Made by a program: the position numbers and the translations under genes
NCBI GenBank assembly: GCA_010015805.1
Contig: ML978124.1
Coordinates: 1,240,001 to 1,304,000, forward strand
Reading direction: 5' to 3'
Source: Rhizodiscina lignyota
Taxonomy: Eukaryota
Length of the DNA: 64,000 bases
Notes under the pieces: generated by a model
Databases searched by the model: none
The model's input: the letters and a program-made list of their open reading frames with translations, nothing else
What the model was told of the DNA's origin: nothing
Shown here: in pieces, positions 1 to 64,000 of the stretch
Position numbering within the stretch: the first letter of the stretch is position 1
Layout: the number at the start of each line of letters is the position of its first letter

Positions 1-861
1 GACTGCGAGGGATGATATGGAGATCTTTTAAAGCAGCTATGTAATACAGAATAAGTCAGTTCCGTAGCTGACAGAAGTGACGTTTTATGGGTAGGGATGC
101 GTACCTAGAGACCGAAATCTAAAGTTGAAGGTGGCGAAGGGCTTCTCCCATGGATCGATCTGTTGAGAATTCCAGACAGTGCAAGGGTTGGTGGGCATCT
201 TTTCTTCGAAGCTAAGGATCTGTAAGCAATTTCGAAACGCCTTTAAACGGGCCAATCTTACGTGGCGCGATGGGAGATCGCGCTCCCTTTTAACGCTTTC
301 TCTGGGACGACTCCCACATCGTTGAGATATCCACTTGGTATTCCAGGCATGACCTTCTTGACCTTCTTCACTCGCCAGAAGCGGACAGAGATAACACCCA
401 GTGATTGGATTTTAACCTTCTCGCGCTCGGTGATTTTGCGGACATCCCCGTCGTCTGTATATGTCAGAAAAAACACAATGGAAGTGACTCTGGATAATTA
501 ACTCACCTATTTCGAGCTTGGAGAAGAGGTATTTCCTCAGGACCCATTCCCCTTTCTCGTAACGGTGGGCGCCATTCTGGATGATGTCCTTACCGCTGGT
601 AAGATCGTCTTCTGACCAGAGAATACTATCGACCTCTTCTCCGTCAATATAGATATGTACAGCGATGGCATATTGTGCGTATGGGAACCAGCGTGAGATA
701 TTCAAGTGAATTTGAAACCGTTCACCGGATTTTGACTCGATGTATTTGGTTATCGTGTTAGGCTGCTCAGCTTCATCGTCATCGATGTTATACTCCTTGA
801 GAATGCGCCCTCCAGACATAATGTCCACGCGCACGCCAGTCATGGTGGGGAATATCGCCAT
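1..861 (-). CDS. Fungal DUF7918-like hypothetical protein, 3'-partial (runs off the left edge), spliced
   Basis: ORFs 412..861 and 258..476 join through intron 455-506 (GTGAGT...CTGAC...CAG). Motifs TKYIES.SGERF, VPEKALKG.AISH, PFATFNFRFRS and ALKDLHIIPR are recalled as typical of this family. Confidence 0.7.
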
Positions 862-1401
862 GCTGCGAGCTTCATACGGCGTAGAGGTAACTTGTTGAGG
901 TGAGAGGGGAAGCCCGCACTCGAAAGTAGAGTAAGGCTTTGAAGTTGATGAAAGATAGAGTCAAGAGTTTTTTTTGATGCGAGGTACGCAAAAGAGTAAA
1001 GAGAGCCGTCAAAATAAGTGAAGAAGTTGGTCCCCCGATGCTAAGCCGTGTTTGGCACCGTGCGCCTTCCTCTCCTGCCCAGCCCAGTGCAAAGAACAAG
1101 TTAGAATTATGCTGAAGAGTCATGTAATTAACAAAATAGAGCCGTTAAGGGCCACTATGAGGCGACTCTCAATTCTGGTAATGAGCATCTCAAGCTCGAT
1201 GCAAGCGGCCATGGCTAAGCATAAGGAAACATCGTCATACGTTACTGTGTACGCCGAAAAAGTCATGCGCCCAATTCCTGGTATCGCAGCCAACCTGAAT
1301 GCAATTCGCCGTCCATTCTATGCAGATGCTTCCCATCAGAAACAATAGAAACCTTTGACGTGTTCTTCTTCCTCCGTGTTCTCTCTTTTCCCTTACTTCT
1401 A

Positions 1402-2434
1402 TTACCATGGTCCGACGCGCACAGGCGAGGAGCCTAGACCATACGTTCCGTTCAGCAACTGTTGTCGTATGGACATGCCATCTCCTTGACCCGCGCCAAG
1501 CTGTCCTGGGAAGCCACCTCCGCTCATCCATCCCAGGCTGCTCTTCAGCTCGTTCACCGCGTCCTCCATCTTGCCACCGCTCATTTCATTGTGCCTCGCA
1601 ATCTTCTGGTCCCATCCACCGTTCAGCAGCTGGATGCCGCCTCCTCGCTTCGCGGCCTCTCGAACAACCACTGCCCATGCCTTGGCCACCTCCTCGTAAG
1701 CCTCAGCCTTGTGCCGGCTGTGTGCGAAGCTGTCCCACTCTGGTAGTCGATGAATGACCTCTGTAGCGTGGTCAAGGTAGTTCAGACTCGTGCTTGTCTG
1801 CGGCTCATTCGGGGGAAGGAAGTGTGGTGTGTAGTCTTTTAGCGCATCGAGTAGCTGCATCAGAGGCTGCCGCACACGGTTGTAAGCATAATCGGATGAC
1901 TGAGAGCCACCGAACGGAAACGCCTTGCGTAGCTCTGCCTCGTAGTTGTGAAGGATCGAGACAACAGAAGATACCGAAGGGCGAGGAGCGAGAGACACAA
2001 CTGACTGTGTCATTTCGGGGTGCCGCTCGACAATCTGGCGGAGGAGCGTGCGGGTTTCGGCGAGATCGAGCGTCTCCAATAGACGTGGGACAGACAAAGG
2101 TCTGCCTATGAGGTTGGTTCGTAGACGTTTCGGCGTTCGAGAGGAAGAGCTGTGGTGCGTAGGCAAGGACTGGTTGGGTATCGACGGCGAGCTCAACGGA
2201 GAGGCCGACATGCGCATATCGTTGTCTCCTTCATCGTCCGCTTTTCGCTTCCTGCTGCCCGTCATGCTGGGCGATGGCGTGTTGAATACTGTTGTGAGAT
2301 TGTTAGCCTCAGCTTGCGTGCGTCCGGGCCGTTCGAAGCCCCTCTTCTTCCTTGCAGCTTGGCTGATACTTACCTCCCAAAGATCTCGTTGGCGAGCGGC
2401 GAAAGTGCGAGGGTGTCGCTAAAATGCTGGTCAT
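1402..2434 (-). CDS. STS1: Tethering factor for nuclear proteasome Sts1/Cut8
   Basis: GSRKRKAD NLS, GRPLSVPRLLETLD and YAYNRVR motifs. A 61-nt first exon (2434-2374) and intron 2373-2289 (GTAAGT..GCTAAC..CAG) extend ORF 1402..2265 in frame. Confidence 0.9.
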
Positions 2435-2943
2435 ATCTCGTGTGGCGGAGGAGTAAGTAGAAGGCAGGTCGGCGTTTGTCGCCGAAGATGAAGAAGAATG
2501 GGTGTTGGTGGTTGCTTGGGAGTGGGTTACAAAGAGCGGTGCGTTGGCGCTGGTTAGCGTGAGGTTTACGGAAGCCGACCGAGGAGTGGTGGCCACTGAC
2601 CAGGCAGTGGCTTGATAGGCCCGTGCCACATCACGAATCACGCAGAAAAGTTTGTGTGGAGCTGTCACAAATAAATGGTGAGACGGCCCAGAAAGCCGAA
2701 AGCTAGTGAATAATAAGAAAGCGAAGTGTCACTGGCTGGTGCATGCCATGTTTGTAGCAACACTTGTGCAAAAGTTGTGTGGCAAGCCATCAAAATACAC
2801 TTTAAGCTATCACTTCGGCTCCCCTTGTCTCAAGATTGATTACCAACGCTTCTGGTCAATGCTTAGATTCCCTATTGTACAATGTACATTGCTTCATGCG
2901 AGCGAGTATCGCTGCGCTTTCTGCACAGGCCGTGGCCTATCGA

Positions 2944-5900
2944 CTACAAGTACAGAGATTGGGCAGCAACGATATCGCGCTTGACCTTTGCTAAAGCCTC
3001 GTCGAACTTCTTCTCTAGTTCCTCACTTCCCATGACCTTCGAAGCTTGAGCCATCTGGCGGAGAAGCTCCTCCAAGCGCCTGAATAGACGAATGATGTTG
3101 CCCTCATACACGTCGGTCATTTTGCTGCACGGCAAAGTTAGCTGGTTTCACCATATGTAGGTAATATCGGAAGCTTACCATATCTCCGCGAAGCTTGCTC
3201 CCTTCGTCCACGCATACACCACCTCCATCAACTGATGCTTAAACTTCTTCACGTATTCGTCTTCGATTTCCGGCACCTTGCTTTCCACGCTAACCTTGGC
3301 GATGACTCTTGCCTGTGCCTGAATCTCTCTAAATGGCTTGGACAACTCTTCCTTCAGCGTCGGCTCTTCTTTGGTGTTCTCCTCACAGATGAAGACACTC
3401 AGGCAAGCAGCGCACTGCTCAGGCGAGAGTTCGTTGAAGAATCGATTGAAGAGAAGCTCGGAGAGCACCAACTCGTCACCAGTAGATATCACACAAGCCA
3501 CACGCGCCTTGATTTGAACAACGTCTGCGTCGTTGATGAATCCGAGACGGCGCAGGACGCGCTTGCGGTTTTTGAGTTCATCAAGTTGCATAATAGAGAG
3601 GGCTTTGGTGATGTTCTTCTTGATGTTCCTAATTTTGTTCGTGAGCTCCACCTTGGTGGCGTACAGATTGTACAAGGTTGCCAGCCGGGGCGAGTTGTGC
3701 AACGGATTGGAAAGTAACCGCGACTCGAATATCTCGATCTTACGCAGAAGGTTCTTGAAGGAATCGTCCATGATGCCCATGTTCTCGATCGGATCGAGAA
3801 TTGCCATGCCATCAGGGAAGCGTCTCTTGACCTCCTCCAACGCTTTGCGCACTGTATTTTTTCGCTCTGGCGATTTCAGATCCTCCGGCAGGAAGATTCG
3901 AATATGGCCGATCGAATCGATGCAAGAAAGGAGAACAGGAATGACTTCCATCTTGCTCTTCTCACCAGGCCCTGGTGGTCGTACACCAGGAGGGAGTTCT
4001 GAATTTGCTTGAGTTCCAACCGTAGAGTCGCTCGCGACTGACAGAAGAACGTTAACGACATACGATTGCTGAGGCGTTATGGTCGAATCTTCTTGAACTT
4101 TTGTGTCTCTTTTCTTCCAGTCCACGACAGCTCCCCAGCCAAAGTCATAATCCTTGTACTTGATTTTAATTAAACGACCAGACTGCAAAAACCGCAGGCA
4201 GTAGTTCGGATGGGTAATGACTTCGCGCATGTCTTTCGTGTAGGTGTCAAGTGACTTGCGGAGCTCGTAATAGTCCTTTACGGAGCCCTCGTCAGGGATT
4301 TCCATAGCTGCTCGTTCTGCTTCAAGAGCATGCAGTTCCTTTTCCAAACCTGCTACGCTAGCGGTATTCTGGAACTGGTAGAAGCAACGCTCAAGCATGA
4401 ACTCGGGAGAAATGCCTTCTACTCTCATGAGGTTGAGAATCATGTTGTATCCGAGGTGGAATGCTGAGTTGAGCTTATCCTGCTCTCCTCGAACGATTTC
4501 TTTTGCGATGGCAGGCTCAATCTTCTCGTCAACCATCATTATGACAATGCCGCGTTCATCAAGTCCTCGACGACCTGCGCGGCCGGACATTTGGATAAAC
4601 TCTGAGGGAGTGACCCATCGAGTGCTGACGCCATCATATTTTCGCATGCTGGTGAAGACTACCGTCTTCGCTGGCATGTTTAGTCCGATGGAAAAGGTCT
4701 CGGTCGCGAAGAGAACCTTGATTAGACCTTCCTGGAAAAGAATCTCGATTGTCTCCTTCAGAATTGGCAGTAAACCAGCATGATGCACACCAATCCCCCG
4801 ACGAAGAAGTGGAAGAATGTGCTGGATCTGGGGGAGCTCCCTGTCCTCAACTGGCAGAGACGAAATCGCGTTGTCAAAGACTTGGCTAACCAAGTCCTTT
4901 TCTGATTCGCTGTTGAAGGCAAGCTGGCTCATCTGCAGCGCATTTGCCTCACATTCGCGTTTGCTAAAGCTGAAGACGATGACGGGATTGAAGCTCTTCA
5001 GCATGATCATCTTGACGATCTTATAGACGTCCGATATGCCCTTTTTGTTATTGTCCTTGGATTGGCGCTTTCCTTTGCCATTGTGGCCCTTTTCGTCCCT
5101 CCAGTCACCCTTTTCCTTCTCCCCAATCGACGAGATTGCTTTCTGGAAATTTTCTTCACGGAAATGTCCTTTTTCATCGACCACCAAATGTATGCCATCC
5201 GCGCCGGCAGGAAAGAAGTAGTTTTGGAGGGGTGTCGGCCGGAAGTCCGTATACACAACGTGACAAGGTTGACTGTGCGTTTTCGTGATCCACTCAGCAA
5301 ACTGCATAGCATTGGGTATAGTCGCAGAGAGGAAGACATAGCGCACTTTGTCTGGAAGGAGGATGATGGTCTCTTCCCAAACAACACCGCGCGACTTGTC
5401 TCTCAAGTAGTGCACCTCATCGAAAACGACCCATGCGACTTCACGCATGATCTCAGAGCCGCGGTACAGCATCGAGCGAAGGATCTATACCGCATTAGCA
5501 AAACCCTCACGGAACTCCGCCTAGATTCACATACCTCGGTCGTCATAACTAGACAGGTAGCTGTGGGATTAATTGTGACGTCGCCGGTCATCAGTCCCAC
5601 ATCCGCAAACTCAGCTAAGAATTCTCGATACTTTTGATTGCTCAGCGCCTTGATGGGGCTTGTGTAGATGACCCTCTGATTGTTCTGCAGACATTGTGCA
5701 ATCGCATATTCTGCAACCACCGTCTTTCCCGCGCTGGTGTGTGCCGACACAAGAACGCTCTCGTTTCGCTCAATCGATGCGATCGAGACTTGCTGAAAGG
5801 GGTCGAGCGTGAATGGCCATGTCCTCGCAGGCGTCGCGGGAGGCTTGTGTTCGGAAATAGGGACATAATCGTAGTCTGGAGGAAGCGCTACTTGATGTCG

Positions 5901-6248
5901 CACCTGATGCGATAACACAACAGCTGCACTATCTTTCTGCTCTCCCTGTAGGCCAGCCGCCGCTGCGACCTCGCGTGACTGTTCGGTTTCGAAGGTATCG
6001 GCCACAACAGGCTCTGGCTCGGCCTGAAGTCGCTGTTTCTTAGCCGTATGCAAATCCTCGTCATCTTCGGCATCTTGTATATCCATATCATCGTCGACTC
6101 CATTTTCATCCATGCCATCAGGCGTGAGCACCGGTTCTTGGATGCCACTCGGCGATTTGACATCGCCATTTGCCTGACGCTTCTTGCTCGTGTTCGATCT
6201 TTTCGCGCTCTTCGGCGGATCGTCAAAGACGTCGAAAAGCTCGTCCAT
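2944..6248 (-). CDS. MTR4: ATP-dependent RNA helicase Mtr4/Dob1 (Ski2-like DExH)
   Basis: [21 protein letters not shown] and [10 protein letters not shown] motifs, arch insertion, C-terminal [10 protein letters not shown]. Introns at 5485-5534 and ~3125-3178. Confidence 0.96.
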
Positions 6249-6583
6249 GCTGTCAGCTGTTTCGGCGGTGAGAGGGAAAGAAGTCGCAGGCAGGCGATGG
6301 GTGTAAACAACAAAGAAAGGTGTTGTGTGTTGGCGGGTGGAAAAGTTCTAGTGGAGATGGCTTGGCGCGTGTCACTGTCACGTTTCGGTAAATTCCGCAA
6401 CCTGAGCTTGGCTGAGAGCTCGCTCGAGTGGCTCCACTATCTGTTCCACCACGAACTCCTTCCTTCAGACCTTTTGCTCCGCCCCTCTACCTCAACTCAA
6501 GACAGTCGATCAATCCCAGCAAAGTAGGCCCTGACCTTTATTATTGTCTAGATTGATCTTGAGCTGACAATTGCGGTGTTAGC

Positions 6584-6925
6584 ATGCTTGCACGACCTGC
6601 GATTCGGGCCTCCGCGGCCTCATCTCAGATTGCTCGACGCGGCTTCCACACAACCCGAGCTCAATTCGCGTCGCCGTATCACTATCCTGAAGGACCGAGA
6701 AGCAACATTCCCTTCAATCCTCTTACAAAGTACTTCTTCCTCAGATACTGGGGTTTCTGTGGTATGTCACTCGCCACTATTGGAAAGAGGAGCTCTGACT
6801 AAGTCGGATACAGCTGTCGGATTTGGCCTTCCATTTGGCGTTGCATGTATGACATAATAGAAATTCATATCAAAGTAGGACAATGCTGACCTTTTACAGT
6901 CTGGCAAACACATAAGGGTTTCTAA
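6584..6925 (+). CDS. COX8: Cytochrome c oxidase subunit VIIc (yeast Cox8 homologue)
   Basis: Arg-rich presequence, YHYPEGPRSNIPF motif and one TM helix ending FWQTHKGF. Exons 6584-6761, 6814-6846, 6900-6925. Confidence 0.9.
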
Positions 6926-7805
6926 ATGGCGGGAATTGACTTTTATCCGTCGTTAACCATCTTCATTACCTCTTAACATCGGCAACGGGACTACAAAACA
7001 TCCGATAGACAACGCCGAAGAAGACGTCCGACTTGTACAGATTACTCCGAATGCAAAATATCACATGATTGTACTGCAATGTTCATACTTCACGTGCACT
7101 GAGGCTCTAGACGGCTAATTAGTCGAACCGACGAGTAGGAGTTCCCTTGGCAGCCTGCACGACCATTTTCTATATCAGGCAACTTCAAGCACAACATTGA
7201 ACGCCATTCACAAGAAGATTCAACATTGAGGCGCTTCATTCTCTCTGAGAAGAGTTATTCCCTATTGCCACTCACCGCATGGATCTTTAGTGCCTAGTTT
7301 TCTCGGCGTCAGCATTTGCCTCTCAGCAGTGACTTTTTACGATCTTGCCAATCAACATTTCTCAAGCAATCATATCGACTAATCCTTCTCTGTGCCTTTT
7401 GATATTGCACATTCTGCCATATTGGGCCGCCATTACCGCCGTGTCATATTCATCTCCGACTACGCAAGTAAATTTCATTCAGGGCAAAGATTGAAAATAA
7501 TTAATTTACCGATGACGTTAGTATGCAACGGTATGACGAATCGACGTCGTCGAGGAAGGTAAATACTTTTCTCGATGTAATTCTTCGTATTTCGCGGCCG
7601 CGCTGAGACAGACTTTCTTACGTGAGGTCGCCGAGATGGTTTTAATTATACCCTTTGAAGATGAAGCGGCTTTCATACGGCATTCCATTCATACCGCTTT
7701 TAGCCGCGCGGCGTACGAATTGCTGACCCAGTTTGGGTAACATTCCAGGTCGCGTATGAAATATAAAGTGCGTTCGCTACGCATGTCGAGACAGTCAGCG
7801 TCACC

Positions 7806-9383
7806 ATGGCTGAACATCGCAAACTTCAGGTTGGCATAGTCGGCGCGGGAGTTGCAGGCCTGGCGGCCGCCATTGCTCTCGCCCGAACCGGTCACCATGT
7901 CCAAATCTTCGAAAAATCGAGTTTCAAAAACGAAATCGGCGCGGCAATTACTCTGTCACCGAACGCGAATCTGATACTTGAGCGCTGGGGGTTTGATTTC
8001 AAGGCTGCCGGGGAGACCGCAAAATGCCAGTTCCGCAGGTTGCACTGGAAAACTATGAACCTTGAGTTTCAAGACTCGTTCGATCACGTTCAAGCGAAAT
8101 ACGGCCATGCGTTCAACGCATTCCACCGTGTTGATCTCCACAGGGAGATGAGGAGGATTGCGGAGGACAAACTCGGAGTTCAGATTAACTTGGGTTCACA
8201 CGTCAAAAAGATTGACTGCCCCACAGGCACATTGATGTTGGAAGATGGGAGAGAGATCCAAAACGATCTTGTTGTAGTTGCGGATGGAGTAAAGGTGAGT
8301 GTCGCCTACGTTACGACTTACGAGACCTGACCATATTCGCCAGAGCCAATTCGTCCAGGCAATCACAGGCAGAGATTTGCCTTTCACTCAGACCAATCGA
8401 TCAGTTTTCAGGACAATCATCCCGATGGAAAGGCTCATGGAAGATGAAAAGATTCGACCAGTCCTCGAAAATGAGCCGTCAGGCTTCGTTACGTCGGCTT
8501 TGGGAGCGGGTCAAGACGCATTCTTCGTGACTTATCCCTGCAGAGATGATAAGTTGATGAACATCGCCATCTTCCATCCCACGCGACCCCACCTAAAGTC
8601 TGCTGAAGGCAAGCTACTTTGTCATGAAGCTGTGACCATGAGATCTGACATTTCGATTAGGCTGGTCCGCACCGGCAACGCTGGAGGACGTAGATGATGT
8701 TATATCAGACTTCCACCCTGTCTGGCGGGCTATTGCTAGGTATGCATACTGTTGTTGCGAATTATGTCAGACGGCAACACAGACCTAACTGTATTTTTAG
8801 CAAAGCTGATTCTTACAATGTCTACCGCGTAGAGCACCGAAACGAAGTCAACCAAATGGTGAATGGAAGGGCATGCATCATCGGTGATGCTGCGCATGCC
8901 ATGATGCCGAGTAAGGCTCCATCTGAGGCGGCGAGGTTCAGTGTCGCTAAGCATGGTGTAAATATAGCCTACGCACAAGGTGGCTGCATGGCACTGGAGG
9001 ATGCCGCCGCTCTTGAGGTGCTCATGGCAGACGTCAATCCCGAAAAGGACCTCGAAACACGACTCAAGCTGTTCGAGCAACTTCGACTACCCCGATGCGC
9101 AACAACCCAAGCGCTCAGCAACCATACCTGGGGAAACACGTTTAGGGATGGGTTCAGCCAGCGCATACAGCAACAGTTCCAGCACCTCCTGCCGCCTCCG
9201 GGCTTAAACTCTTTTTCGTCGCCATGGAGGGATTTCTTTTACTCGTATAATATTTACGAGGAGGCTGAGAAGGCCCTCAAATACAAGGAGATTGATAGCG
9301 TCCCTGACGGGGTCTTGAAGTGGTTCGGTCTGAACGCAGTCGACGGGCAATCAAATGGAATCCAGTCGACTGTCGTGCACTGA
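7806..9383 (+). CDS. FAD-dependent monooxygenase (salicylate hydroxylase-like, group A)
   Basis: IVGAGVAGLAAA dinucleotide-binding motif, VVADGV and IIGDAAHAMMP(T)YAQGG...LEDA motifs. Introns 8295-8343, 8609-8660 (GC-AG), 8740-8800, 8911-8967. Confidence 0.88.
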
Positions 9384-9957
9384 GTGGGATTGAATGTCAA
9401 TCTCCTCTTTCTTCCTATGCAATTTGGTTTGCCTGCTTGACTTTTCTTAATTACGTGCCTCTTCATCAAGTCCCGGAGTAAGGCGCTTGACAAATACCTC
9501 GACAAGTTCAATGGAGGCATTGCTCAAGAGCAGATAGTGGAGAACAACTGACTACGACTTGCTTGAATAGCTTGCTTCCCAATCAGCCCTTTACCACGTA
9601 CAGAGGAAATCAGCATTGGTACACTCGAATTGGCGAATTGGTTGGACTTGTTGAAGCTTACATACATGGAGTACATGATCCGTTGAGCTACGTGATCCAT
9701 CGCACCGATGGTGGAGTGCTCTTTGATAGTGATACAATACCATGTGCAACGTGTATTGAATGTATTCAATCGAATAAATCTATTGTATATTAATTGCGAG
9801 GTTTCCTCTTGTTAAAATAATGTGCGTTATCCGAATTAGGAATAGCGTGGTGTTAGCGTCATTAAATGTTCTTCAGGCCAAACTTTTAACACCCATGTAA
9901 AGCAATTTATTGTGATCGTTGCAACCAACTTGAGGATGATAACGATTGATTCTAATC

Positions 9958-12900
9958 ATGAAGAACCTACGGAATATCGGTTGCTCGGTGGTTGATTTTT
10001 CCGCGACGACACCACTGCCTTTGAGTGCAGTGGCTTGGGACACGTCTAATGACTCCCTGATATGTGCCTTTGGACCCTCTGAAGAAGACGCTGGTATAGA
10101 GTTGAAAAGGATCCCACCAGCTGCGGGGCCGGAGGAGTTCTCAGTCATTGCTGCATGGGATGCACCTTGTCCCAATTCTGCTCTTCCTCATGACAGGATC
10201 TTATGCCTCCAGCACTTCCCTGATTCATCAACCACATGCGTGGTGTTGGCTGGGGGAGACATCATTGCTGTCAGAGAAGAGCCTTTGCCAAATGAAGAAC
10301 AAGTTGAGATTGTTGGCTCGGTGGATGCCGGCATCGCTGCGGCCGCCTGGTCACCGGACGAAGAGCTTCTTGCAATCGTCACAGCGGCAGATACTCTTAT
10401 CTTTATGACCAGGCATTTCGAGAGCACTATCAACGTTACCTTCAGCTTAGATGACGTTAAAGTTTCTAACCACGTCTCCGTCGGATGGGGAAAAGCGGAG
10501 ACCCAATTCAAAGGCAAAAGAGCAAAGGCTTTACGAGACCCCACTGTCCCTGAACATGTAGATGAGGGCCTGCTAAGTGCACTGGACGATGGAAACGTAT
10601 CAGTCAGTTGGCGAGGTGACGGCATGTATCTCGCAGTCAACGCGATCGAAGGGAAGGCGAGGAGGATGATTCGAGTGTACTCGAGGGAGGGCGTGCTCGA
10701 CAGCGTCAGCGAGCCAGTCGACTATTTAGAAGGTCCATTATCTTGGAGGCCCGCTGGGAATCTTATCACTGGCATACAACGTCTCGAAGGAAACTTGCGT
10801 GTCGTTTTCTTCGAGCGTAATGGCCTGCGCCATGGCGAATTCGACCTTCGAATGGATGGCTCGTATGAACCTCACAATGAAATGGCTAGAGTCATCGCAC
10901 TTCAATGGAACGTGGACTCTTCGGTTCTTGCTGTTTGCTTCTCACAGAGGATTCAGCTCTGGACGATGGGAAACTACCACTATTACCTCAAACAAGATAT
11001 ATCCCTCGTTCACAGCAAGGCCCCTTGGCTCGCTCTTTCCTGGCACCCAGAGAAGCCGCTTAGATTAACAGCATTTGAAGAATGTATGTACTCCGTTACA
11101 TTGATACTTGCTAAGCTAAATCTAACGTCTGCTTTAGATGCTCTTCAACGACGGGATTTTGCAGCCACAGTGGTCTCGGGGCCAACATGCCCGCCAAATG
11201 ATTTTGGAATCACCGCAGTGATCGATGGGAGTAAGTCTTCCGCTACCTAAATAGGAGCTCTTACTCATAACGTCGATAGAAAACCTCAAGCTTACCCCTC
11301 TACGTTGTGCCAATGTTCCGCCTCCGATGTCATTACATGACATATCGGTGCCCAGAGAAATCATACACGCAGCAATCGACATGTCGGGTACTCTAATTAG
11401 TGTCCTAACAAGTTACGAAGCGTTGGTATATCGTTACAATCCCAGTACGATCCCAGTAGCTCCGCCAGAACTGGAAATGACTTTCCGGATTCCAAAGGAC
11501 TTGGAACATGTCGTCCTCCGCCAGATTGCTTTCAACAAGGGCAATACTCCATTGCTGCTAGCATATGATCTTCATACAAAATCCGACAGAATAGTGTCAT
11601 TGGACGAACGGGAGGACTTGCAGATGCAGGTAGAATCAGCAACTGCCCTAACGGTGGCCCAACCGTCTGGAGAGGTATACGTCCACCTGAGCGACGGCAA
11701 TCTAATCCCTTGCCACTCAGTCGTTCCTGAGGACATCAATGGCTCTTCAATTCGAAGACAAATATGCCTTCCAGCTTCAGCAATTCAGTCTGAAATCGTC
11801 GAAGTCGATGAAGAGCTCGTTACATTTGGACTTACCGCTGGTGGCGCACTCTATGCCAACGATCGGCTACTGGCCCGAAGCTGTACCTCAATGATCACAA
11901 CGCTCACGCATCTCATTTTCACAACAAGCCAACATCTTCTGAAGTTTGTGCATATGACGTCTGTGAGCGAGCTGGAAGTCCCTCCTGATGCTCCGGAAAC
12001 CGATGAGAGATGCCGTAGCATCGAGCGTGGTGCTCGCTTGGTAACTGCTATACCGTCGACATATAGCGTAGTGCTGCAGATGCCTCGAGGTAATCTGGAG
12101 ACGATCTATCCGAGAGCACTGGTACTTGCGAGCATAAGGCGAAGCATTGCGAAAGGCGACTATCGAAATGCGTTCATGACTTGCCGGAGTCAAAGAGTTG
12201 ACATGAATATTCTACATGATCACGATCCTGACAGATTCATGAAATCTGTGGGAGAGTTTATCCATCAAGTCAAGAAGTCGGAGTACATTGACCTGTTCCT
12301 GTCATCTCTGAGGCAAGTTGCTGTTCCCACGCACAGACATATTTCCGCTGACTACCAATAGGGATGAAGACGTTTCAATCACAATGTATAAGGAGACATT
12401 ACGGAAAGCGCCTCCTTCCGCTGAGCTCGACGCTGCAAATGGAACTGTACTATTACACAACGGATCCACTACTGCATCTCCCTCCGTTCACTCGAAAGTA
12501 AATCGCATATGTGATGCTTTCCTCGCTGAGCTGGAATCTCAGTCCACCAAACATCTCCGCAATATCATCACCGCTCATGTGTGCAAGTCACCACCTGACC
12601 TTGCGGCAGGTCTGAGTGTTGTCGCAAATCTCCGTCCGCAGAACCAAGATCTCGCGGAACGCGCCGCTGAGCACATCTGCTTCCTCGCCGACGTAAACAG
12701 GCTCTACGACGAAGCACTCGGGTTATATGACCTCGATCTCACCTTACTCATCGCGCAACAGTCACAGAAAGACCCCCGCGAATATCTACCTTATCTGCAG
12801 AGCCTCCAAGAGCAGGCGGATCTCAGGCGAAAGTTCAACATCGACAATGATCTAGGTCGTTACTCGAAGGCGCTAAACCACCTCCACGCAATTGGCGACT

Positions 12901-14051
12901 TCGAGGAACTCCAGCGCTACGTCCAGAAGCATGAGCTATATTCCGCAGCTATCGATCTCTACCGATACCAGGAGCAAAAGATGAATGATCTCATGAAACT
13001 CTACGCAGACTTCCTCAGCAATAGGAATAGGTTCAAAGAAGCAGGCATATCATACGAGTTTCTTTCTGACTACTCGTCCGCGAGCGAAGCATACCGACAG
13101 GCTGGTATGTGGCGCGAAGCACTCTCCTCCGCAACGCTCGCTCCTGAAGGCATCGTCAACGTCGAAGCACTGGGAACGGACCTTGCGGCGACATGCGAGG
13201 AAACAAAGGACTTCTACTCGGCAGCCATGATCACATGGAATTACCAAAGCAACCCAGAAGAAGCAGTAAAGATGTTCTGCAAAGGCTACCACTTTTCTGA
13301 TGCTATACGGCTCGTCGGTCTCACGCGCCAGCCCTCCTGGCTTGAGACCCTCATTGACCCAGGTCTCATCGATGCCGCAGCTAGCATGAGCGAAATGCTC
13401 GGCGAGTGCCGGGAGCAGCTCCGTCACCAGGTTCCACGTCTGCGTGAGCTTCGCGAAAAGAAGGCATCTGATCCTCTTGCGTTCTTCGACGGCGGCGCAG
13501 GCGGAGGAGAAGATGTCCCGGATGATATGAGCATTGCACCGACGGAAGCGAGTACGAGTGGCGGGACGTTCATGACTCGTTATACAGGCCGGAATTCGGG
13601 CACGATCAATACGGCGACAAGCCGAAAGACAAGCAAGAATCGGAGAAGGGAGGAGCGCAAGAGGGCGAGGGGTAAGAAGGGGACGGTTTATGAAGAGGAG
13701 TATTTGGTCAATTCGATTGCGAGATTGATCGAGCGGGTCAATGGGGTAAAGGATGAGGTTAGGCGGTTAGTGGAAGGGCTCGTCAGGAGGAGGATGAGAG
13801 AGAGGGCAGTTGCGGTTGAGACGTTGATGGCGGAGGTAGTGGATGGTTGCAGAGCATGTATCGATGAGGTTTTCCAGGTTGAGAAGAAAGCTGCGCCTGA
13901 AGGTGAGGACGAGAATGGCTTAGGGGACAGGCCAGTGGGCGCCGATGGTGTGCTCTGGGATAGTCTGGACACTATGGGGAGGAAGAGAGAGCCGCCTCTT
14001 GTGAAGGAGTTTGGGAGGCTCTCACTATTGGGCTCCAAGGTGACAAAATAG
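9958..14051 (+). CDS. ELP1: Elongator complex protein 1 (IKI3/ELP1)
   Basis: MKNLRNI start, VSVGWGKAETQFKGK, FFERNGLRHGEF, LQMPRGNLETIYPR and RRREERKRARGKKGTVYEEEY. Introns 11084-11137, 11231-11279, 12313-12361 (GC-AG). Confidence 0.96.
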
Positions 14052-14063
14052 TTGGCAGCGTCG

Positions 14064-14840
14064 GCTGAAAGAGTGTAATACAATCAAGCTTTACTATCTA
14101 ACACTGCGGGAGAAAGCTCGGTAAAGGTTCAAGTCTACCGAGTTTGTAGATCTCCGAATTCTCTTGCCACTAAGTCAAAGGTGATGAGGAGGCTCTGTTC
14201 ATAAATGAACTAAAGGATCAACGGCGTTTCGATTTGAATATAACCATCCTTTTGTACTTTGAGATGACAGGCGGAGCTTGACAACGATTTGTGTAGCCAT
14301 CTTTTTGGGCCTTCAGATGGTAGGTGAAGGTTGACAATGGTTATTGCGGCCACCGATTGCCGCCGGCAAGAGCATCATTGAAAGTTCGGTTTGGTATACC
14401 TCGGTCAGTGATTGTCAAGGTTATACAGCTTTGAGATGTTCTCACTGCTGGTCTTGAGGGTGACAAAATGTTCGACTGCCGGACAGTTTGTAACGTCTCA
14501 TGTTGACCATATCTTGTACTTCATCGTAAGCGAGAGCGTATCCGAAAGTTAAATTCTGCGCTCCTCAGAGTATATATAACTGTAACAACACCATTGGGAA
14601 CTTGTCTGCTATCAAGGCCCAAGGGTTACAAGATAGCTGACCCCGATGAACGCTGAAAGGGTGCAGAAAGTACAAGTGCTGCTATTCGGCTTCGGGGAGA
14701 GCATCGTTGAAAGTTCAACTCGGGATACCTCGGCAGGTGTTTATCAAGACTTCACGACTTTGATAAATCTCATTCATCTTTACTATAGCGACAGTGCGCC
14801 TCGACTGCCGGGCATATTGGAGTTATCTGTCAACTTTGAC
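14064..14840. repeat. Highly degenerate direct repeats (2-3 copies, ~260-330 bp spacing)
   Basis: gagcatcattgaaagttc...gtatacctcgg (~14370) vs gagcatcgttgaaagttc...gatacctcgg (~14699). tcgactgccgg at ~14472 and ~14801. gctgaaag.gtg at ~14064 and ~14652. Confidence 0.5.
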
Positions 14841-15604
14841 GCAAGGCTACGAGCAGTCGAGGACGACGAAATTGAGCGGCTGTAGTACGAAGGATTTTTG
14901 CTCTTCCACATAGGCGACAGCATCTCCGAAGGCATGAATTAACATAATCTAGGCAGTGTTTATCAGCGATATACGACTTGAACGAGCATAAGCTCTAGAA
15001 AAGAAAGAGGATGTGAGGTAGTTGATCTCAACGAAGTCGAACGGATGCAATCTATATGAGCTCTACTCTAGAACACAGGCGAGAGCATCTATGAAAGGGT
15101 GATTTAACATACGTTAGGCAGTAGTAACGACGAGAGTACGGCTTTAACAAACATAAGCTCAAGTAAATGAAAAGGATGTGCGTCCCGACTCTCTACAGCA
15201 TCGCAGTCATGACTAAGCAGTTCCGCTACCATCACGTGAAGCCAGTTCACGTGAGTAACAGTCACATGAGAGATTATGTAAGGAGCTTTATTTGTATGAA
15301 CTTTTGTATTGTCTATCAAACTATCGGATTTTCCCAGAAGAAGGTTGATCCAACTCCAAAAAGGAGTCGAACCAACCTTCCCCGGTACTCTGTCCGCCCG
15401 CAACAAACCCAAACCCAAACAACAAGAGAACAAAAAACAAAACAAAACAAAACGCCAAGTTCGCCGGCCGCCATGCCGGGGTATCCGCAGTCGTGGAAAC
15501 GTCACTCGTAAAAAACAAAAGAAAAAAACAAAGGAAAGAGCCGGGAGGGAGGACCAGGAGGAAGGAGCCAACGGGGGGAGCCAGGGGAAGCAGCCAGGGA
15601 GCGC

Positions 15605-17813
15605 CTACGCGCGGCCGTAGAAATGGGCCGGCGTCTGCGTCGCAGACGACGGGAAGGGCGACGCTGGGGGCGGGCTGATCGGGCTAGGACCAGAGCCCAT
15701 GCTCTGGTCCGTCGAACCACCACGAATGGTGGTCGACCCGCTCCAGCTGCTGCTCGGCAGCGTGCTTGCCGTGTTGGTGCCCTGCGGTGGCGGCGGTGGC
15801 GGGAAGTGCTCCCGGTGGAGAGAGTGCTGGCCAGGATTGTATGGAAGCGGCTGCGGGAACTCCTGTGAGGAGTTCGGGTCTGGCAGCACCGAAGTCGGAC
15901 TCTGCTTGGGCGAAGTCGCAGAGTAGTATCCTTGATTAATCGGGTTCGAACCCAGCGGCTGAGGCTTCTCGTAGTGCGGAGAGTAGTATGCAGCCGACGA
16001 TCCGTTGGAACGAAGATGGTCAAGGGGGTCGAGCCGCGGAGCCTTCATGTGGGTGGTGGATTCGAAGCCATGAAGCGGACTGATTGCCTCGTCATCAGAC
16101 GGTTTTGGGTCTGTATCGGTAGGAGCCTCACAATAAGAGGTTCTCTCGGCAGACAGTTCCACGGGAGCTGGGGATCGAGGGGGCCGAGGGGGGCTGATCT
16201 TGATCTTCTTTCGTTGAGGCTTAGGGCGACGACAACGGAGGAACCAGACGAGAAATGCGATGATTATGCAGACACCCACGACACCTCCGACAGTACCACC
16301 AACAATAGCACCAGTATGGTTTGAACTTCCACCTTTGTTGCTGCCAGCGGTTGGAATGGCGCGTGTCGGAGATCTTGCTGCAAATTTCGCCTGCCGTGAG
16401 AAGTAGACGGAGAGATCGCGATTGTCCCAGGTTTGTGGGCGGATTACCGTTGCTCCACCACCAGGCCTGAATTCTTGTATTAGCAGAAGACACATACATC
16501 TTGGGATCAAGGACATATGACATACCCGCCACCAATCTTTGCAATGATCGCCTGTGGAACAACATACTCCGTGATGTTCGGCATGAAGACGTCCCACATA
16601 GCCTTGTTCGGTCCGTTCTCGCCAAGATTCAGATTGTGCGTTCCCCAGACGGTTGGAGAGTCGCAGGTGTCGGTGAGAGGAAACGTGCCGCCAATGATGA
16701 GCATTTGGGATCTGTTTATCACGTTGCATGTCATGCTATGATGTGGATTTCCTGGTCCAGGTTGAGTGGGCCACCACTTGATCCAGGTGAAAGACGGGAG
16801 CGAAAGAATCCACACGTCGTCAAAGCCGGCAGAATTTGGCTCGATATCCTCACCTCCATACAGGTAGATGTTGTATGACGTCTGGTCATCTGGCCAAGTC
16901 GCGCCAGCGCAGAAGAGTCGACGGTTTTCGGGGATATCGCCGGCCGCTGTCTGAGTGTACCACTTTGCGGATGCGATGTCGTAAATGTAAATGGTGCTCA
17001 TGTTGGAACCAACGCTGGTCCCGTTACCGTATGGATCCATGACACCGCCAAAGTAAATCAAAAGGCCGCGGTCGGAGGCTGGGATAAATACCATTACACC
17101 TTCGGCTCTTCCGACCATGTCAGGTCCAGTGTTGTTGGTAAAATCACCCGCGTCCATGTCATAGCGAATCAGCGTGCTGGTCATCTTTGGTGGTCCAACC
17201 CAGCCTGGGTCCGAGGTGTTGCTCTGATATCCACCAAGATAGTAACCAACTCCAATCTCATCAATAGCAACACCAGCACCGTTGTTGACGCGCTGAATAT
17301 CCGAATCTTGCGCGGAAGATGATAAGGTCTGATTCCACTGGTTCAGGATAATGTCGTAGCGCCAGAGCGAGAACCGACCTGGTGCTGTCTGGGACTGGCC
17401 TCCAAATTGATAGAGGTACTTGTTCACGGTATCTTGCCAAAGGATTCCGCCGGAGACGGCAGGAACGGAACTGTTGATTGACAGATTCGAATACAGAATA
17501 GGCATGCCATCATCTGTTGTGTGGTTGAGATCGTTGTAGAGGAACCAGGTGTCTAAGATCTGTGTTTAGCGAGATCGACAATGTCGTGCTATCTGATATT
17601 GGTCACAGTCAACTTACTTGTGTCATTGTGGGTATACTGTGCAAGTGGGTTCCAGTCGACCAAGCCACCTTGGATGAAGAGCTTGTTGTCAACCACAGCG
17701 GTCTGTTGACCGAAACGACGGCAAAAGTCATTCAGTGGATCGTGTTGCTGTTGCCGAGAAAGCGAAATGATAGCAGTAAATGCAATCAGCAAGCGAAAGA
17801 AGCTGTGCGCCAT
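15605..17813 (-). CDS. Kelch-repeat type I membrane protein (signal peptide, Kelch propeller, TM helix, Pro/Ser-rich tail)
   Basis: Signal peptide then DPLNDFCRRFGQQTAVVDNKLFIQGG. LYQFGG, IYFGG, IYLYGG and DDVWILSLPSFTW Kelch-like blades. GAIVGGTVGGVVG TM segment followed by RCRR. Several introns. Confidence 0.85.
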
Positions 17814-19100
17814 CGCGCTTGATGCTGTCGCGTCTGTTTTGCCAATGACATGTAGGATGCAAGAAGTAAGAGGTTCGGGCGATGGTGTTCAGAGGAAGAA
17901 GTTGTTTGAAACGCGGTGCACGAGTCGAGGTGAGCTAGCGCAGGGAGAGAAAAGGAAGCTAGAGGAAGCTACGGAGTAGCCAACACCAGCTACCCCACGC
18001 GCGAGGACAGATGGGCATGCGCAGAGGCGGGCGTAGGGTTACACAGGCGCTCAATCCCCCTGCGGCTGAACAGGCGCGCCGCGGAAGCACGTCAACACAT
18101 TCACCGTTCACTTAGCAAGACTTGACTCATTCGCCTGCCTTTTTCTGCCCTGTCGGCGCTCTCGCAGCAGTTGCACATCCGGAGCGGAGGAATGCGTGGT
18201 TGGGGACCTTCGAGCAAGGCAGCATGCAGCTGCCCCATGCGGCGCTGTATAACGCCCTCTACCCGGCAGCCAATTGGAGGCCCATTCGGGGGCCAGCGGT
18301 CGCAGGCCAGCCATTCTGCCGGGCTCTGCAGGTCAGCTCAAACACTTGCAGGCCGACGTCGAGACGACGTGAAGTAGAGGCTGTACGGCAACAGCCGGAT
18401 GGCTGACAGATGTTCGCTAACCTCTCGCTTACCAGGTGCACTTTTCGCCGGTGGAGGCGCTGTGCGACCGATCCATCGAGTTCTAGAACGATCACACGAC
18501 TCCATACCAAATTCACACCCTATGGTTCTCTTCATTCTCCTGCACTCCTGTTCCTGAACCTGCAGCCTGCAAATGCATCCGCACTGTTGATCGAGTCGGG
18601 CTGACTGACCGAGAGACGCGCATGCGCCGGGTGACGCTGTGCCACCCATTCATCGGCGAACGACTCGCTTTGGGTGCGATCGGTCCTTCACGAGCTTCGA
18701 GGTCCCGAGGCGGCAGCTCAATTGTCTTGTAGGGTGCAAATGACGTTCCGAATGACGTAACTGGGAGGTTGAGAGATTTTCTCCACGTTTCATGCTCGCG
18801 ATACGAAGACGGGACGTTGGAATAAGGCCGGACGGCGGGTGATGGCGCACTTCTCTGGCCGTAGGGCTGATTTAGCGTGGGTTTCGAAAGAAGCAACGCT
18901 CGAGCGCCATCGCTTCCATTTCCGCATTGGCCCGTGGCTCAAAGTCGATGAAGTTGGAGGTCAGATTCAAAAGGTATTGCTCTGTCAATGTCTCGTCGAA
19001 TATTACATATATATTTTAATCGAATTGTAGAACAAGAGTGGTTAAATCAATGAGTCTGCTCGATTCAAGCACGTGGACGGCTTCAACTCGGTTTCAATTC

Positions 19101-20384
19101 TCACTGGTTGTACGGTACTGCAAACATATACGCGAGCCATGATAGCATCAAGGCCTGTTCCTCTAAGCCAGCGGATTCAGCGCGCGTTGCTAAAGAAGGA
19201 CCCCACGAGTCAATCTTGTGCAATTTGCGCTCCTTCAAAAGGCGTGAGAAGCTCTCCTCGCCATCCCATGGTGCTTCTTCCTGATGGTTATGAACATTTG
19301 CTTCTGTTATAGCACCGTTTCGAACGACGACTGAGAAACCTTCTGCTGGCACAGAGGATTCCGTGATACCATTCACATTCTTGGCCTCATGTTTTGGCTT
19401 GGAAGAGATTGTAAACTGAGGAGTCTGGCCATAGATCCAATCCAGTGACTTGAGCTCCTCGTAACCCTTCTTGACGAAAGGCTCTTCCAACAACTCGTCC
19501 CCACACTCTGTCATTTGCGTCTTCTCGCCGTACATCTTTTCGAATTGCGTCTCTACGGCTCCAACGAAGGAGTCCAGGTCGACGCCGATGTTTCCAACAG
19601 GCGAGCTGACGCTCTCAACGCCCCGTGCCGTGAGGTGCTTCTTCAACGGCGATCGTAGGTACTGAGGTATGACTTTCAGATTCGGCGATGAAAGCAGACA
19701 CGTAGCATGATGTAGCGATCGCATCCTCGTGAGCTTGTATGCGGATCCAGACACTTTCAATGGTGCTGGCGCCGACTGATCATCCACTGTAAAGGGTGTG
19801 CGATGCGTATCCTTGTTTGGGACATCTTCCCGTTTCTGGGAATCGGGACCTTGATCGAGAACAATATCGTGACGCTCATTGACCCTCGCTCTTCCCACGC
19901 CCAAGCCCCTGAGTGCCCTCACAACCATTTCAGCATGCTTGTCCCTCGAGAAATTTGCTGGTGGACATATCACGCTCCAATTGATGTTCCCTTCATCGTG
20001 GAACACAGTTCCGCCACCAGACCTGCGTCTCACAATATCTATAGTCTCTAGACCAGACAGTGCTGCAATTTCACCGCTTTTGACGCCGCGCAGGCGCGGC
20101 AGGTTGATCTCTTGCCATGGGTTCTGATTGCGACCGATGACAATGCTGGGTTTGTTCTTATAGATGAAGAGGATCGTAGAGTCGGCCGAGGACTTGGAAA
20201 GCAGGTAGTGCTCGATGGAGAGATTGAGATATGGGTCGAGGGAACGAGAGATGTACGATTGGACGGGAGCCTCGAGGTTGAGCGCTCGCAGTGGGCGAGA
20301 GGAATGGAACTGTCGAGAGTGTAGCTCAAGAGATTTGCGACTTGAGATGTAGCGCAGATGAGCACATCTTGAAAAAGTGCTCAT
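19101..20384 (-). CDS. AIM22: Mitochondrial lipoate-protein ligase A / lipoyltransferase
   Basis: DPYLNLSIEHYL, IVIGRNQNPW, VRRRSGGGTVFHDEGN, KVSGSAYKL, HHATCL and WIYGQTPQF motifs. Confidence 0.9.
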   Translation of the reverse strand: MSTFSRCAHLRYISSRKSLELHSRQFHSSRPLRALNLEAPVQSYISRSLDPYLNLSIEHYLLSKSSADSTILFIYKNKPSIVIGRNQNPWQEINLPRLRGVKSGEIAALSGLETIDIVRRRSGGGTVFHDEGNINWSVICPPANFSRDKHAEMVVRALRGLGVGRARVNERHDIVLDQGPDSQKREDVPNKDTHRTPFTVDDQSAPAPLKVSGSAYKLTRMRSLHHATCLLSSPNLKVIPQYLRSPLKKHLTARGVESVSSPVGNIGVDLDSFVGAVETQFEKMYGEKTQMTECGDELLEEPFVKKGYEELKSLDWIYGQTPQFTISSKPKHEAKNVNGITESSVPAEGFSVVVRNGAITEANVHNHQEEAPWDGEESFSRLLKERKLHKIDSWGPSLATRAESAGLEEQALMLSWLAYMFAVPYNQ

Positions 20385-20974
20385 CTGGCTTTAATGCGCA
20401 ATAACTTTGAAGAGCGCAGGTTGGAATGCTTGATTCCTATTCCAGACAGCGGATCGCTGAGTGCGGAATTCTCCGCCCTTGCGGCGAGTGAATCGGAACG
20501 TCGTCTCGTCTTTTGCCCATACAATGGCCATTCGATCTCGACGACGCAGCATTTCTGAATGCAAATAGTCATCTCAAAAGTTGTAGTCATTCCAAACCTT
20601 GCGGTGAAGCTCTCGTCGTTGATTTTTGACCCTCCAATAATATTTCCTTGCTGCGTTGCGTCTCTCTTTCGTCTGTTCTGGTGTCCGACGTGAGCATCAG
20701 TCCATTCGTTTCAACCAAATAAAGAGACCGATACCGAAGATTGCATATTTCCTGTAAAAACGGTCATAAATTGTGCTCTTCATACTATTTTCTTGTGGCA
20801 TGGCAAGGGTGATGCAGAAAGATATTGGTGGAGTTTGAATTTAGGAGCAATTTCTTGAATGCGCCTGCAGAGTCTGATCAGAAAGCGTAGTACGTTATGT
20901 TGGGAAATACCCCTAGCGGGGCCATAATTATTTAAATTTAGTAAGTATATATACATCTTACCATTTACTTGCTA

Positions 20975-21110
20975 ATGCCTTCGGGCATCGGAAGAAGGGA
21001 CTTACTGATGTGGTCGAGTTTGGACCACGTTACCCAAAAATTAATTCTTGTGAGTTTAACCGAAAAGAGCAGTACACGTTAACCATTGGCAGAGAGAGCC
21101 CCTTTTTTTT
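20975..21110 (+). ncRNA. Candidate RNA polymerase III small RNA (~135 nt), family not identified
   Basis: TATATATA at 20946-20953. 5' hairpin ATGCC-TTCG-GGCAT. A-box-like TGGTCGAGTTTGG at 21011-21023. T8 terminator 21103-21110, downstream B-box AGTTCGAACC 21127-21136, second T-run 21163-21174. The 5' and 3' ends are complementary. Confidence 0.65.
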
Positions 21111-21755
21111 GCTTCTGGAGGCCGCAAGTTCGAACCACGGGTCCCTCCCCTCGTCGTTTACCTTTTTTTTTTTTGATGTAGCCACTATGTACATGGCTGA
21201 ACCGCATTTACTTAACGTCCCCAGAAAAACGCTGGATTCTATTGTTTCTAAAAGGAGCCACTGGTCCCAAATTGCATTATTTGGAACAGTCAAGTCCAAC
21301 AAGGAGCAGCAGCTCCAGCAAAGCCCCTGGAGCTGGTGATGCAGCATGTGCGGAACGATAAAGCTTGGATTACAATTATGTAGGAGTCACAATAGTTATA
21401 TTTTAACTATCCACCTCTGCTACTTAATCGTATCCGCAGAAGCGTTGTTGCGAGATTCTGTTGTGCTGACTCTTTCCTCTATTGGACGGAAAGAAAGTGT
21501 GTGCTGCTGCAATTGGACGCTCAACAAGTTACTAAGCTCATCACAGTCCCTATGTTCGAGCATCAGCCGAGCAGCGGTGCAAAGTTGCGCCGGTTTGCAC
21601 GATCAATCTTTCGTTGTTCGCTGTACTTATTATACTTTCTGCGAACATATCTTTCATCTGCAGTCTCACAACCGATAACTTCTTCCTTATTCTCTTCCGT
21701 TATCCGTCTTTCTTCTTAGCTATCCAAAACGCATATACAGAGTTGAATCACAAAA

Positions 21756-22862
21756 ATGACTTCTCGATCCACATTCGCAACGGCTGCAAAGCGTTCGCTT
21801 ATTGTCAAGCTCAAACTCTCAGCAGCTGTTCTTACAACATACGAGGACAATTCGACAAGCTCAACTCGCAAGCATTCTCTTCCGTCGGAAGGTAGTGAAA
21901 TTGCTTCATGTCGCCCATTCCCGAGAATTAAGATTGTATTCAAACGCAAGCGTGAAGACTCAGCCGAGCAAGATGCATCATCGTCCAACATCACGGGCGA
22001 GACGGGGCAAGAGCGGCCTCACAAACGCAAACGCACCAAAACCAACGCACCCGACCAGACATTGCCTCCTTTGCGCGCTTACATTCAGACTCCTGCTTCA
22101 TCTCTTGCGTTTTATCTGGCCTCTCGCTCACCCACCAACGTCTGGTCTCCACGCGATAAGACTATGTCTGCCGGCTTTTCTCAGCATGTCTCAACTGCCA
22201 TCCAGACACCAACTCCGACCATGTCTTACTGTGAAAGCTGTCACAGTCCTAAAGCCAAGCAGCTAGGCTACTGGATTCTCAATACACCCCTACCAGGCGA
22301 GAAGCGTGACGCGTCGTACCTAAGTTCTCTCTGCCCGCACAAGCTACGCCGTGCCAGGGTCATGGCTGAAGCGTACCTTGAGAGCGCGAAGAAGGAGACT
22401 TATCGGCTGGAGCAGAGCATCGAGCTCCTCCAGAAGCAGACGGCGGAGAGGGAGCTTCAGCACGTCCAGTCCTCGGCTGCTAATGTCCATGATGGCGCTG
22501 CCACGAACGCTTCCGCCATCGAGGTACCAGGCCTGCAGCCTGCAGCCTCGGCCAATGCCAACCCGTCTCATAGCAACGGCTGGCCTGCTCTGCCGGAATT
22601 TGGCCAAGTCCACCAGAATAGCCTCCGAGAGGCCGATCAACTCCACCACGACCTTACAGTTATCGACTCATTGGTGTATCTCCATGAGAAGCACCCCCGC
22701 GTCGAAGCAGCCGACTTGGCCTCCGCGATGAACAACGCCTACCGCCACAGCTACACAGATAGCTGGAGCCAAGGGTATGATGACGGCTACGACGACCGTG
22801 TGAAGTGTGGTGAGAGCGCCGAAATGCTTCTAGCAGCAGTATGTATCCTTATCGTCCGGTAG
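21756..22862 (+). CDS. Hypothetical protein with basic NLS-like patches (3' end probably spliced further)
   Basis: 368-aa ATG-initiated ORF with KRKR patches and a coiled segment. A GTATGT donor near 22839 suggests an additional exon. No recognisable family. Confidence 0.55.
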   Translation: MTSRSTFATAAKRSLIVKLKLSAAVLTTYEDNSTSSTRKHSLPSEGSEIASCRPFPRIKIVFKRKREDSAEQDASSSNITGETGQERPHKRKRTKTNAPDQTLPPLRAYIQTPASSLAFYLASRSPTNVWSPRDKTMSAGFSQHVSTAIQTPTPTMSYCESCHSPKAKQLGYWILNTPLPGEKRDASYLSSLCPHKLRRARVMAEAYLESAKKETYRLEQSIELLQKQTAERELQHVQSSAANVHDGAATNASAIEVPGLQPAASANANPSHSNGWPALPEFGQVHQNSLREADQLHHDLTVIDSLVYLHEKHPRVEAADLASAMNNAYRHSYTDSWSQGYDDGYDDRVKCGESAEMLLAAVCILIVR

Positions 22863-23352
22863 TACCGAATGTAGTCGTTACTAAAATTAAGCCAGGCTCA
22901 TGATGATGCGGACGACGACAGGCAGTACACCATGAAGGTGTGTTGCGAGCGAGACGCCGCTGTGCATCGCAATGAGGCGCTGGAGCCGGTCGAGAACTTG
23001 CTAAAGCTTGGGTACTAAGTCATCGGCCCGTGAGGAGACTCTCGCCGTCTCGAATTCACTAGTGGAGAGGCGTTATCGGCCGGAGAATGACGCTTTGGGA
23101 CATAGCGAGGAGTGCATCTGGATACACCATGCAAGGCGCACCATCAGCGCCATTTGTTTTTTGCGTTTGAGGTATGGAAATAGTTTAAAATCCTGCGAAG
23201 CAGGGTATGAAACACATCGAATTGGATGTTCAAAGCTAGTTCAAAACACGCTGCCATCTCTTTGAATAAATGAGTAGTATTTCAGCTTCAATTCCAAAAG
23301 AAGTTGACCCAGTTAATACACCTGTCCTGCCATTATGACCTCTATACCCAAT

Positions 23353-24223
23353 CTAACCTAAAACAACCGCCAGGATGATTATCGTGAGGACGACCGCCAA
23401 TATCAACAGCAAACAACACGCCTTGTTCCTCGCATTCCGCTGATGTCTCGCTGCCGTCCGTAACTCTACATCCGCGCCTCTTGTATCCGTCCTCACGCCC
23501 TCTACATTCTCGGCAATGATATCCAGCTGCTCGCCCTGCTCGTGTACCATGTGCGCCACATCCCTGAACAGCTCATTCAGCTCCCCGACGGACTGTTCGA
23601 TGTTCCGGATCTCAGACTCGCGCTCGATGATCAGCGATTCTTGGAAGTCGACTTCGTCTTGTGAGGCGAGACGCAGCTGCTCTTGCTCTTGCTGCTGTCT
23701 TTGGCCGCCGGCAGAGGGTGATTGCTCGCCGCCTTGCTCATCGAGAGCTGCGCGTGCTGCTGCGGCGGATGCGCGCTCTTTCTCGAGGGCGGCGCGTTGG
23801 AGGGATTGGAACTCTGAGAGTGAGGCTTGGAATTCGCGGTTCAGCTTTCCTTGGGTGAATCGTTGTGAAGGCTGGTACATATTAGCAACCTGCTATACCA
23901 TGGCTATGCATAGGAACGAAACGTACCCCCAAATCAGGCCACTGCGACACCCTCTTCAATCCCTCGCCGATATCCTTGAAGCTGTTCGAGGTCTCATCGA
24001 TCAGATCCCGTACTCTTTCCCGCACTCTTTCTGTCTCTCGCTTCGTCCCCAAAAGGCCGACTTGACTTGATAATCGTGACACATTTGACGTCAGTGAGAA
24101 TAGCTTGTCTGATAGCTCGGTGGTGAACTGCCGGAACTCTGGATCGTCGGCGTACGAGGGGTCGTCTTCGCGCCGCCACGTTGTAGGCTGCGATTCAAGC
24201 CTTGAAGTGTCGTCGAAAGACAT
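23353..24223 (-). CDS. PEP12: Endosomal/vacuolar Qa-SNARE syntaxin (Pep12/Vam3 family)
   Basis: Habc region, SNARE motif ERESEIRNIEQSVGELNELFRDVAHMVHEQGEQLDII and C-terminal TM anchor. Intron 23872-23926. Confidence 0.88.
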
Positions 24224-25994
24224 GTTTAGTATGTGAAGCTCGTCTTAATTACGGGAGAGGAAGAGTGGAAGTTTTAGATAGTAGATGTATGGTGCCTTGT
24301 GGGAGTTGAGATAGTCCGTGTGGCTGGTGGTTCGCATGACGACGCGGCGACGAATGACATTGGCTTGGCGCTGATACCCTTGTCCGTCCATGTTTATTGT
24401 TTTGGTATTAGCGGAACAACTCACATTATAGCTTCACTTCAAGGCCTCATGCCGCAATGCCTAGATTATGCTTCAATACAGCTACTGGTATCTCTGGAAG
24501 ATCACAGTATTGTTCTTTGATCAATCACCTCTCATTTGACGTCGTTTCAGAAGAACACGTCCTCCCGGGCAAGTTTGATTTCTTAGAGCTAGACTGATTT
24601 AAAAAAAAAAGCAAAATCATTTCTCACCTGTCAAGCACCTGCAATAATGCCTAAAACTTTATTCCCCGACTTTCTCTATTCTATACATTCCGGGTACACT
24701 CGGTATCTAACAATCTCTCCTCAGAAATCTCCGGCTGCATCTCGATAGGAACTATGAGTATGCTGCATAAGTCCTCTAGAAAAATTGACTAAAGCCAAAC
24801 GTCTGCACCCACAAACTAAAAACGATGAGAATGAGAAAGAGTTGTTACTTAACAGCAAACATTCATACTCCTGGACGTGATGGAGTACTTTTGTTGACAC
24901 GGGAATTAGGTGCCGCATAACGCTTCATGATCCCGCGATGGCCCCCAGAATGTTACTGGCTGGGCCTCTCCGTTTATCAAGAGGCCGAGATCGGTTCATC
25001 GGACCTTGGTGCAAGGACTAACATGGATCCATGCAGTTCTATCTTTGCACGTGACTCTGTCTCTTTGATTGTTTAAGTTATTCCGGCCACATGGAAACTT
25101 TGCTGCACGTAGCCCTGTCATGCGGCATGCCGCTAGGGATTAAAGCACAGTCGATCATTATCAGCTCAGCATCTCAGAAATGAAAAATTTGGTGTCGACG
25201 CCTTGCACAACCTCGAGACGAAGCCGGATGATTCAAACTGCCCTTTTAGGATTCCCAACAAAGCTATCGGGATAACCTATAGATTTATTTGCTCAACATT
25301 CTCAATATGGGTATTCCAGCTCTAGGCAAGCAGTATGCAGTCTTCGCTGTGAAGAATACGCACAAGCAAGTGCCCGTAAGAGCACGGCCCAACTGCACAA
25401 TGCAGATACAGTGCAGACCGCCTCCAAGCAATATCGACCAAGCCGGGCTGCCGGCCCAATGAATGTTCTTGTCACATTTATTGGAAAAGTAAGGAGGCTG
25501 GTAAGTGGCATTTCCATGCAGTGCTGCATGCTCGTCTGGGTACATCTACGTTTGACCAACTTTGCCTGATATTTCTACAAGTTAGCAAGCTGCGGCACTG
25601 ACCTCTTATTAGTTACACATTCGAATTGGTCTTACACCTCGTTCCGAATTCAAAGCAATGGCCGCACAACTGTAGTTTAACGGTCTAGTCTCGTGCCACG
25701 TCCGACCGCACAGTGGATTTCCGGCGTCACCCTTCCCAATCTCCTAGCAGCTCATTCTTTACTGAACCCAAGTTGTTGTCTTGCACCATTCCAGATTGCT
25801 CTCCTCTCTAACGATGACCTACTTAGATACTATGGTGTCATTCCATGCGTTCCTCTAGAGCATACTACTAACTCCATCAATCGGTAACGTCTGCACCTTG
25901 TCATGCTATAGCAGGTAAAGGGTGAAAGGGAACTTATTCATTCCAGGTCTCACACTGTTAGCAAGTGTCCTTTACTCAGGAAAACCAGTTAAAC

Positions 25995-26407
25995 ATGGTA
26001 ATATTGAATAATTCTAACAAGCCAATTAATATGTCTCTGACATTTTTAGTGCAGACTACCGGCCCGTCTGGAATCGATAAACTACGCATCGCCCAAAGGA
26101 AAAGCATAGAGACTCGTTATGTACTTCTATGGGGCGTAGACCCTTGGGAATTACCTGTAAGTAATCTGCCTGCAATCAAGCACTAGATACTATGCTAACT
26201 TCCTTCTCAGAGAAAACATGTATACATCTGGCATTGCGTACGTGGAGCCTAGAGAGCCTCTCAACAACCTATCCCTTAGATACCTAACGAGACGTCGAAC
26301 AGTGTGCGTGCGGCTACTCTGGAATCGGCATATACCTAGAGTCCTGTCCTAGATGCGGCCACTCGAGGTGCGCCAACTGTGAAACAATGAGGGTCCAAGT
26401 TCGGTAG
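25995..26407 (+). CDS. Small Cys-rich zinc-ribbon-like protein, copy 1 (~78 aa)
   Basis: Exons 25995-25997 (ATG, tentative), 26055-26156, 26211-26237 (RKHVYIWHC) and 26303-26407 (CACGYSGIGIYLESCPRCGHSRCANCETMRVQVR*). All introns are GT-AG with branch motifs. Confidence 0.75.
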
Positions 26408-27308
26408 ATCAAGTTATTGCTCTTTCACAAATGCTAGCAGGAGGTCTTAGCCCGGTCCTTATTTAACGTAACTTCACGGGGAATATCTAGGGCTGCCACT
26501 CAAACAGGCGTAGTAATCGTATATAATAAGTGTTTATTGTCCTATGTTAAGCTGATCACAAAGGGATGTAGCCCAACAATTAGTATTCAGCAAATCAGCA
26601 ATGCATAACAAAAGAAAAGCCTTCTTCGACGACTATGTCATTAGTGTGGATCAGTGTTCTCAAAGAATCGCAATATTCAAGAGGAGGCCTATCATGCTGG
26701 GCACAAGAGAGTGAGGTTTTACGCGGATTTTGAGTTTGACCGCATTAACGCCTTTCTCAACACTTGCTTTATGTATTTAGGAAGGCATTAAGAAGTTGAA
26801 TCGCGTGAAAAGCTTCTGCAACACATTAGGTCAGCCTGTAAGTAAGATGCAATATCATCTATCGACATTCGACTTTTATTTGGGGTAACGGACCTTGATC
26901 GTATCTTACTAACAAAGGCGCAGCTCTAACTGCATCTCGCCCGTGAAAGGAATGAATCAGCCCAACACAACTGCGTTGCTTCGGAGCTTACTATCTCAGT
27001 CCGGCCTTTCTATACTGCCTCATTTTAAACGCTAACGTTACTTTAGATAATCGCACCTTTTACACTTGCTACGGCGTACTTCTCAATACCACAGCATGCC
27101 ATCCTTTTCACGGCAGGTGTTAAATCCTTGGTCGTTCTAATTCTGATCATAGCGACAGTAATGAAGCTAGCCCTCGATACTGCATCACAACGACGAGCTC
27201 GGTGGTGGAAGAAAATTGTTTAAAGAGTTGGAGTAAGACGTTACACGACAACCGATTGCAGAAGATGTTGACGACAACTTGGTTGTGACTAGAGATGAGG
27301 CCGTGTAT

Positions 27309-27570
27309 GTCGATCGATTAAACTGATTGATTATGTAAATCTCAGTCTAGTTGACTGATTGTCAACTAATTGATTCGACTGAATATTTGGGATCTTAAAG
27401 CTCTGATTGGTGAGAGCCTACCGTTGGGCTTATGCCCTTCATTTGCTGTTCGTATGTAAAGCGTACACGGCTGTATTTTGTATAGCACACCTCTGCTAAG
27501 CCGACTGCAGTTGTCGACCAGTGGCTGATTGTAATATTCGATCAAATCAATCGGTCAGATTGATGGTCAC
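27309..27570. repeat. Palindromic/inverted short repeats, possible decayed MITE ends
   Basis: gtcgatcgatta...tagttgactgattgtcaactaattgattcgac (27309-27379) and a related gtcgaccagtggctgattg...tcgatcaaatcaatcggtc (27513-27556). Confidence 0.4.
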
Positions 27571-28581
27571 TATGTGTCAATGGCTGAGACTTGCACCTTT
27601 TCCTTCGCTGATATAGAGTTGCCTCTATTTCAACTATTTGTTCGATATTGAGGCTGGAGAGAGACAGTCGTGCCAGAGCTCAGGCGCAGCATCATATTAA
27701 TAGGTGGCAGGTCTGCAAGTCAGTTCTATGTTTTCAGTCTCCACAGTTTATTTCGGACGGCCAGACGAAAGAGACAGTTGGTTCTACTGTTCATCGTCAA
27801 GTCGGTAGAGAGTTCACATCGAAGGAAAGAAAGAAGTGCATTGATACGCCTCCAAGGAGACAAAAGTCGAGCCACAGCTGCAAACTGTCACCACCGTTCA
27901 CCACAAAATAAATATTGCGGAAGTCGGCGCAGACAGATTAGGATTCGCCACCTGGTCGAATATGGGCCAGCTAGATTGGTCTGATCGGCTGCCCACTGTG
28001 GGGCGACCAGAGCCATAGTTTCTTCAGTTTATCCTAATCTGGTTTCAAAGTATAGTGTGGCATGGCCAGCAGTCCAGACATTTTCCTTGTTCAAGTTAAG
28101 ATGTTGGGCGTGATGGCATGGAGACCGGCAGCATCTCTAATTTCAAGATGTATTCCCTTCAAGTATGGCAGGATAAAAGTCGTATTCGTGCGTCCTCCCA
28201 GGTCAGGGCTCTGCGATTCTAGCGATGAGGTACTCCGTTGAGGAACGTGGGTTCGCGTCGAGGTGAAGGTAGTGGCTCTGAGAAAGTTAGTGGTGAAGAT
28301 TTATCTCGCGTCGGATGCAGAATAGTAAAAGTTGAGACACCCGTCGGAGGGTAGAAAATGTCGCTCAGCTCTCTGTCTCATGCAACGCAGATCAGTGTCA
28401 GTTGTTTGTTCTCGAAAGAGATCTGCAGACGACGGGAGCTACGTGTGTGGTAGCCGTTCTGACTCTCCCCCCTTACTGCAGAAAGTCGGATGAGTGGCGT
28501 TCTCTCGAAGAAAGTCGGTCGCCAGGGGGTCAATTGACCAATCGAAGCTCAACCAGTACTCCGGAGCCCATACCTGGAGCG

Positions 28582-28974
28582 ATGAGTGGGACAGGTTTTG
28601 CTCACCTCTTTTCTTCCAAATTTCAATGTCAACAGCCTCCCACGCGACCCGGACTCGAGTGTTGGCACACCGACCAATCCCAAGCTACCTCGTGGCTGCA
28701 AGAGGACACGCTCAATGCGAGACCATGGATCTTAGCTGTATGTACGCAGTGTGCCGTGTCGTTTTATCATTGGCCTGCAATGCTGACTGCCTCGTTAGAA
28801 AAAACATGTCTATATGTGGGAATGCGTACGTGGAATACCTTCGAACCCTGACGAGACCTGACTGAACAGTGTACTTGCCGAATCTCAGGAACCAGCATCA
28901 TGGTTGAGCCTTGCCCCTGCTGCGGACACTCCAGATGTGCCAACTGCCAGACGACGAGAGTGATAGTTCGATAA
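28582..28974 (+). CDS. Small Cys-rich zinc-ribbon-like protein, copy 2 (~95 aa; start uncertain)
   Basis: Exon ending PWILA at 28737, 27-nt exon 28799-28825 (KKHVYMWEC) and 105-nt exon 28870-28974 (CTCRISGTSIMVEPCPCCGHSRCANCQTTRVIVR*). Same intron positions and phases as copy 1. Confidence 0.75.
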
Positions 28975-29410
28975 ATGCAAGGCGGGGAGATTATTGGTAC
29001 GGCGCTTTCAGGCGGTGATGAATACAGAGGTTCCAGGGCCTGAGCATTGTGCTTGATAGATCTAGATCGGTAGAACTATCCATTCGGATAGTGACGTCGA
29101 AATGTATAGTATTGGATTTTGTTCGCATTCTATATAATTTTAAGAATCGGATAATTTCGTGTGAACATTACGCTTTTCAAGGCGGGTCCTGGAGTGGGTA
29201 ATTTTTAGAGAGAGGTCGGTGAGTGACGATTGCGTTCGGTAGGGGGGGTCGCGCTATACAAACCCTTCCAGGTTCTTCTTCAGGTCATCCTGCATGAACC
29301 AAGGCGCCTCCAGCTATAGCTTTGTCCTGTTCCCCGGAATTATCATCTGACTCAATTCGTGCAGAGTACTCCGTAGGTGCATAAGAGTTGACATTTGTCC
29401 AGCGCGATTG

Positions 29411-30089
29411 TAACGTCTTTTACGCGGGCTTGGCGGGGCGGGTCCTTCACTCCCAACCCCCTATGATCCCTTACTGATTAATACAAATGCGCTAGCCGTC
29501 TGCAGCGCGTTTCGGGTTCGCCGTGTGAGCGGAACTAGTCCGATTCGACACGTCTTACGCACCACCCATCCTCTTTTTGATCCACACGACGGTTATCGTA
29601 TTGGTTAGATTACGCTCAAGCCCACTAGTCAAAATATTTTTTACTGCAAGGGGCGACTGCGAACCCGAAACGCGCTGTACGGTAGGCTACAAAAATTGGC
29701 TCTGAAAGGGGGAAGCTACCGTGGTTTTCGGGGAGAGCCGTTGTACGCTAAAAAACCCACTAACTCTCTAAGGTAGAGGGTGGATCCCTCCCTTTACGTT
29801 AGCTTGAAGGACAATCTTTACTCCGTAGGAGACGGTAGTTTTGGTTATAGAGGCGTAATTCTAAGGGCGTGCTTGATTTGCAGGTACTGATTATATTGGC
29901 TATACCTTAACCGTGCACTGATCAAGGACAGGCTGCCGAAGCCACGGCGTTTTTGGCGTACACCGACTCCCCCCGAAAACCACGGTATAACTACGTCAGC
30001 TTTGCTGTAAACGGCTAACACGATTGGATTAATTAGTAAGGGGGTCATAGGGGGCTGGGAGCCGAAGGCTGTGTCCGTGAAAGGCGTTA
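29411..30089. mobile_element. Composite non-autonomous inverted-repeat element: outer MITE-like element containing two inner MITE-like elements (Tc1/mariner-pogo type inferred)
   Basis: Outer imperfect IRs 29413-29506 / 30004-30087 flanked by TA. Inner perfect 19-bp IR cagcgcgtttcgggttcgc at 29503-29521 / 29659-29677. Inner ~36-bp IR ccgtggttttcgggg... spanning 29719-29985, flanked by TA on both sides. No transposase ORF. Confidence 0.7.
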
Positions 30090-30501
30090 TCAAATTTCAA
30101 TTGGGTTTTCATTTTCCTCTCTGTGACTAAACGGCATTGCCCATCTTCGGAAATGAAGCACAGTAAATTAAGGAAGTTATGGGAAGGCTCTCCATCCCTA
30201 AGAACTCAACAGCCAGAGCCGCACGAATAGGGGCCTATTGCTGGAATATACTATTATTAATCTCCTTGCAACTTTCCTCAGTCGTTACCGATTTCTTCAT
30301 GCAGCTCACTTTCGTCACGTCGTAGTTATTGCTCTCTCATTACTGCTTTCCCCTCAGAGCCCTCTGGACACAGCTTTGTCATTGCTCGATGCACGGTAGT
30401 ATTCGTGTATGCCAAGACTACACCCGCAGATTCTCATTACCACCTGGTGTTTAAGTATTGAAGCCAAATAGGTTTGTCATTATGTACAGCCGTATTCTTA
30501 G

Positions 30502-30687
30502 AAAAGGCACGTGTCCATCTGGGGAGTGTGTAGATGGAATCCTAAAACTCAGGCCAAGTGTCATGCGATACCTAATGACAAACTTGCATAGTGCTCGTGT
30601 GGCTACAGTGGCATTCCTATACGTACGGATGGGTGTCCTGCCTGCGCATATGCGCGATGTCGTAGCTGCTACACGACGAGGATTTAA
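30502..30687 (+). pseudogene. Zinc-ribbon-like microprotein, copy 3 (disrupted)
   Basis: Exon 30502-30529 is 28 nt (KRHVSIW + extra G + EC, a frameshift). The exon from 30592 reads CSCGYSGIPIRTDGCPACAYARCRSCYTTRI*VR, with TAA where copy 1 has CAA. Confidence 0.75.
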
Positions 30688-31520
30688 GTACGTCCGGCTC
30701 AGATGCGATTCTCGCAGGCAAGTAGGCCGTTCATTGGAGAGCTGATTGTTGAACTCAATAACAGGGTTGTTCACACTTCCCCTGTATGCAAATAGAAGGA
30801 GTGGGTGCAGATGTCGAAGTCTCGTCCAGACCCGGCAATGGACAAAACGGACCGTCTACCTGCCAAGGTTCGCGGTCAGGCTGCTACAGATGAGGGTCTA
30901 TTCAATCAGTCCAGTTCATTCAAGGTCTGGGCTTCGTCTACTAGAGAAAATAACAGCTTGTTTGTTGTTCGGCTATGTTCAAGGGATGGAACGTAGACGG
31001 GACTTGTGTCGAAATAATGGCGGTGCTAGCACAGCTAGGGATAACAAAGGGAGGGGAAAGAGGAGGAAGACAAGAATGAGGAGTTGGTGAGATGCAAAGT
31101 TGGAGAAATCGTCACTCCAATTTGATGCGCTACGTACACCATGCCACTATGGAAAAGACCTCAACTGTGAAATGTCCTCATATGCGCCGGAGATCCCGAG
31201 ATACGGGTGTAGCCACATCCAGAAAGACTAAAGTGGAGCAATGAGAATTGCTGACATGCTTTCCAACAAGGAAATGGAATGACAAAAGGAAGAGGATTGT
31301 CCGATTCGTCGTCATAATTCATCAGAAGATATTCCAAAGAGAAAAAATTCCTGCTCGTTAAACATCTGATCATAGCTTGCTTGCATTCCTAGCTTCGTGC
31401 AACCACTTGTTATGTTCGCATCCAATTTCCCGGCACCGTAATTCTTGCCCTTTGCCTTCTCTCGGATTTTGGGTTTACAAATGTTAATACACTAGCAGGG
31501 CTGAAGAAGCGGAAGACTAA

Positions 31521-33482
31521 TTAATGGATAGCAGGATTGATTCCGACAAGCTTCATACCGTTTTCCAGCACTGTTCTTGTGGCCTCGAAGAGTGTCGCTT
31601 GAACTGGTGTAATACCGTCACTCTCCTCAATACCCTCAAAGCAAGAAGACAGGTGGTCAGTGACGCTCGCGAGATAGGCCATGACGGTCACTGGTTCTAA
31701 ATTCCTGTAAGTGGAGTTGGTGATCTCAGGGTATGTCGCCAGGAGCCGAAGAACGTTTGTGACGCCATCCTCTCGAAGGGAAGCAAAGTCCTCGTCGGAA
31801 AGTTCCACAGGATCCGGTGCAGTCTTGAGAACAGAGCACAGTCGAGCATACCAATACTGCAAGTCTGGACCAGTACCGTGTTCAAATGAAGTCATATGGC
31901 TGATGTCAAAGGCGTGATCATTTGCCCGTCTTGCAGATAATTCTTGGGCCAGAAGTGCAGTAGTTCCAACGGAGGCGACTGTCTCTTCCGTACTTCCAAG
32001 CAGGGTGGCCTTTTCTGGATTTTCCTTCAGTGATGTCCTCATTGCTGCTTGACATTGATCGAGAATGTCGTCCGGTGTATGCCCGCGACCCAACTTCTTT
32101 GACATCTGAGAGACTCCGCTGAAAGACACATACTCCAATTTTCCTGCTAGATCGGGTAAGTCCATGAGTTCGAGGATTTTGAAGAGTCGTGAGAAGTGAT
32201 CCTTGTTATCAGTCGCAACAACGTATATCATCTTGTCGAACGAGTACTTCCTGTCGCGATCCAAGACAGCCGCAAGATCTCTGAGCATATAAGTGCTGCT
32301 TCCCGTCCGGTCGCGGATAATTTCTCGGCCAGCTTTTTTGGTGAACTTCTTCAGGTCAATAATCCATGATGGCCCGTCCGCCTCACAAATTCCCTTGTTC
32401 TTCAAAATATCCTCAACTTCGGCCATAGTCTCTTGACTGACTTGCGATTCTCCAGAGTACTCATCGAAGCTGATATTCAGTCGACTATAGAGCTGATTAT
32501 AGCTGTCGATGTTGATTTCACGAACGCGCTTCCAAAATGCAAGTGCTTTCTCTTCTCCATCTTCCATTCTTTTGAAAAAAGCGTTGCGTTCGGCAAATAG
32601 CTCCTGTGTTTCCAGCTCGGCTGGATCTTTCCCTTCGTCCCGCGCCTTCTTGTAGGCTGCTTGCTCTGGTTCAAAGCGCTCGTATGTCTTGTGATAAACG
32701 TCGAAGAGATGTCGCAGTGGGTCAGCTTGGAATTGTCCTTCGGGTTCAAACTTCTCCCAGCCTGCACCTAACAGGCCAAGCGGCTTACCCCAGTCACCTA
32801 GGTAGTTAATCTTGGTGACATCCCAACCCATACTTCCGTAGATACTGGCGATAGAGGCCCCCAGGATAGTGCTCCGAAGATGCTTGGCCTGAAACTCGCT
32901 GTCGATGTTGGGGGACGAAAATTCGATCACCAACCTTTTGCGGCCGCTCTCAGGTGAGGTAAGATGGTGAAGCCCAAGTGACGCATCTCGACCGTAAGAC
33001 TGCTTGCGGTCATTGATGTAAGAAAGTACGAGACGCGGCAGAGTCCGTGGTTGATAAAACATCCGAAGATGCATGCCCTCTTCAAATGGACGACGAATAA
33101 AGAGCGGGCATTCCGGGAACTGATGAGATCGAGTTAACTCTAGTGCCGCCTTGTTGGGGGTAGCGTAAAGACGTAACAGGGAAGACTGTGCACCAACCTT
33201 TGTTATGAGATCCAAGGCCAAAGCGTGATAGTCGGCGCCGTGGCTAAGCTTCGGCAATATGGCAGCCAAATCTCCATTGTCAATATTACTGGGCCATTGA
33301 ATGGAGTTGTAGGCGTTGGCTGGGTCGCCCCCTACAAGGCTGCTGAGGATGTCTGCAAAGTACGACCGGGCAATATCCCGAGGCTTGTTCAGCACATCAG
33401 CCTCTGCAAAATGCGGTATTGGAGTTTGCAATCCAATGTCACCCAGAAGGGCTTCGAGGCCAGTAACAGTGAGGGTTGACAT
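31521..33482 (-). CDS. Divergent arginyl-tRNA synthetase-like protein
   Basis: IEFSSPNI...HLRSTILG, INYLGDWGK, FDEYSGES, YMLRDLAA, FDKMIYVV and TGPDLQYWYARLCS match fungal ArgRS. Probable in-frame 78-nt intron 33120-33197. Confidence 0.85.
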   Translation of the reverse strand: MSTLTVTGLEALLGDIGLQTPIPHFAEADVLNKPRDIARSYFADILSSLVGGDPANAYNSIQWPSNIDNGDLAAILPKLSHGADYHALALDLITKVGAQSSLLRLYATPNKAALELTRSHQFPECPLFIRRPFEEGMHLRMFYQPRTLPRLVLSYINDRKQSYGRDASLGLHHLTSPESGRKRLVIEFSSPNIDSEFQAKHLRSTILGASIASIYGSMGWDVTKINYLGDWGKPLGLLGAGWEKFEPEGQFQADPLRHLFDVYHKTYERFEPEQAAYKKARDEGKDPAELETQELFAERNAFFKRMEDGEEKALAFWKRVREINIDSYNQLYSRLNISFDEYSGESQVSQETMAEVEDILKNKGICEADGPSWIIDLKKFTKKAGREIIRDRTGSSTYMLRDLAAVLDRDRKYSFDKMIYVVATDNKDHFSRLFKILELMDLPDLAGKLEYVSFSGVSQMSKKLGRGHTPDDILDQCQAAMRTSLKENPEKATLLGSTEETVASVGTTALLAQELSARRANDHAFDISHMTSFEHGTGPDLQYWYARLCSVLKTAPDPVELSDEDFASLREDGVTNVLRLLATYPEITNSTYRNLEPVTVMAYLASVTDHLSSCFEGIEESDGITPVQATLFEATRTVLENGMKLVGINPAIH

Positions 33483-34333
33483 TTGCCGCTCGGGCGATTT
33501 CTCGCTGTCGGTTGTTGTTCAAGAGGTGTGAGAGTTCGATGTTTTCCGTCCGCCTGAATGAAGTTGTGGCGGCTTTCGTGCATGGAGCGCATGACGATGG
33601 TTGTCGAGGTGTCAGTCATCTCGAGCGTCGTGGTGGAAGCAGATTGGATCTCCTATCTGCACCCCTAGGGTGGCTTTTCCAATGAACTCGGGAGCTCTAC
33701 AACCCTGTAGGGCACTTCTCGGACAGCTGCAAAGATTTGGACTTGCCATCATCTCTACTGTACTTCATTTGCCTCAAGCTTGGAGCTTAATAAGGTGGAG
33801 CATAACACGAGATGTTGTGTGCAGGGGAAGTCGGCATTTCTCGAAGACTTTTTCGGTCCTTGAGGCCCTCCGTGGTCCTCTTCCTCGATAGAGTAATCTC
33901 GCATTTCGGGCCGAAAGGTGTTACTTCATAATGTTACCTACCTACCTTGTCGCATAACTAGGCGCCTCGAGCATGTACTGTAAGGCGTTATTTAAACGAG
34001 CAATCAAAGATCGAGCTCAAACCTCTTCAGAATTTTCTTTTTTGAAAAAGAGTAATATCGCAGTTATCTATGTACCCTTCTTTGTCATTAAAAATGTGTC
34101 GTTGCGCCAGCGCCCTAGAGGAGAAAGCGTCGACCAACATATCGACATTTATCTCTCGGAATTAAATGAATGTGATATATAAAGCAGGATCCGCGACACA
34201 AAACATATGAATGTGAGATAAACGTCAGGCGCTTCCAAAGCTGCGAAAACTCCGATACGGCGCAAGAGTCATCTGGGCTCTCCACCGAAATGGCCGCCAT
34301 CTCCATTCCCGTCCGCTGGAACCGAAGGATGCA

Positions 34334-36552
34334 TCACACTGGGAGCGCGAGGGTCTCTGAACTGCTAGTGGCTCTGGGCATTACCCCTACTCCTGGGTAG
34401 GCCAAGTCCCCAGCTCCACTGACTGGTGGGTCCGCGCGCACCTGTCTCTGCTCCACATCCGAATCTTGCGGGTGATCGTGAGCAGACCTTAGCACTGCCC
34501 TTATTCCCTTCGTCAAGAAGTGGTAGACACACTTCGAAAATGTCACAATATTCACGTATGCAACGACTGTCTTCCACCATTGATCCTTGCGCCGCATGGC
34601 ACTGAGCGCACGAAACACAAGATTCGTCGCAGCCGTAATGATGACTATGGCAATAAGGAAGGACCCGACATTCATTTTGAAAGGCATGATCGTTTGCGGT
34701 ATTGAGAAAGTGGCGGTAGTAAGCGCAAAAGGAGCAATGATCTGAAAGGAATTAGCTACCTGAAGGTGAAGAATTTCCGACAGACGAACCGCAATTGTGA
34801 ATTCCGTGGCCACTCCGTTGTGTTGAGCAGCTTCATAACCTTGGAGGCCTAAGCGAACTTGTTCGAGGTCTAGGCGGCGTCCTTCAATGCTCAAATGATG
34901 TTGGAGCTGCATGTTCACAGCTTGGTAGAAATTATCGCAATCTTCATGCAAGCGAATCAAATCCCGCTGGAGATCTTCCAGGCTATCGAATGTTTCGTTG
35001 ATAGCGTCAAGTAATAGCGGAATACCCGAAAGCCGGCCATTTGAGATCTCTTGGGAAGAACAATCCATTTCCGTGAAGTAGCTGATATCGCGGTTGATGA
35101 ACCTCTGCGTGGCCTTATTTGTCTTCGAAAGAGCACCTATGAGGTGGTTCAAGAAATCCATAGCTTGTAGGATCCAGTCGAAGTTTTCTTTAGCGTTTTC
35201 AGCTGGATCATCCGTGGTGCCGAGGTGTCCAGATAAATGAGAAGAATATCTTTTCGCCTATTAGAATGATCAGAATTCAGAAATAGTTCATAATAAAAAT
35301 TGTGGCTCATACCTGTATCTCTTGTTTAATAATGTCTTGCACAGTCCCGATGAGTTCTTCCCACTCTTTTAGCGCCTGTGCCGTTCTGGAGTTCAGTATT
35401 GTAAGAAAATACTCTCTAGGGTTCCAAATCGGAAAGTTTGCATCAAATATGTCGCTAAATTCATTCCAAGCTATCGGATCGGAGAGAAAGCCTTGTATAG
35501 GTTTAACGCTATCTTCGAAGTCTTCGTCATCGACGTCAGTATCGTCAAAAGCATACGCGATCCACCGCGAGTTATCTGACCCGCATATGGCGAATGAGAA
35601 CTGAGCTTCGTATACGACATAATGCTCCAGGCCTCTAGAGTGCGGTCTACGCACACTCAGGAATGATAAATCCAACTCCATACACTTTCTTCTTGGTTTT
35701 ATCTCTTGATTTGGCAGCGACGAGCATATTCTCAAAGGGCAGAACGGTAGATGGAAACTGAGCTGGAATCTGATGAAGCCCTTGGTCTACAGAATATCGT
35801 AAGCATTCCTTCAGTGATCAACATCAGTACACAAAGCTAATATTTGAAACCTCAGGGGACCTACCGGAATTTTGACTCCCATTGATGCTTCACGCCCCAA
35901 GTGTCTCCATATGGCCTCTTTCAAGGCCGAGATTTGGTGGCCTGCCGCTGTCTTCGCAAGTGCCAGAACGTAGGATGGGTTTGCATTAGCAATGTAACTA
36001 CGGCAAAATGATTAGCTAGGATAATTCATTAACCCGAGAGAAAGGGAAGTCCTTGCATTAAACGTCTGTCCGCATCAACTTTGTTTTCGCAATCAAATCG
36101 CTATGACGAACTCAGTTTAGCTTGCGATACGCTTGGGGAAATAACAGGGATCAAGTGCGTACCGGCTCGTCCAAGTGACGGCAGAGGTCTGTTGCATCTA
36201 GCTCATCTGGATGTGATCGCCGACCCTCACTGACGTCCCCACGTGGACAATTCCTTTCATCTAACCAAACAGTACACTTCAAATTATCCAGTGATGTGCT
36301 CCGGAGGAAAAGTTCCAAAATCTTGACTTTACATGACGGTATTGAACCTTCAGTGTCCTTCAGGAAGTCTTCGATGTCAGTAGAGCGGGTACAAAACTCC
36401 GTTTTTGCCTCGATCCTACAGCGATCTTCTTTATGAATTTCATTCCGGTCCTTTGAAAATATCAAGTCCCAGTTCTTAGCATAATGCCGAGCCCCATAGC
36501 TTCTCTTTTCGCAGTTCATTGCTCTCTGTGGTCTTAATCGCTCTGGACTCAT
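34334..36552 (-). CDS. Fungal hypothetical protein with CorA-like C-terminal two-TM region, multi-exon
   Basis: ORFs 36151..36552, 35307..35735 and 34334..35161 lie in order with splice signals between them. Motifs FQLSFHLPF, YEAQFSFAICG, DPIAW and PIWNPREYFL. Helical region followed by two hydrophobic segments. The CorA-like label is from recall of architecture. Confidence 0.65.
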
Positions 36553-37859
36553 GTAGGATGCACTCCTGTGCAGCCAATCAGGAAGGTCAATGTATACTAA
36601 TCAGCCATATCGTCTCGTTAATGGTAAGTATTATGCCAAATTCGTAGCGATCATTTGCAAGGATCAGCATTGTGAAAAGAATGCACAAGTTCAGAGTATG
36701 CAAAAGTGAAGATCGGACACGGCGGGCCATGAAAAACTCTCATCAACAATGCCTAAATGCTTCAGAGAGCCCAACTATCCTAGTGAAGACCACAAGGCAA
36801 CGGGTGCTGCTGAATTCGTTGGGCAGGAAGTAAGGCAATCGACTTCCAGAATATCATGGCGCGGAGCACGCCACGTCATGAAAGGAATTGGATGACAGTG
36901 AAAATTCGCATTTGCATAAGGCATACTGCATTGACTTCGTAAGGCTGCATTTCACGACAGACAGAGCTCGTATGTTGATGTTTGACTCGTGCCACAGTTC
37001 GTAGACTGAATGGTGCGCGACATGCAAGGCGTTCGGGGCATTGTGTTGGCGGATGCCAACTTTCGTCACTTCATCCAGATGAATATCATGGGGTCCGCGC
37101 TGACAGTGTGTATTGAGCGGAATGCTAAGTGGACAGGCCGTTGATCTGGGTCACAAGTCATCTGTACACGTGATAGAGGTTGTGTCGTGGCCAGTTTTGT
37201 ATCGCGGCTATTTGTATCGTTGGGTACTGGACGCCCTGTTTGATTGATGAATGAAAAGGCAATCGTAGAGAACAGCGCAGCGCGATTACCGCTGCATAAT
37301 AATCCTGCAAGTAAATGCTGCTGAAGTCAACACTGGTCGAGGCTTCTGGGAATCTAGTATAAATGGGTTTCACAGGGGCAAGTGCTATTTGAATCAACGA
37401 CTCAGCTATCCTGCCAAGCACAGTACGATAGAAGTTCTGAGTCATCCCACAGCGATGTGGATCGTACCCCTTGTCTTGCGGGGATTGGCCGAAGTGGAAA
37501 GGTCTCTCTACACGATATTCAGTACAGCAGGCGTCGATGGATACAGGAAGTGTTACTTGATTATGTATCATAATCAGCGTCAGTGATAGCCTAAATGACA
37601 CGAACTTGGACTCCTGACTTATGACCACTGAGGATGGAAGGGGGCCCAAATACCGGTCTGCTTTGAAAAATGAACAAGGCTGAGGCTGTGCACATTAGAC
37701 CCACGAGCTATTCGGACTCCTTTAGGCCTTTTATCTCGCTTGCCAAAAAAAATTGATGGTCGCCTTCGTTTCTTCCACTCCATTTCCACCTCAGATTTCC
37801 AAGCGTAGCTTATCACATCCCCAGATACGATTAACTCTTTGAAGCTAACTTTATTTAGG

Positions 37860-40536
37860 ATGGTAGTAGAGGCGCTAGCTGCCGTGGGGCTAGCTGGAAA
37901 TATTGCTCAGTTCTTGGATGTCTTGACGAGGCTCATCCGTGGGACCCACGAAATATATACATCCGCCGACGGCTCTACAAGAGAAAATTCGCAGCTTGAT
38001 GAGATATCTGATTACGTATTGACTTTAAGCAGTCGGCTGGAATCGGACATTGAGTCAAAGCTGAAGCGCAGTCGAGCTGAACAGGAATTGATTGTACTTG
38101 CAAGAAGGAGTAAGGATGAAGCGGATAAACTTCGACTGAAGCTATCCAAGGTCAAACTAAGTCCTGGCGAAAGTAAGATGGGTAGCCTTGTTCAGTCATT
38201 CAAATGCGTCTGGAAGTCGACCGAATTTAAGGCTATGGCAAAAGAAGTGGACACTTGCAGGAAGCTTCTTGCGAATCAGATCCTTGATTTGATAAGGTAA
38301 TATTGCCCATCCTACCGGGACCATCTTCGCTCACTATGTCACTATCATAAGGGAGGACACTTCGACTATCCTGAAAGCCCTTAGAAACCTCAAAGATGAA
38401 GCCAAGGAAACCGATCGTGTTCGACAAACGCAATTCCAGGCTTTGGCAGACGATCTGCACTCGATACACTCGATAAAGTTGCGGGGGGACTCAAAGCCTG
38501 ATGAGCTTGAGTCGAAGGTAGCGTCTTCAGATTTTGCTATACTCAAAGATGTGCTAGAGGGCGTCGTGGAAACCGCTGCGAGAATGAGAAAAGAGCAACT
38601 GATTCTGGCACATTTGACTTTCGAGCAAATCAAAGCTAGGTATTCGAGGCTACCGGAAGCACATGCTAGAAGTTTCAGTTGGATCTTCCGGGAACGGACT
38701 GAAACCGATGAATACTCACCAAAGCCCAAAACCGGATTCACCGAATGGCTGAAAGGGCCCAATCTGAATGACCATTTCTACTGGATCTCAGGTAAGGCAG
38801 GCAGCGGGAAGTCAACTTTAATGAAATACATCTGCGAACATCCAGATACTGCGGAGCATCTACTCCTTTGGGCTGGACACTATCAGCTTCTCACTGCAAG
38901 CTTTTTCTTCTGGGATTCTGGAAGAGAAGCAGAGGTGGGTTCCCTATTACAACAGTCTCAAGAAGGCCTTCTACGGACGCTACTATTTGAAATCTTATCC
39001 AAATGTCCAAAGCTAATCTCGAAAACGCTGCCATTGAGGTGGGAAAGAGAGCACCAACTACCATGGACTGTTCTGGAGCTCCTGCAAGTCTTTAGAACTC
39101 TTGGAAATAACTTGGACTCTTCTTGCCGATTCTGCTTCTTCATTGATGGTCTGGATGAGTACAAGGGCGAACCAAGTGATCTCTTGGACGTTGTTTCACG
39201 GTTGGCAAACTGCGAAAATGTCAAGGTTTGCATCTCAAGTCGGCCCTGGCCGGTGTTCAAGGCAGCTTTCGAAAGTCTGGCCCATCGTCGACTATTCGTA
39301 CATGACTTAACGAGTGACGACATTGCGGCATACGTTCATGACAGGCTTGAGTCTAATTCTCTTTTTGTTCGAGCAAAGTGCGAAGATTCCAGATATCAAG
39401 CACTTGTGGACGAAATTGTAGAACGAGCTCAAGGAGTGTTCCTTTGGGTTTCCTTAGTGGTTCGGTCACTTCTCAACGGCATCACCAATGCAGACACAAT
39501 ACCAATCTTACAGCGAAGGCTAAGAGCTCTGCCAACGAGGCTACAATCTTTCTTTCAACATATGCTGGATTCGATAGATGACGTATACCAAGTTCAGATG
39601 GCTCAAACTTTCCAAGTTGCAACTGGTGGGCAAACTCAATTACCTCTATTCCTCTATTATATGATAGACGAGCTAGACGAGGACCCTCGATATACTATCA
39701 ACTTGCCAGCTCAGACTCCGGGAATATTGCCAAAGCGTGGCCATAATGGCTCTGACCTGACAAGTCTGCCAGAAGAAATTATCTTGGCGGAACAAAAGAT
39801 GGCTACTCGGCTTGAAGCTCGCTGCAAAGGGCTGCTTGAGGTTTCGACCCATTCTGGGCACAATCGATTTCCACTCAAGAAAGTCGATTTCTTGCATCGT
39901 ACCGTCAAAGACTTTCTGAAGTCTAAGAAGATATCAGAAGAGCTGCAGGAAAAATCTGGTGATCATTTTCAACCAGATAGCGCCATTTGCCGTGCTTTTC
40001 TCGGGGTTATCAAACAACTTCCATTTGAGGCAGATGAGCATCAGGATCGAGGCTACCTTTTAAGTTTGATCGACGACTTCCTGTACTACGCTCGTAGAAG
40101 CGAGGAAAATACAGCTGACCTCATTCACGAGGCCATCAGGGAGCTTGAGCGAAACTTGATCAGCAGATATCCGGCTAGAGATCGGACCCATTGGGCGTCG
40201 AAGAGACCACATGTAGAGCGAATCCACGGAGTCTTATTGCAATCCGCCAAAGCTAATTCGGTATTTGAACTTTGTGTTCAGTACGGACTTATAGCTTATG
40301 TAAAGAGGCGGATAGCAGAGGATCCTTCACTCTTGACACGCGTCTGGCGAAAGCCGCTCTTGTCTCACGCAGATCATCCGTCGATCACAACCAAGTATCC
40401 TACTGTTGACTCAAAGCGCATGGTTCAACTCCTGGTTCAATGTCAACCTGAAGTAACAGACGCTGATTCTCATATTCAAGCCGACGCTATCGACGCAACT
40501 GTTACATCCGAGACGGATGGCTTCCATTGCTTGTGA
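37860..40536 (+). CDS. NACHT-domain (STAND/NLR-like) protein with fungal N-terminal helical domain and no C-terminal repeat array
   Basis: EALAAVGLAGNIAQF N-terminus, WISGKAGSGKSTLMK Walker A, FCFFIDGLDE Walker B, VCISSRPW, AQGVFLWV and VDFLHRTVKDFL. Intron 38297-38351. Confidence 0.9.
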
Positions 40537-41086
40537 ACAGATCGGTTCGAAGATTACACAACTTTGCTCAGATTTACAGTCATAACTCTGAATCGCTAGC
40601 AAGTATCCTTCTGGGTCAAGCCGAGCGAAACCATCGGGAGAGCATTTGCAAGACTGGATACATCTTCACCCGTCGTGAGAGAGAAAACTTTCTGCGCGGG
40701 TGTACATGTTGGTCTAACCAAGGCTATGCACTCACCCGCCTAGTTGTAGTTACACCGAAAGAAACGGTAATTGGCATCAAATTATGCAAATTTCCATTCT
40801 GGCGTAAGCAGCGTCTATCAGCGAAAATAGCATTACAACTCGCTAATGTACAGCCAGAAAATGAATACGGTGATCTCTCGTCTTTTAGGTTGCCCACCAC
40901 GGCCAGCATTCGCCGTTTTCCTGTACCTCCGTATGCCACTTGCCAAATAAGCCGATGGTCCGAGTTGGACTAAAATCTCCTGCAGCTTCCAAATTCGCAC
41001 GTAAACTAACAATGAGAGTCTATTTATTACAGTAATAGCACTCGATAGCTTCTTGATTGCTGAAGCTGATCTAAAAAATCGCAATG

Positions 41087-41706
41087 TTACGGCTTTTGGA
41101 TGTCGCTTTGCGACCAAATGCCGGGAACAACTGAACGTCGAAAGTCTTTGTGGGAAGCAGTATTGCTATTTGGACCAGCGCGTGACACCCGGGTGTATGA
41201 GCTGCGATACGAGGATCGGGCGGAGTATCGAACATATCTCTCGCATGTGTTGTGAGGTTTGGTAAGGGAGAAAGGCTCTAAGGGAACGCTCGAAGGATGT
41301 CGATCAGGAGGTGAAATTAGAGCTTCACAGGGCTCCGTTGGAGGGGCGTCGGAGCAGGTGCTAGCGCTTCCGTGGTAGTGTATCACTTGTTGATGAGAAA
41401 TCGAGTATCCAGCGAAGTTCACGCCTTTTCGCTGCGATGGCGCCTTCGTTAAACGCATTCGTACTCGTGTTGTACGGCAGTTTCCACATCGAATATGGCC
41501 ACAAGCAGGACATGCATCCGCGAGGATCGATATACGAGAACATCCGCATGTGCACTAGTGGCGTGTTAGCTTTCAAATGTATATACAGTGAGTAATGCTT
41601 CCCGTTTGCATACACATTCCCACACGTAGACGTGCTTTTTCTAAGAAGATAGAGTTAGCTTACATGGCTAATAGCCTACCAGCAAGAGTATATCACATAC
41701 AGGCAT
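41087..41706 (-). CDS. Zinc-ribbon-like microprotein, copy 4, with stop lost and ~120-aa C-terminal extension (5' end uncertain)
   Basis: ...MP (41706-41701), intron 41700-41641, exon 41640-41614 (KKHVYVWEC), intron 41613-41555, then CTCGCSRISILADACPACGHIRCGNCRTTRVRMR reading on into ORF 41087..41458. Confidence 0.7.
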
Positions 41707-43269
41707 CGTGTGGTGGCCCCAGAATTTGCTGCCGCTGCAATTCGTTCGATTCGGCCCCCTTACGAGAACCAGAGGGGATAGAGTCTGGAATTTTCTGGAG
41801 ATATCGCGATCCCATTGCCACACGAGACCAATAATATATTGGGCCGTCCTTTGTTTGTGTCTGCTCTCGCAAACGCGTTCTCCGAGTTACGTGACGTACC
41901 GATAGCAAACGACCAGGCCGGAATACGCACAAGCAATCTTGGAATGTTTATGAGAGAGTTGGTTTGCAGTAGCAGTAACAAGCGAGTGAATTCTCAAAGG
42001 AGTGGAATTTCGGACACGTAACAAAAACAAATTCAAACGCGCCGCCAGCTCCTCAGCTCGATCAATTATCGTACATATCTAGTTGAGATGACATTAAGAG
42101 ATGCGAGGGTAGATATCGGGCAATGAAGAGCGGTTGGTCCTTTGTGTTCGTGCCTGGTGAAAAGAGAGGCTGATCGTTTTGAAGCAAACTTATGTTTTCA
42201 TCGTACCAGGGCGCGGACGCGCGGAAAAAGCCGTGACGCGTTGACAAACTTTGTAGGTCCGGCAAAATTTCCGCCGAATCCAATTGGACGAGCATCCCGG
42301 CAGTCTAGTCCCCAACTAAACAAGGGCTTCGAAAGGCAGCCAAAGAGCCGTGCACAAAGAAATTGTCGGCCCACAAGGTGGTCGAGCCACGGCATAGGTA
42401 GAGGAAGTTGTGTTACTCCTTAAGGTGGTCAGCTCTGCAAGTTTTGACGGTCAGGCAGTGTCGGAGCACGAAAAAGTACAAGGAGATGCATATGGAGTGG
42501 ATTGATTAAGGAGAGAAATGATAGATCTACTGTACGAGAAGAAAGAAAAGCTATACATAATGTATCGTGCACTGCTGACGTCGGTGGCGCTATACCTAAC
42601 ACCTCCTGACAAGCAGTGAGGACTTAGGAACAGTCGGTTCGAGCTGGGGTTATTAACTTTTTGGAGATCGAGCAGCCACGAAATGCAGAAGATCGCGTTC
42701 GAAGAGCGCAACATTGAGGTCGCAAGTGAGTTGAAATATGCGGCATGCTCTTTAATGTTTTTCACCTGAGATGTAGCTTGCTGGGACTCCCTTCGTATTG
42801 AGCGCGTGGACTGCATGGCTTTTGCATGGCGGTGCTCATCAGGTTGTCACGATGAGTGAATTGGAAGCAGAACCTCCTGTCGATTGCAGCTCCGTCATGC
42901 CCCACATCGGTTGTGCGAATCACTACTCCGTATATGGAGAAGTGCTCCCTACAGAGCAGTGACAAACTTCGGGAAACTTTGTATATACCTACACTTTGAC
43001 CACATGGCAGCATGCATCCGAAAGATAGGCGGGAATACCAGCCACTCGGTTCTCCATCAATTTGCCATCCTGTTGCTCTTTTCATGCTTCTTCCCCTTTT
43101 TTGCTCTTCTTTATGGATCTTGGCTTTTGAGTTCTCCCTTAGAGTCAGTGACATTGAGGATTTTCTATTTGAGGCGGCAATCCGATCGGCGTAACATCTT
43201 AACGGGTGCTTCCCAGCGAACCTTGGAAGGCTCTTCGGAACTTAGTTAAGTAGAGAACTCGGTTGGTGA

Positions 43270-45360
43270 TTCATTGGAATATCGGGTATCGGCACGAGGC
43301 CTTCTCCTTCCGGCCGGTGGTCGCTGGCGACGACAGGTGCGACACAACCTGAAACAGGATTTGGTCAGTCAACTTCCACAACTCGTTCGTAAGCCAAGCA
43401 GCACCCTGTTCCATAGACTTCCTTTCTTCGGTTTTCTTCGGTTTTCTTCATGGCATCGAGAACTGGTTTTATCATTGCTGCTATGACGACGATGGCAATG
43501 AGGAGAGATTTGAAGTTCACCCTGAACCGTAAAACTTTCTACGGTATGTAGAAATATGCGGTAGCAAAGGGGAAAGGCAGCGATAATCTGAAAGCTGTTA
43601 GATGTGCGCAAGATGACATTATTTACGGATTCGTAACCATGCCGAGATCATAAATTCTGTAGCCACTTCATTGTGTTGAATTTCTTCGACGCTTCGGAGG
43701 GTCAAAGCTGAACCTGCGCCTGCTAGCAGCTGCTCAGCTCATTCTGCGGCAGAAGTACGGAAAGCGGAGACGTCACCTTACTCACGGTTAGACCAATCTC
43801 TCGCAAGACGCGTTTAGATGAAGCAATCCCTGCAGGTGGTGAAAGGGTTTCAAAGTTTTGATTGTCTCTTAGATGGTTGGAAGGATCAGCCAGTTGCGAC
43901 TATCGCGTTCCTGAGAAAATTCGATGTCGGAGAATAGTCAATATCCCCATCGTCAGAACCAACCTCTTCCAAGCCCAGATTGTTGCCGAGAGTGAATCCA
44001 GCAGCCTGTTGAATATATACATGGTTGTGAGGTCCAATCGAGGTTTTTCTTAAGTCTTTCTGCTCCGTCACCCGCAGATCTCGGACCCTCGCGAAAACAG
44101 AGGAAGGACGACACGTCTGATCGGTTCATGATCCGTTGCCTCACCGCAATCATCCATATAATCATTGTTACGGGCGAAGCCTAGCAAAAAAAATGAAAGA
44201 CGAACATGCATCCAAGTCCCGTATAATACTGTGCTCTACAGTTGAAACAAAGCCCTCCAACTTCTTTTGCAATTGAGCGCTTCGTGACTTCAAGACTGTA
44301 AGATAGTACTTTCGCGGATCGGTTATGGGAACGTTTGCATCGATAATATCCTCTGATTCGTCCTAGGCTATAGGATCAATCTTAATACCATCGCATGAGT
44401 TGTTTTCATCTTCCGAGTCTTCATCTTCGAAGATTTCGCCCTCAACATTCGTGTCATAGAAGGCGTAGGCGACCAACCGCGAGCTGTCCGATCCACATAT
44501 GACAAAGGAAAACTGGGCTTCGTACATGTAGTAACTTCCATGATAAGAACCGAAAGGTCTACTGGTCGCCTTCCCAGCTTAGTTTGACTCTGCTTAGACG
44601 ACGAGCACTGTCGTAGCGCACAGAACGGAGGATTGGGGCCCAAATGAAACATAGTGTGTCCTTTTGCTTAGTGCTTTATTAGAGTCCGAGACAGTGACAG
44701 TTCGTATTACAGAAATTGTATGGACTTGCCGAGATTTTTGCACAAATAGACGGCTCACGAATCAAACGTTTGCCGATAGCATCCCTTGATGGCGGTGTTT
44801 GCCAGCAAGTGCTCGAACATAATAAGGATCCAAGTCCCGTGTGTATGTAATAATGGTTAGTCATGACTGATCTTGAAATTGAAAAGTTATGGATACAACT
44901 TGCATTAGCCGTCTATCCGTAACCGATATATTCGCATTACTGAACCGTTGTGACAAGTCGAGTTCGCTTTAAGAGAGTCTTCAAGACCGGAACCATAATT
45001 CGCTCTATACTGGTAATTTCAGAAAGTAGTAGAGCTTCGTTGTGCTGAGCGAGTCTTCATGCGCCTCGGAAGCGACGGTGTCAGCCAGATCGTCGTGTGC
45101 CCTATCATCAAACTATTGCACTGTGCTCCTTTCCTGCCGTACCAGTCCCGACTTGAGATCATGGAGTCCAGCGTTCTGGCAGGAGAATTCCACATCTGCA
45201 ACCCCACGCGAAGGCCCTGAGTCCGCAAAGACTTTCTCTCTCCGAAGTCTGCGTCAAGCTCTTTTCCCTTGAAATCGATGTAGCAAGGGATCTCTATGAT
45301 TTTCCGGCCCGCTAAAAAGATCGGATCCTATGCTCTGGCGAGGAGGTCTGTTCTCCTTTT
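43270..45360 (-). pseudogene. Pseudogenised paralogue of the CorA-like gene at 34334-36552 (ends approximate)
   Basis: YEAQFSFVICGSDSSRLVAYAFYDT...DPIA*DE...DANVPITDPRKYYLTVLKSR aligns with the intact copy. TGG->TAG at 44363-44365. NSFQIIAAF segment near 43600 is followed by a frameshift. Confidence 0.8.
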
Positions 45361-46240
45361 GGTGCCCATTATCTATTGGTGTCCCTAGAATTGATATCGT
45401 ACCGATATATGATGCGCAGAGCGGATCATGATTAGTAACTGCACAAGAATCAGTCTAGTCCTGATATTGAAACGAAAGCGTCAATATATCGTAGGTGCCC
45501 TGGTATTAAAAGAATTTTTTTTGTTTGGGGTGGGGGGGTTCTCGAGGCTTTGACGGCGAAGGGACTTGAAAGGAAACCGGCATACTAGCAAATAATAATT
45601 TGGAATTCCATCATTAAAACCAGAAATTCGCTTGGAGCGTATTCGTCAAAACTAGTGTGAGACAGTAAAAAGAGGTGATAACAGTTCGTTCAGGCAAACG
45701 ACCGAAGGAAACAAGGCAATCGATTGCAAAATTACCCTAGCTCGTAAGCAACCGCCACGTAGCTAAGCATGGTGGGCAATGCTGGTGCGAGGAACGCGGT
45801 TGGACACTTCGTCCGCAAGGCGTTCTTTACATTTGCCATCTCATCTGGGGTAAGCTTTTGTATACAGCAGTGGCGTTTTGTCCGAAAACTGTTGAATCAT
45901 TCAGCTCTTCACACGCGTTATTTAGTGCGGGGAAGAAAAGAGACAAGGATAGTCGTAGGATGGAACAGTTTTGAATGTAAGCAGTATTCTGTGCTTTGCG
46001 AAACAGGTACAAACGTTTCTGGGCAACCAACCTCCGGGGAGGTCTCAATGTCTTGCAGGTGAAGGAAAGCGAACGTGTCCAGCTGGGAGTGCTTATCGAT
46101 CACGACTCGGATTTGTTCCACTACTGGCCTCGAGTAACCTCGGAATTATTAGGCCTCTCCACGTTTCTCGTGACTTCGCTGTCGTAATGCGGCTCTGGTA
46201 CCAACTACACAGCCTCGAGAATTTGCCAACTCAGCTCGAT

Positions 46241-46554
46241 TTATCGAACCTTCACCTTTGTGATCTCGCAGTCCTCGCGTCTGGTACGGCCACATCCTGG
46301 ACATGCATCGAAGAGTATGCTGGTTCCTGCGTTTGCGCGCGCTGTATTTCGGGTAGGGTCAGGCGCCGTTCCACATAACCTACGCATTGCCATATATACA
46401 CATATTATTTTCTGAGCGCAGTTAGCATTGCAACTCCAAAGTTAGATGGACATGAGTTTATGTACATACGCCAGCTCCAGAGGGTTCGGTGTGAGTAAGC
46501 TTTCTACCTCCGGCAACTGGCCATATCATTGATCAATTGGAGTCTCTCTGGAGT
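46241..46554 (-). pseudogene. Zinc-ribbon-like microprotein, copy 5 (disrupted)
   Basis: Exon 46411-46384 reads K*YVYIWQC (TAA at 46405-46407). The last exon 46341-46241 is 101 nt rather than 105: ..ANAGTSILFDACPGCGRTRREDCEITKVKVR*. Confidence 0.75.
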
Positions 46555-47939
46555 CTGAAATTAGTGAGAGTGAGATTGGGGGGAATTCATTTGCGTTTCT
46601 GATTATGATCCAGTCCGGAGAGAAGATTTCAAAGTGGCGGCAGCAGCCATGTAGCGAAAAGTGTAGAGCGAAAGAGTCGTCGATTGAGTCTACTAGCTAA
46701 GGCGGGCTGAACCAAACGGCGCTAAACCAAGCACGTGATACCTGTTCGAGTCCGGATGACAAAAAGGGTACCTTGGTACAACTTAGCAACGCAACAAGCC
46801 GGACCAGATTGGCCATTGCTCCGCTTTTTACTCTGCTGGCACCCGTGGCACTCGTTACATGTTTACCTACTAAGTTAGGGCAAAGTGTGTTTCTCTATGC
46901 TTTAGCCTTATCCAGTAAGCTAGAAATATCCTATGTGAAAAAGGGGTGAACTCTAAAATCCTGTTTTGAAAGGTTGGTCTGTTCTGCCTGTCGTACTCCG
47001 AAAATCGACATGCACCTACCCGCATATTGATATTGAGATAGCGACCGCAAGGATCTTACCTAATTTTGCTTAAAATCCACAATGGCTTCACCAGTTTTGC
47101 CCATTTTGTGGGGATTAGTGAGAGATGGAAGTCATTGCATTTACTTCGATCTGCTTGCATTTCACTATCAAAGCTGCGCTAAGAACTAATACAGTTGTAA
47201 CTCATCGGTCTCTACAATAGCAACCACTCCTTTCAAATGGCCCGAAATCGGATTCAAGCTGTGGCTAAACTTTGGCTACACTCTTGGAAACTTCGTACGA
47301 ATAATTTTATATTAGTCGTTCGGTGAATTTGAAATGTTGATTACCTTGTTATTAGCGATGTGTCTACGTATGGGCGTGCGTATGTTGACACCTCAAGCCT
47401 ATCTAACTTTCGTCACATTTGGAACTTAACAATTATCGAGTAGTGTAGCTGCGGCCAGCCAGCAATAAAGATTAGAGACGAATCCTGTCGTGTTTCCAGC
47501 TACTATCCGTGCTCAAATTGCCCGACTACGAGAGTGCAGATAAAGACGACCCAGGGAGAACGATGCTGTAATATAACGCATGAATGACAGGCCAACTCTT
47601 GTACAGAAGCAAAGTCAATGATAGTATATTCTTCAGTCGCATCTGACTGCATTGCAAGGATTGAAGGAGGCAGTGCAAATCTTGAGAAGGATCTCTTTGG
47701 CATATACAGTAGTAGTGCTCCGAACGAGCGTCATCGAAGCGACCAAGCATCTGGTTTCTACTAAAAAAAAACTAAAACTATTGCAGTCAACATTCCAACA
47801 AGTTCCCAAAGTCAACCTGCTAACCCAAAGGCTTGGGTTTTGATATTATCTGCTTCAAAATGCGGAGGTCGCAAGGCGCAATAGCAATGAATTTTCCGAG
47901 ATGCAAATTCCATCTGCAGGCTGGCCTCATCATCAAAAC

Positions 47940-49305
47940 CTAGTTTGCGGTGCTCACGCTCTCCTTGCGTTTCTTCGCCTTTTTGCTTTTCTTTGGCGAT
48001 TTGAGTTTTGGCGCCTCGTTTTCAGAATCCGTACCCTTCAAGTTTTCTGCTTGTGGTGATTCACCGTTTGTCTGGCTGATTCGACGGGGCGTTTCAAGCG
48101 ACTCTTCTCGAATGGTTTTTGTATGCTCTTCAGAAGACATTCCTGCAGAGAACTCCGTTGGTGTCTCATCAATGGCGGGTTCTTCCAAATGACGGACAGC
48201 GGTGTCGAACCCATTTTCAATCGTGTAAGACTCATTTGTCTAAAGCAGATCAGTCCCATTTGTTTAGTGTGGTGTCTCATACGTACTCCTGGCCGTAAGC
48301 TGAGCGTGAACCCATCCCCATTCTTCGTTCCGTTATGGAGGCCAGAATTGATCGTCAACATTGTTGCTGATTCTTTTCGAGGCTCTTGGTCGTGAATGGT
48401 TGCTTTGGCACGGTTAGTATCCACTTCAAGCCGTCCCTCTGCAAGATTTTTACGCCGATCTTACCGTTCTTGATTCCATCACCGTTCGTAATATCATTAC
48501 CCTTCACAATTCCGTTCTTCTCTCGAGGCTGCTCAACGGTCGGCTCCTCAACATTTGCATGAGCTGCAGCAAGACTCCTGACTTTGACCATCTGCTCTTT
48601 GTACATCTCTGCGACAGCCTTGAACACAGCTCTGTCAAAAACCGCATTCCTCCCAATAACAGCGGGGAGTCGGCCTTCTATGATGATGGTATCGTCGGCC
48701 ACCAATTTGGTTTTGATCCACTTTCCGACCTGTTCCTGAAACCAGGACTCATTCGGCGGCAGCTTCGGGGACACATCTTCAACAACCAGTTGTATGTCAA
48801 AGACGGAAAGTTTTGCGCTCAAATCGTTCATCCTTTCTTTCGCCATCTCTTCCAAGCGTCCCAGGTCACAGAGCAGTGCTGCGCAATAAGCCTGCACGCT
48901 CCTTTTGAACTCCGTAGTGGTTCTCGAGTCATCCGGAAGGTCATCCAAGCCGAAGATGTCATAGCCGCCAGTGCTGACGAAATGGCAGAGTGTATGGCCA
49001 GCATCTTCATCGACATCAGATAAATCGATCGGTTGGTTGGCAGGGACAGCGTCAATCCTCCGCTTGAGACCCAGGTGCCTTATGGCATTTGCATGATGGA
49101 GTGAGTATGGTGCGCCGTTTGGACCAATGTGAAATGTCAGCGATGGAGAAGCATATGGACTACACGGATGGAATCAGTATTTGTTTGAGGTACGGAAGGT
49201 CTCCGTCAGGGAAATTTACGAGATGGTAGAAGGACTATGCACTTGCTCAGGCACCTGCTCTGCGCCAGTCTTTTGGCCCTCTTTGAGCTTTACGTCGGTA
49301 GCCAT
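47940..49305 (-). CDS. Degenerate BTB/POZ-like domain protein with acidic tail and Lys-rich C-terminus, 3 introns
   Basis: PYASPSLTFHIG...IDLSDVDEDAGHTLCHFVSTGGY...EFKRSVQAYCAA is the fungal degenerate-BTB pattern. The track ORFs are joined by introns, including a 62-nt GTAAGA...TACTAAC...AAG intron. Confidence 0.75.
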
Positions 49306-49855
49306 GATTGTGGACCAATTGAACAAATAATGGTTGCTGCATCCGCTCAGAGAGATATGGAAAAGCGACAGCAGTTGAAGGAAAACGGAAGATCGCTGGC
49401 ATTTACTGAGGCACACGACAACTATTCCTTTTAACAATCATAAATGCGGGGAATCACGTTGTCAGAAACTCAGAAGTGTGGAAGAGCCTCAAAATCCGAA
49501 CGGGGCGTAAAGTCTGGATGCCGCCCTCGACGTGGTGAAGCTCAATTGGCGCTCGTAGCTGCAACGCCAACAAACCACCAGGCTCACCGGTCGGGCCAAC
49601 CCAAGCACCTGGGAATTCGACCATCATAGCTATCACCTACGAGAATTCTGATATGCAGAGATGACGGGAGCGCACATGCAGAATACTGCTTGAGGCGATG
49701 TGAACGTGTGGGAGGTTGCCTTGTGACGAGATCGGTGTGCCTGCGTGGTCAATGGCCAATTCATTTGGCGATCGTACTAGGCATGACATGTCACGCATTA
49801 GACACTGCTGGGTTTGCCCCGGCCTGTATGTAGGTTAACTGCCGCCGATGTTGTT

Positions 49856-50360
49856 GCTCGGTGAAGCCTGATGGTTGAAAAGGCAGAGCATGACGAATTT
49901 GCCTCTTCAGCACCAGCGAGAGCTGCACTGAAAGCTTGCTTTGTTCTGCGGGAGATGATGGTTATTGAGAACACGCTGCATTAATGAACACAGTCCATCT
50001 TTGCTTCAGAGCGGCGTTGAGCTCGACGAAGCCTGAAGGTCGGAAGGCTCGAAGGAAGGCTCGAACATGGGCTAGTTTGCCTCTTCGGGACCAGTGGGAG
50101 CCTCTCCGACAGCTTGCGTTGCTCTGCTGTAGACAGTGTTTACTAAGAACACGTTGCATCAATGAACACAGTCTATTTATGCTCCAGAGGGTCCTTGAGC
50201 TCGGTGAAGCAGGAAGGTTGGAAGGTCGGAAGGATGGAGCATGAACAAGTTCGGCACTCCAACGCCAGCGAGAGTACCCCCGAAATCCGGATTCGCTTCG
50301 CTTCAAACGGTGTTTATTGAGAACACGCTGCATCAATAAACACAGTTTGTGTTTGCTTCA
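49856..50360. repeat. Degenerate tandem repeat, ~177-bp unit, ~3 copies
   Basis: ttattgagaacacgctgcat.aat.aacacagt at ~49962, ~50139 and ~50314. gctcg..gaagc..ga.ggt at ~49856, ~50021 and ~50199. Confidence 0.8.
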
Positions 50361-50797
50361 GAGATTGTGTATCGAGGCAGTCCAGCATTTTAGGGCTATA
50401 GTGTAAGTATTTCGTCTCCATCGATGTTTGGCAGAGCAAGAGGCGTCGTACCAGCTGCTTACCTAATTCATCTCGACGATGAAGACGACGGTCTCGGGGA
50501 CGATAGTCAACGACAGAATACACCATGGCTCAATTGATTGAACGTCGACAATATCTCGGAGTTCCAGGTCGAATTAGATTCGGCACCCAATTCATCGTCC
50601 GGCACGGTTAATGAAAATGAAGTTCAATACACCTTTGAAGCTCCTTTAGAGGAGTTAGGCTTCTGATTTTAACCTAATTGTGCTCCTTTTGAGAGCTACA
50701 TGCTATGCGTTGCCTCGCATAGAACCCCACAATGTAACTAGCAGACGCCTGCCGACGCAAGAATGTTCGGATAAGTCCGAACCCGGCACTGATTGGA

Positions 50798-52627
50798 TCA
50801 CTCGTACTCTCCACTCTCGAACTTGTCGGTGTTGAAGAACCTCGCGCGAATCGCGTTGCCGTTGAAGATACGGCCATCGAGGGCATTGACAGCCTGGATA
50901 TACTGGTCAGCAACTGTCCCCTAGTGCAGCAGTAACAACAACGAATGATGTGTGTACTCACCCTCAGCGCACTCAACTGGCTCGTGAACTTCACGAACAC
51001 CGGCGGTCCCTCTTCCTGCTCGTCATTCTCGCCATCTCTCCAGACGTATACCCTCTCAACCCGTCCATACTTCTCGCCACACTCCTCGCCAATCTCCTGC
51101 ACCAGCCCACCCTCCATCTCCGTCTGGACATCCATTCCTCCAAGCATCCCCTTCAACACCACAACCTCGCTCATCGCACCAAACTTGCCCACTTCTTCTT
51201 CCTCTGAGACGTTCTTCTTGCCACCAACGATCTTGCCCTGTCGGGCTCGATTCACGTAGCCTCCGCCTTCGGCGTCTGACTTCTTCTTCCTCTTTTCGAC
51301 CTCCACACGCAGCGCAGTCGTAATCCCCGTGCCTTGTGCACCCAGGCCCTGGCCTTTGGACCAGCCGTACTTCTCCATGAAGCGCTTCGCAAAGCCTTCG
51401 CGGCCAGGACGATTGGAGCGGGGAGCGTCTTCTTCGGCGCCAGTGCCCTGTCCTGTGGGAGCGTCTGAGGGCGGCGTTGGGGCTTCTTCGTCTTGCGCAA
51501 GGGCTTTCTCGAGTTCTGCTTCGGAGGGAAGCTCGGCTGGCGGAGGTGGAAGATTGTAGCGAACTGGAGTACGAGAGATGGTTGGACTTTGCATGGCTGC
51601 CAGAGCGGGGTGCATAGTAGGCTTCAGCGGTTCTGGCTGCAGTGCCGGAGGTGCTCCAGGCGGTGGAGGTAGAGGCAGAGATTCGACTGGTGGAGGTGGT
51701 GGAGGCTGCTGCGCCTGGCTCATTCGCATGCGACGGGCGTATACCTCATCGGCAGTCTCGTCTCTATCGATCTCGACGGGAGGAGGTGGTGGGACCTTAG
51801 GCTGCTCGTCACTTGGTGGAGGAGGTGCGAAGTTGTAGTTCGATGGAGGCGCAAATCGCGCTGGACAGTGTTAGTATTAGCCCACATAAAGGTCCAAAAT
51901 GCGTACGGTTCATTCTGGTCGCTCCAGCATCTTCATCGTCGCTTGACAAGTCCGAGTCCTGGTATGCACGCGAGCGATGTGCGTACAACCTGTCCTTCCA
52001 GTCGCGAGACTGTTGGATCCACTCGTCGCTGTGCTTGTACTCGCCGAAATTGTCGGGGATGGACACTTCGTACACATCACCCCAGTCCAGAACGACTCGA
52101 GCTGCTTCCTTGTTGTTCTTCTTGCGCTTCTTCCACTTCCTTCCGCGATTGTGCTGGTCGCCCGCGTAGAAGCCGTTCGCATCGTCATCGTCGGCAGTCC
52201 AATCCGCGATTGTGCTCTTCACAGGCGGAGGACGAGGCGCACCTGCCTTGGCCGTAGCGTCTGGCGAACTGGAGCTTGTAGGCAGAAAGCCGCCCTTTGG
52301 GAATGTGGTCTTGGCCTTCTGCTTTTGTGATTGAAGTTGCGGCCTTTTCGTAGGCGGGAATCGTAGAGCTGCTGTAGAGACATAAAAAACAATCGTTAAA
52401 ATTGTCAAGGATTACTTTCAGTTTTCAAGGGCTTTTTCACTACCAGTATTGACCTGCTTCTTTGCAGCAGCTTCGGCGTCCTGTTGCTGTGATTCGGGCT
52501 GCTTGAAAAGCACCGGCGCGCGCGTAACACTGCCTGGCGTTGAGGCCTCTGGGTCGAGGAGGTTCGCGTAAAGGGAGAGGCCTTTACGTTTCGGAGCTCC
52601 ACCTTCAGCTTCAGTATTTGACGACAT
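50798..52627 (-). CDS. G-patch and UHM/RRM splicing factor (SPF45/RBM17/DRT111-like)
   Basis: GLSLYANLL N-terminus, G-patch FAKRFMEKYGWSKGQGLG, and C-terminal EIGEECGEKYGRVERV...VFVKFTSQLSALRAVNALDGRIFNG. Three introns. Confidence 0.88.
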
Positions 52628-52960
52628 GGTGAAAGTGAAGGAAGAAAGTTGTGGGAGCTGGTGGGAAGAGTGGAGAGTAAGGTTTAAGCTTCAACATCTC
52701 GAAGCGAAAGAAGAGGGCCGAGTTCGCGATAACAATACTAAAGGGGCTTAGCGCCCGTTGAAGCATGCAGGGATTATTCGGCCAATGCCGAGCGTGGGTG
52801 GAAAAGCTCTCGTGAGCATCGGACCTCCGAAACTGGTTCGACGGCATGGCGTTTTTTTTCCTTCGTGCAAAGTTTTCTTCCTTTCGTCCTTATAGATTTC
52901 CTATTTATTAGACTTCTCTGTAATATTGTAGATACCCATAGACTATAGACTAATCTCATC

Positions 52961-54684
52961 ATGTCTACTCTCGCTAACTCTTTCCAACAACAATCTTCAT
53001 CGCCGGCGGTGATAGTACCTGGCGCCCACTCCCTCACGGTCTCCTACTCGGGGCTTTGTAGAGAAATCCATTCCTTTCAGGAGAAGCTCGCAGCGCTCGG
53101 CATCAGCGCTGGCTCTGCTGTATCAATTGCGATACCTAATACTTACGAGTTCATCGTAGCTTTTCTGGCAGCGTCATGGCAGCGAGCGATTGCTGCGCCA
53201 TTGAATCCGGTACGTTTCATTATCATCAGATATGAAAGATCGCTAATTGATGTTTGCTTCCAGGCCTATAAACAATCTGAATTCGAGTTCTATATCGATG
53301 ACCTCAGCTCCGCCCTCGCCCTTGTCCCGAAAGGTGCCTTCCAGCAAGATGCGCCTGCCGTCCGCGCCGCACGGAAATACAATGCTGCAATTGCAGAATG
53401 CTATTGGGATGGGGTAGAAGTGGTACTTGATGTAAAAGACCCAGGCAAACTCGGAGGCGTGGCCTGTGGAACCGTACAGATGGCTCTTCCGGACGATGTT
53501 GCCCTTGTGCTTCACACCAGCGGGACGACAGGCAGGCCAAAGGCTGTCCCGTTGACGCACCGCAACTTGACCAGGACAATGAGTGGGTTATCCGTGGCAA
53601 AATCCGGAGTATGATTTCTGACCATGTGGCACAGAGAACATCCAAGCCACCTACGAGCTGACTCCACATGATCGCACAATGCTCGTCATGCCGCTCTTTC
53701 ACGTCCACGGTCTCCTGGCAGGTTTCCTCGCCCCTCTTGCATCCGGTGGATCTGTTATTGTCCCCACTCGCTTCTCTGCGTCGGAATTCTGGAACGACTT
53801 CATCACGTACAAGGCCAATTGGTATACTGCGGTTCCAACTATCCATCAGATCTTGCTCAAGAACCCTATTCCCAACCCGAAGCCAGAAATCCGATTCATA
53901 CGCTCTTGCTCTTCGCCTCTGTCACCAAAGATCTTTGACGACCTCGAGGCCACTTTCGGTGCTCCTGTTCTAGAAGCGTACGCCATGACCGAGGCAGCAC
54001 ATCAGATGACGTCCAACCCTCTCCCCCCAGGAAAGCGTCGGCCGGGTTTCGTTGGTCTTGGACAGGGTGTAGAAGTTAAGATTCTCGACCAGAATGGAGA
54101 CGAGGTTGCGCAGGGCGCAGAAGGTGAAATCTGTATCAGAGGCGAGAACGTCACGAAGGGCTACCTCAACAATCCTACCGCCAATGCATCATCTTTTACC
54201 AAGGGTGGATTCTTCCGCACTGGTGATCAAGGAAAGAAAGATGCAGAAGGATATGTAATGATTACAGGCAGGATAAAAGAGTTGATAAACAAGGGCGGCG
54301 AGAAGATCAGTCCCATTGAGCTGGACAATGTTATGGCACAGCACCCAGCGGTCAGCGAAGCTGTGAGCTTCGCAATCGAAGATGAGATCTACGGACAGGA
54401 CGTAGGCGTGGCAATCGTTCTGAAGGACAACCAGAAGCTGAGTGGGGATGAATTGACGAAGTGGATGGCGGAGAGAGTCGCAAAGTTCAAAGTGCCGAAG
54501 AAGGTAGGTTTCTGTTCTCCTCATTCAATTTCTAAAATGCTCAGCAAATACTTGGAACATTCAACTAATAATTGTTCAGGTCTTCTTCACCGAGGTAATG
54601 CCAAAGACAGCAACAGGCAAGATCCAGAGGCGCAATGTGGCCGAAGCGATGCTCAAGCAAGAGAAGCCCAAGGCGAAGCTTTAA
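52961..54684 (+). CDS. PCS60: Peroxisomal AMP-dependent CoA ligase (oxalate-CoA ligase Pcs60-like)
   Basis: LHTSGTTGRPK, PLFHVHGL, EAYAMTEAAHQMTSN, FRTGDQG, GGEKISPIE and KTATGKIQR motifs. The spliced C-terminus ends in PTS1 -AKL. Confidence 0.9.
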
Positions 54685-55151
54685 TCATGTATCATCATAC
54701 GGAAGGCATGTATTCTTGGACTGACTGTGGGCGCTTCATTGAGTTATTCCTTTTTTTTGTACAACTATGCGGGGCGAAGATCTCACTCGATGATACCAAT
54801 AGAACCAGAGAATTAGAGTATAGACTTGGAGAATAGACTGTAATAATATATACAGAGATTATCTGATGTTCCCATTCGCAAAGTTGGTACAAACTAGTCG
54901 TAGGGCGTGAACAGTGGTGGGGATCTACGCATATGTAAGAGCGGCGGGCGACCACCCGCGGGTATCATCGCTCTCGTCCAATTTGCCTCCGCATCAATTC
55001 CTCCATCTCGTCGGACTTCCGGTGGTCTACTTGAGAGTTTACAATAAATCCACTCTAAATGAGCATTCGTACCACCCTCAGATCTACCAATTGCCTGACA
55101 CAAATACGTTCAAATCGTCGAAGACTTCCATATCAACTTCTACTGAGGACA

Positions 55152-55712
55152 ATGGCATCCGCGAAGCAAGAGTGGCTCGTTATTTTCCCCGATCATGAAG
55201 GCGCGCTGAAGAAGAGGTTGGAAGTGAGGCCGTGAGTTTTATTTCAGCTTCATTATCATCGAAATATGTGGAAGGTAAGCTAATTGATGCACAGGAAGCA
55301 TATCGAGGCCATTGTGGCTGACGGTGGGAAGGGCTTCTGGCTCATGGGAGGTAGGCAGCTTTCTCTCTTCATATATTGCTCTTTTATATAATTCTTCTAT
55401 TGTATTTCAACTTATCTTATTGGGTTTCATTTGCTTTTCATCCCTATCTGTCTCCCTGCCTTCCACTCTCATGCCGCATTCTGGCCGCTAAAATTTACCG
55501 CAGGTGCTTTGCTCGAACGCCCACTTGATGGCACCGAGGCACCTCCACCAAGCGTCGGCAGCGCCATGCTCTGTGCAGCAAACAGCAAGGAGGAAGTCCT
55601 GGATCGGCTGAAGGCGGATCTGTACACGACAGCTGGCGTTTGGGACTGGAACAAGATCCAGATCTACCCCTTCAAGTGCGCAGTCAGGACGGCCATGGAC
55701 GAGGTCAAATAA
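55152..55712 (+). CDS. YCII-related domain protein
   Basis: MASAKQEWLVIFPDHEGALKKRLEVRP|KH...MG|GALL...GSAM...SKEEVLDRLKADLYTTAGVWD...IYPFK. Two introns (the second is 55351-55503). Confidence 0.82.
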
Positions 55713-55826
55713 TGTTTGTCCTATGAATAGACAGCAGTGTCTGGCAGAATGATGGAACTGTGTCATTTTGATATCTACTTTTCCACTGAACGCCGTATGT
55801 ACCGGTATATCCAATCACGTCCATAA

Positions 55827-58374
55827 TCAGTCCGTGAACTCAGCCTGCCTAACCACCTCTTCCCTCTCTTCCCTGACCTTCCTAGCAAGTAAATTCAACG
55901 CACTCCCCGCTATTATAAACCCACATTGATCCTTACTGAGCGTATGCTTTGTTGGGACTCTCAGCGTGCTCCCATCCTTCTTCTTCACCTCAACCTCGAC
56001 CGCCCCTTGTCCACCTTTCTTCAGCATGTCATACAGCCCCACCGTACTAACTTCATCACACGCGTCAATCTTGTCATAATCGGTCTCGTTGGCAAATGTC
56101 AACGGCACAATACCCTGCTTCTTTAGATTCGTCTCGTGGATTCGAGCAAAGCTCTTCGCAAGAATGACCCTTCCACCCAGATACCTCGGCTGCAACGCAG
56201 CGTGCTCTCTCGCGCTGCCTTCACCATAGTTATGCTCTGCAACAACGATCCACTCCTGTCCGTTTTCTTTCCACTTCTTGGCTAAAGCTGGAATAGTCAT
56301 CGCGCTGCCATCAACATCGTGTGCAACGTTCGTCTCCCCTGTAGCAGCGTTGACGGCACCGATCAGCGTGTTCTCGCTAATGTTGGGCAAGTGTCCCTTG
56401 TACTTCAGCCATGGGCCTGCGGCAGATATGGTGTCGGTGGTGCATTGGCCTTTAACTTTGAAGAGGACTCTCAGATCTTTGAAGTCTGAATCGGGGAATG
56501 GCTGGAACGGCTCGAGGAAGGCGAGGCGCGAACTTTGCGGGTCAATCTGTACGGTGGTGTTCGCGTCAGGTATGCCCGGTGTTGGGAGGAATTCTGGGTT
56601 TCCTTGTGCGAAGCCTGCAGCTGGCAGGTCCTGTCCTTGCGGAGGCTGGAATTTGAATGGTTCACCAGATGGAGTTGGGATCGAGTCGGTCATAGGATTA
56701 AATGTAGTTTCGCCTGCGTAGCACATAGCTGTCACCAGTTCTGGAGAGGCGAGAAAGTTCATTGTTGCCCGGTTGCCGTCGTTACGACCTGGAAAGTTGC
56801 GGTTGTAGCTACTGAAGATGGCGTTCGACTCGCCCTTCTTTGGTACATCAGCACCTTCAGCCTCAGCACTGCGACTCCATTGCCCTATACAAGGACCGCA
56901 CGCGTTAGCTAGAACGGTGCCGCCTGCAGAGGAGAGTGTGGCAAGGGTAGAGTCCCGCTCGAGGGTTCCGCGAATCTGCTCGCTTCCAGGTGTGATATAG
57001 AATGCGGCCTTCGGCTTAAGTCCAGCAGCAGACGCTTGCTTGACCAGCGATTCGGCACGAGTCATGTCAGCATAAGAGCTGTTCGTACAGCTGCCGATAA
57101 GCCCGGCTCCAAAGGTAGTCGGCCATTGCTTCTCCTCAACAACAGAAGAAAACTGGGATAGAGGTGTAGAGAGGTCGGGTGTGAAGGGCCCGTTGATGTG
57201 AGGCTCAAGCGTAGATAAATTGATGGTGATCACGTTGTCGTACTCCGCTGCCGAGTCGGGACGTAGGAGATTCTCAGCCTCGTTGGCCATAGATATACGA
57301 GACGCGAGACGAGCGATTGATCCACGGTGCGTGGCTTCAAGGTATGGTATGTGACCGGATGAAAGAGGGAAGATAGACGTTGTAGCGCCTACTTCAGCCC
57401 CCATATTACAAATGGTCGCCATGCCTGTGCAGCTCAAGGTTTCGACACCAGGGCCGAAGTACTCTATGAGGAATCCAGTGCCTCCTCTTACAGTGAGCTG
57501 TCCGGCAAGGTTAAGGATGACATCCTTCGGGCTCGCCCACCCGCTCAACTCGCCTTCCAACCTCACTCCAAGTATCTTTGGAGCTTTCAACTCCCATGGT
57601 GCGTCCACAAGCGCGTCGACCGCATCTGCTCCTCCTACGCCAATTGCAATAGCTCCAAGGCCACCAGCATTAGGTGTATGACTATCCGTCCCCAGCATCA
57701 TCAGCCCGGGGGCGCTGTAATTCTCCAGCACCGTCTGATGGATGATTCCAGCGCCCGGCGGCCAAAATTCAATGCCATACTTCTTCGCTGCACTTTCCAG
57801 AAAGTCAAAAACCTCCTTGTTGCCCTTGATGCTAGCTGGCAAGTCGACGTCTGCACCACGCTCGCCCACAATCATGTGGTCGCAGTGGATACTCGCTGGC
57901 ACAGCGGTGCTGGGGAGCCCACACGACATGAATTGCAGCAGAGCCATCTGCGCCGAAGCATCCTGCATAGCAACACGGTCAGGCTTGAGCTTGAGATTCG
58001 CATTACCCCGGATCGAAGAGCCATTTTGGGTGTTTGTGAGAAGCGACTCTGCCGGATCGTCGAGGTGGGAGTATAGGATCTTTTCAGCGAGTGTAAGGGC
58101 GCGGTCCGAGGGAAGAATACGGCGAACTTTGGAGAGCCTATCGAGCAGCTTGGGATATGGAGGAGTCCGCGAAGATACGTCTGCGGCCGCTGCAGAGGTG
58201 GATTCGTGAGCTGTTGCTAGCCATCGTCTGCTCTGAAGCGAACAAACTTGGAGGAGACGGGACGAGCGGTACTAGACAGAGTCAGTAATCGCAAGGCAGT
58301 CAATTGAGCGCATTTACTTTGCCGCTAATCAGGCCAGCGGCCTTCAATCCCCTAACCCGCATGTTGGCGGTCAT
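55827..58374 (-). CDS. ACO2: Mitochondrial aconitase family protein (Aco2/AcoB-like, homocitrate dehydratase type)
   Basis: LTLAEKILYSHL, MQDASAQMA, IHCDH, GTDSHT, LIGSCTNSSY, ANACGPCIGQW, SYNRNF and NYGEGSAREHAA motifs. Short first exon (ATG at 58374 or 58362). Confidence 0.85.
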
Positions 58375-58596
58375 CGTACCTGTTGGAAGTAGCTGTGACA
58401 CTTTTTTCGATCCTGGGGAAAATGCGGAGGATTAGCACCCACCGAGATGCCGATATCGGACGAACCAATCAAGATGCTCTTATTTCTCATGTCTGAAATG
58501 TTATTTATATATACACATCGTAAATCTTTCTACAAATGCCTATCGAAGAGCTGAAAGGCGATACTGGTACACTATTGATACATCAGAGTCCGTAGA

Positions 58597-61319
58597 TTAT
58601 GTCACACTCCCGCCTCTCATCTCTGCGAGCACAGCCTTCATTCTCTGCATGCTCATCCTTTCAAACCGATCGACCTTCATTACAAACGTACCTCTGCCAC
58701 CGGTCAGACTTCTCAGGTATTTAAGATAGCCTACCATCTCCTTCAATGGTACTCTCGCAACGATCTGCCGCTGTCGAGTAGGCGCAACGACATACTCCGT
58801 CCCCGAATACTTTCCGCTTGGACTGCCTTCGAACGGATCCGTGGGACGGTATATCTTGGTAGGATCAATTATCGGTAGCTCTTCTTCACTTTCCATGAAT
58901 GACGTAGCGTCGATACCATGTGCAAGAGATGATGAAGATGTGTCGAGCGAGAGGACCTGCCCTCCTCGTGCTGAACTCAGATCATGGACAACGGAGCCCA
59001 GGTCGTCTTCCCCAACACTAATAGTGACCAGCATCACTGGCTCCATAAGGACGGATCCATTTATTGATACGGACCCCTTGAGGGCAGAATGAGTTGCCAA
59101 GCGGGCAGCGCTCGAGATCGCAGCGTAAGTTGTATCAGGGAAGATTTGCGTCGGCGGATCGAGCTGGACCTCAATGTGAGCAGAATGAACGGGGAAATGG
59201 TACGTAGGTCCACGAGCGAGTGCTGCAGTAACTCCATTCCGTATCGAGCTGAGGACATTTGTCATGCTGAATTGGCCAGGCAGACTGGCTCCACCCTCTG
59301 ATGCAGGCTTTCCATGCCGTGTTAAAGTTGGATGGAGGATTGTGAGGGTGTTGTTTTCAGGAAGATTGTAGATTGTAGCATCTTCTCTGTCTTCTACAGA
59401 CAGCTCCTCGCCCTCTTCGAGGGGCCCTACACTGACCATACTTGCAGCTCGTGCTCGCTTGCCGGCACTTTCGCGATCAAATAACACTGTAATTGGGTCT
59501 AAAACACAAGTGAGGGCTTCTCGGTATCCAATTTCGACAGCTCCAATGGATGCTTTAGCTTTGAGGTCGGAAAGGAGTCTTCCTCCAGCAATCTCGAGAT
59601 GTAGTTCTCCCATTCCGGAGAGGTGCGTCTGACCACTTTCCGGGTCAGTGGAGACGCTCAGGCTTGGATCCTCTCGTAGAAGAAGCTCCAAAGAGTCGTT
59701 AAGATGCTTTTCTTCTGACAGACTGTGTGCTTCGACACTTGTGAAGAAGACAGGTGGAGGGACTTCGATAGGCCTCAGCTGCAGTGTGTTCAGTGGTTCC
59801 GGAGGACCGTCTTTCGCTCTGGAGCCACTATACACAAGAAGTGTATCTCCAGTACGAGCGTATTTGAGGCCGGCAATGACACCAATCTGTCCAGCATCGA
59901 TGCTTTGGACCTCAACAGCGTCAGAAGCATACATTTGGTACATCCTTTGAGCTCGCTCAGTGACGCCGAGATTTGTGTTGAAAAGTGGAGCATTTCGAGT
60001 TACCGATCCTGAGTACACTCGAATGTAGACTAGAACGCCTCGACGTGCGTCGTGAACGACCTTGAATGCCAGCGCACATGCTTCCAGATTTTGTACGTTG
60101 AATGCAGGTCTGACGGACCGGACGACAGCTTTCTTGTTCTTCCCTTGCTCGCCTTTGCTTGTTTTATCCAAGCTGAGGTCGCCCCGCAGGAGGCTCTGCA
60201 AGCTTCCTTTTATGCTTCCCAGGCTGATCTCAGGGGAAGACTTCTCCACGGGTGATGGCAGCAACGATACCACCGCGTCAAGCAGAGGCTGCACGCCCAC
60301 ATTGCGGAAACTTGCACCCGCGAATACGGGAAACACTCTTTGACTTGACTGATTTACGCATCTTCGCAGCGCTGCAGTGATCTCATCAGCGGGAATAGCC
60401 AGATGATCTTCGTTATGAGAAAGAAATTGCTCCACAAGTTCGTCGTCGTGCTCGCTGAGAAGCTCGACAAGTGCAGTTCTCGCCTTGATCAGTTCTGCAG
60501 CAAAGGGTTCGTCTCTTTGCTTTAGGCTGTCAAGACCAAAGGCCTGGATATCTTTTCCATCTCCCCCCTCTTTCCACCAGAGCCCACGGAGCGAAACCAC
60601 ATCTCCCACTCCAGCAAGTCTAGAGTGGCCTTCTGCCCACCAAGGAATCTGGCATACAGCCGGCCAGCCATGAAGTCGGACACCGATCTCTGTGACAGTT
60701 TTGCCAAACGCGGCGCCGTCACGGTCAAGCTTGTTTACGTAGATTAATCTCGGAATCCGGTAGCTGTTGGCCTGCGCCCAGACTTTCTCAGTCTGCGCTT
60801 CTACACCAGCGACTCCGTCAAGGATGCATATAGCGCCATCAAGAACACGTAATGAGCGCAAGACTTCAAAGGTAAAGTCTGCGTGGCCGGGGGTGTCGAT
60901 GAGATTGATATTGTGAGACGAATTGCTCTCTTGAACCTGATCCTTTGGTGGCCAATGGAAAGTGATTGCTGCGGATTGGATAGTGATGCCTCTCGCCCGT
61001 TCAGCAGGCAGAAAGTCTGTTACTGTAGAGCCATCGTCGACATCTCCTATTCTACGGGTGTATCCGCTGTAATAGAGCATACGCTCCGTAGTCGTAGTTT
61101 TGCCCTATTACAAAATTAGTTTAAAGATTTTTCAAAAATACTCGTATTGAGACGCACGGCATCTATATGCGCTATTATGCCAATATTTCGAGTCCTATCG
61201 ATGAGGTCGCGGTTTACATCTCGACAGCAAGGGTACGATCTTGATATCCATCTCTTGCCCACCAGACGAGGTGTCAGAACTCGCTGCTGAGTCACTCTCC
61301 ATAATCCAACAAGTCTCAT
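58597..61319 (-). CDS. MEF2: Mitochondrial ribosome-releasing factor 2 (EF-G2mt)
   Basis: [46 protein letters not shown] and [10 protein letters not shown] motifs. Presequence and one intron. Confidence 0.92.
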
Positions 61320-61531
61320 ACCAGAAGAAAGAAATATCTGGCGAGAGTCGCAATTGCTGGATTCCAAATTCGGATTTGTGGAGTTGTTGTCTCTTGCCTG
61401 CAGGCTCAGTTGCTGTAGGAAAAGCTCGCTTGTGGGGCGCGGCAGATCTCTTGCAACCTCTCACCATCAACGTCACCCAGAGCTCTGCGATTTGCGATAA
61501 CCATACACAATTGACCGCCGGTATATACGCA

Positions 61532-63404
61532 ATGGACTACTCCAATTTACCGCACGACCCGGAGCAACCGGGAGGCGCATCACCATGGGCGTCGTCACCA
61601 CAGCACAACCGCACCTCATTTACAAATACCGCCACTAGTGATATGCCATCCTCTCCGCTTCCTCCTCCGGCGCAACCGGCCTATGGTGGTACTGCAGAGC
61701 AGGGAAATTTGGGGCAAGGGCCAGAACAAGACACTTCGGCTGGAGCGTATGGCTCGATTGAAAATGGACACGAGCAGGCAGCAGCGCAAGCTGAAGGACA
61801 GAATGTACAACCTGAGCAACATTCTTATGGTCAAGGACACGAGAGACAAGGGGAAGCTAGAGCACAGCAGCAGCAACCTCGACAGAAAATGCCGCAGTAC
61901 AAGTTACAGGCAAAGATCACCGGCCTGGAAAGGACGGGGAAGAAAGATCCCATCTTGAGATTCGACGTATACGTAAGGACTCGGGCATTGATCCGATCAA
62001 TGATAGTTCTTGTTCTAACCAATTCCTCACTTTAGACAAACCTTCCCAAGTATCGAACGACACAGTTCCGCGATGTAAGAAGAACGCATAACGAGTTCAT
62101 CAAGCTCGCAGACCACCTCGTCTCAGCAAATCCAGAAGCATTCGTCCCTGCTGTACCTGCGGCATTAACGTCCGCCGGTGCCGGTACCGACGAAGATGAG
62201 GCGAGAGTGAAAGCTTCGATGCAGCGATGGCTCAATACAGTTTGCTCAAACGACATATTAATACGTGACGAAGAGATGATGTTCTTCGTGGAGAGTGATT
62301 TTGGATACAGTCCAATGGTACGGAAAAGACAACCTGCAACAGGCGTGCGGAGGAAGGTCTTAAAGCAATTTGCGCCACCACCAGACGACACACCAGAACT
62401 TCAGGATGCTAGACCTGTGGTGAAGCTGTTTTATCTCGGCACGATGGACGCACAACAGAAGATCGACAAGGTGGTGAAAGCCAGGCGAGGTAAGTGCATT
62501 ACGACAATTAGCGGAGGCTGTTAACCAACGAGCGATCTTAGCCCTTGGATTGGCAGAATCCGACCTCGGTGTCAAGCTGAGCCAAATGAACGTCCAAGAA
62601 ACGCAAGCAGGCCTAGCGAACGCCTACCGCAAACTCGGCAAAGTCATCCAAACGACAGGTGACTTCCATTCCGCCCAGGGCACCGCAGAAGCCACGACAT
62701 TCGGCGACCCACTGGCCTACCACTCCTCCGACGCCTTCATCGTCAAAGAAACCCTCACGAACCGACACATCCTCCTCCGCGAGCTCCTGCAAGCACAGCA
62801 ATCTACGCGCTCCAAGCTCGCCGCAGCCGACCGCCTCAAAGCCTCGTCCTCAGTCCGCCGCGACAAGGTCGATGAAGCGATATCCGCGCTGGACGAAGCG
62901 CGCACCCACGAGCAGTATCTCGACCAGAAGGCTCGCCGCGTAACGCAGAACCTGCTGTTTGAGCGCCGCAAGTGGTTCGCGCGTACGGCTGCTGACCTGC
63001 GCGCTTCGCTGCGCGAATACGTGGTGCGAGAGATTGAGGCTGAGCGCCGTACGCTGGCGAATCTCGAACAGGTCCGCCCGGATATTCGTGCTATTGATGC
63101 TAGCGGTGGACTCAGCAGGCTGGGTAGGGAAGCACATCCTGCGCAGCGCAGGGCGAGCCTGGCGAGCAGTCAAGGGCCGAAAGGCGATGCGTGGAGTGGA
63201 GTGCCGAGGCGGCAGGATGGGCTGAATAGGAGTATTAGTGGAAGCTTCGGAGCACCGCTTCCTGAAGATGAGGAGGAGGGAGCTGAGGGTGAGGGAATCG
63301 GCAGGAAGAGAGCAGTTAGCGGTGTGGGCAGCGTAGCGGATGAAGATGATGACAGAATTGATGCGAGGAATGCCGCGAGCCGGTTAGCAACTACGACTTT
63401 TTGA
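61532..63404 (+). CDS. VPS17: Retromer PX-BAR sorting nexin Vps17
   Basis: LQAKITGLERTGKKDPILRFDV|TNLPKYRT, FFVESDFGYSP, APPPDDTPEL and IDASGGLSRLGRE motifs. Two introns. Confidence 0.92.
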
Positions 63405-63613
63405 TAGTACAGGATGTTAGGAAGGACTTTAATGAATCAGTTTGCTAGCAGGTGCATGCATTCAGATTTGCATGCTAGCAGTGGCTGGGATATGTAGATA
63501 CTGTTGTACTCTATGGCCGTTGGCGAAATATTGGGTAGCACGATTCCCGTGGATATCTAAATGGAAGCATTCTCATAGGTCGTCTTGGACTCATCACTTT
63601 CTTTAGGAGCACA

Positions 63614-64000
63614 TCACCAAGCCGTGATATCATCAACCTCAGCCTCTCCGAATGTGCTGCTCTTTGTCTTTCCGACCTCGTCTCCCCCATTCGCCTCTTC
63701 GGCGGCCGTAGGCGTCCTCGTGAAGATGTCCGCCAACTCCTCCTTCATAAACTTCAACAAGTGGTTGTTCACCTGCTCAAACTCAAGCAAGAATGCGTCG
63801 TGGCCTTCAGAGCTCTCAATCCTCTCGAGTCTTGAGTTCGGAATTCCAGCGTTTAGCTGCACTTGTTCGCTAAAGGCGAACAGTCCGTCCGACTGTATGC
63901 CCAGGACTAACGTGGGTTGCTCGATTTGACTGAGCGCAATCTTTAGTGCTTCTTCAGCCGATTCAACATCTAATGAGATACGATTGCGACTGACGTCGTG
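63614..64000 (-). CDS. MET2: Homoserine O-acetyltransferase, C-terminal part (5'-partial)
   Basis: HDVSR...QPTLVLGIQSDGLFAFSEQ...IESSEGHDAFLLEFEQVN...FGEAEVDDITAW. Confidence 0.9.
   Translation of the reverse strand, partial: HDVSRNRISLDVESAEEALKIALSQIEQPTLVLGIQSDGLFAFSEQVQLNAGIPNSRLERIESSEGHDAFLLEFEQVNNHLLKFMKEELADIFTRTPTAAEEANGGDEVGKTKSSTFGEAEVDDITAW

What the first reader, a model, noticed from the sequence alone, without database searches (positions are those of the whole stretch)
24500..50600. Accessory island: zinc-ribbon microgene array + pseudo-ArgRS + CorA-like pair + NACHT + BTB as a candidate undescribed module
Seen: between two dense housekeeping blocks lies ~26 kb with no core genes. 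It holds five paralogous Cys-rich microgenes, a motif-degenerate ArgRS, two CorA-like paralogues, a repeat-less NACHT gene and a degenerate BTB gene, along with MITE-like repeats and pseudogenes. Known: fungal NACHT proteins act in non-self recognition and cell death, BTB domains are often Cullin-3 adaptors, and birth-and-death turnover typifies conflict loci. Inference (speculative): a linked defence/allorecognition system. The ArgRS-like protein could be a decoy or tRNA sensor, the microproteins variable ligands or adaptors, the NACHT a switch and the CorA-like protein a membrane effector.
Basis: partly seen in the sequence, partly recalled or inferred. Interest (0 to 1): 0.78.

Follow-up and report, generated by a model that had tools for sequence, protein, structure and literature searches.

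The report
Conserved ArgRS-like, membrane and zinc-ribbon gene trio
Inside this fungal accessory island sits a three-gene set (an altered arginyl-tRNA synthetase copy, a CorA-like membrane protein and small zinc-ribbon proteins) that stays together in distant fungi, while the neighbouring NACHT and BTB genes do not belong to it.

Summary
There are six zinc-ribbon copies, not five, and they are the last exons of small multi-exon genes. The ArgRS copy has QAKH in place of HAGH. One CorA-like gene is intact, one is broken, and a third is a relic. The NACHT gene has no repeats. The BTB call rests on one weak line.

I anchored a metagenome scan on the ArgRS-like protein. Of 10 informative loci with a degenerate HIGH motif, 8 carry zinc-ribbon genes. 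A CorA-like gene lies directly upstream in 8 of the 9 with upstream flank. None of 30 canonical HxGH loci or 19 bacterial-type loci carries either. In Lophium and Leptodontidium the ArgRS-like and zinc-ribbon proteins have consecutive accession numbers. NACHT, SesA and BTB homologues appear in 0 of 80 loci.

The ArgRS-like proteins form one clade (32 of 32 tips, support 0.999) derived from canonical fungal ArgRS. They keep the arginine pocket but carry Lys/Arg where HIGH has Gly.

The island is therefore a duplicated, partly decayed array of this trio, with an NLR and a BTB-like gene as bystanders. Function is unknown. My inference is that the ArgRS-derived protein acts on or with the zinc-ribbon proteins at a CorA-like membrane oligomer. 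My literature searches found no description of the trio.

The parts
31521..33482 (-). ArgRS paralogue (627 aa after a 78-nt intron at 33197-33120). HIGH motif reads QAKH. DALR anticodon-binding domain is kept.
   Evidence: Pfam tRNA-synt_1d 3.7e-65 and DALR 1.3e-14. 384 bits to yeast ArgRS 1BS2, QAKH against HAGH. Matches Rhizodiscina lignyota protein P0001 apart from the annotated intron.
34334..36519 (-). CorA-like gene A, directly upstream of the ArgRS-like gene on the same strand. It has an N-terminal exon (36154-36519), middle exons, and a C-terminal ORF with two hydrophobic helices and SIPQ where CorA has GMN.
   Evidence: Paralogy and homologues in loci. P0189 gene model. Atlas: 23 of 30 hits in CorA sets. 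VIA Z 7.9-10.8 to CorA/Mrs2. Hydropathy 2.27.
30502..30687 (+). Zinc-ribbon copy m3 (mini-exon 30502-30528, last exon 30592-30684). Convergent, 0.84 kb from the 3' end of the ArgRS-like gene. Donor site and C-terminus are degenerate.
   Evidence: (HMM E 4.2e-13).
41453..41640 (-). Zinc-ribbon copy m4 (mini-exon 41614-41640, last exon from 41554 down). Same strand as CorA-like A and the ArgRS-like gene. All Cys are kept; the usual stop is lost (ORF runs to 41090).
   Evidence: (E 3.9e-12).
26211..26407 (+). Zinc-ribbon copy m1 (mini-exon 26211-26237, last exon 26303-26404, stop TAG). Intact. An upstream exon probably ends at 26156.
   Evidence: (E 5.3e-17).
28799..28974 (+). Zinc-ribbon copy m2 (mini-exon 28799-28825, last exon 28870-28971, stop TAA). 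Intact. An upstream exon probably ends at 28737.
   Evidence: (E 3.7e-12).
47356..47545 (+). Zinc-ribbon copy m5, degenerate (CPxCGH knuckle lost).
   Evidence: (E 4.5e-06).
46244..46411 (-). Zinc-ribbon copy m6, degenerate (first Cys knuckle and one later Cys lost, no AG acceptor). Lies upstream of CorA-like B on the same strand.
   Evidence: (E 3.1e-07).
43372..44667 (-). CorA-like gene B, a pseudogene spread over several reading frames.
26954..27235 (+). Relic of a third CorA-like gene (transmembrane end only), between m1 and m2.
   Evidence: 41% over 96 aa, E 8e-14.
37860..40539 (+). NLR-type gene on the opposite strand, between m4 and CorA-like A. Domains: weak SesA-like N-terminus, NACHT/NPHP3_N, DUF7791, no repeats. 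Judged a bystander.
   Evidence: No homologue in any of 80 loci.
48355..49173 (-). BTB-like ORF. Judged a bystander.
   Evidence: No Pfam hit. Atlas: 27 of 30 hits in BTB sets. No homologue in 80 loci.
29717..29987 (.). Single MITE-like element with 38-nt terminal inverted repeats.
49856..50363 (.). Tandem repeat, about 178 nt, three units.

Best explanation
The island is a locally duplicated and partly decayed array of a conserved three-gene cassette of Pezizomycotina.

**The cassette**
- One or more small proteins with a variable N-terminus and a C-terminal zinc ribbon, KKKxVYxWxCC-x-CG...CPxC...RCxxCxTT(K/R)VxVR.
- A CorA-like protein with a large cytosolic part, two C-terminal membrane helices and no GMN motif.
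- Directly downstream on the same strand, an ArgRS paralogue whose HIGH motif has become x(G/A)(K/R)H.

**Layout in the window**, read on the ArgRS-like strand: m6 > CorA-like B (pseudogene) > m4 > [NLR gene on the other strand] > CorA-like A > ArgRS-like < m3. A further inverted remnant is m1 > CorA relic > m2. The NLR and the BTB-like gene are unrelated neighbours.

**Shown:** the linkage, the clade, the motif changes and the gene structures.

**Inferred mechanism:**
- The ArgRS-derived protein still binds arginine or an arginine-like group. The tRNA(Arg) binding is probably kept too, because the DALR domain remains.
- Its ATP site is remodelled, so it is not a standard synthetase.
- It works on or with the zinc-ribbon proteins, as substrates or obligate partners, at a membrane oligomer formed by the CorA-like protein.
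- Paralogue turnover suggests diversifying use, for example in conflict or signalling.
For: **Linkage**
- The metagenome scan with ArgRS-like alignment A4 gave 80 loci.
- A zinc-ribbon HMM gave 17 hits at E<=1. All lie in the window (6) or in degenerate-HIGH loci (11).
- Of 16 degenerate-HIGH loci, 10 have at least 1.5 kb of flank. Of these, 8 of 10 hold zinc ribbons.
- 6 of 10 hold a CorA-like gene by tblastn from the window. This rises to 8 of 10 when the edge pieces in L009 and L024, linked by all-against-all BLAST, are counted.
- 0 of 30 informative canonical HxGH loci (339 kb of flank) and 0 of 19 bacterial-type loci have either. Fisher p = 5.9e-7.
- The ArgRS-like proteins of these loci are only 38-88% identical to each other.
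- Other neighbours differ between loci, so this is not plain synteny.
- Consecutive GenBank accessions on contigs of equal length: Lophium mytilinum KAF2489383/KAF2489384 and Leptodontidium sp. KAH6712647/KAH6712648.

**Clade**
- Degenerate-HIGH sequences are monophyletic: 32 of 32 tips, SH-like support 0.999. They are nested next to HAGH loci.
- 119 of the 120 best database hits share Lys/Arg at HIGH position 3.

**Active site in 40 clade members**
- Equivalents of yeast N153, E294 and Y347 are kept in 40 of 40.
- The D351 equivalent is D or E in 39 of 40.
- The G161 equivalent is K in 36 and R in 4.
- The H162 equivalent is kept in 40 of 40.

**Zinc-ribbon family**
- 57 representatives at E<=0.001, 48-282 aa, with the domain mostly at the C-terminus.
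- 37 of 57 carry WxCCxC.
- The AF2 model of the domain has mean pLDDT 86.9.
Against: **No functional data**
- No RNA run and no second strain were available.

**Exceptions and limits of the linkage**
- Locus L017 (RPDH type, 3.6 + 3.4 kb of flank) has neither partner.
- L021 has the CorA-like gene but no zinc ribbon. It has no downstream flank.
- Only 2 of 11 comparable named zinc-ribbon representatives lie next to a listed ArgRS-like gene. The others (Zopfia x2, Hyaloscypha variabilis F x2, Bisporella, Lepidopterella, Leptodontidium sp. 2, Phaeosphaeriaceae sp., Stagonosporopsis) are on other contigs. So the zinc-ribbon family is wider than the cassette.

**Limits of the statistics**
- Many canonical control loci may come from fungi or other organisms that lack the zinc-ribbon family altogether.
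- The loci are not phylogenetically independent (L005/L011 75%, L021/L024 88% identical). The Fisher p therefore overstates the case.
- Adjacency read from accession numbers is an inference.

**Weak points in the annotation**
- The CorA-like label has no Pfam support.
- Foldseek found nothing at E<=0.001.
Confidence: 0.6

Rival explanations
1. One reading: all five gene kinds (zinc-ribbon genes, ArgRS-like, CorA-like, NACHT, BTB) form one defence or allorecognition module, with the NACHT protein as switch and the CorA-like protein as its effector.
For: All five lie within 26 kb. The NLR gene sits inside the cassette between m4 and CorA-like A, and m4 lies about 0.9 kb beyond its 3' end. Paralogue birth and death occurs in the island.
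Against: NACHT, SesA and BTB-like homologues were found in 0 of 80 loci by tblastn. Pfam found no NACHT or BTB among the 110 flank ORFs that I selected by hand from 189 in the 10 informative loci. The NLR seems to have its own SesA-like N-terminal domain (weak).
Confidence: 0.05
2. Independent accumulation: the genes share a hotspot but have no joint function. The recurring adjacency of the three is inherited gene order or co-duplication without selection.
For: The island lies between housekeeping blocks and holds pseudogenes and a MITE-like element. Zinc-ribbon genes also occur away from ArgRS-like genes. Some loci are close relatives.
Against: The adjacency persists at 38-53% ArgRS-like identity and across both deep branches of the clade. 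It persists with different arrangements: zinc ribbon upstream on the same strand in L005, L006, L007 and L011, and downstream convergent in L008, L009, L024 and the window. The other neighbours are not conserved.
Confidence: 0.15
3. The ArgRS-like gene is simply a housekeeping enzyme, for example the organellar ArgRS with an unusual HIGH variant, and its neighbours are irrelevant.
For: The clade is widespread and well conserved. The arginine pocket and DALR domain are kept. The last His of HIGH is invariant.
Against: Canonical HAGH sequences that are sister to the clade exist as separate loci (L003, L013, L018, L045). Several species carry two clade members (Bisporella, Zopfia, Hyaloscypha). 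Gly to Lys/Arg inside HIGH is not a known active variant (my knowledge of class I synthetases, not tested). The N-terminus has acidic residues early and aligns to the yeast cytosolic N-domain. The conserved linkage argues for a specialised role.
Confidence: 0.1
4. A specific version of the best explanation: a peptide-modification (RiPP-like) cassette. The ArgRS-derived enzyme would modify the zinc-ribbon peptides, for example by adding arginine or activating their C-terminal arginine, and the CorA-like protein would export or anchor them.
For: Several variable-N-terminus peptides share a conserved recognition-like C-terminal domain beside one enzyme. 13 of the 25 representatives that end at the domain end in Arg, and the stop codon follows ...VxVR in m1, m2, m6, L005, L006 and L011. 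The guanidinium-binding residues are conserved.
Against: There is no chemistry data and no tailoring enzymes among the neighbours. Some family members end in Q, K, A or T.
Confidence: 0.12

Closest known systems
Yeast-type cytoplasmic arginyl-tRNA synthetase (PDB 1BS2/1F7U)
   Same: Same fold and domain order: catalytic Rossmann domain plus DALR anticodon-binding domain. 384 bits over residues 129-663. SSPN, the E294, Y347 and D351 equivalents and the last His of HIGH are conserved.
   Different: HIGH reads x(G/A)(K/R)H and MSTR reads MSx(K/Q). The proteins form a separate clade that is always found beside a CorA-like gene.
aaRS-derived paralogues with non-canonical roles (HisZ, PoxA/GenX, YadB/GluQRS; recalled, not tested here)
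   Same: A synthetase fold is reused with an altered active site and a dedicated partner or substrate.
   Different: I know of no ArgRS-derived case, and none turned up. The partners here are a membrane protein and zinc-ribbon proteins.
CorA/Mrs2 magnesium channels
   Same: Long helical stalk bundle followed by two C-terminal hydrophobic helices. CorA/Mrs2 entries sit at VIA ranks 3, 4, 6, 7, 14, 29 and 36. Atlas: 23 of 30 hits in CorA-bearing sets.
   Different: No GMN motif (SIPQ or AIPE instead). No Pfam CorA hit. There is an extra conserved N-terminal exon.
Fungal NLRs with SesA/HeLo-like N-termini
   Same: The NACHT gene at 37860-40539 has NPHP3_N/NACHT/DUF7791 and a weak SesA match.
   Different: No C-terminal repeats. 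It is not linked to the cassette elsewhere.
Small zinc-binding partner proteins such as Trm112, and ribosomal zinc ribbons such as eL37 (recalled; weak hits only)
   Same: Short Cys-knuckle domain with a basic stretch. PDB profile hits to eL37 at E 0.4-1 and to the GATOR2 MIOS zinc finger at E 0.011. Foldseek's best rows are archaeal ribosomal zinc ribbons and rubredoxin-like domains at E>2.
   Different: Seven invariant Cys plus W, P and R. No significant match to any Pfam or PDB family.

Membership tests
Arginyl-tRNA synthetase (class I) | Catalytic domain tRNA-synt_1d and DALR anticodon-binding domain | tested here: met
   Pfam 3.7e-65 and 1.3e-14. 384 bits to 1BS2.
Arginyl-tRNA synthetase (class I) | HIGH signature (H-x-G-H) | tested here: not met
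   QAKH aligns to yeast HAGH. In 40 clade members position 1 is Q 25, H 8, E 5, L 1, K 1, and position 3 is K 36, R 4.
Arginyl-tRNA synthetase (class I) | Second signature (KMSKS equivalent; MSTR in yeast) | tested here: inconclusive
   MSKK in the window. In the clade: M 34 of 40, S 30 of 40, fourth position K/R 24 of 40.
Arginyl-tRNA synthetase (class I) | Arginine-binding residues (yeast N153, E294, Y347, D351, Q375; the residue list is recalled) | tested here: met
   N, E and Y 40 of 40. D/E 39 of 40. The Q375 equivalent is H 31, N 7.
Arginyl-tRNA synthetase (class I) | tRNA(Arg) charging activity | not testable with these tools
   Needs an enzyme assay.
CorA/Mrs2 (MIT) channels | GMN motif at the end of the first membrane helix | tested here: not met
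   SIPQ in the window and AIPE in L007 at that place.
CorA/Mrs2 (MIT) channels | Pfam PF01544 match | tested here: not met
   No hit at E<=10 or E<=1 for window or locus ORFs.
CorA/Mrs2 (MIT) channels | Fold: cytosolic domain, stalk helices, two C-terminal membrane helices | tested here: inconclusive
   AF2 mean pLDDT 61.5. Foldseek found nothing at E<=0.001. VIA Z 7.9-10.8 to seven CorA/Mrs2 entries, within the range common for helical bundles. Hydrophobic helix score 2.27. Atlas: 23 of 30.
NLR (NACHT NTPase) | NACHT/NPHP3_N P-loop domain | tested here: met
   NPHP3_N 1.7e-22, NACHT 2.5e-08, DUF7791 3.2e-23.
NLR (NACHT NTPase) | C-terminal ligand-sensing repeats (WD40, ANK, TPR) | tested here: not met
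   None in the ORF or in the following ORF 40467-40973.
BTB/POZ | Pfam PF00651 match | tested here: not met
   No hit at E<=10. PDB sequence search found no BTB chain. Atlas features: 27 of 30 hits in BTB-bearing sets, a lead only.
Zinc ribbon | Paired Cys knuckles on a small beta fold | tested here: inconclusive
   Seven invariant Cys. AF2 pLDDT 86.9 with paired terminal strands. Foldseek's best rows are zinc ribbons and rubredoxin-like domains, but at E>2. No Pfam family.
MITE | Terminal inverted repeats and multiple dispersed copies | tested here: inconclusive
   38-nt inverted ends, 89% complementary. Only one copy in the 64-kb window. The genome was not available.

The most novel reading that the evidence does not exclude
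An ArgRS-derived enzyme has been recruited in Pezizomycotina to act on ribosomally made zinc-ribbon peptides. It could recognise or activate their conserved C-terminal ...KVxVR arginine, or add arginine from tRNA. A GMN-less CorA-like pentamer would be the membrane partner or exporter. That would be a new kind of eukaryotic peptide-modification or conflict system built on a tRNA synthetase fold.
Probability: 0.12. Interest if true: 0.9.

Novelty: categorically new. Interest (0 to 1): 0.74.

Why it matters
A tRNA synthetase paralogue with a conserved, remodelled ATP motif is kept beside the same two partner genes across fungal classes. That points to an unrecognised function for a synthetase fold in eukaryotes. 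It also gives a first functional handle on three families now annotated as 'arginyl-tRNA synthetase' or 'hypothetical protein'.

Practical consequences:
- Automatic annotation as arginine--tRNA ligase is probably wrong for this clade (names).
- Small multi-exon zinc-ribbon genes are often missed or mis-spliced by gene callers: 20 of 57 representatives lack the WxCCxC join.

The trio makes a testable hypothesis, namely binding, modification and co-expression of its three members.

Tried and rejected
**Data that were not available**
- No whole genome is held for the window.
- Earlier findings of the scan: four look-ups, nothing.
- Sequencing runs: one DNA holder only, probably the source, and no RNA holder listed. 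I therefore ran no strain presence/absence test and no expression or splice test.

**Searches and folds that gave nothing usable**
- Protein search with the CorA-like ORF: 'longer' found none. 'near' found only the organism's own protein, P0189. The family is too divergent for the word index.
- Pfam gave nothing for the zinc ribbons, the CorA-like exons, the N-terminal exon family or the BTB-like ORF.
- Complex prediction of the natural neighbour pair from Lophium (P0006 with residues 58-108 of P0136): no verdict. Score 0.51, but one control scored 0.59.
- Foldseek on the CorA-like model and on the zinc-ribbon model: no match at E<=0.001.
- PDB profile search for the zinc ribbon: only weak rows (MIOS E 0.011, eL37 E 0.4-1).
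- PDB search for the BTB-like ORF: no BTB chain.

**Ideas checked and dropped**
- tRNA genes: none in the window. One tRNA-Glu in L007, and none in the 9 other informative loci. So the cassette carries no dedicated tRNA(Arg).
- ArgRS-like relics elsewhere in the window: none.
- Could the CorA-like protein be a fungal arginine-cyclodipeptide synthase (RCDPS)? I read the whole text of the commentary PMC11610942. The primary paper PMC10159913 is not held. No RCDPS sequence was available, so this was not tested. The Atlas CorA signal argues against it.

**Literature searches** (listings and abstract starts only) found no description of an ArgRS paralogue clade in fungi or of this gene trio.

Full report
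**What is in the island**

The window looks fungal. It has short introns with GTAAGT/GTAYGT donors and CTAAC branch sites. Its ArgRS-like and CorA-like proteins match named proteins of Rhizodiscina lignyota apart from annotated introns.

The flanks are housekeeping genes:
- Left: Cut8, MTR4, ELP1, lipoate ligase, syntaxin/PEP12.
- Right: G-patch/SPF45, an AMP-binding enzyme, aconitase, an EF-G-like protein, Vps5.

Between them I confirm an ArgRS homologue at 33482-31521(-) with one 78-nt intron. I also confirm an NLR-type gene at 37860-40539(+). It has NPHP3_N/NACHT/DUF7791, a weak SesA-like N-terminus (E 0.024) and no repeats.

There are two paralogous genes of CorA-like build. A is intact, B is broken over several frames, and a third is a relic at 26954-27235. 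A BTB-like ORF has no Pfam hit; 27 of its 30 nearest Atlas clusters are BTB-bearing. The island also holds one MITE-like element and one tandem repeat.

**The 'microgenes'**

The motif C-x-C-G...CPxCGHxRCxxCxTTRV occurs at the five reported places. A sixth, degenerate copy lies at 46244-46342(-).

DNA homology among the copies reaches about 110 nt upstream and contains a 24-27 nt mini-exon. The mini-exon is bounded by YAG and GTAYGT and has CTAAC-like branch sites. It encodes (K/R)KHVYxWxC. Joined to the last exon it gives W-x-C-C-x-C-G.

A profile of four window copies found 57 representative proteins at E<=0.001 among 1.84 billion. They are 48-282 aa, with the domain mostly at the C-terminus. 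37 of the 57 read ...KKKxVYxWxCCxCG... without a break. Two metagenome copies in L006 lack the intron altogether, and L011 has it in frame. The splice model is therefore supported.

These are small multi-exon genes with variable N-termini. Seven Cys plus W, P and R are invariant in 37 sequences. No Pfam family matches. An AF2 model of the domain is confident (pLDDT 86.9), and the first and last strands pair.

In the window, m1 and m2 are intact. m4 keeps all its Cys but lacks the usual stop. m3, m5 and m6 are degenerate.

**The ArgRS-like protein is a clade, not a private pseudogene**

QAKH replaces yeast HAGH, and MSKKLG replaces MSTRKG. Among the 120 best database hits, all from Pezizomycotina where named, 119 have Lys/Arg at the third HIGH position and one could not be read.

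I built a tree of 93 query-anchored cores covering window, named proteins and metagenome loci. All degenerate-HIGH sequences fall in one clade: 32 of 32 tips, SH-like support 0.999. It has two deep branches:
- x(G/A)(K/R)H, 26 tips.
- TxxH/SMAH/RxDH, 6 tips.

The clade sits next to canonical HAGH loci L003, L013, L018 and L045.

In 40 clade members:
- The equivalents of yeast N153, E294 and Y347 are invariant.
- The D351 equivalent is D or E in 39 of 40.
- The last His of HIGH is invariant.
- The Gly of HIGH is K in 36 and R in 4.

The yeast residue list is recalled; the numbering was checked. The arginine pocket and the DALR domain are therefore kept, and the ATP signature has changed to a new conserved form. 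This looks like remodelling, not decay.

**Linkage test**

The scan of metagenome contigs with alignment A4 returned 80 loci with up to 10 kb of flank. I classed them by the HIGH region:

| Class | Loci | Informative (>=1.5 kb flank on one side) |
|---|---|---|
| Degenerate HIGH | 16 | 10 |
| Canonical HxGH | 40 | 30 |
| Bacterial-type | 24 | 19 |

An HMM of the zinc ribbon, searched over all six-frame ORFs of at least 25 aa, gave 17 hits at E<=1. Six are in the window and eleven are in degenerate loci: L005, L006 x2, L007, L008 x2, L009, L010 x2, L011, L024.

tblastn with the window's proteins found the CorA-like gene in L005, L006, L007 (two copies), L010, L011 and L021. In each it lies directly upstream of the ArgRS-like gene on the same strand. 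All-against-all BLAST adds edge fragments in L009 and L024. It also shows that window ORF 36154-36600(-) is a conserved N-terminal exon of that gene.

Counts among the 10 informative degenerate loci:
- Zinc ribbon: 8 of 10.
- CorA-like: 6 of 10 directly, 8 of 10 with the edge pieces.
- Misses: L017 has neither. L021 has no zinc ribbon and no downstream flank. L008 has no upstream flank.

Among the 30 informative canonical loci (339 kb of flank) and the 19 bacterial-type loci, none has either gene. Fisher's one-sided p is 5.9e-7 for zinc ribbons and 5.5e-5 for CorA-like genes.

These p values overstate the case. The loci are related to one another, and some control loci may come from organisms that lack the families. 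Three observations count against plain synteny:
- The ArgRS-like proteins of the positive loci are only 38-88% identical.
- The arrangement differs between the two branches. The zinc ribbon is upstream on the same strand in one, and downstream and convergent in the other and in the window's m3.
- The remaining neighbours are unrelated: a sugar transporter, a Zn2Cys6 factor, an SdhB-like protein, a cellulase and a WD40 ORF.

Named genomes give independent support. The ArgRS-like and zinc-ribbon proteins of Lophium mytilinum (KAF2489383/KAF2489384) and of Leptodontidium sp. MPI-SDFR-AT-0119 (KAH6712647/KAH6712648) have consecutive accessions on contigs of equal length. I read that as adjacency, which is an inference from how such records are numbered.

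Nine other comparable zinc-ribbon representatives are not on the contig of a listed ArgRS-like gene. The zinc-ribbon family is therefore wider than the cassette, or linked copies are unannotated.

**NACHT and BTB**

No homologue of the window's NACHT, SesA-like or BTB-like ORFs occurs in any of the 80 loci. The 10 informative loci hold 189 ORFs of at least 110 aa. I selected by hand 110 flank ORFs that lie outside the trio genes. Pfam found no NACHT or BTB family among them. I treat both genes as bystanders. The NLR gene lies on the opposite strand, in the gap between m4 and CorA-like A.

**Reading of the island**

On the ArgRS-like strand the order is: m6 > CorA-like B (pseudogene) > m4 > [NLR] > CorA-like A > ArgRS-like < m3.

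This mirrors locus L007, which reads CorA-like > zinc ribbon > CorA-like > ArgRS-like. On the other strand, m1 > CorA relic > m2 is a further remnant, and m5 is a degenerate stray. Most of the 26 kb is therefore one cassette that was duplicated and has partly decayed.

**CorA-likeness**

Pfam is silent. The AF2 model is mediocre (pLDDT 61.5, but 85-95 for the helical bundle). Foldseek finds nothing significant.

VIA-align lists CorA/Mrs2 entries at ranks 3, 4, 6, 7, 14, 29 and 36, with Z 7.9-10.8. That range can arise for any helical bundle. The Atlas feature search puts 23 of 30 hits in CorA-bearing sets.

The GMN motif is absent: SIPQ or AIPE stands in its place. I call the protein CorA-like in build, not a CorA-family magnesium channel.

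**Mechanism**

This part is inference. The protein keeps the guanidinium-binding residues and the anticodon-binding domain but has a basic residue inside HIGH. It stays beside several zinc-ribbon proteins whose conserved part ends, in many members, exactly at ...KVxVR. Of the 25 representatives that end at the domain, 13 end in Arg. It also stays beside a membrane protein.

My best guess is that it acts on or with the zinc-ribbon proteins at the CorA-like oligomer. I cannot tell from these data whether this serves modification, sensing or conflict. Complex prediction gave no verdict. No RNA or strain data were available.

**Novelty**

Five literature searches found no description of a fungal ArgRS paralogue clade or of this trio (listings and abstract starts only). 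Also seen:
- PMC11610942, read in full.
- The primary RCDPS paper, not held.

Supplements were not consulted.

Noticed in passing
L008, L009, L021, L024 (T(A/S)(A/T)H); L010 (SMAH); L017, L026 (R(P/T)DH): A second deep branch of the ArgRS-like clade has other replacements of HIGH. Its zinc-ribbon neighbours end in ...HKQTR/K and lie downstream and convergent. The RxDH locus L017 has no partner genes within 3.4-3.6 kb.
   Followed up: partly
window 37860-38296 (+): The NLR gene's first exon begins MVVEALAAVGLAGNIAQF and matches Pfam SesA only weakly (E 0.024, 15 bits against a cut-off of 26). It is probably a HeLo/SesA-type N-terminal domain.
   Followed up: partly
zinc-ribbon family (alignment A9): The best PDB profile hit is the C-terminal zinc finger of GATOR2 subunit MIOS (E 0.011, 19 bits), followed by ribosomal eL37 (E 0.4-1). 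Neither is significant, but both are nutrient-sensing or RNA-binding zinc modules.
   Followed up: no
L006:836-997 and L006:4774-5064 compared with window copies and L011:3504-3698: The intron between W-x-C and C-x-C-G is present in some lineages (44-65 nt in the window, 57 nt and in frame in L011) and absent in others (L006).
   Followed up: partly
database hits P0008, P0009 (Talaromyces, 831 and 952 aa) and about 40 metagenome proteins of about 510 aa: Some ArgRS-like clade members are much longer than 650 aa. Many metagenome gene models lack the N-terminal 140 residues. These may be fusions or gene-model errors.
   Followed up: no
window 49856-50363: A tandem repeat of about 178 nt, three units, 71-77% alike, lies just upstream of the SPF45-like gene. 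Its role is unknown.
   Followed up: no
L021:2015-2638 (-): A WD40-repeat ORF lies 3 kb upstream of the CorA-like gene in one locus. No NACHT domain was found beside it.
   Followed up: no
window 30077-30124 (+): A 16-residue match (62%, E 0.005) to the start of the CorA-like middle exon lies 0.5 kb upstream of m3. It may be a fourth CorA-like relic.
   Followed up: no

Follow-up and report, generated by a model that had tools for sequence, protein, structure and literature searches.

Several small zinc-binding modules resemble the protein described below. RanBP2-type/NZF fingers (PF00641; for example the Npl4 NZF, 1q5w, the Nup153/RanBP2 fingers, RBM5 and TAB2) are domains of about 30 residues, in which the first of two CxxC knuckles is preceded by a Trp, two residues from its leading Cys, and is joined to the second by a beta hairpin. 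Their PROSITE-style pattern specifies a 10-residue spacer with a conserved Asn, and NZF fingers have a Thr-Phe pair that binds ubiquitin. Cross-brace modules (FYVE, ZZ, RING) require eight ligands in four pairs and join knuckle 1 to knuckle 3. PF26652 (Zn_ribbon_double, "probable double zinc ribbon domain-containing proteins") is a zinc-ribbon family restricted to Ascomycota, for which a literature search found no paper using its name. The archaeal C(P)XCG micro-proteins (HVO_2753/DUF1610, 6ydh, PF07754) are very small, single-exon proteins with CxxCG and CPxCG knuckles and four CxxC pairs. According to a study of these proteins, five of 14 that were purified contained no zinc, and AlphaFold2 was unable to tell metal-competent sites (PMC11241148).

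The window analysed here (the whole stretch of 64,000 nucleotides of Rhizodiscina lignyota DNA) contains six copies of a small three-exon gene, three of them intact (c1, c2 and c4) and three decayed (c3, c5 and c6; Table 1). A family profile HMM built from 59 cores and run against the window matched the six last exons with E-values from 9e-19 to 6.7e-8; the next-best match has an E-value of 0.18, so that more than six orders of magnitude separate the copies from the noise. Two peptide patterns occur four and three times in the six-frame translation of the window as against no occurrence of either in 200 shuffles, and chance is therefore excluded. The preliminary description of the locus had listed five copies, all of which are present where it placed them; c6 is absent from that list. 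Its account of the gene structure was accurate as well: the micro-exon measures exactly 27 nt in c1, c2 and c4, and the intron said to split a CC dipeptide (GT..AG, 44-65 nt) falls exactly between the two Cys codons in these copies, in agreement with homologous loci. The last-exon motif proposed (CxC...CPxCGHxRCxNCxTxRVxxR) stands, except for the spacer, which had been given as 10 residues and actually comprises 11. We consider it probable that the locus is an old cluster of six paralogues shaped by birth-and-death evolution, and that its intact three-exon genes encode an intracellular binding module built around a putative zinc-ribbon core.

Table 1. Features of the six gene copies in the window. 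E-values are from profile HMMs; all N-termini and exon 1 of c4 are models.
Feature	Position	Strand	Description
c1 exon 1	25995..26156	+	54 codons from first in-frame ATG; ends ..DPWELP
c1 intron 1	26157..26210	+	54 nt, GTAAGT..CTAAC..CAG
c1 micro-exon	26211..26237	+	27 nt, RKHVYIWHC; micro-exon HMM E = 7.4e-5
c1 intron 2	26238..26302	+	65 nt, GTACGT..CTAAC..CAG; separates two Cys codons
c1 last exon	26303..26407	+	34 codons + stop; E = 9e-19; modelled protein 97 aa
c2 exon 1	28582..28737	+	52 codons from first ATG of the open frame; ends ..RPWILA
c2 intron 1	28738..28798	+	61 nt, GTATGT..CTGAC..TAG
c2 micro-exon	28799..28825	+	27 nt, KKHVYMWEC; E = 3e-5
c2 intron 2	28826..28869	+	44 nt, GTACGT..CTGAC..CAG
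c2 last exon	28870..28974	+	34 codons + stop; E = 1.2e-14; modelled protein 95 aa
c3 decayed copy	30500..30687	+	Last exon E = 3e-13; micro-exon E = 2.4
c3 micro-exon-like stretch	30500..30529	+	1-nt insertion; Tyr to Ser
c3 intron	30530..30591	+	Weak GTAGAT donor
c3 last exon	30592..30687	+	His to Tyr, Gly to Ala; stop three codons early
c4 candidate exon 1	41701..41706	-	ATG CCT only
c4 intron 1	41641..41700	-	60 nt, GTATGT..CTAAC..TAG
c4 micro-exon	41614..41640	-	27 nt, KKHVYVWEC; E = 4e-5
c4 intron 2	41555..41613	-	59 nt, GTATGC..CTAAC..TAG
c4 last exon	41087..41554	-	155 codons + stop; E = 1.5e-14; modelled protein 166 aa
c5 pseudogene	46241..46411	-	Last exon E = 2.9e-8
c5 micro-exon-like stretch	46384..46411	-	28 nt; in-frame TAA
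c5 intron	46342..46383	-	
c5 last exon	46241..46341	-	Cys of CxC and Cys32 lost; His to Arg
c6 decayed copy	47237..47587	+	Last exon E = 6.7e-8; micro-exon E = 0.024
c6 profile match	47356..47587	+	
c6 possible exon 1 remnant	47237..47294	+	Ends ..SWKL; out of frame
c6 micro-exon-like stretch	47356..47379	+	RCVYVWAC; 24 nt, one codon short; out of frame with candidate exon 1
c6 intron	47380..47443	+	GTATGT..TAG
c6 last exon	47444..47587	+	Cys27 to Ser, Arg31 to Pro; extends 13 codons beyond usual end

The intact copies have six introns in all, each of them canonical and with a CTAAC or CTGAC branch site. The N-termini of all window copies are models. That of c1 is uncertain, a second ATG lying 12 codons into the frame; the exon 1 ends of c1 and c2 (PWELP and PWILA), followed by the basic run, match the PWEL[AP]KKK motif of homologues. 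The two-codon exon 1 of c4 is the weakest part of its model, and an alternative exon may lie upstream. The last exon of c4 consists of the 34-residue core part and a Ser/Pro/Arg-rich tail of 121 residues. This copy is convergent with an NLR gene, the last open frame of which terminates at position 40973.

Both splice junctions are supported by homologous loci. An intron of 46-58 nt (GT..AG) occupies the exact position between the two Cys codons in nine of 34 homologous metagenome loci; in the remaining ones (23, plus L027 and L033), which include genomic contigs of 17-169 kb, the core is contiguous. One contig, L013, is 100% identical in three blocks to the genomic contig L018 and is missing two GT..AG segments, one of 222 nt and one of 61 nt, the latter directly 5′ of the ..AKKRYTYVWQCC.. 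exon. The structure of L013, rather than any label, suggests that it derives from RNA; as an intron-less copy of L018, it would indicate that a homologue is transcribed and spliced. The expectation that such genes are hard for gene callers was borne out, 14 of 42 deposited database models being wrong around the micro-exon. With a 27-nt exon set between introns of about 50 nt and a third of the models misread, the family provides a clear example of small genes on which gene finders go wrong, and the presence or absence of the intron among paralogues suffices to settle the correct gene model without RNA data.

A search of 1.84 billion proteins with a 34-position last-exon profile (E ≤ 1e-3) identified 42 representatives (best E = 6.7e-9), 28 of which carry a contiguous core. 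The large database searches did not return the window copies themselves. The named members are small hypothetical proteins of Dothideomycetes, Leotiomycetes and Sordariomycetes. The family is thus not new to the databases, where correctly spliced homologues from three or more classes of fungi already have entries as "hypothetical protein". The 59 distinct cores form a gap-free alignment of 43 columns (56 have 43 residues and three are one residue short at the end), with the general form [KR][KR]xxYxWxCCxCGxxxIxIxxxxCPxCxxxRCxxCxTx[KR]VxV[RQ]. W7, C9, C12, C24, C27, R31, C32 and C35 are found in all 59 and C10 in 58, while Tyr, Ile and Pro are near-invariant. No invariant residue is missing from c1, c2 or c4, and their cores agree exactly in length; c3, c5 and c6 fall short. 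In the reverse search, the family HMM matches the three intact copies at 9e-19 to 1.5e-14. By these sequence comparisons, c1, c2 and c4 are members of a small-protein family specific to Pezizomycotina. Not one of the 42 members passes a Pfam cut-off, no homologue of known function was found among them, and no sequence match to a solved structure is significant (best E = 0.011). Filamentous ascomycetes of at least three classes possess, in several copies per genome, a conserved and selected domain that has neither name nor structure; Parastagonospora nodorum and Fusarium are among the plant pathogens that carry it. A domain of 43 residues with seven invariant Cys and one invariant Arg lends itself to rapid NMR and metal analysis.

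Each intact copy encodes a protein whose N-terminal part is disordered and changes fast; a short basic run follows, and then the 43-residue C-terminal core. In an AlphaFold2 model made from a 28-sequence alignment, pLDDT is 93-98 in the core and about 57 in the N-terminus. The core is predicted to fold as a compact zinc ribbon, whose first beta-strand would be made of the first nine core residues, those encoded by the micro-exon, and would pair with the C-terminal strand. The solved folds nearest to the model according to VIA are NZF/RanBP2-type fingers (1q5w, Z 2.8, rmsd 2.1 over 31/31 residues; 2gqe, rmsd 1.4 over 30) and ribosomal zinc ribbons, the best Z, 2.9, being under the tool's own caution level. 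Foldseek returned no match at E ≤ 1e-3; structure neighbours in the ESM Atlas are zinc-ribbon clusters (TM 0.67-0.72 over 41-47 residues). The model, the VIA neighbours and the ESM Atlas clusters agree in pointing to the zinc-ribbon-like fold that had been proposed from the sequence.

As to the metal, the motifs suggest that Cys9/Cys12 (CxxC) and Cys24/Cys27 (CPxC) hold one zinc, as in RanBP2/NZF fingers. Cys10, Cys32 and Cys35 may form a second, three-cysteine site. The number of Cys is odd (seven), and this site has no conserved fourth ligand; His29, the His of the CGH triplet, could complete it in the window lineage. The preliminary description went further and took the seven Cys and this His as the eight ligands of a two-zinc module. 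The proposal has the merit of yielding two complete tetrahedral sites, and His29 does lie three residues before Cys32 in c1, c2 and c4; it recurs in the distant members P0002 and P0029 and in the truncated locus L032. However, only five of the 59 cores have His at this position, three of them from the window, and Tyr, Thr, Val or Ala are found there more often. Such variation would not be expected of a ligand on which the fold depends, and decayed c3 has Tyr in its place. Seven Cys plus His around two zincs thus cannot be a rule of the family; for the window lineage alone, the eight-ligand arrangement is a tentative possibility.

The seven Cys in 43 residues, the multiplicity of the genes and the apparently incomplete three-Cys site, which could exchange metal, might alternatively reflect a metallothionein-like or metallochaperone role, in which zinc or copper would be buffered or handed over and no macromolecule bound. 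Metallothioneins generally have more Cys and no aromatic residues. Here, the Cys content is 16%, Trp and Arg are invariant, Tyr, Ile and Pro nearly so, and the core alignment has no internal gaps. These features, together with the confidently predicted beta fold, speak for a rigid domain with a structural site and make the buffering role unlikely.

A role as a metal-stabilised module appears more plausible. With a median of +5, the net charge of the core is positive in all but one of the 59 sequences. The N-termini were screened with a crude Kyte-Doolittle scan and not with SignalP; none of the 36 database members and none of the three window models has a hydrophobic segment there, in keeping with the earlier remark that a signal peptide is missing. 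Because the core is strongly basic and no segment resembles a signal peptide, we infer that the protein acts inside the cell, where the module, mounted on a variable tail, would bind nucleic acid or an acidic protein partner. In a more elaborate version of this scheme, which we think quite unlikely, the complete Cys4 ribbon site would be accompanied by an open three-Cys site closed in trans by the partner or by a second copy (a zinc clasp), or in cis by His29 in the present copies; the tails would choose the partner, and the genes would turn over alongside NLR/HET non-self-recognition genes as adaptors, decoys or inhibitors acting in conflict systems of fungi.

Secretion seems very unlikely. 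An exported Cys-rich effector or antimicrobial peptide with disulfides, perhaps cleaved off behind the basic KK/KR run, would account for the small size and Cys-richness of the proteins, their fast evolution outside the core and the dibasic run immediately before it. It would also fit the way in which the genes lie, as clusters of several copies, pseudogenes included, in stretches poor in genes and close to NLR and HET genes. Against this stand the result of the hydrophobicity scan, the odd Cys count, and the CxxCG and CPxCG knuckles, which are characteristic of metal sites, as is the RanBP2/NZF-like model.

The history of the cluster can be read from codon usage in the intact copies. In the three pairwise comparisons of c1, c2 and c4 over the 43 spliced codons, differences at codon positions 1/2/3 number 11/6/24, 14/11/31 and 13/9/29 (chi-square p of about 0.002 in each pair). 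Conserved residues that have synonymous codons use a different codon in 15 of 27, 16 of 24 and 19 of 27 instances. Since differing codons specify conserved residues and third-position changes are in excess, the spliced frame of the intact copies is under purifying selection, a point made previously with which both the codon-position pattern and the Nei-Gojobori pN values (0.21-0.28) agree. The same copies are old, since most conserved residues already differ in codon and the last exons are identical at only 55-67 of 102 nucleotides; c5 is nearest to c2 (62/102 nt). In view of this age and of the decay of three copies, "under local expansion" was too strong a term: the window contains an old, dispersed cluster of paralogues undergoing birth-and-death turnover. 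That the copies are non-functional, whether as remnants of mobile or repetitive DNA or as exons belonging to some larger gene so far overlooked, is already disfavoured and highly improbable. Half of them are broken, but the changes follow the reading frame, three classes of fungi have kept the family with no internal gaps in its core, and the flanks of the window copies revealed no common DNA outside exons and splice signals. Homologues are small genes complete in themselves, with the core at their end, and one of them appears spliced.

When set against the modules described at the outset, the core resembles each in part. Its spacing, CxxC-x11-CxxC-x4-CxxC, recalls the first three ligand pairs of cross-brace modules, and matches to such modules (e.g., the EEA1 FYVE domain, 1joc, RSC8 ZZ and the C-terminal finger of MIOS, 9dx0) have E-values of 0.011-0.05, none significant. 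Membership in the FYVE, RING or ZZ families was rejected, as only three pairs and one extra Cys are conserved; moreover, knuckle 1 partners knuckle 2 in the model, which is the arrangement of a ribbon. In a feature search of the ESM Atlas, PF26652 came out closest among the eukaryotic clusters that bear a name, with a score, 0.77, that is within the tool's chance range; unlike the small family members, proteins of this cluster have about 225 residues. The archaeal C(P)XCG proteins share the very small size and the two types of knuckle, and raise the same question of how many predicted sites hold metal. They differ in the features listed above and in lacking the Trp-anchored first strand, the CCxC and the invariant Arg-Cys. 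The profile match to 6ydh is weak (E 0.1-0.32), and PF07754 matches one of the 42 members below threshold (E = 0.003; 17.8 bits against a cut-off of 33.2).

RanBP2/NZF fingers share the first two knuckles, since W-x-C-x2-C and then C-x2-C are present in all 59 cores. The AlphaFold2 model superposes on such fingers at rmsd 1.4-2.3 over 30-31 residues (with Z of only 2.1-2.8), and one member, P0024, is labelled "RanBP2-type domain-containing" in UniRef. Nevertheless, PF00641 matches none of the 42 members even at E ≤ 0.1 and none of the window exons at E ≤ 10. The spacer has 11 residues in 59 of 59 cores instead of 10, with Asn at its fourth position in seven, and the Thr-Phe pair of NZF fingers is absent. 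Finally, the family core has an extra Cys in the first knuckle (CCxC), and a third knuckle, RCxxC, followed by a C-terminal strand, brings it to 43 residues.

All five copies of the small Cys-rich gene listed in the preliminary description are present in the window. Searching with the family HMM yielded six last-exon matches (E = 9e-19 to 6.7e-8), the next match having an E value of 0.18; the observation is thus confirmed and extended from five to six copies, designated c1 to c6. The additional copy, c6, is encoded on the other strand from c5, some 700 nt past it. Three copies (c1, c2 and c4) are intact. Their 27-nt middle exon ("micro-exon") reads [KR]KHVY[IMV]WxC and is followed by a GT..AG intron of 44-65 nt; the last exon opens with the second residue of a CC pair. 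Its sequence is CxC-x11-CPxCGHxRCxNCxTxRVxxR, in which the spacer has 11 residues rather than the 10 originally given. All six introns of these copies have canonical donors, CTAAC or CTGAC branch sites and YAG acceptors. The first exons of c1 and c2 end in PWELP and PWILA, respectively, continuing the PWEL[AP]KKK motif of the homologues. In a six-frame translation of the window, the two peptide patterns had 4 and 3 occurrences; 200 shuffles produced none. The remaining copies are decayed. In c3, the micro-exon carries a 1-nt insertion, the donor is weak, a His is changed to Tyr and a stop occurs early; c5 has an in-frame TAA within the micro-exon and has lost several Cys; in c6, the micro-exon lacks one codon and does not share the frame of the exon-1 remnant, and Cys27 and Arg31 of the core (the 43-residue C-terminal domain encoded by the micro-exon and last exon) are changed to Ser and Pro.

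The proposed junctions were assessed at 34 homologous metagenome loci, retrieved with an alignment of the closer subgroup and including some cases of one gene duplicated across samples. In 23 loci, including contigs of 17-169 kb, an uninterrupted stretch of DNA encodes the core; in nine, a GT..AG intron of 46-58 nt falls precisely between the codons of its CC pair. The other two, one cut by the contig end (L027) and one aberrant downstream (L033), have the upstream intron only. Most of the 34 loci have an acceptor one to three codons 5' of the basic run. One locus, L013, is 100% identical in three blocks to the genomic locus L018 but lacks two GT..AG segments, of 222 nt and 61 nt, the latter sitting directly before ..AKKRYTYVWQCC.. 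in the genomic version. Contig L013 has a 136-codon ORF with the core at its end; the 61-nt segment is also missing from L014. We infer that L013 derives from RNA, making it transcript-like evidence for an expressed, spliced homologue. Its structure, together with the pattern of intron presence and absence, supports both junctions.

The intact window copies were compared in pairs over 43 spliced codons. Differences at codon positions 1/2/3 amount to 11/6/24, 14/11/31 and 13/9/29 (chi-square p ~0.002), and among conserved residues for which synonymous codons exist, 15/27, 16/24 and 19/27 are encoded by a different codon. Nei-Gojobori pN among the three is 0.21-0.28; as pS is inflated by the many two-fold codons, no pN/pS ratio is given, and the conclusions are drawn from codon-position counts and codon identity. 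With the same inflation of pS, pN was lower than pS in all 45 locus pairs. No DNA similarity between window copies was found beyond exons and splice signals. This absence and the codon-level pattern show that the copies are old paralogues whose protein sequence has been preserved across the proposed junction. In a tree of 59 cores, which are too short to resolve it, c2 and c4 are sisters (96/75) with c1 nearby, but the tree does not establish that the window copies are monophyletic.

A profile built from the three last exons was searched against 1.84 billion representative proteins (E <= 1e-3). It matched 42 relatives of 62-282 aa, with a best E value of 6.7e-9. The contiguous core, ..W.CC.C..CP.C....C..C.., is found in 28 of them; the other 14 keep the last-exon motif, their gene models being wrong upstream. 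In six of these the micro-exon is read in another frame; two have 14-20 residues inserted in frame between W.C and C.C; and in six the micro-exon is skipped or the model starts downstream of it, a Gln (from the CAG acceptor) immediately preceding C.C in many of them. The named relatives, recorded as "hypothetical protein", come from Lepidopterella, Lophium, Parastagonospora, Pyrenochaeta, Boeremia, Microthyrium, Hyaloscypha, Leptodontidium, Amorphotheca, Cadophora and Fusarium, spanning Dothideomycetes, Leotiomycetes and Sordariomycetes (one species checked per class). Two further database searches with the family profile, "near" and "longer", returned 18 and 6 proteins. The window contributed to neither set; its own products did not appear among the proteins returned by database searches, and a natural 40-residue stretch of c4 used as query had no match in the "longer" search. 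Pfam gave no match above cut-off for the window exons, the 42 relatives and four more members. Literature searches using descriptive terms and five locus tags brought up nothing relevant on the family, and PF26652 was not named in the literature searched. By these searches the family is undescribed and uncurated; it is not new in kind.

Two long matches, P0055 (718 aa) and P0056 (697 aa), are gene-model fusions without a Pfam domain. The P0056 model (Fusarium pseudocircinatum) begins as a family member and bears the source name "arginyl-tRNA synthetase" despite lacking a synthetase domain. A genuine arginyl-tRNA synthetase gene adjoins the c1-c3 cluster of the window, which is upstream of it; the proximity may be fortuitous or a remnant of linkage that has been conserved.

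The DNA of the window is that of a filamentous ascomycete, with introns of about 50 nt and CTAAC branch sites. Its long open frames encode Cut8, MTR4-type helicase, ELP1, lipoate ligase, aconitase and EF-G-like proteins, as well as the two neighbour genes listed below. The copies occupy gene-poor stretches with few long open frames (24100-31500 and 41700-48300), where G+C is 0.44-0.48 as against 0.50-0.54 in the flanking housekeeping genes. Between c2 and c3, an inverted repeat at 29717-29987, with 38-nt arms that are 89% complementary and 195 nt apart, may represent a small element of foldback or MITE-like type.

Neighbour genes and additional copy in the window (window positions)
Feature	Position	Strand	Basis
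Arginyl-tRNA synthetase gene	31521-33518	minus	long open frame
NLR-type gene, NPHP3_N/NACHT + DUF7791	37809-40973	plus	long open frame
c6, sixth copy, decayed, absent from the preliminary description	47237-47587	plus	repeat finding + family HMM

The c4 copy and the NLR gene are convergent, 114 nt separating the end of the last NLR open frame (40973) from the c4 stop codon (41087). The N-terminal 163-aa frame of the NLR has no Pfam match. Pairing of c4 with the NLR through an amyloid motif is not supported, since comparison of the c4 tail with the NLR N-terminus revealed no similarity.

Around 19 homologous loci, 70 ORFs of at least 130 aa were examined, 64 of them without a Pfam family; the matches were to MFS (two ORFs in a single locus, L024) and, once each, to peptidase M20, HET, WD40 and ESF1. 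No recurring neighbour family was found among these ORFs, and so no guilt-by-association lead was drawn. Two pairs of diverged paralogues, L009/L018 and L006/L021, each share a contig at a spacing of 4-5 kb, indicating that local clustering recurs in other fungi. In L034 (2058-3190), the exon that precedes the micro-exon extends a 303-codon frame in which degenerate WD40-like repeats occur; here the core seems to have acquired its N-terminal part from a decayed repeat protein. In L033, a HET-domain frame (9-902) precedes a micro-exon-like KKHTYIWQC (3097-3123) by about 2 kb; the sequence that follows does not continue as a family core, and this copy is probably broken.

Fifty-nine distinct cores (three from the window, 39 from database proteins and 17 from loci) were aligned, leaving out identical peptides, the extra cluster members P0044 and P0045, and L027, L030, L032 and L033. 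They align without gaps over 43 columns, 56 being 43 residues long and three ending one residue short. W7, C9, C12, C24, C27, R31, C32 and C35 are invariant, and C10 (58/59), P25 (54/59), G13 (53/59), I17 (52/59) and Y5 (51/59) nearly so. The preliminary interpretation, a two-zinc ribbon with seven Cys and the His of CGH as ligands, is partly supported: the genes are real, but the His is found in only 5 of the 59 cores. The core has a basic character, its net charge being positive in 58/59 cases (median +5). The proposed lack of a signal peptide agrees with a crude scan, in which 36 database members and the three window models showed no N-terminal hydrophobic segment.

AlphaFold2, run on the relative P0012 with a 28-sequence alignment, gave pLDDT values of 93-98 for residues 55-97 and about 57 for the N-terminal half; the first predicted strand corresponds to the micro-exon and the last lies at the C-terminus. 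Basic charge, absence of a secretion signal and a disordered, variable tail favour a putative intracellular binding module. Foldseek against PDB returned nothing at E <= 1e-3, and an exhaustive structure aligner gave low scores only (best Z 2.9). Profile comparison with PDB sequences was likewise not significant (all E >= 0.011), the weak matches being to the MIOS finger, ZZ finger, FYVE, eL37, DUF1610/HVO_2753 and rubrerythrin. By ESM Atlas features, three unnamed Ascomycota clusters scored 0.88-0.89; the structure neighbours of the core in the Atlas are zinc-ribbon clusters. According to PMC11241148, Cys motifs of this kind can be metal-free, which AlphaFold2 cannot tell. The compact matches from the aligner, all of low Z, are ribosomal zinc ribbons and NZF/RanBP2-type fingers (rmsd 1.4-2.3 over 30-31 residues). 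Cys9/12 and Cys24/27 would form one Cys4 site, since the superposition on NZF fingers covers precisely the part of the model that holds them. This leaves Cys10, Cys32 and Cys35 as a group of three without a conserved fourth ligand, a role that His29 could fill in the window copies. On the predicted structure, the family would represent an uncharacterised variant of the zinc ribbon, with a putative Cys4 site placed as in the NZF fingers.
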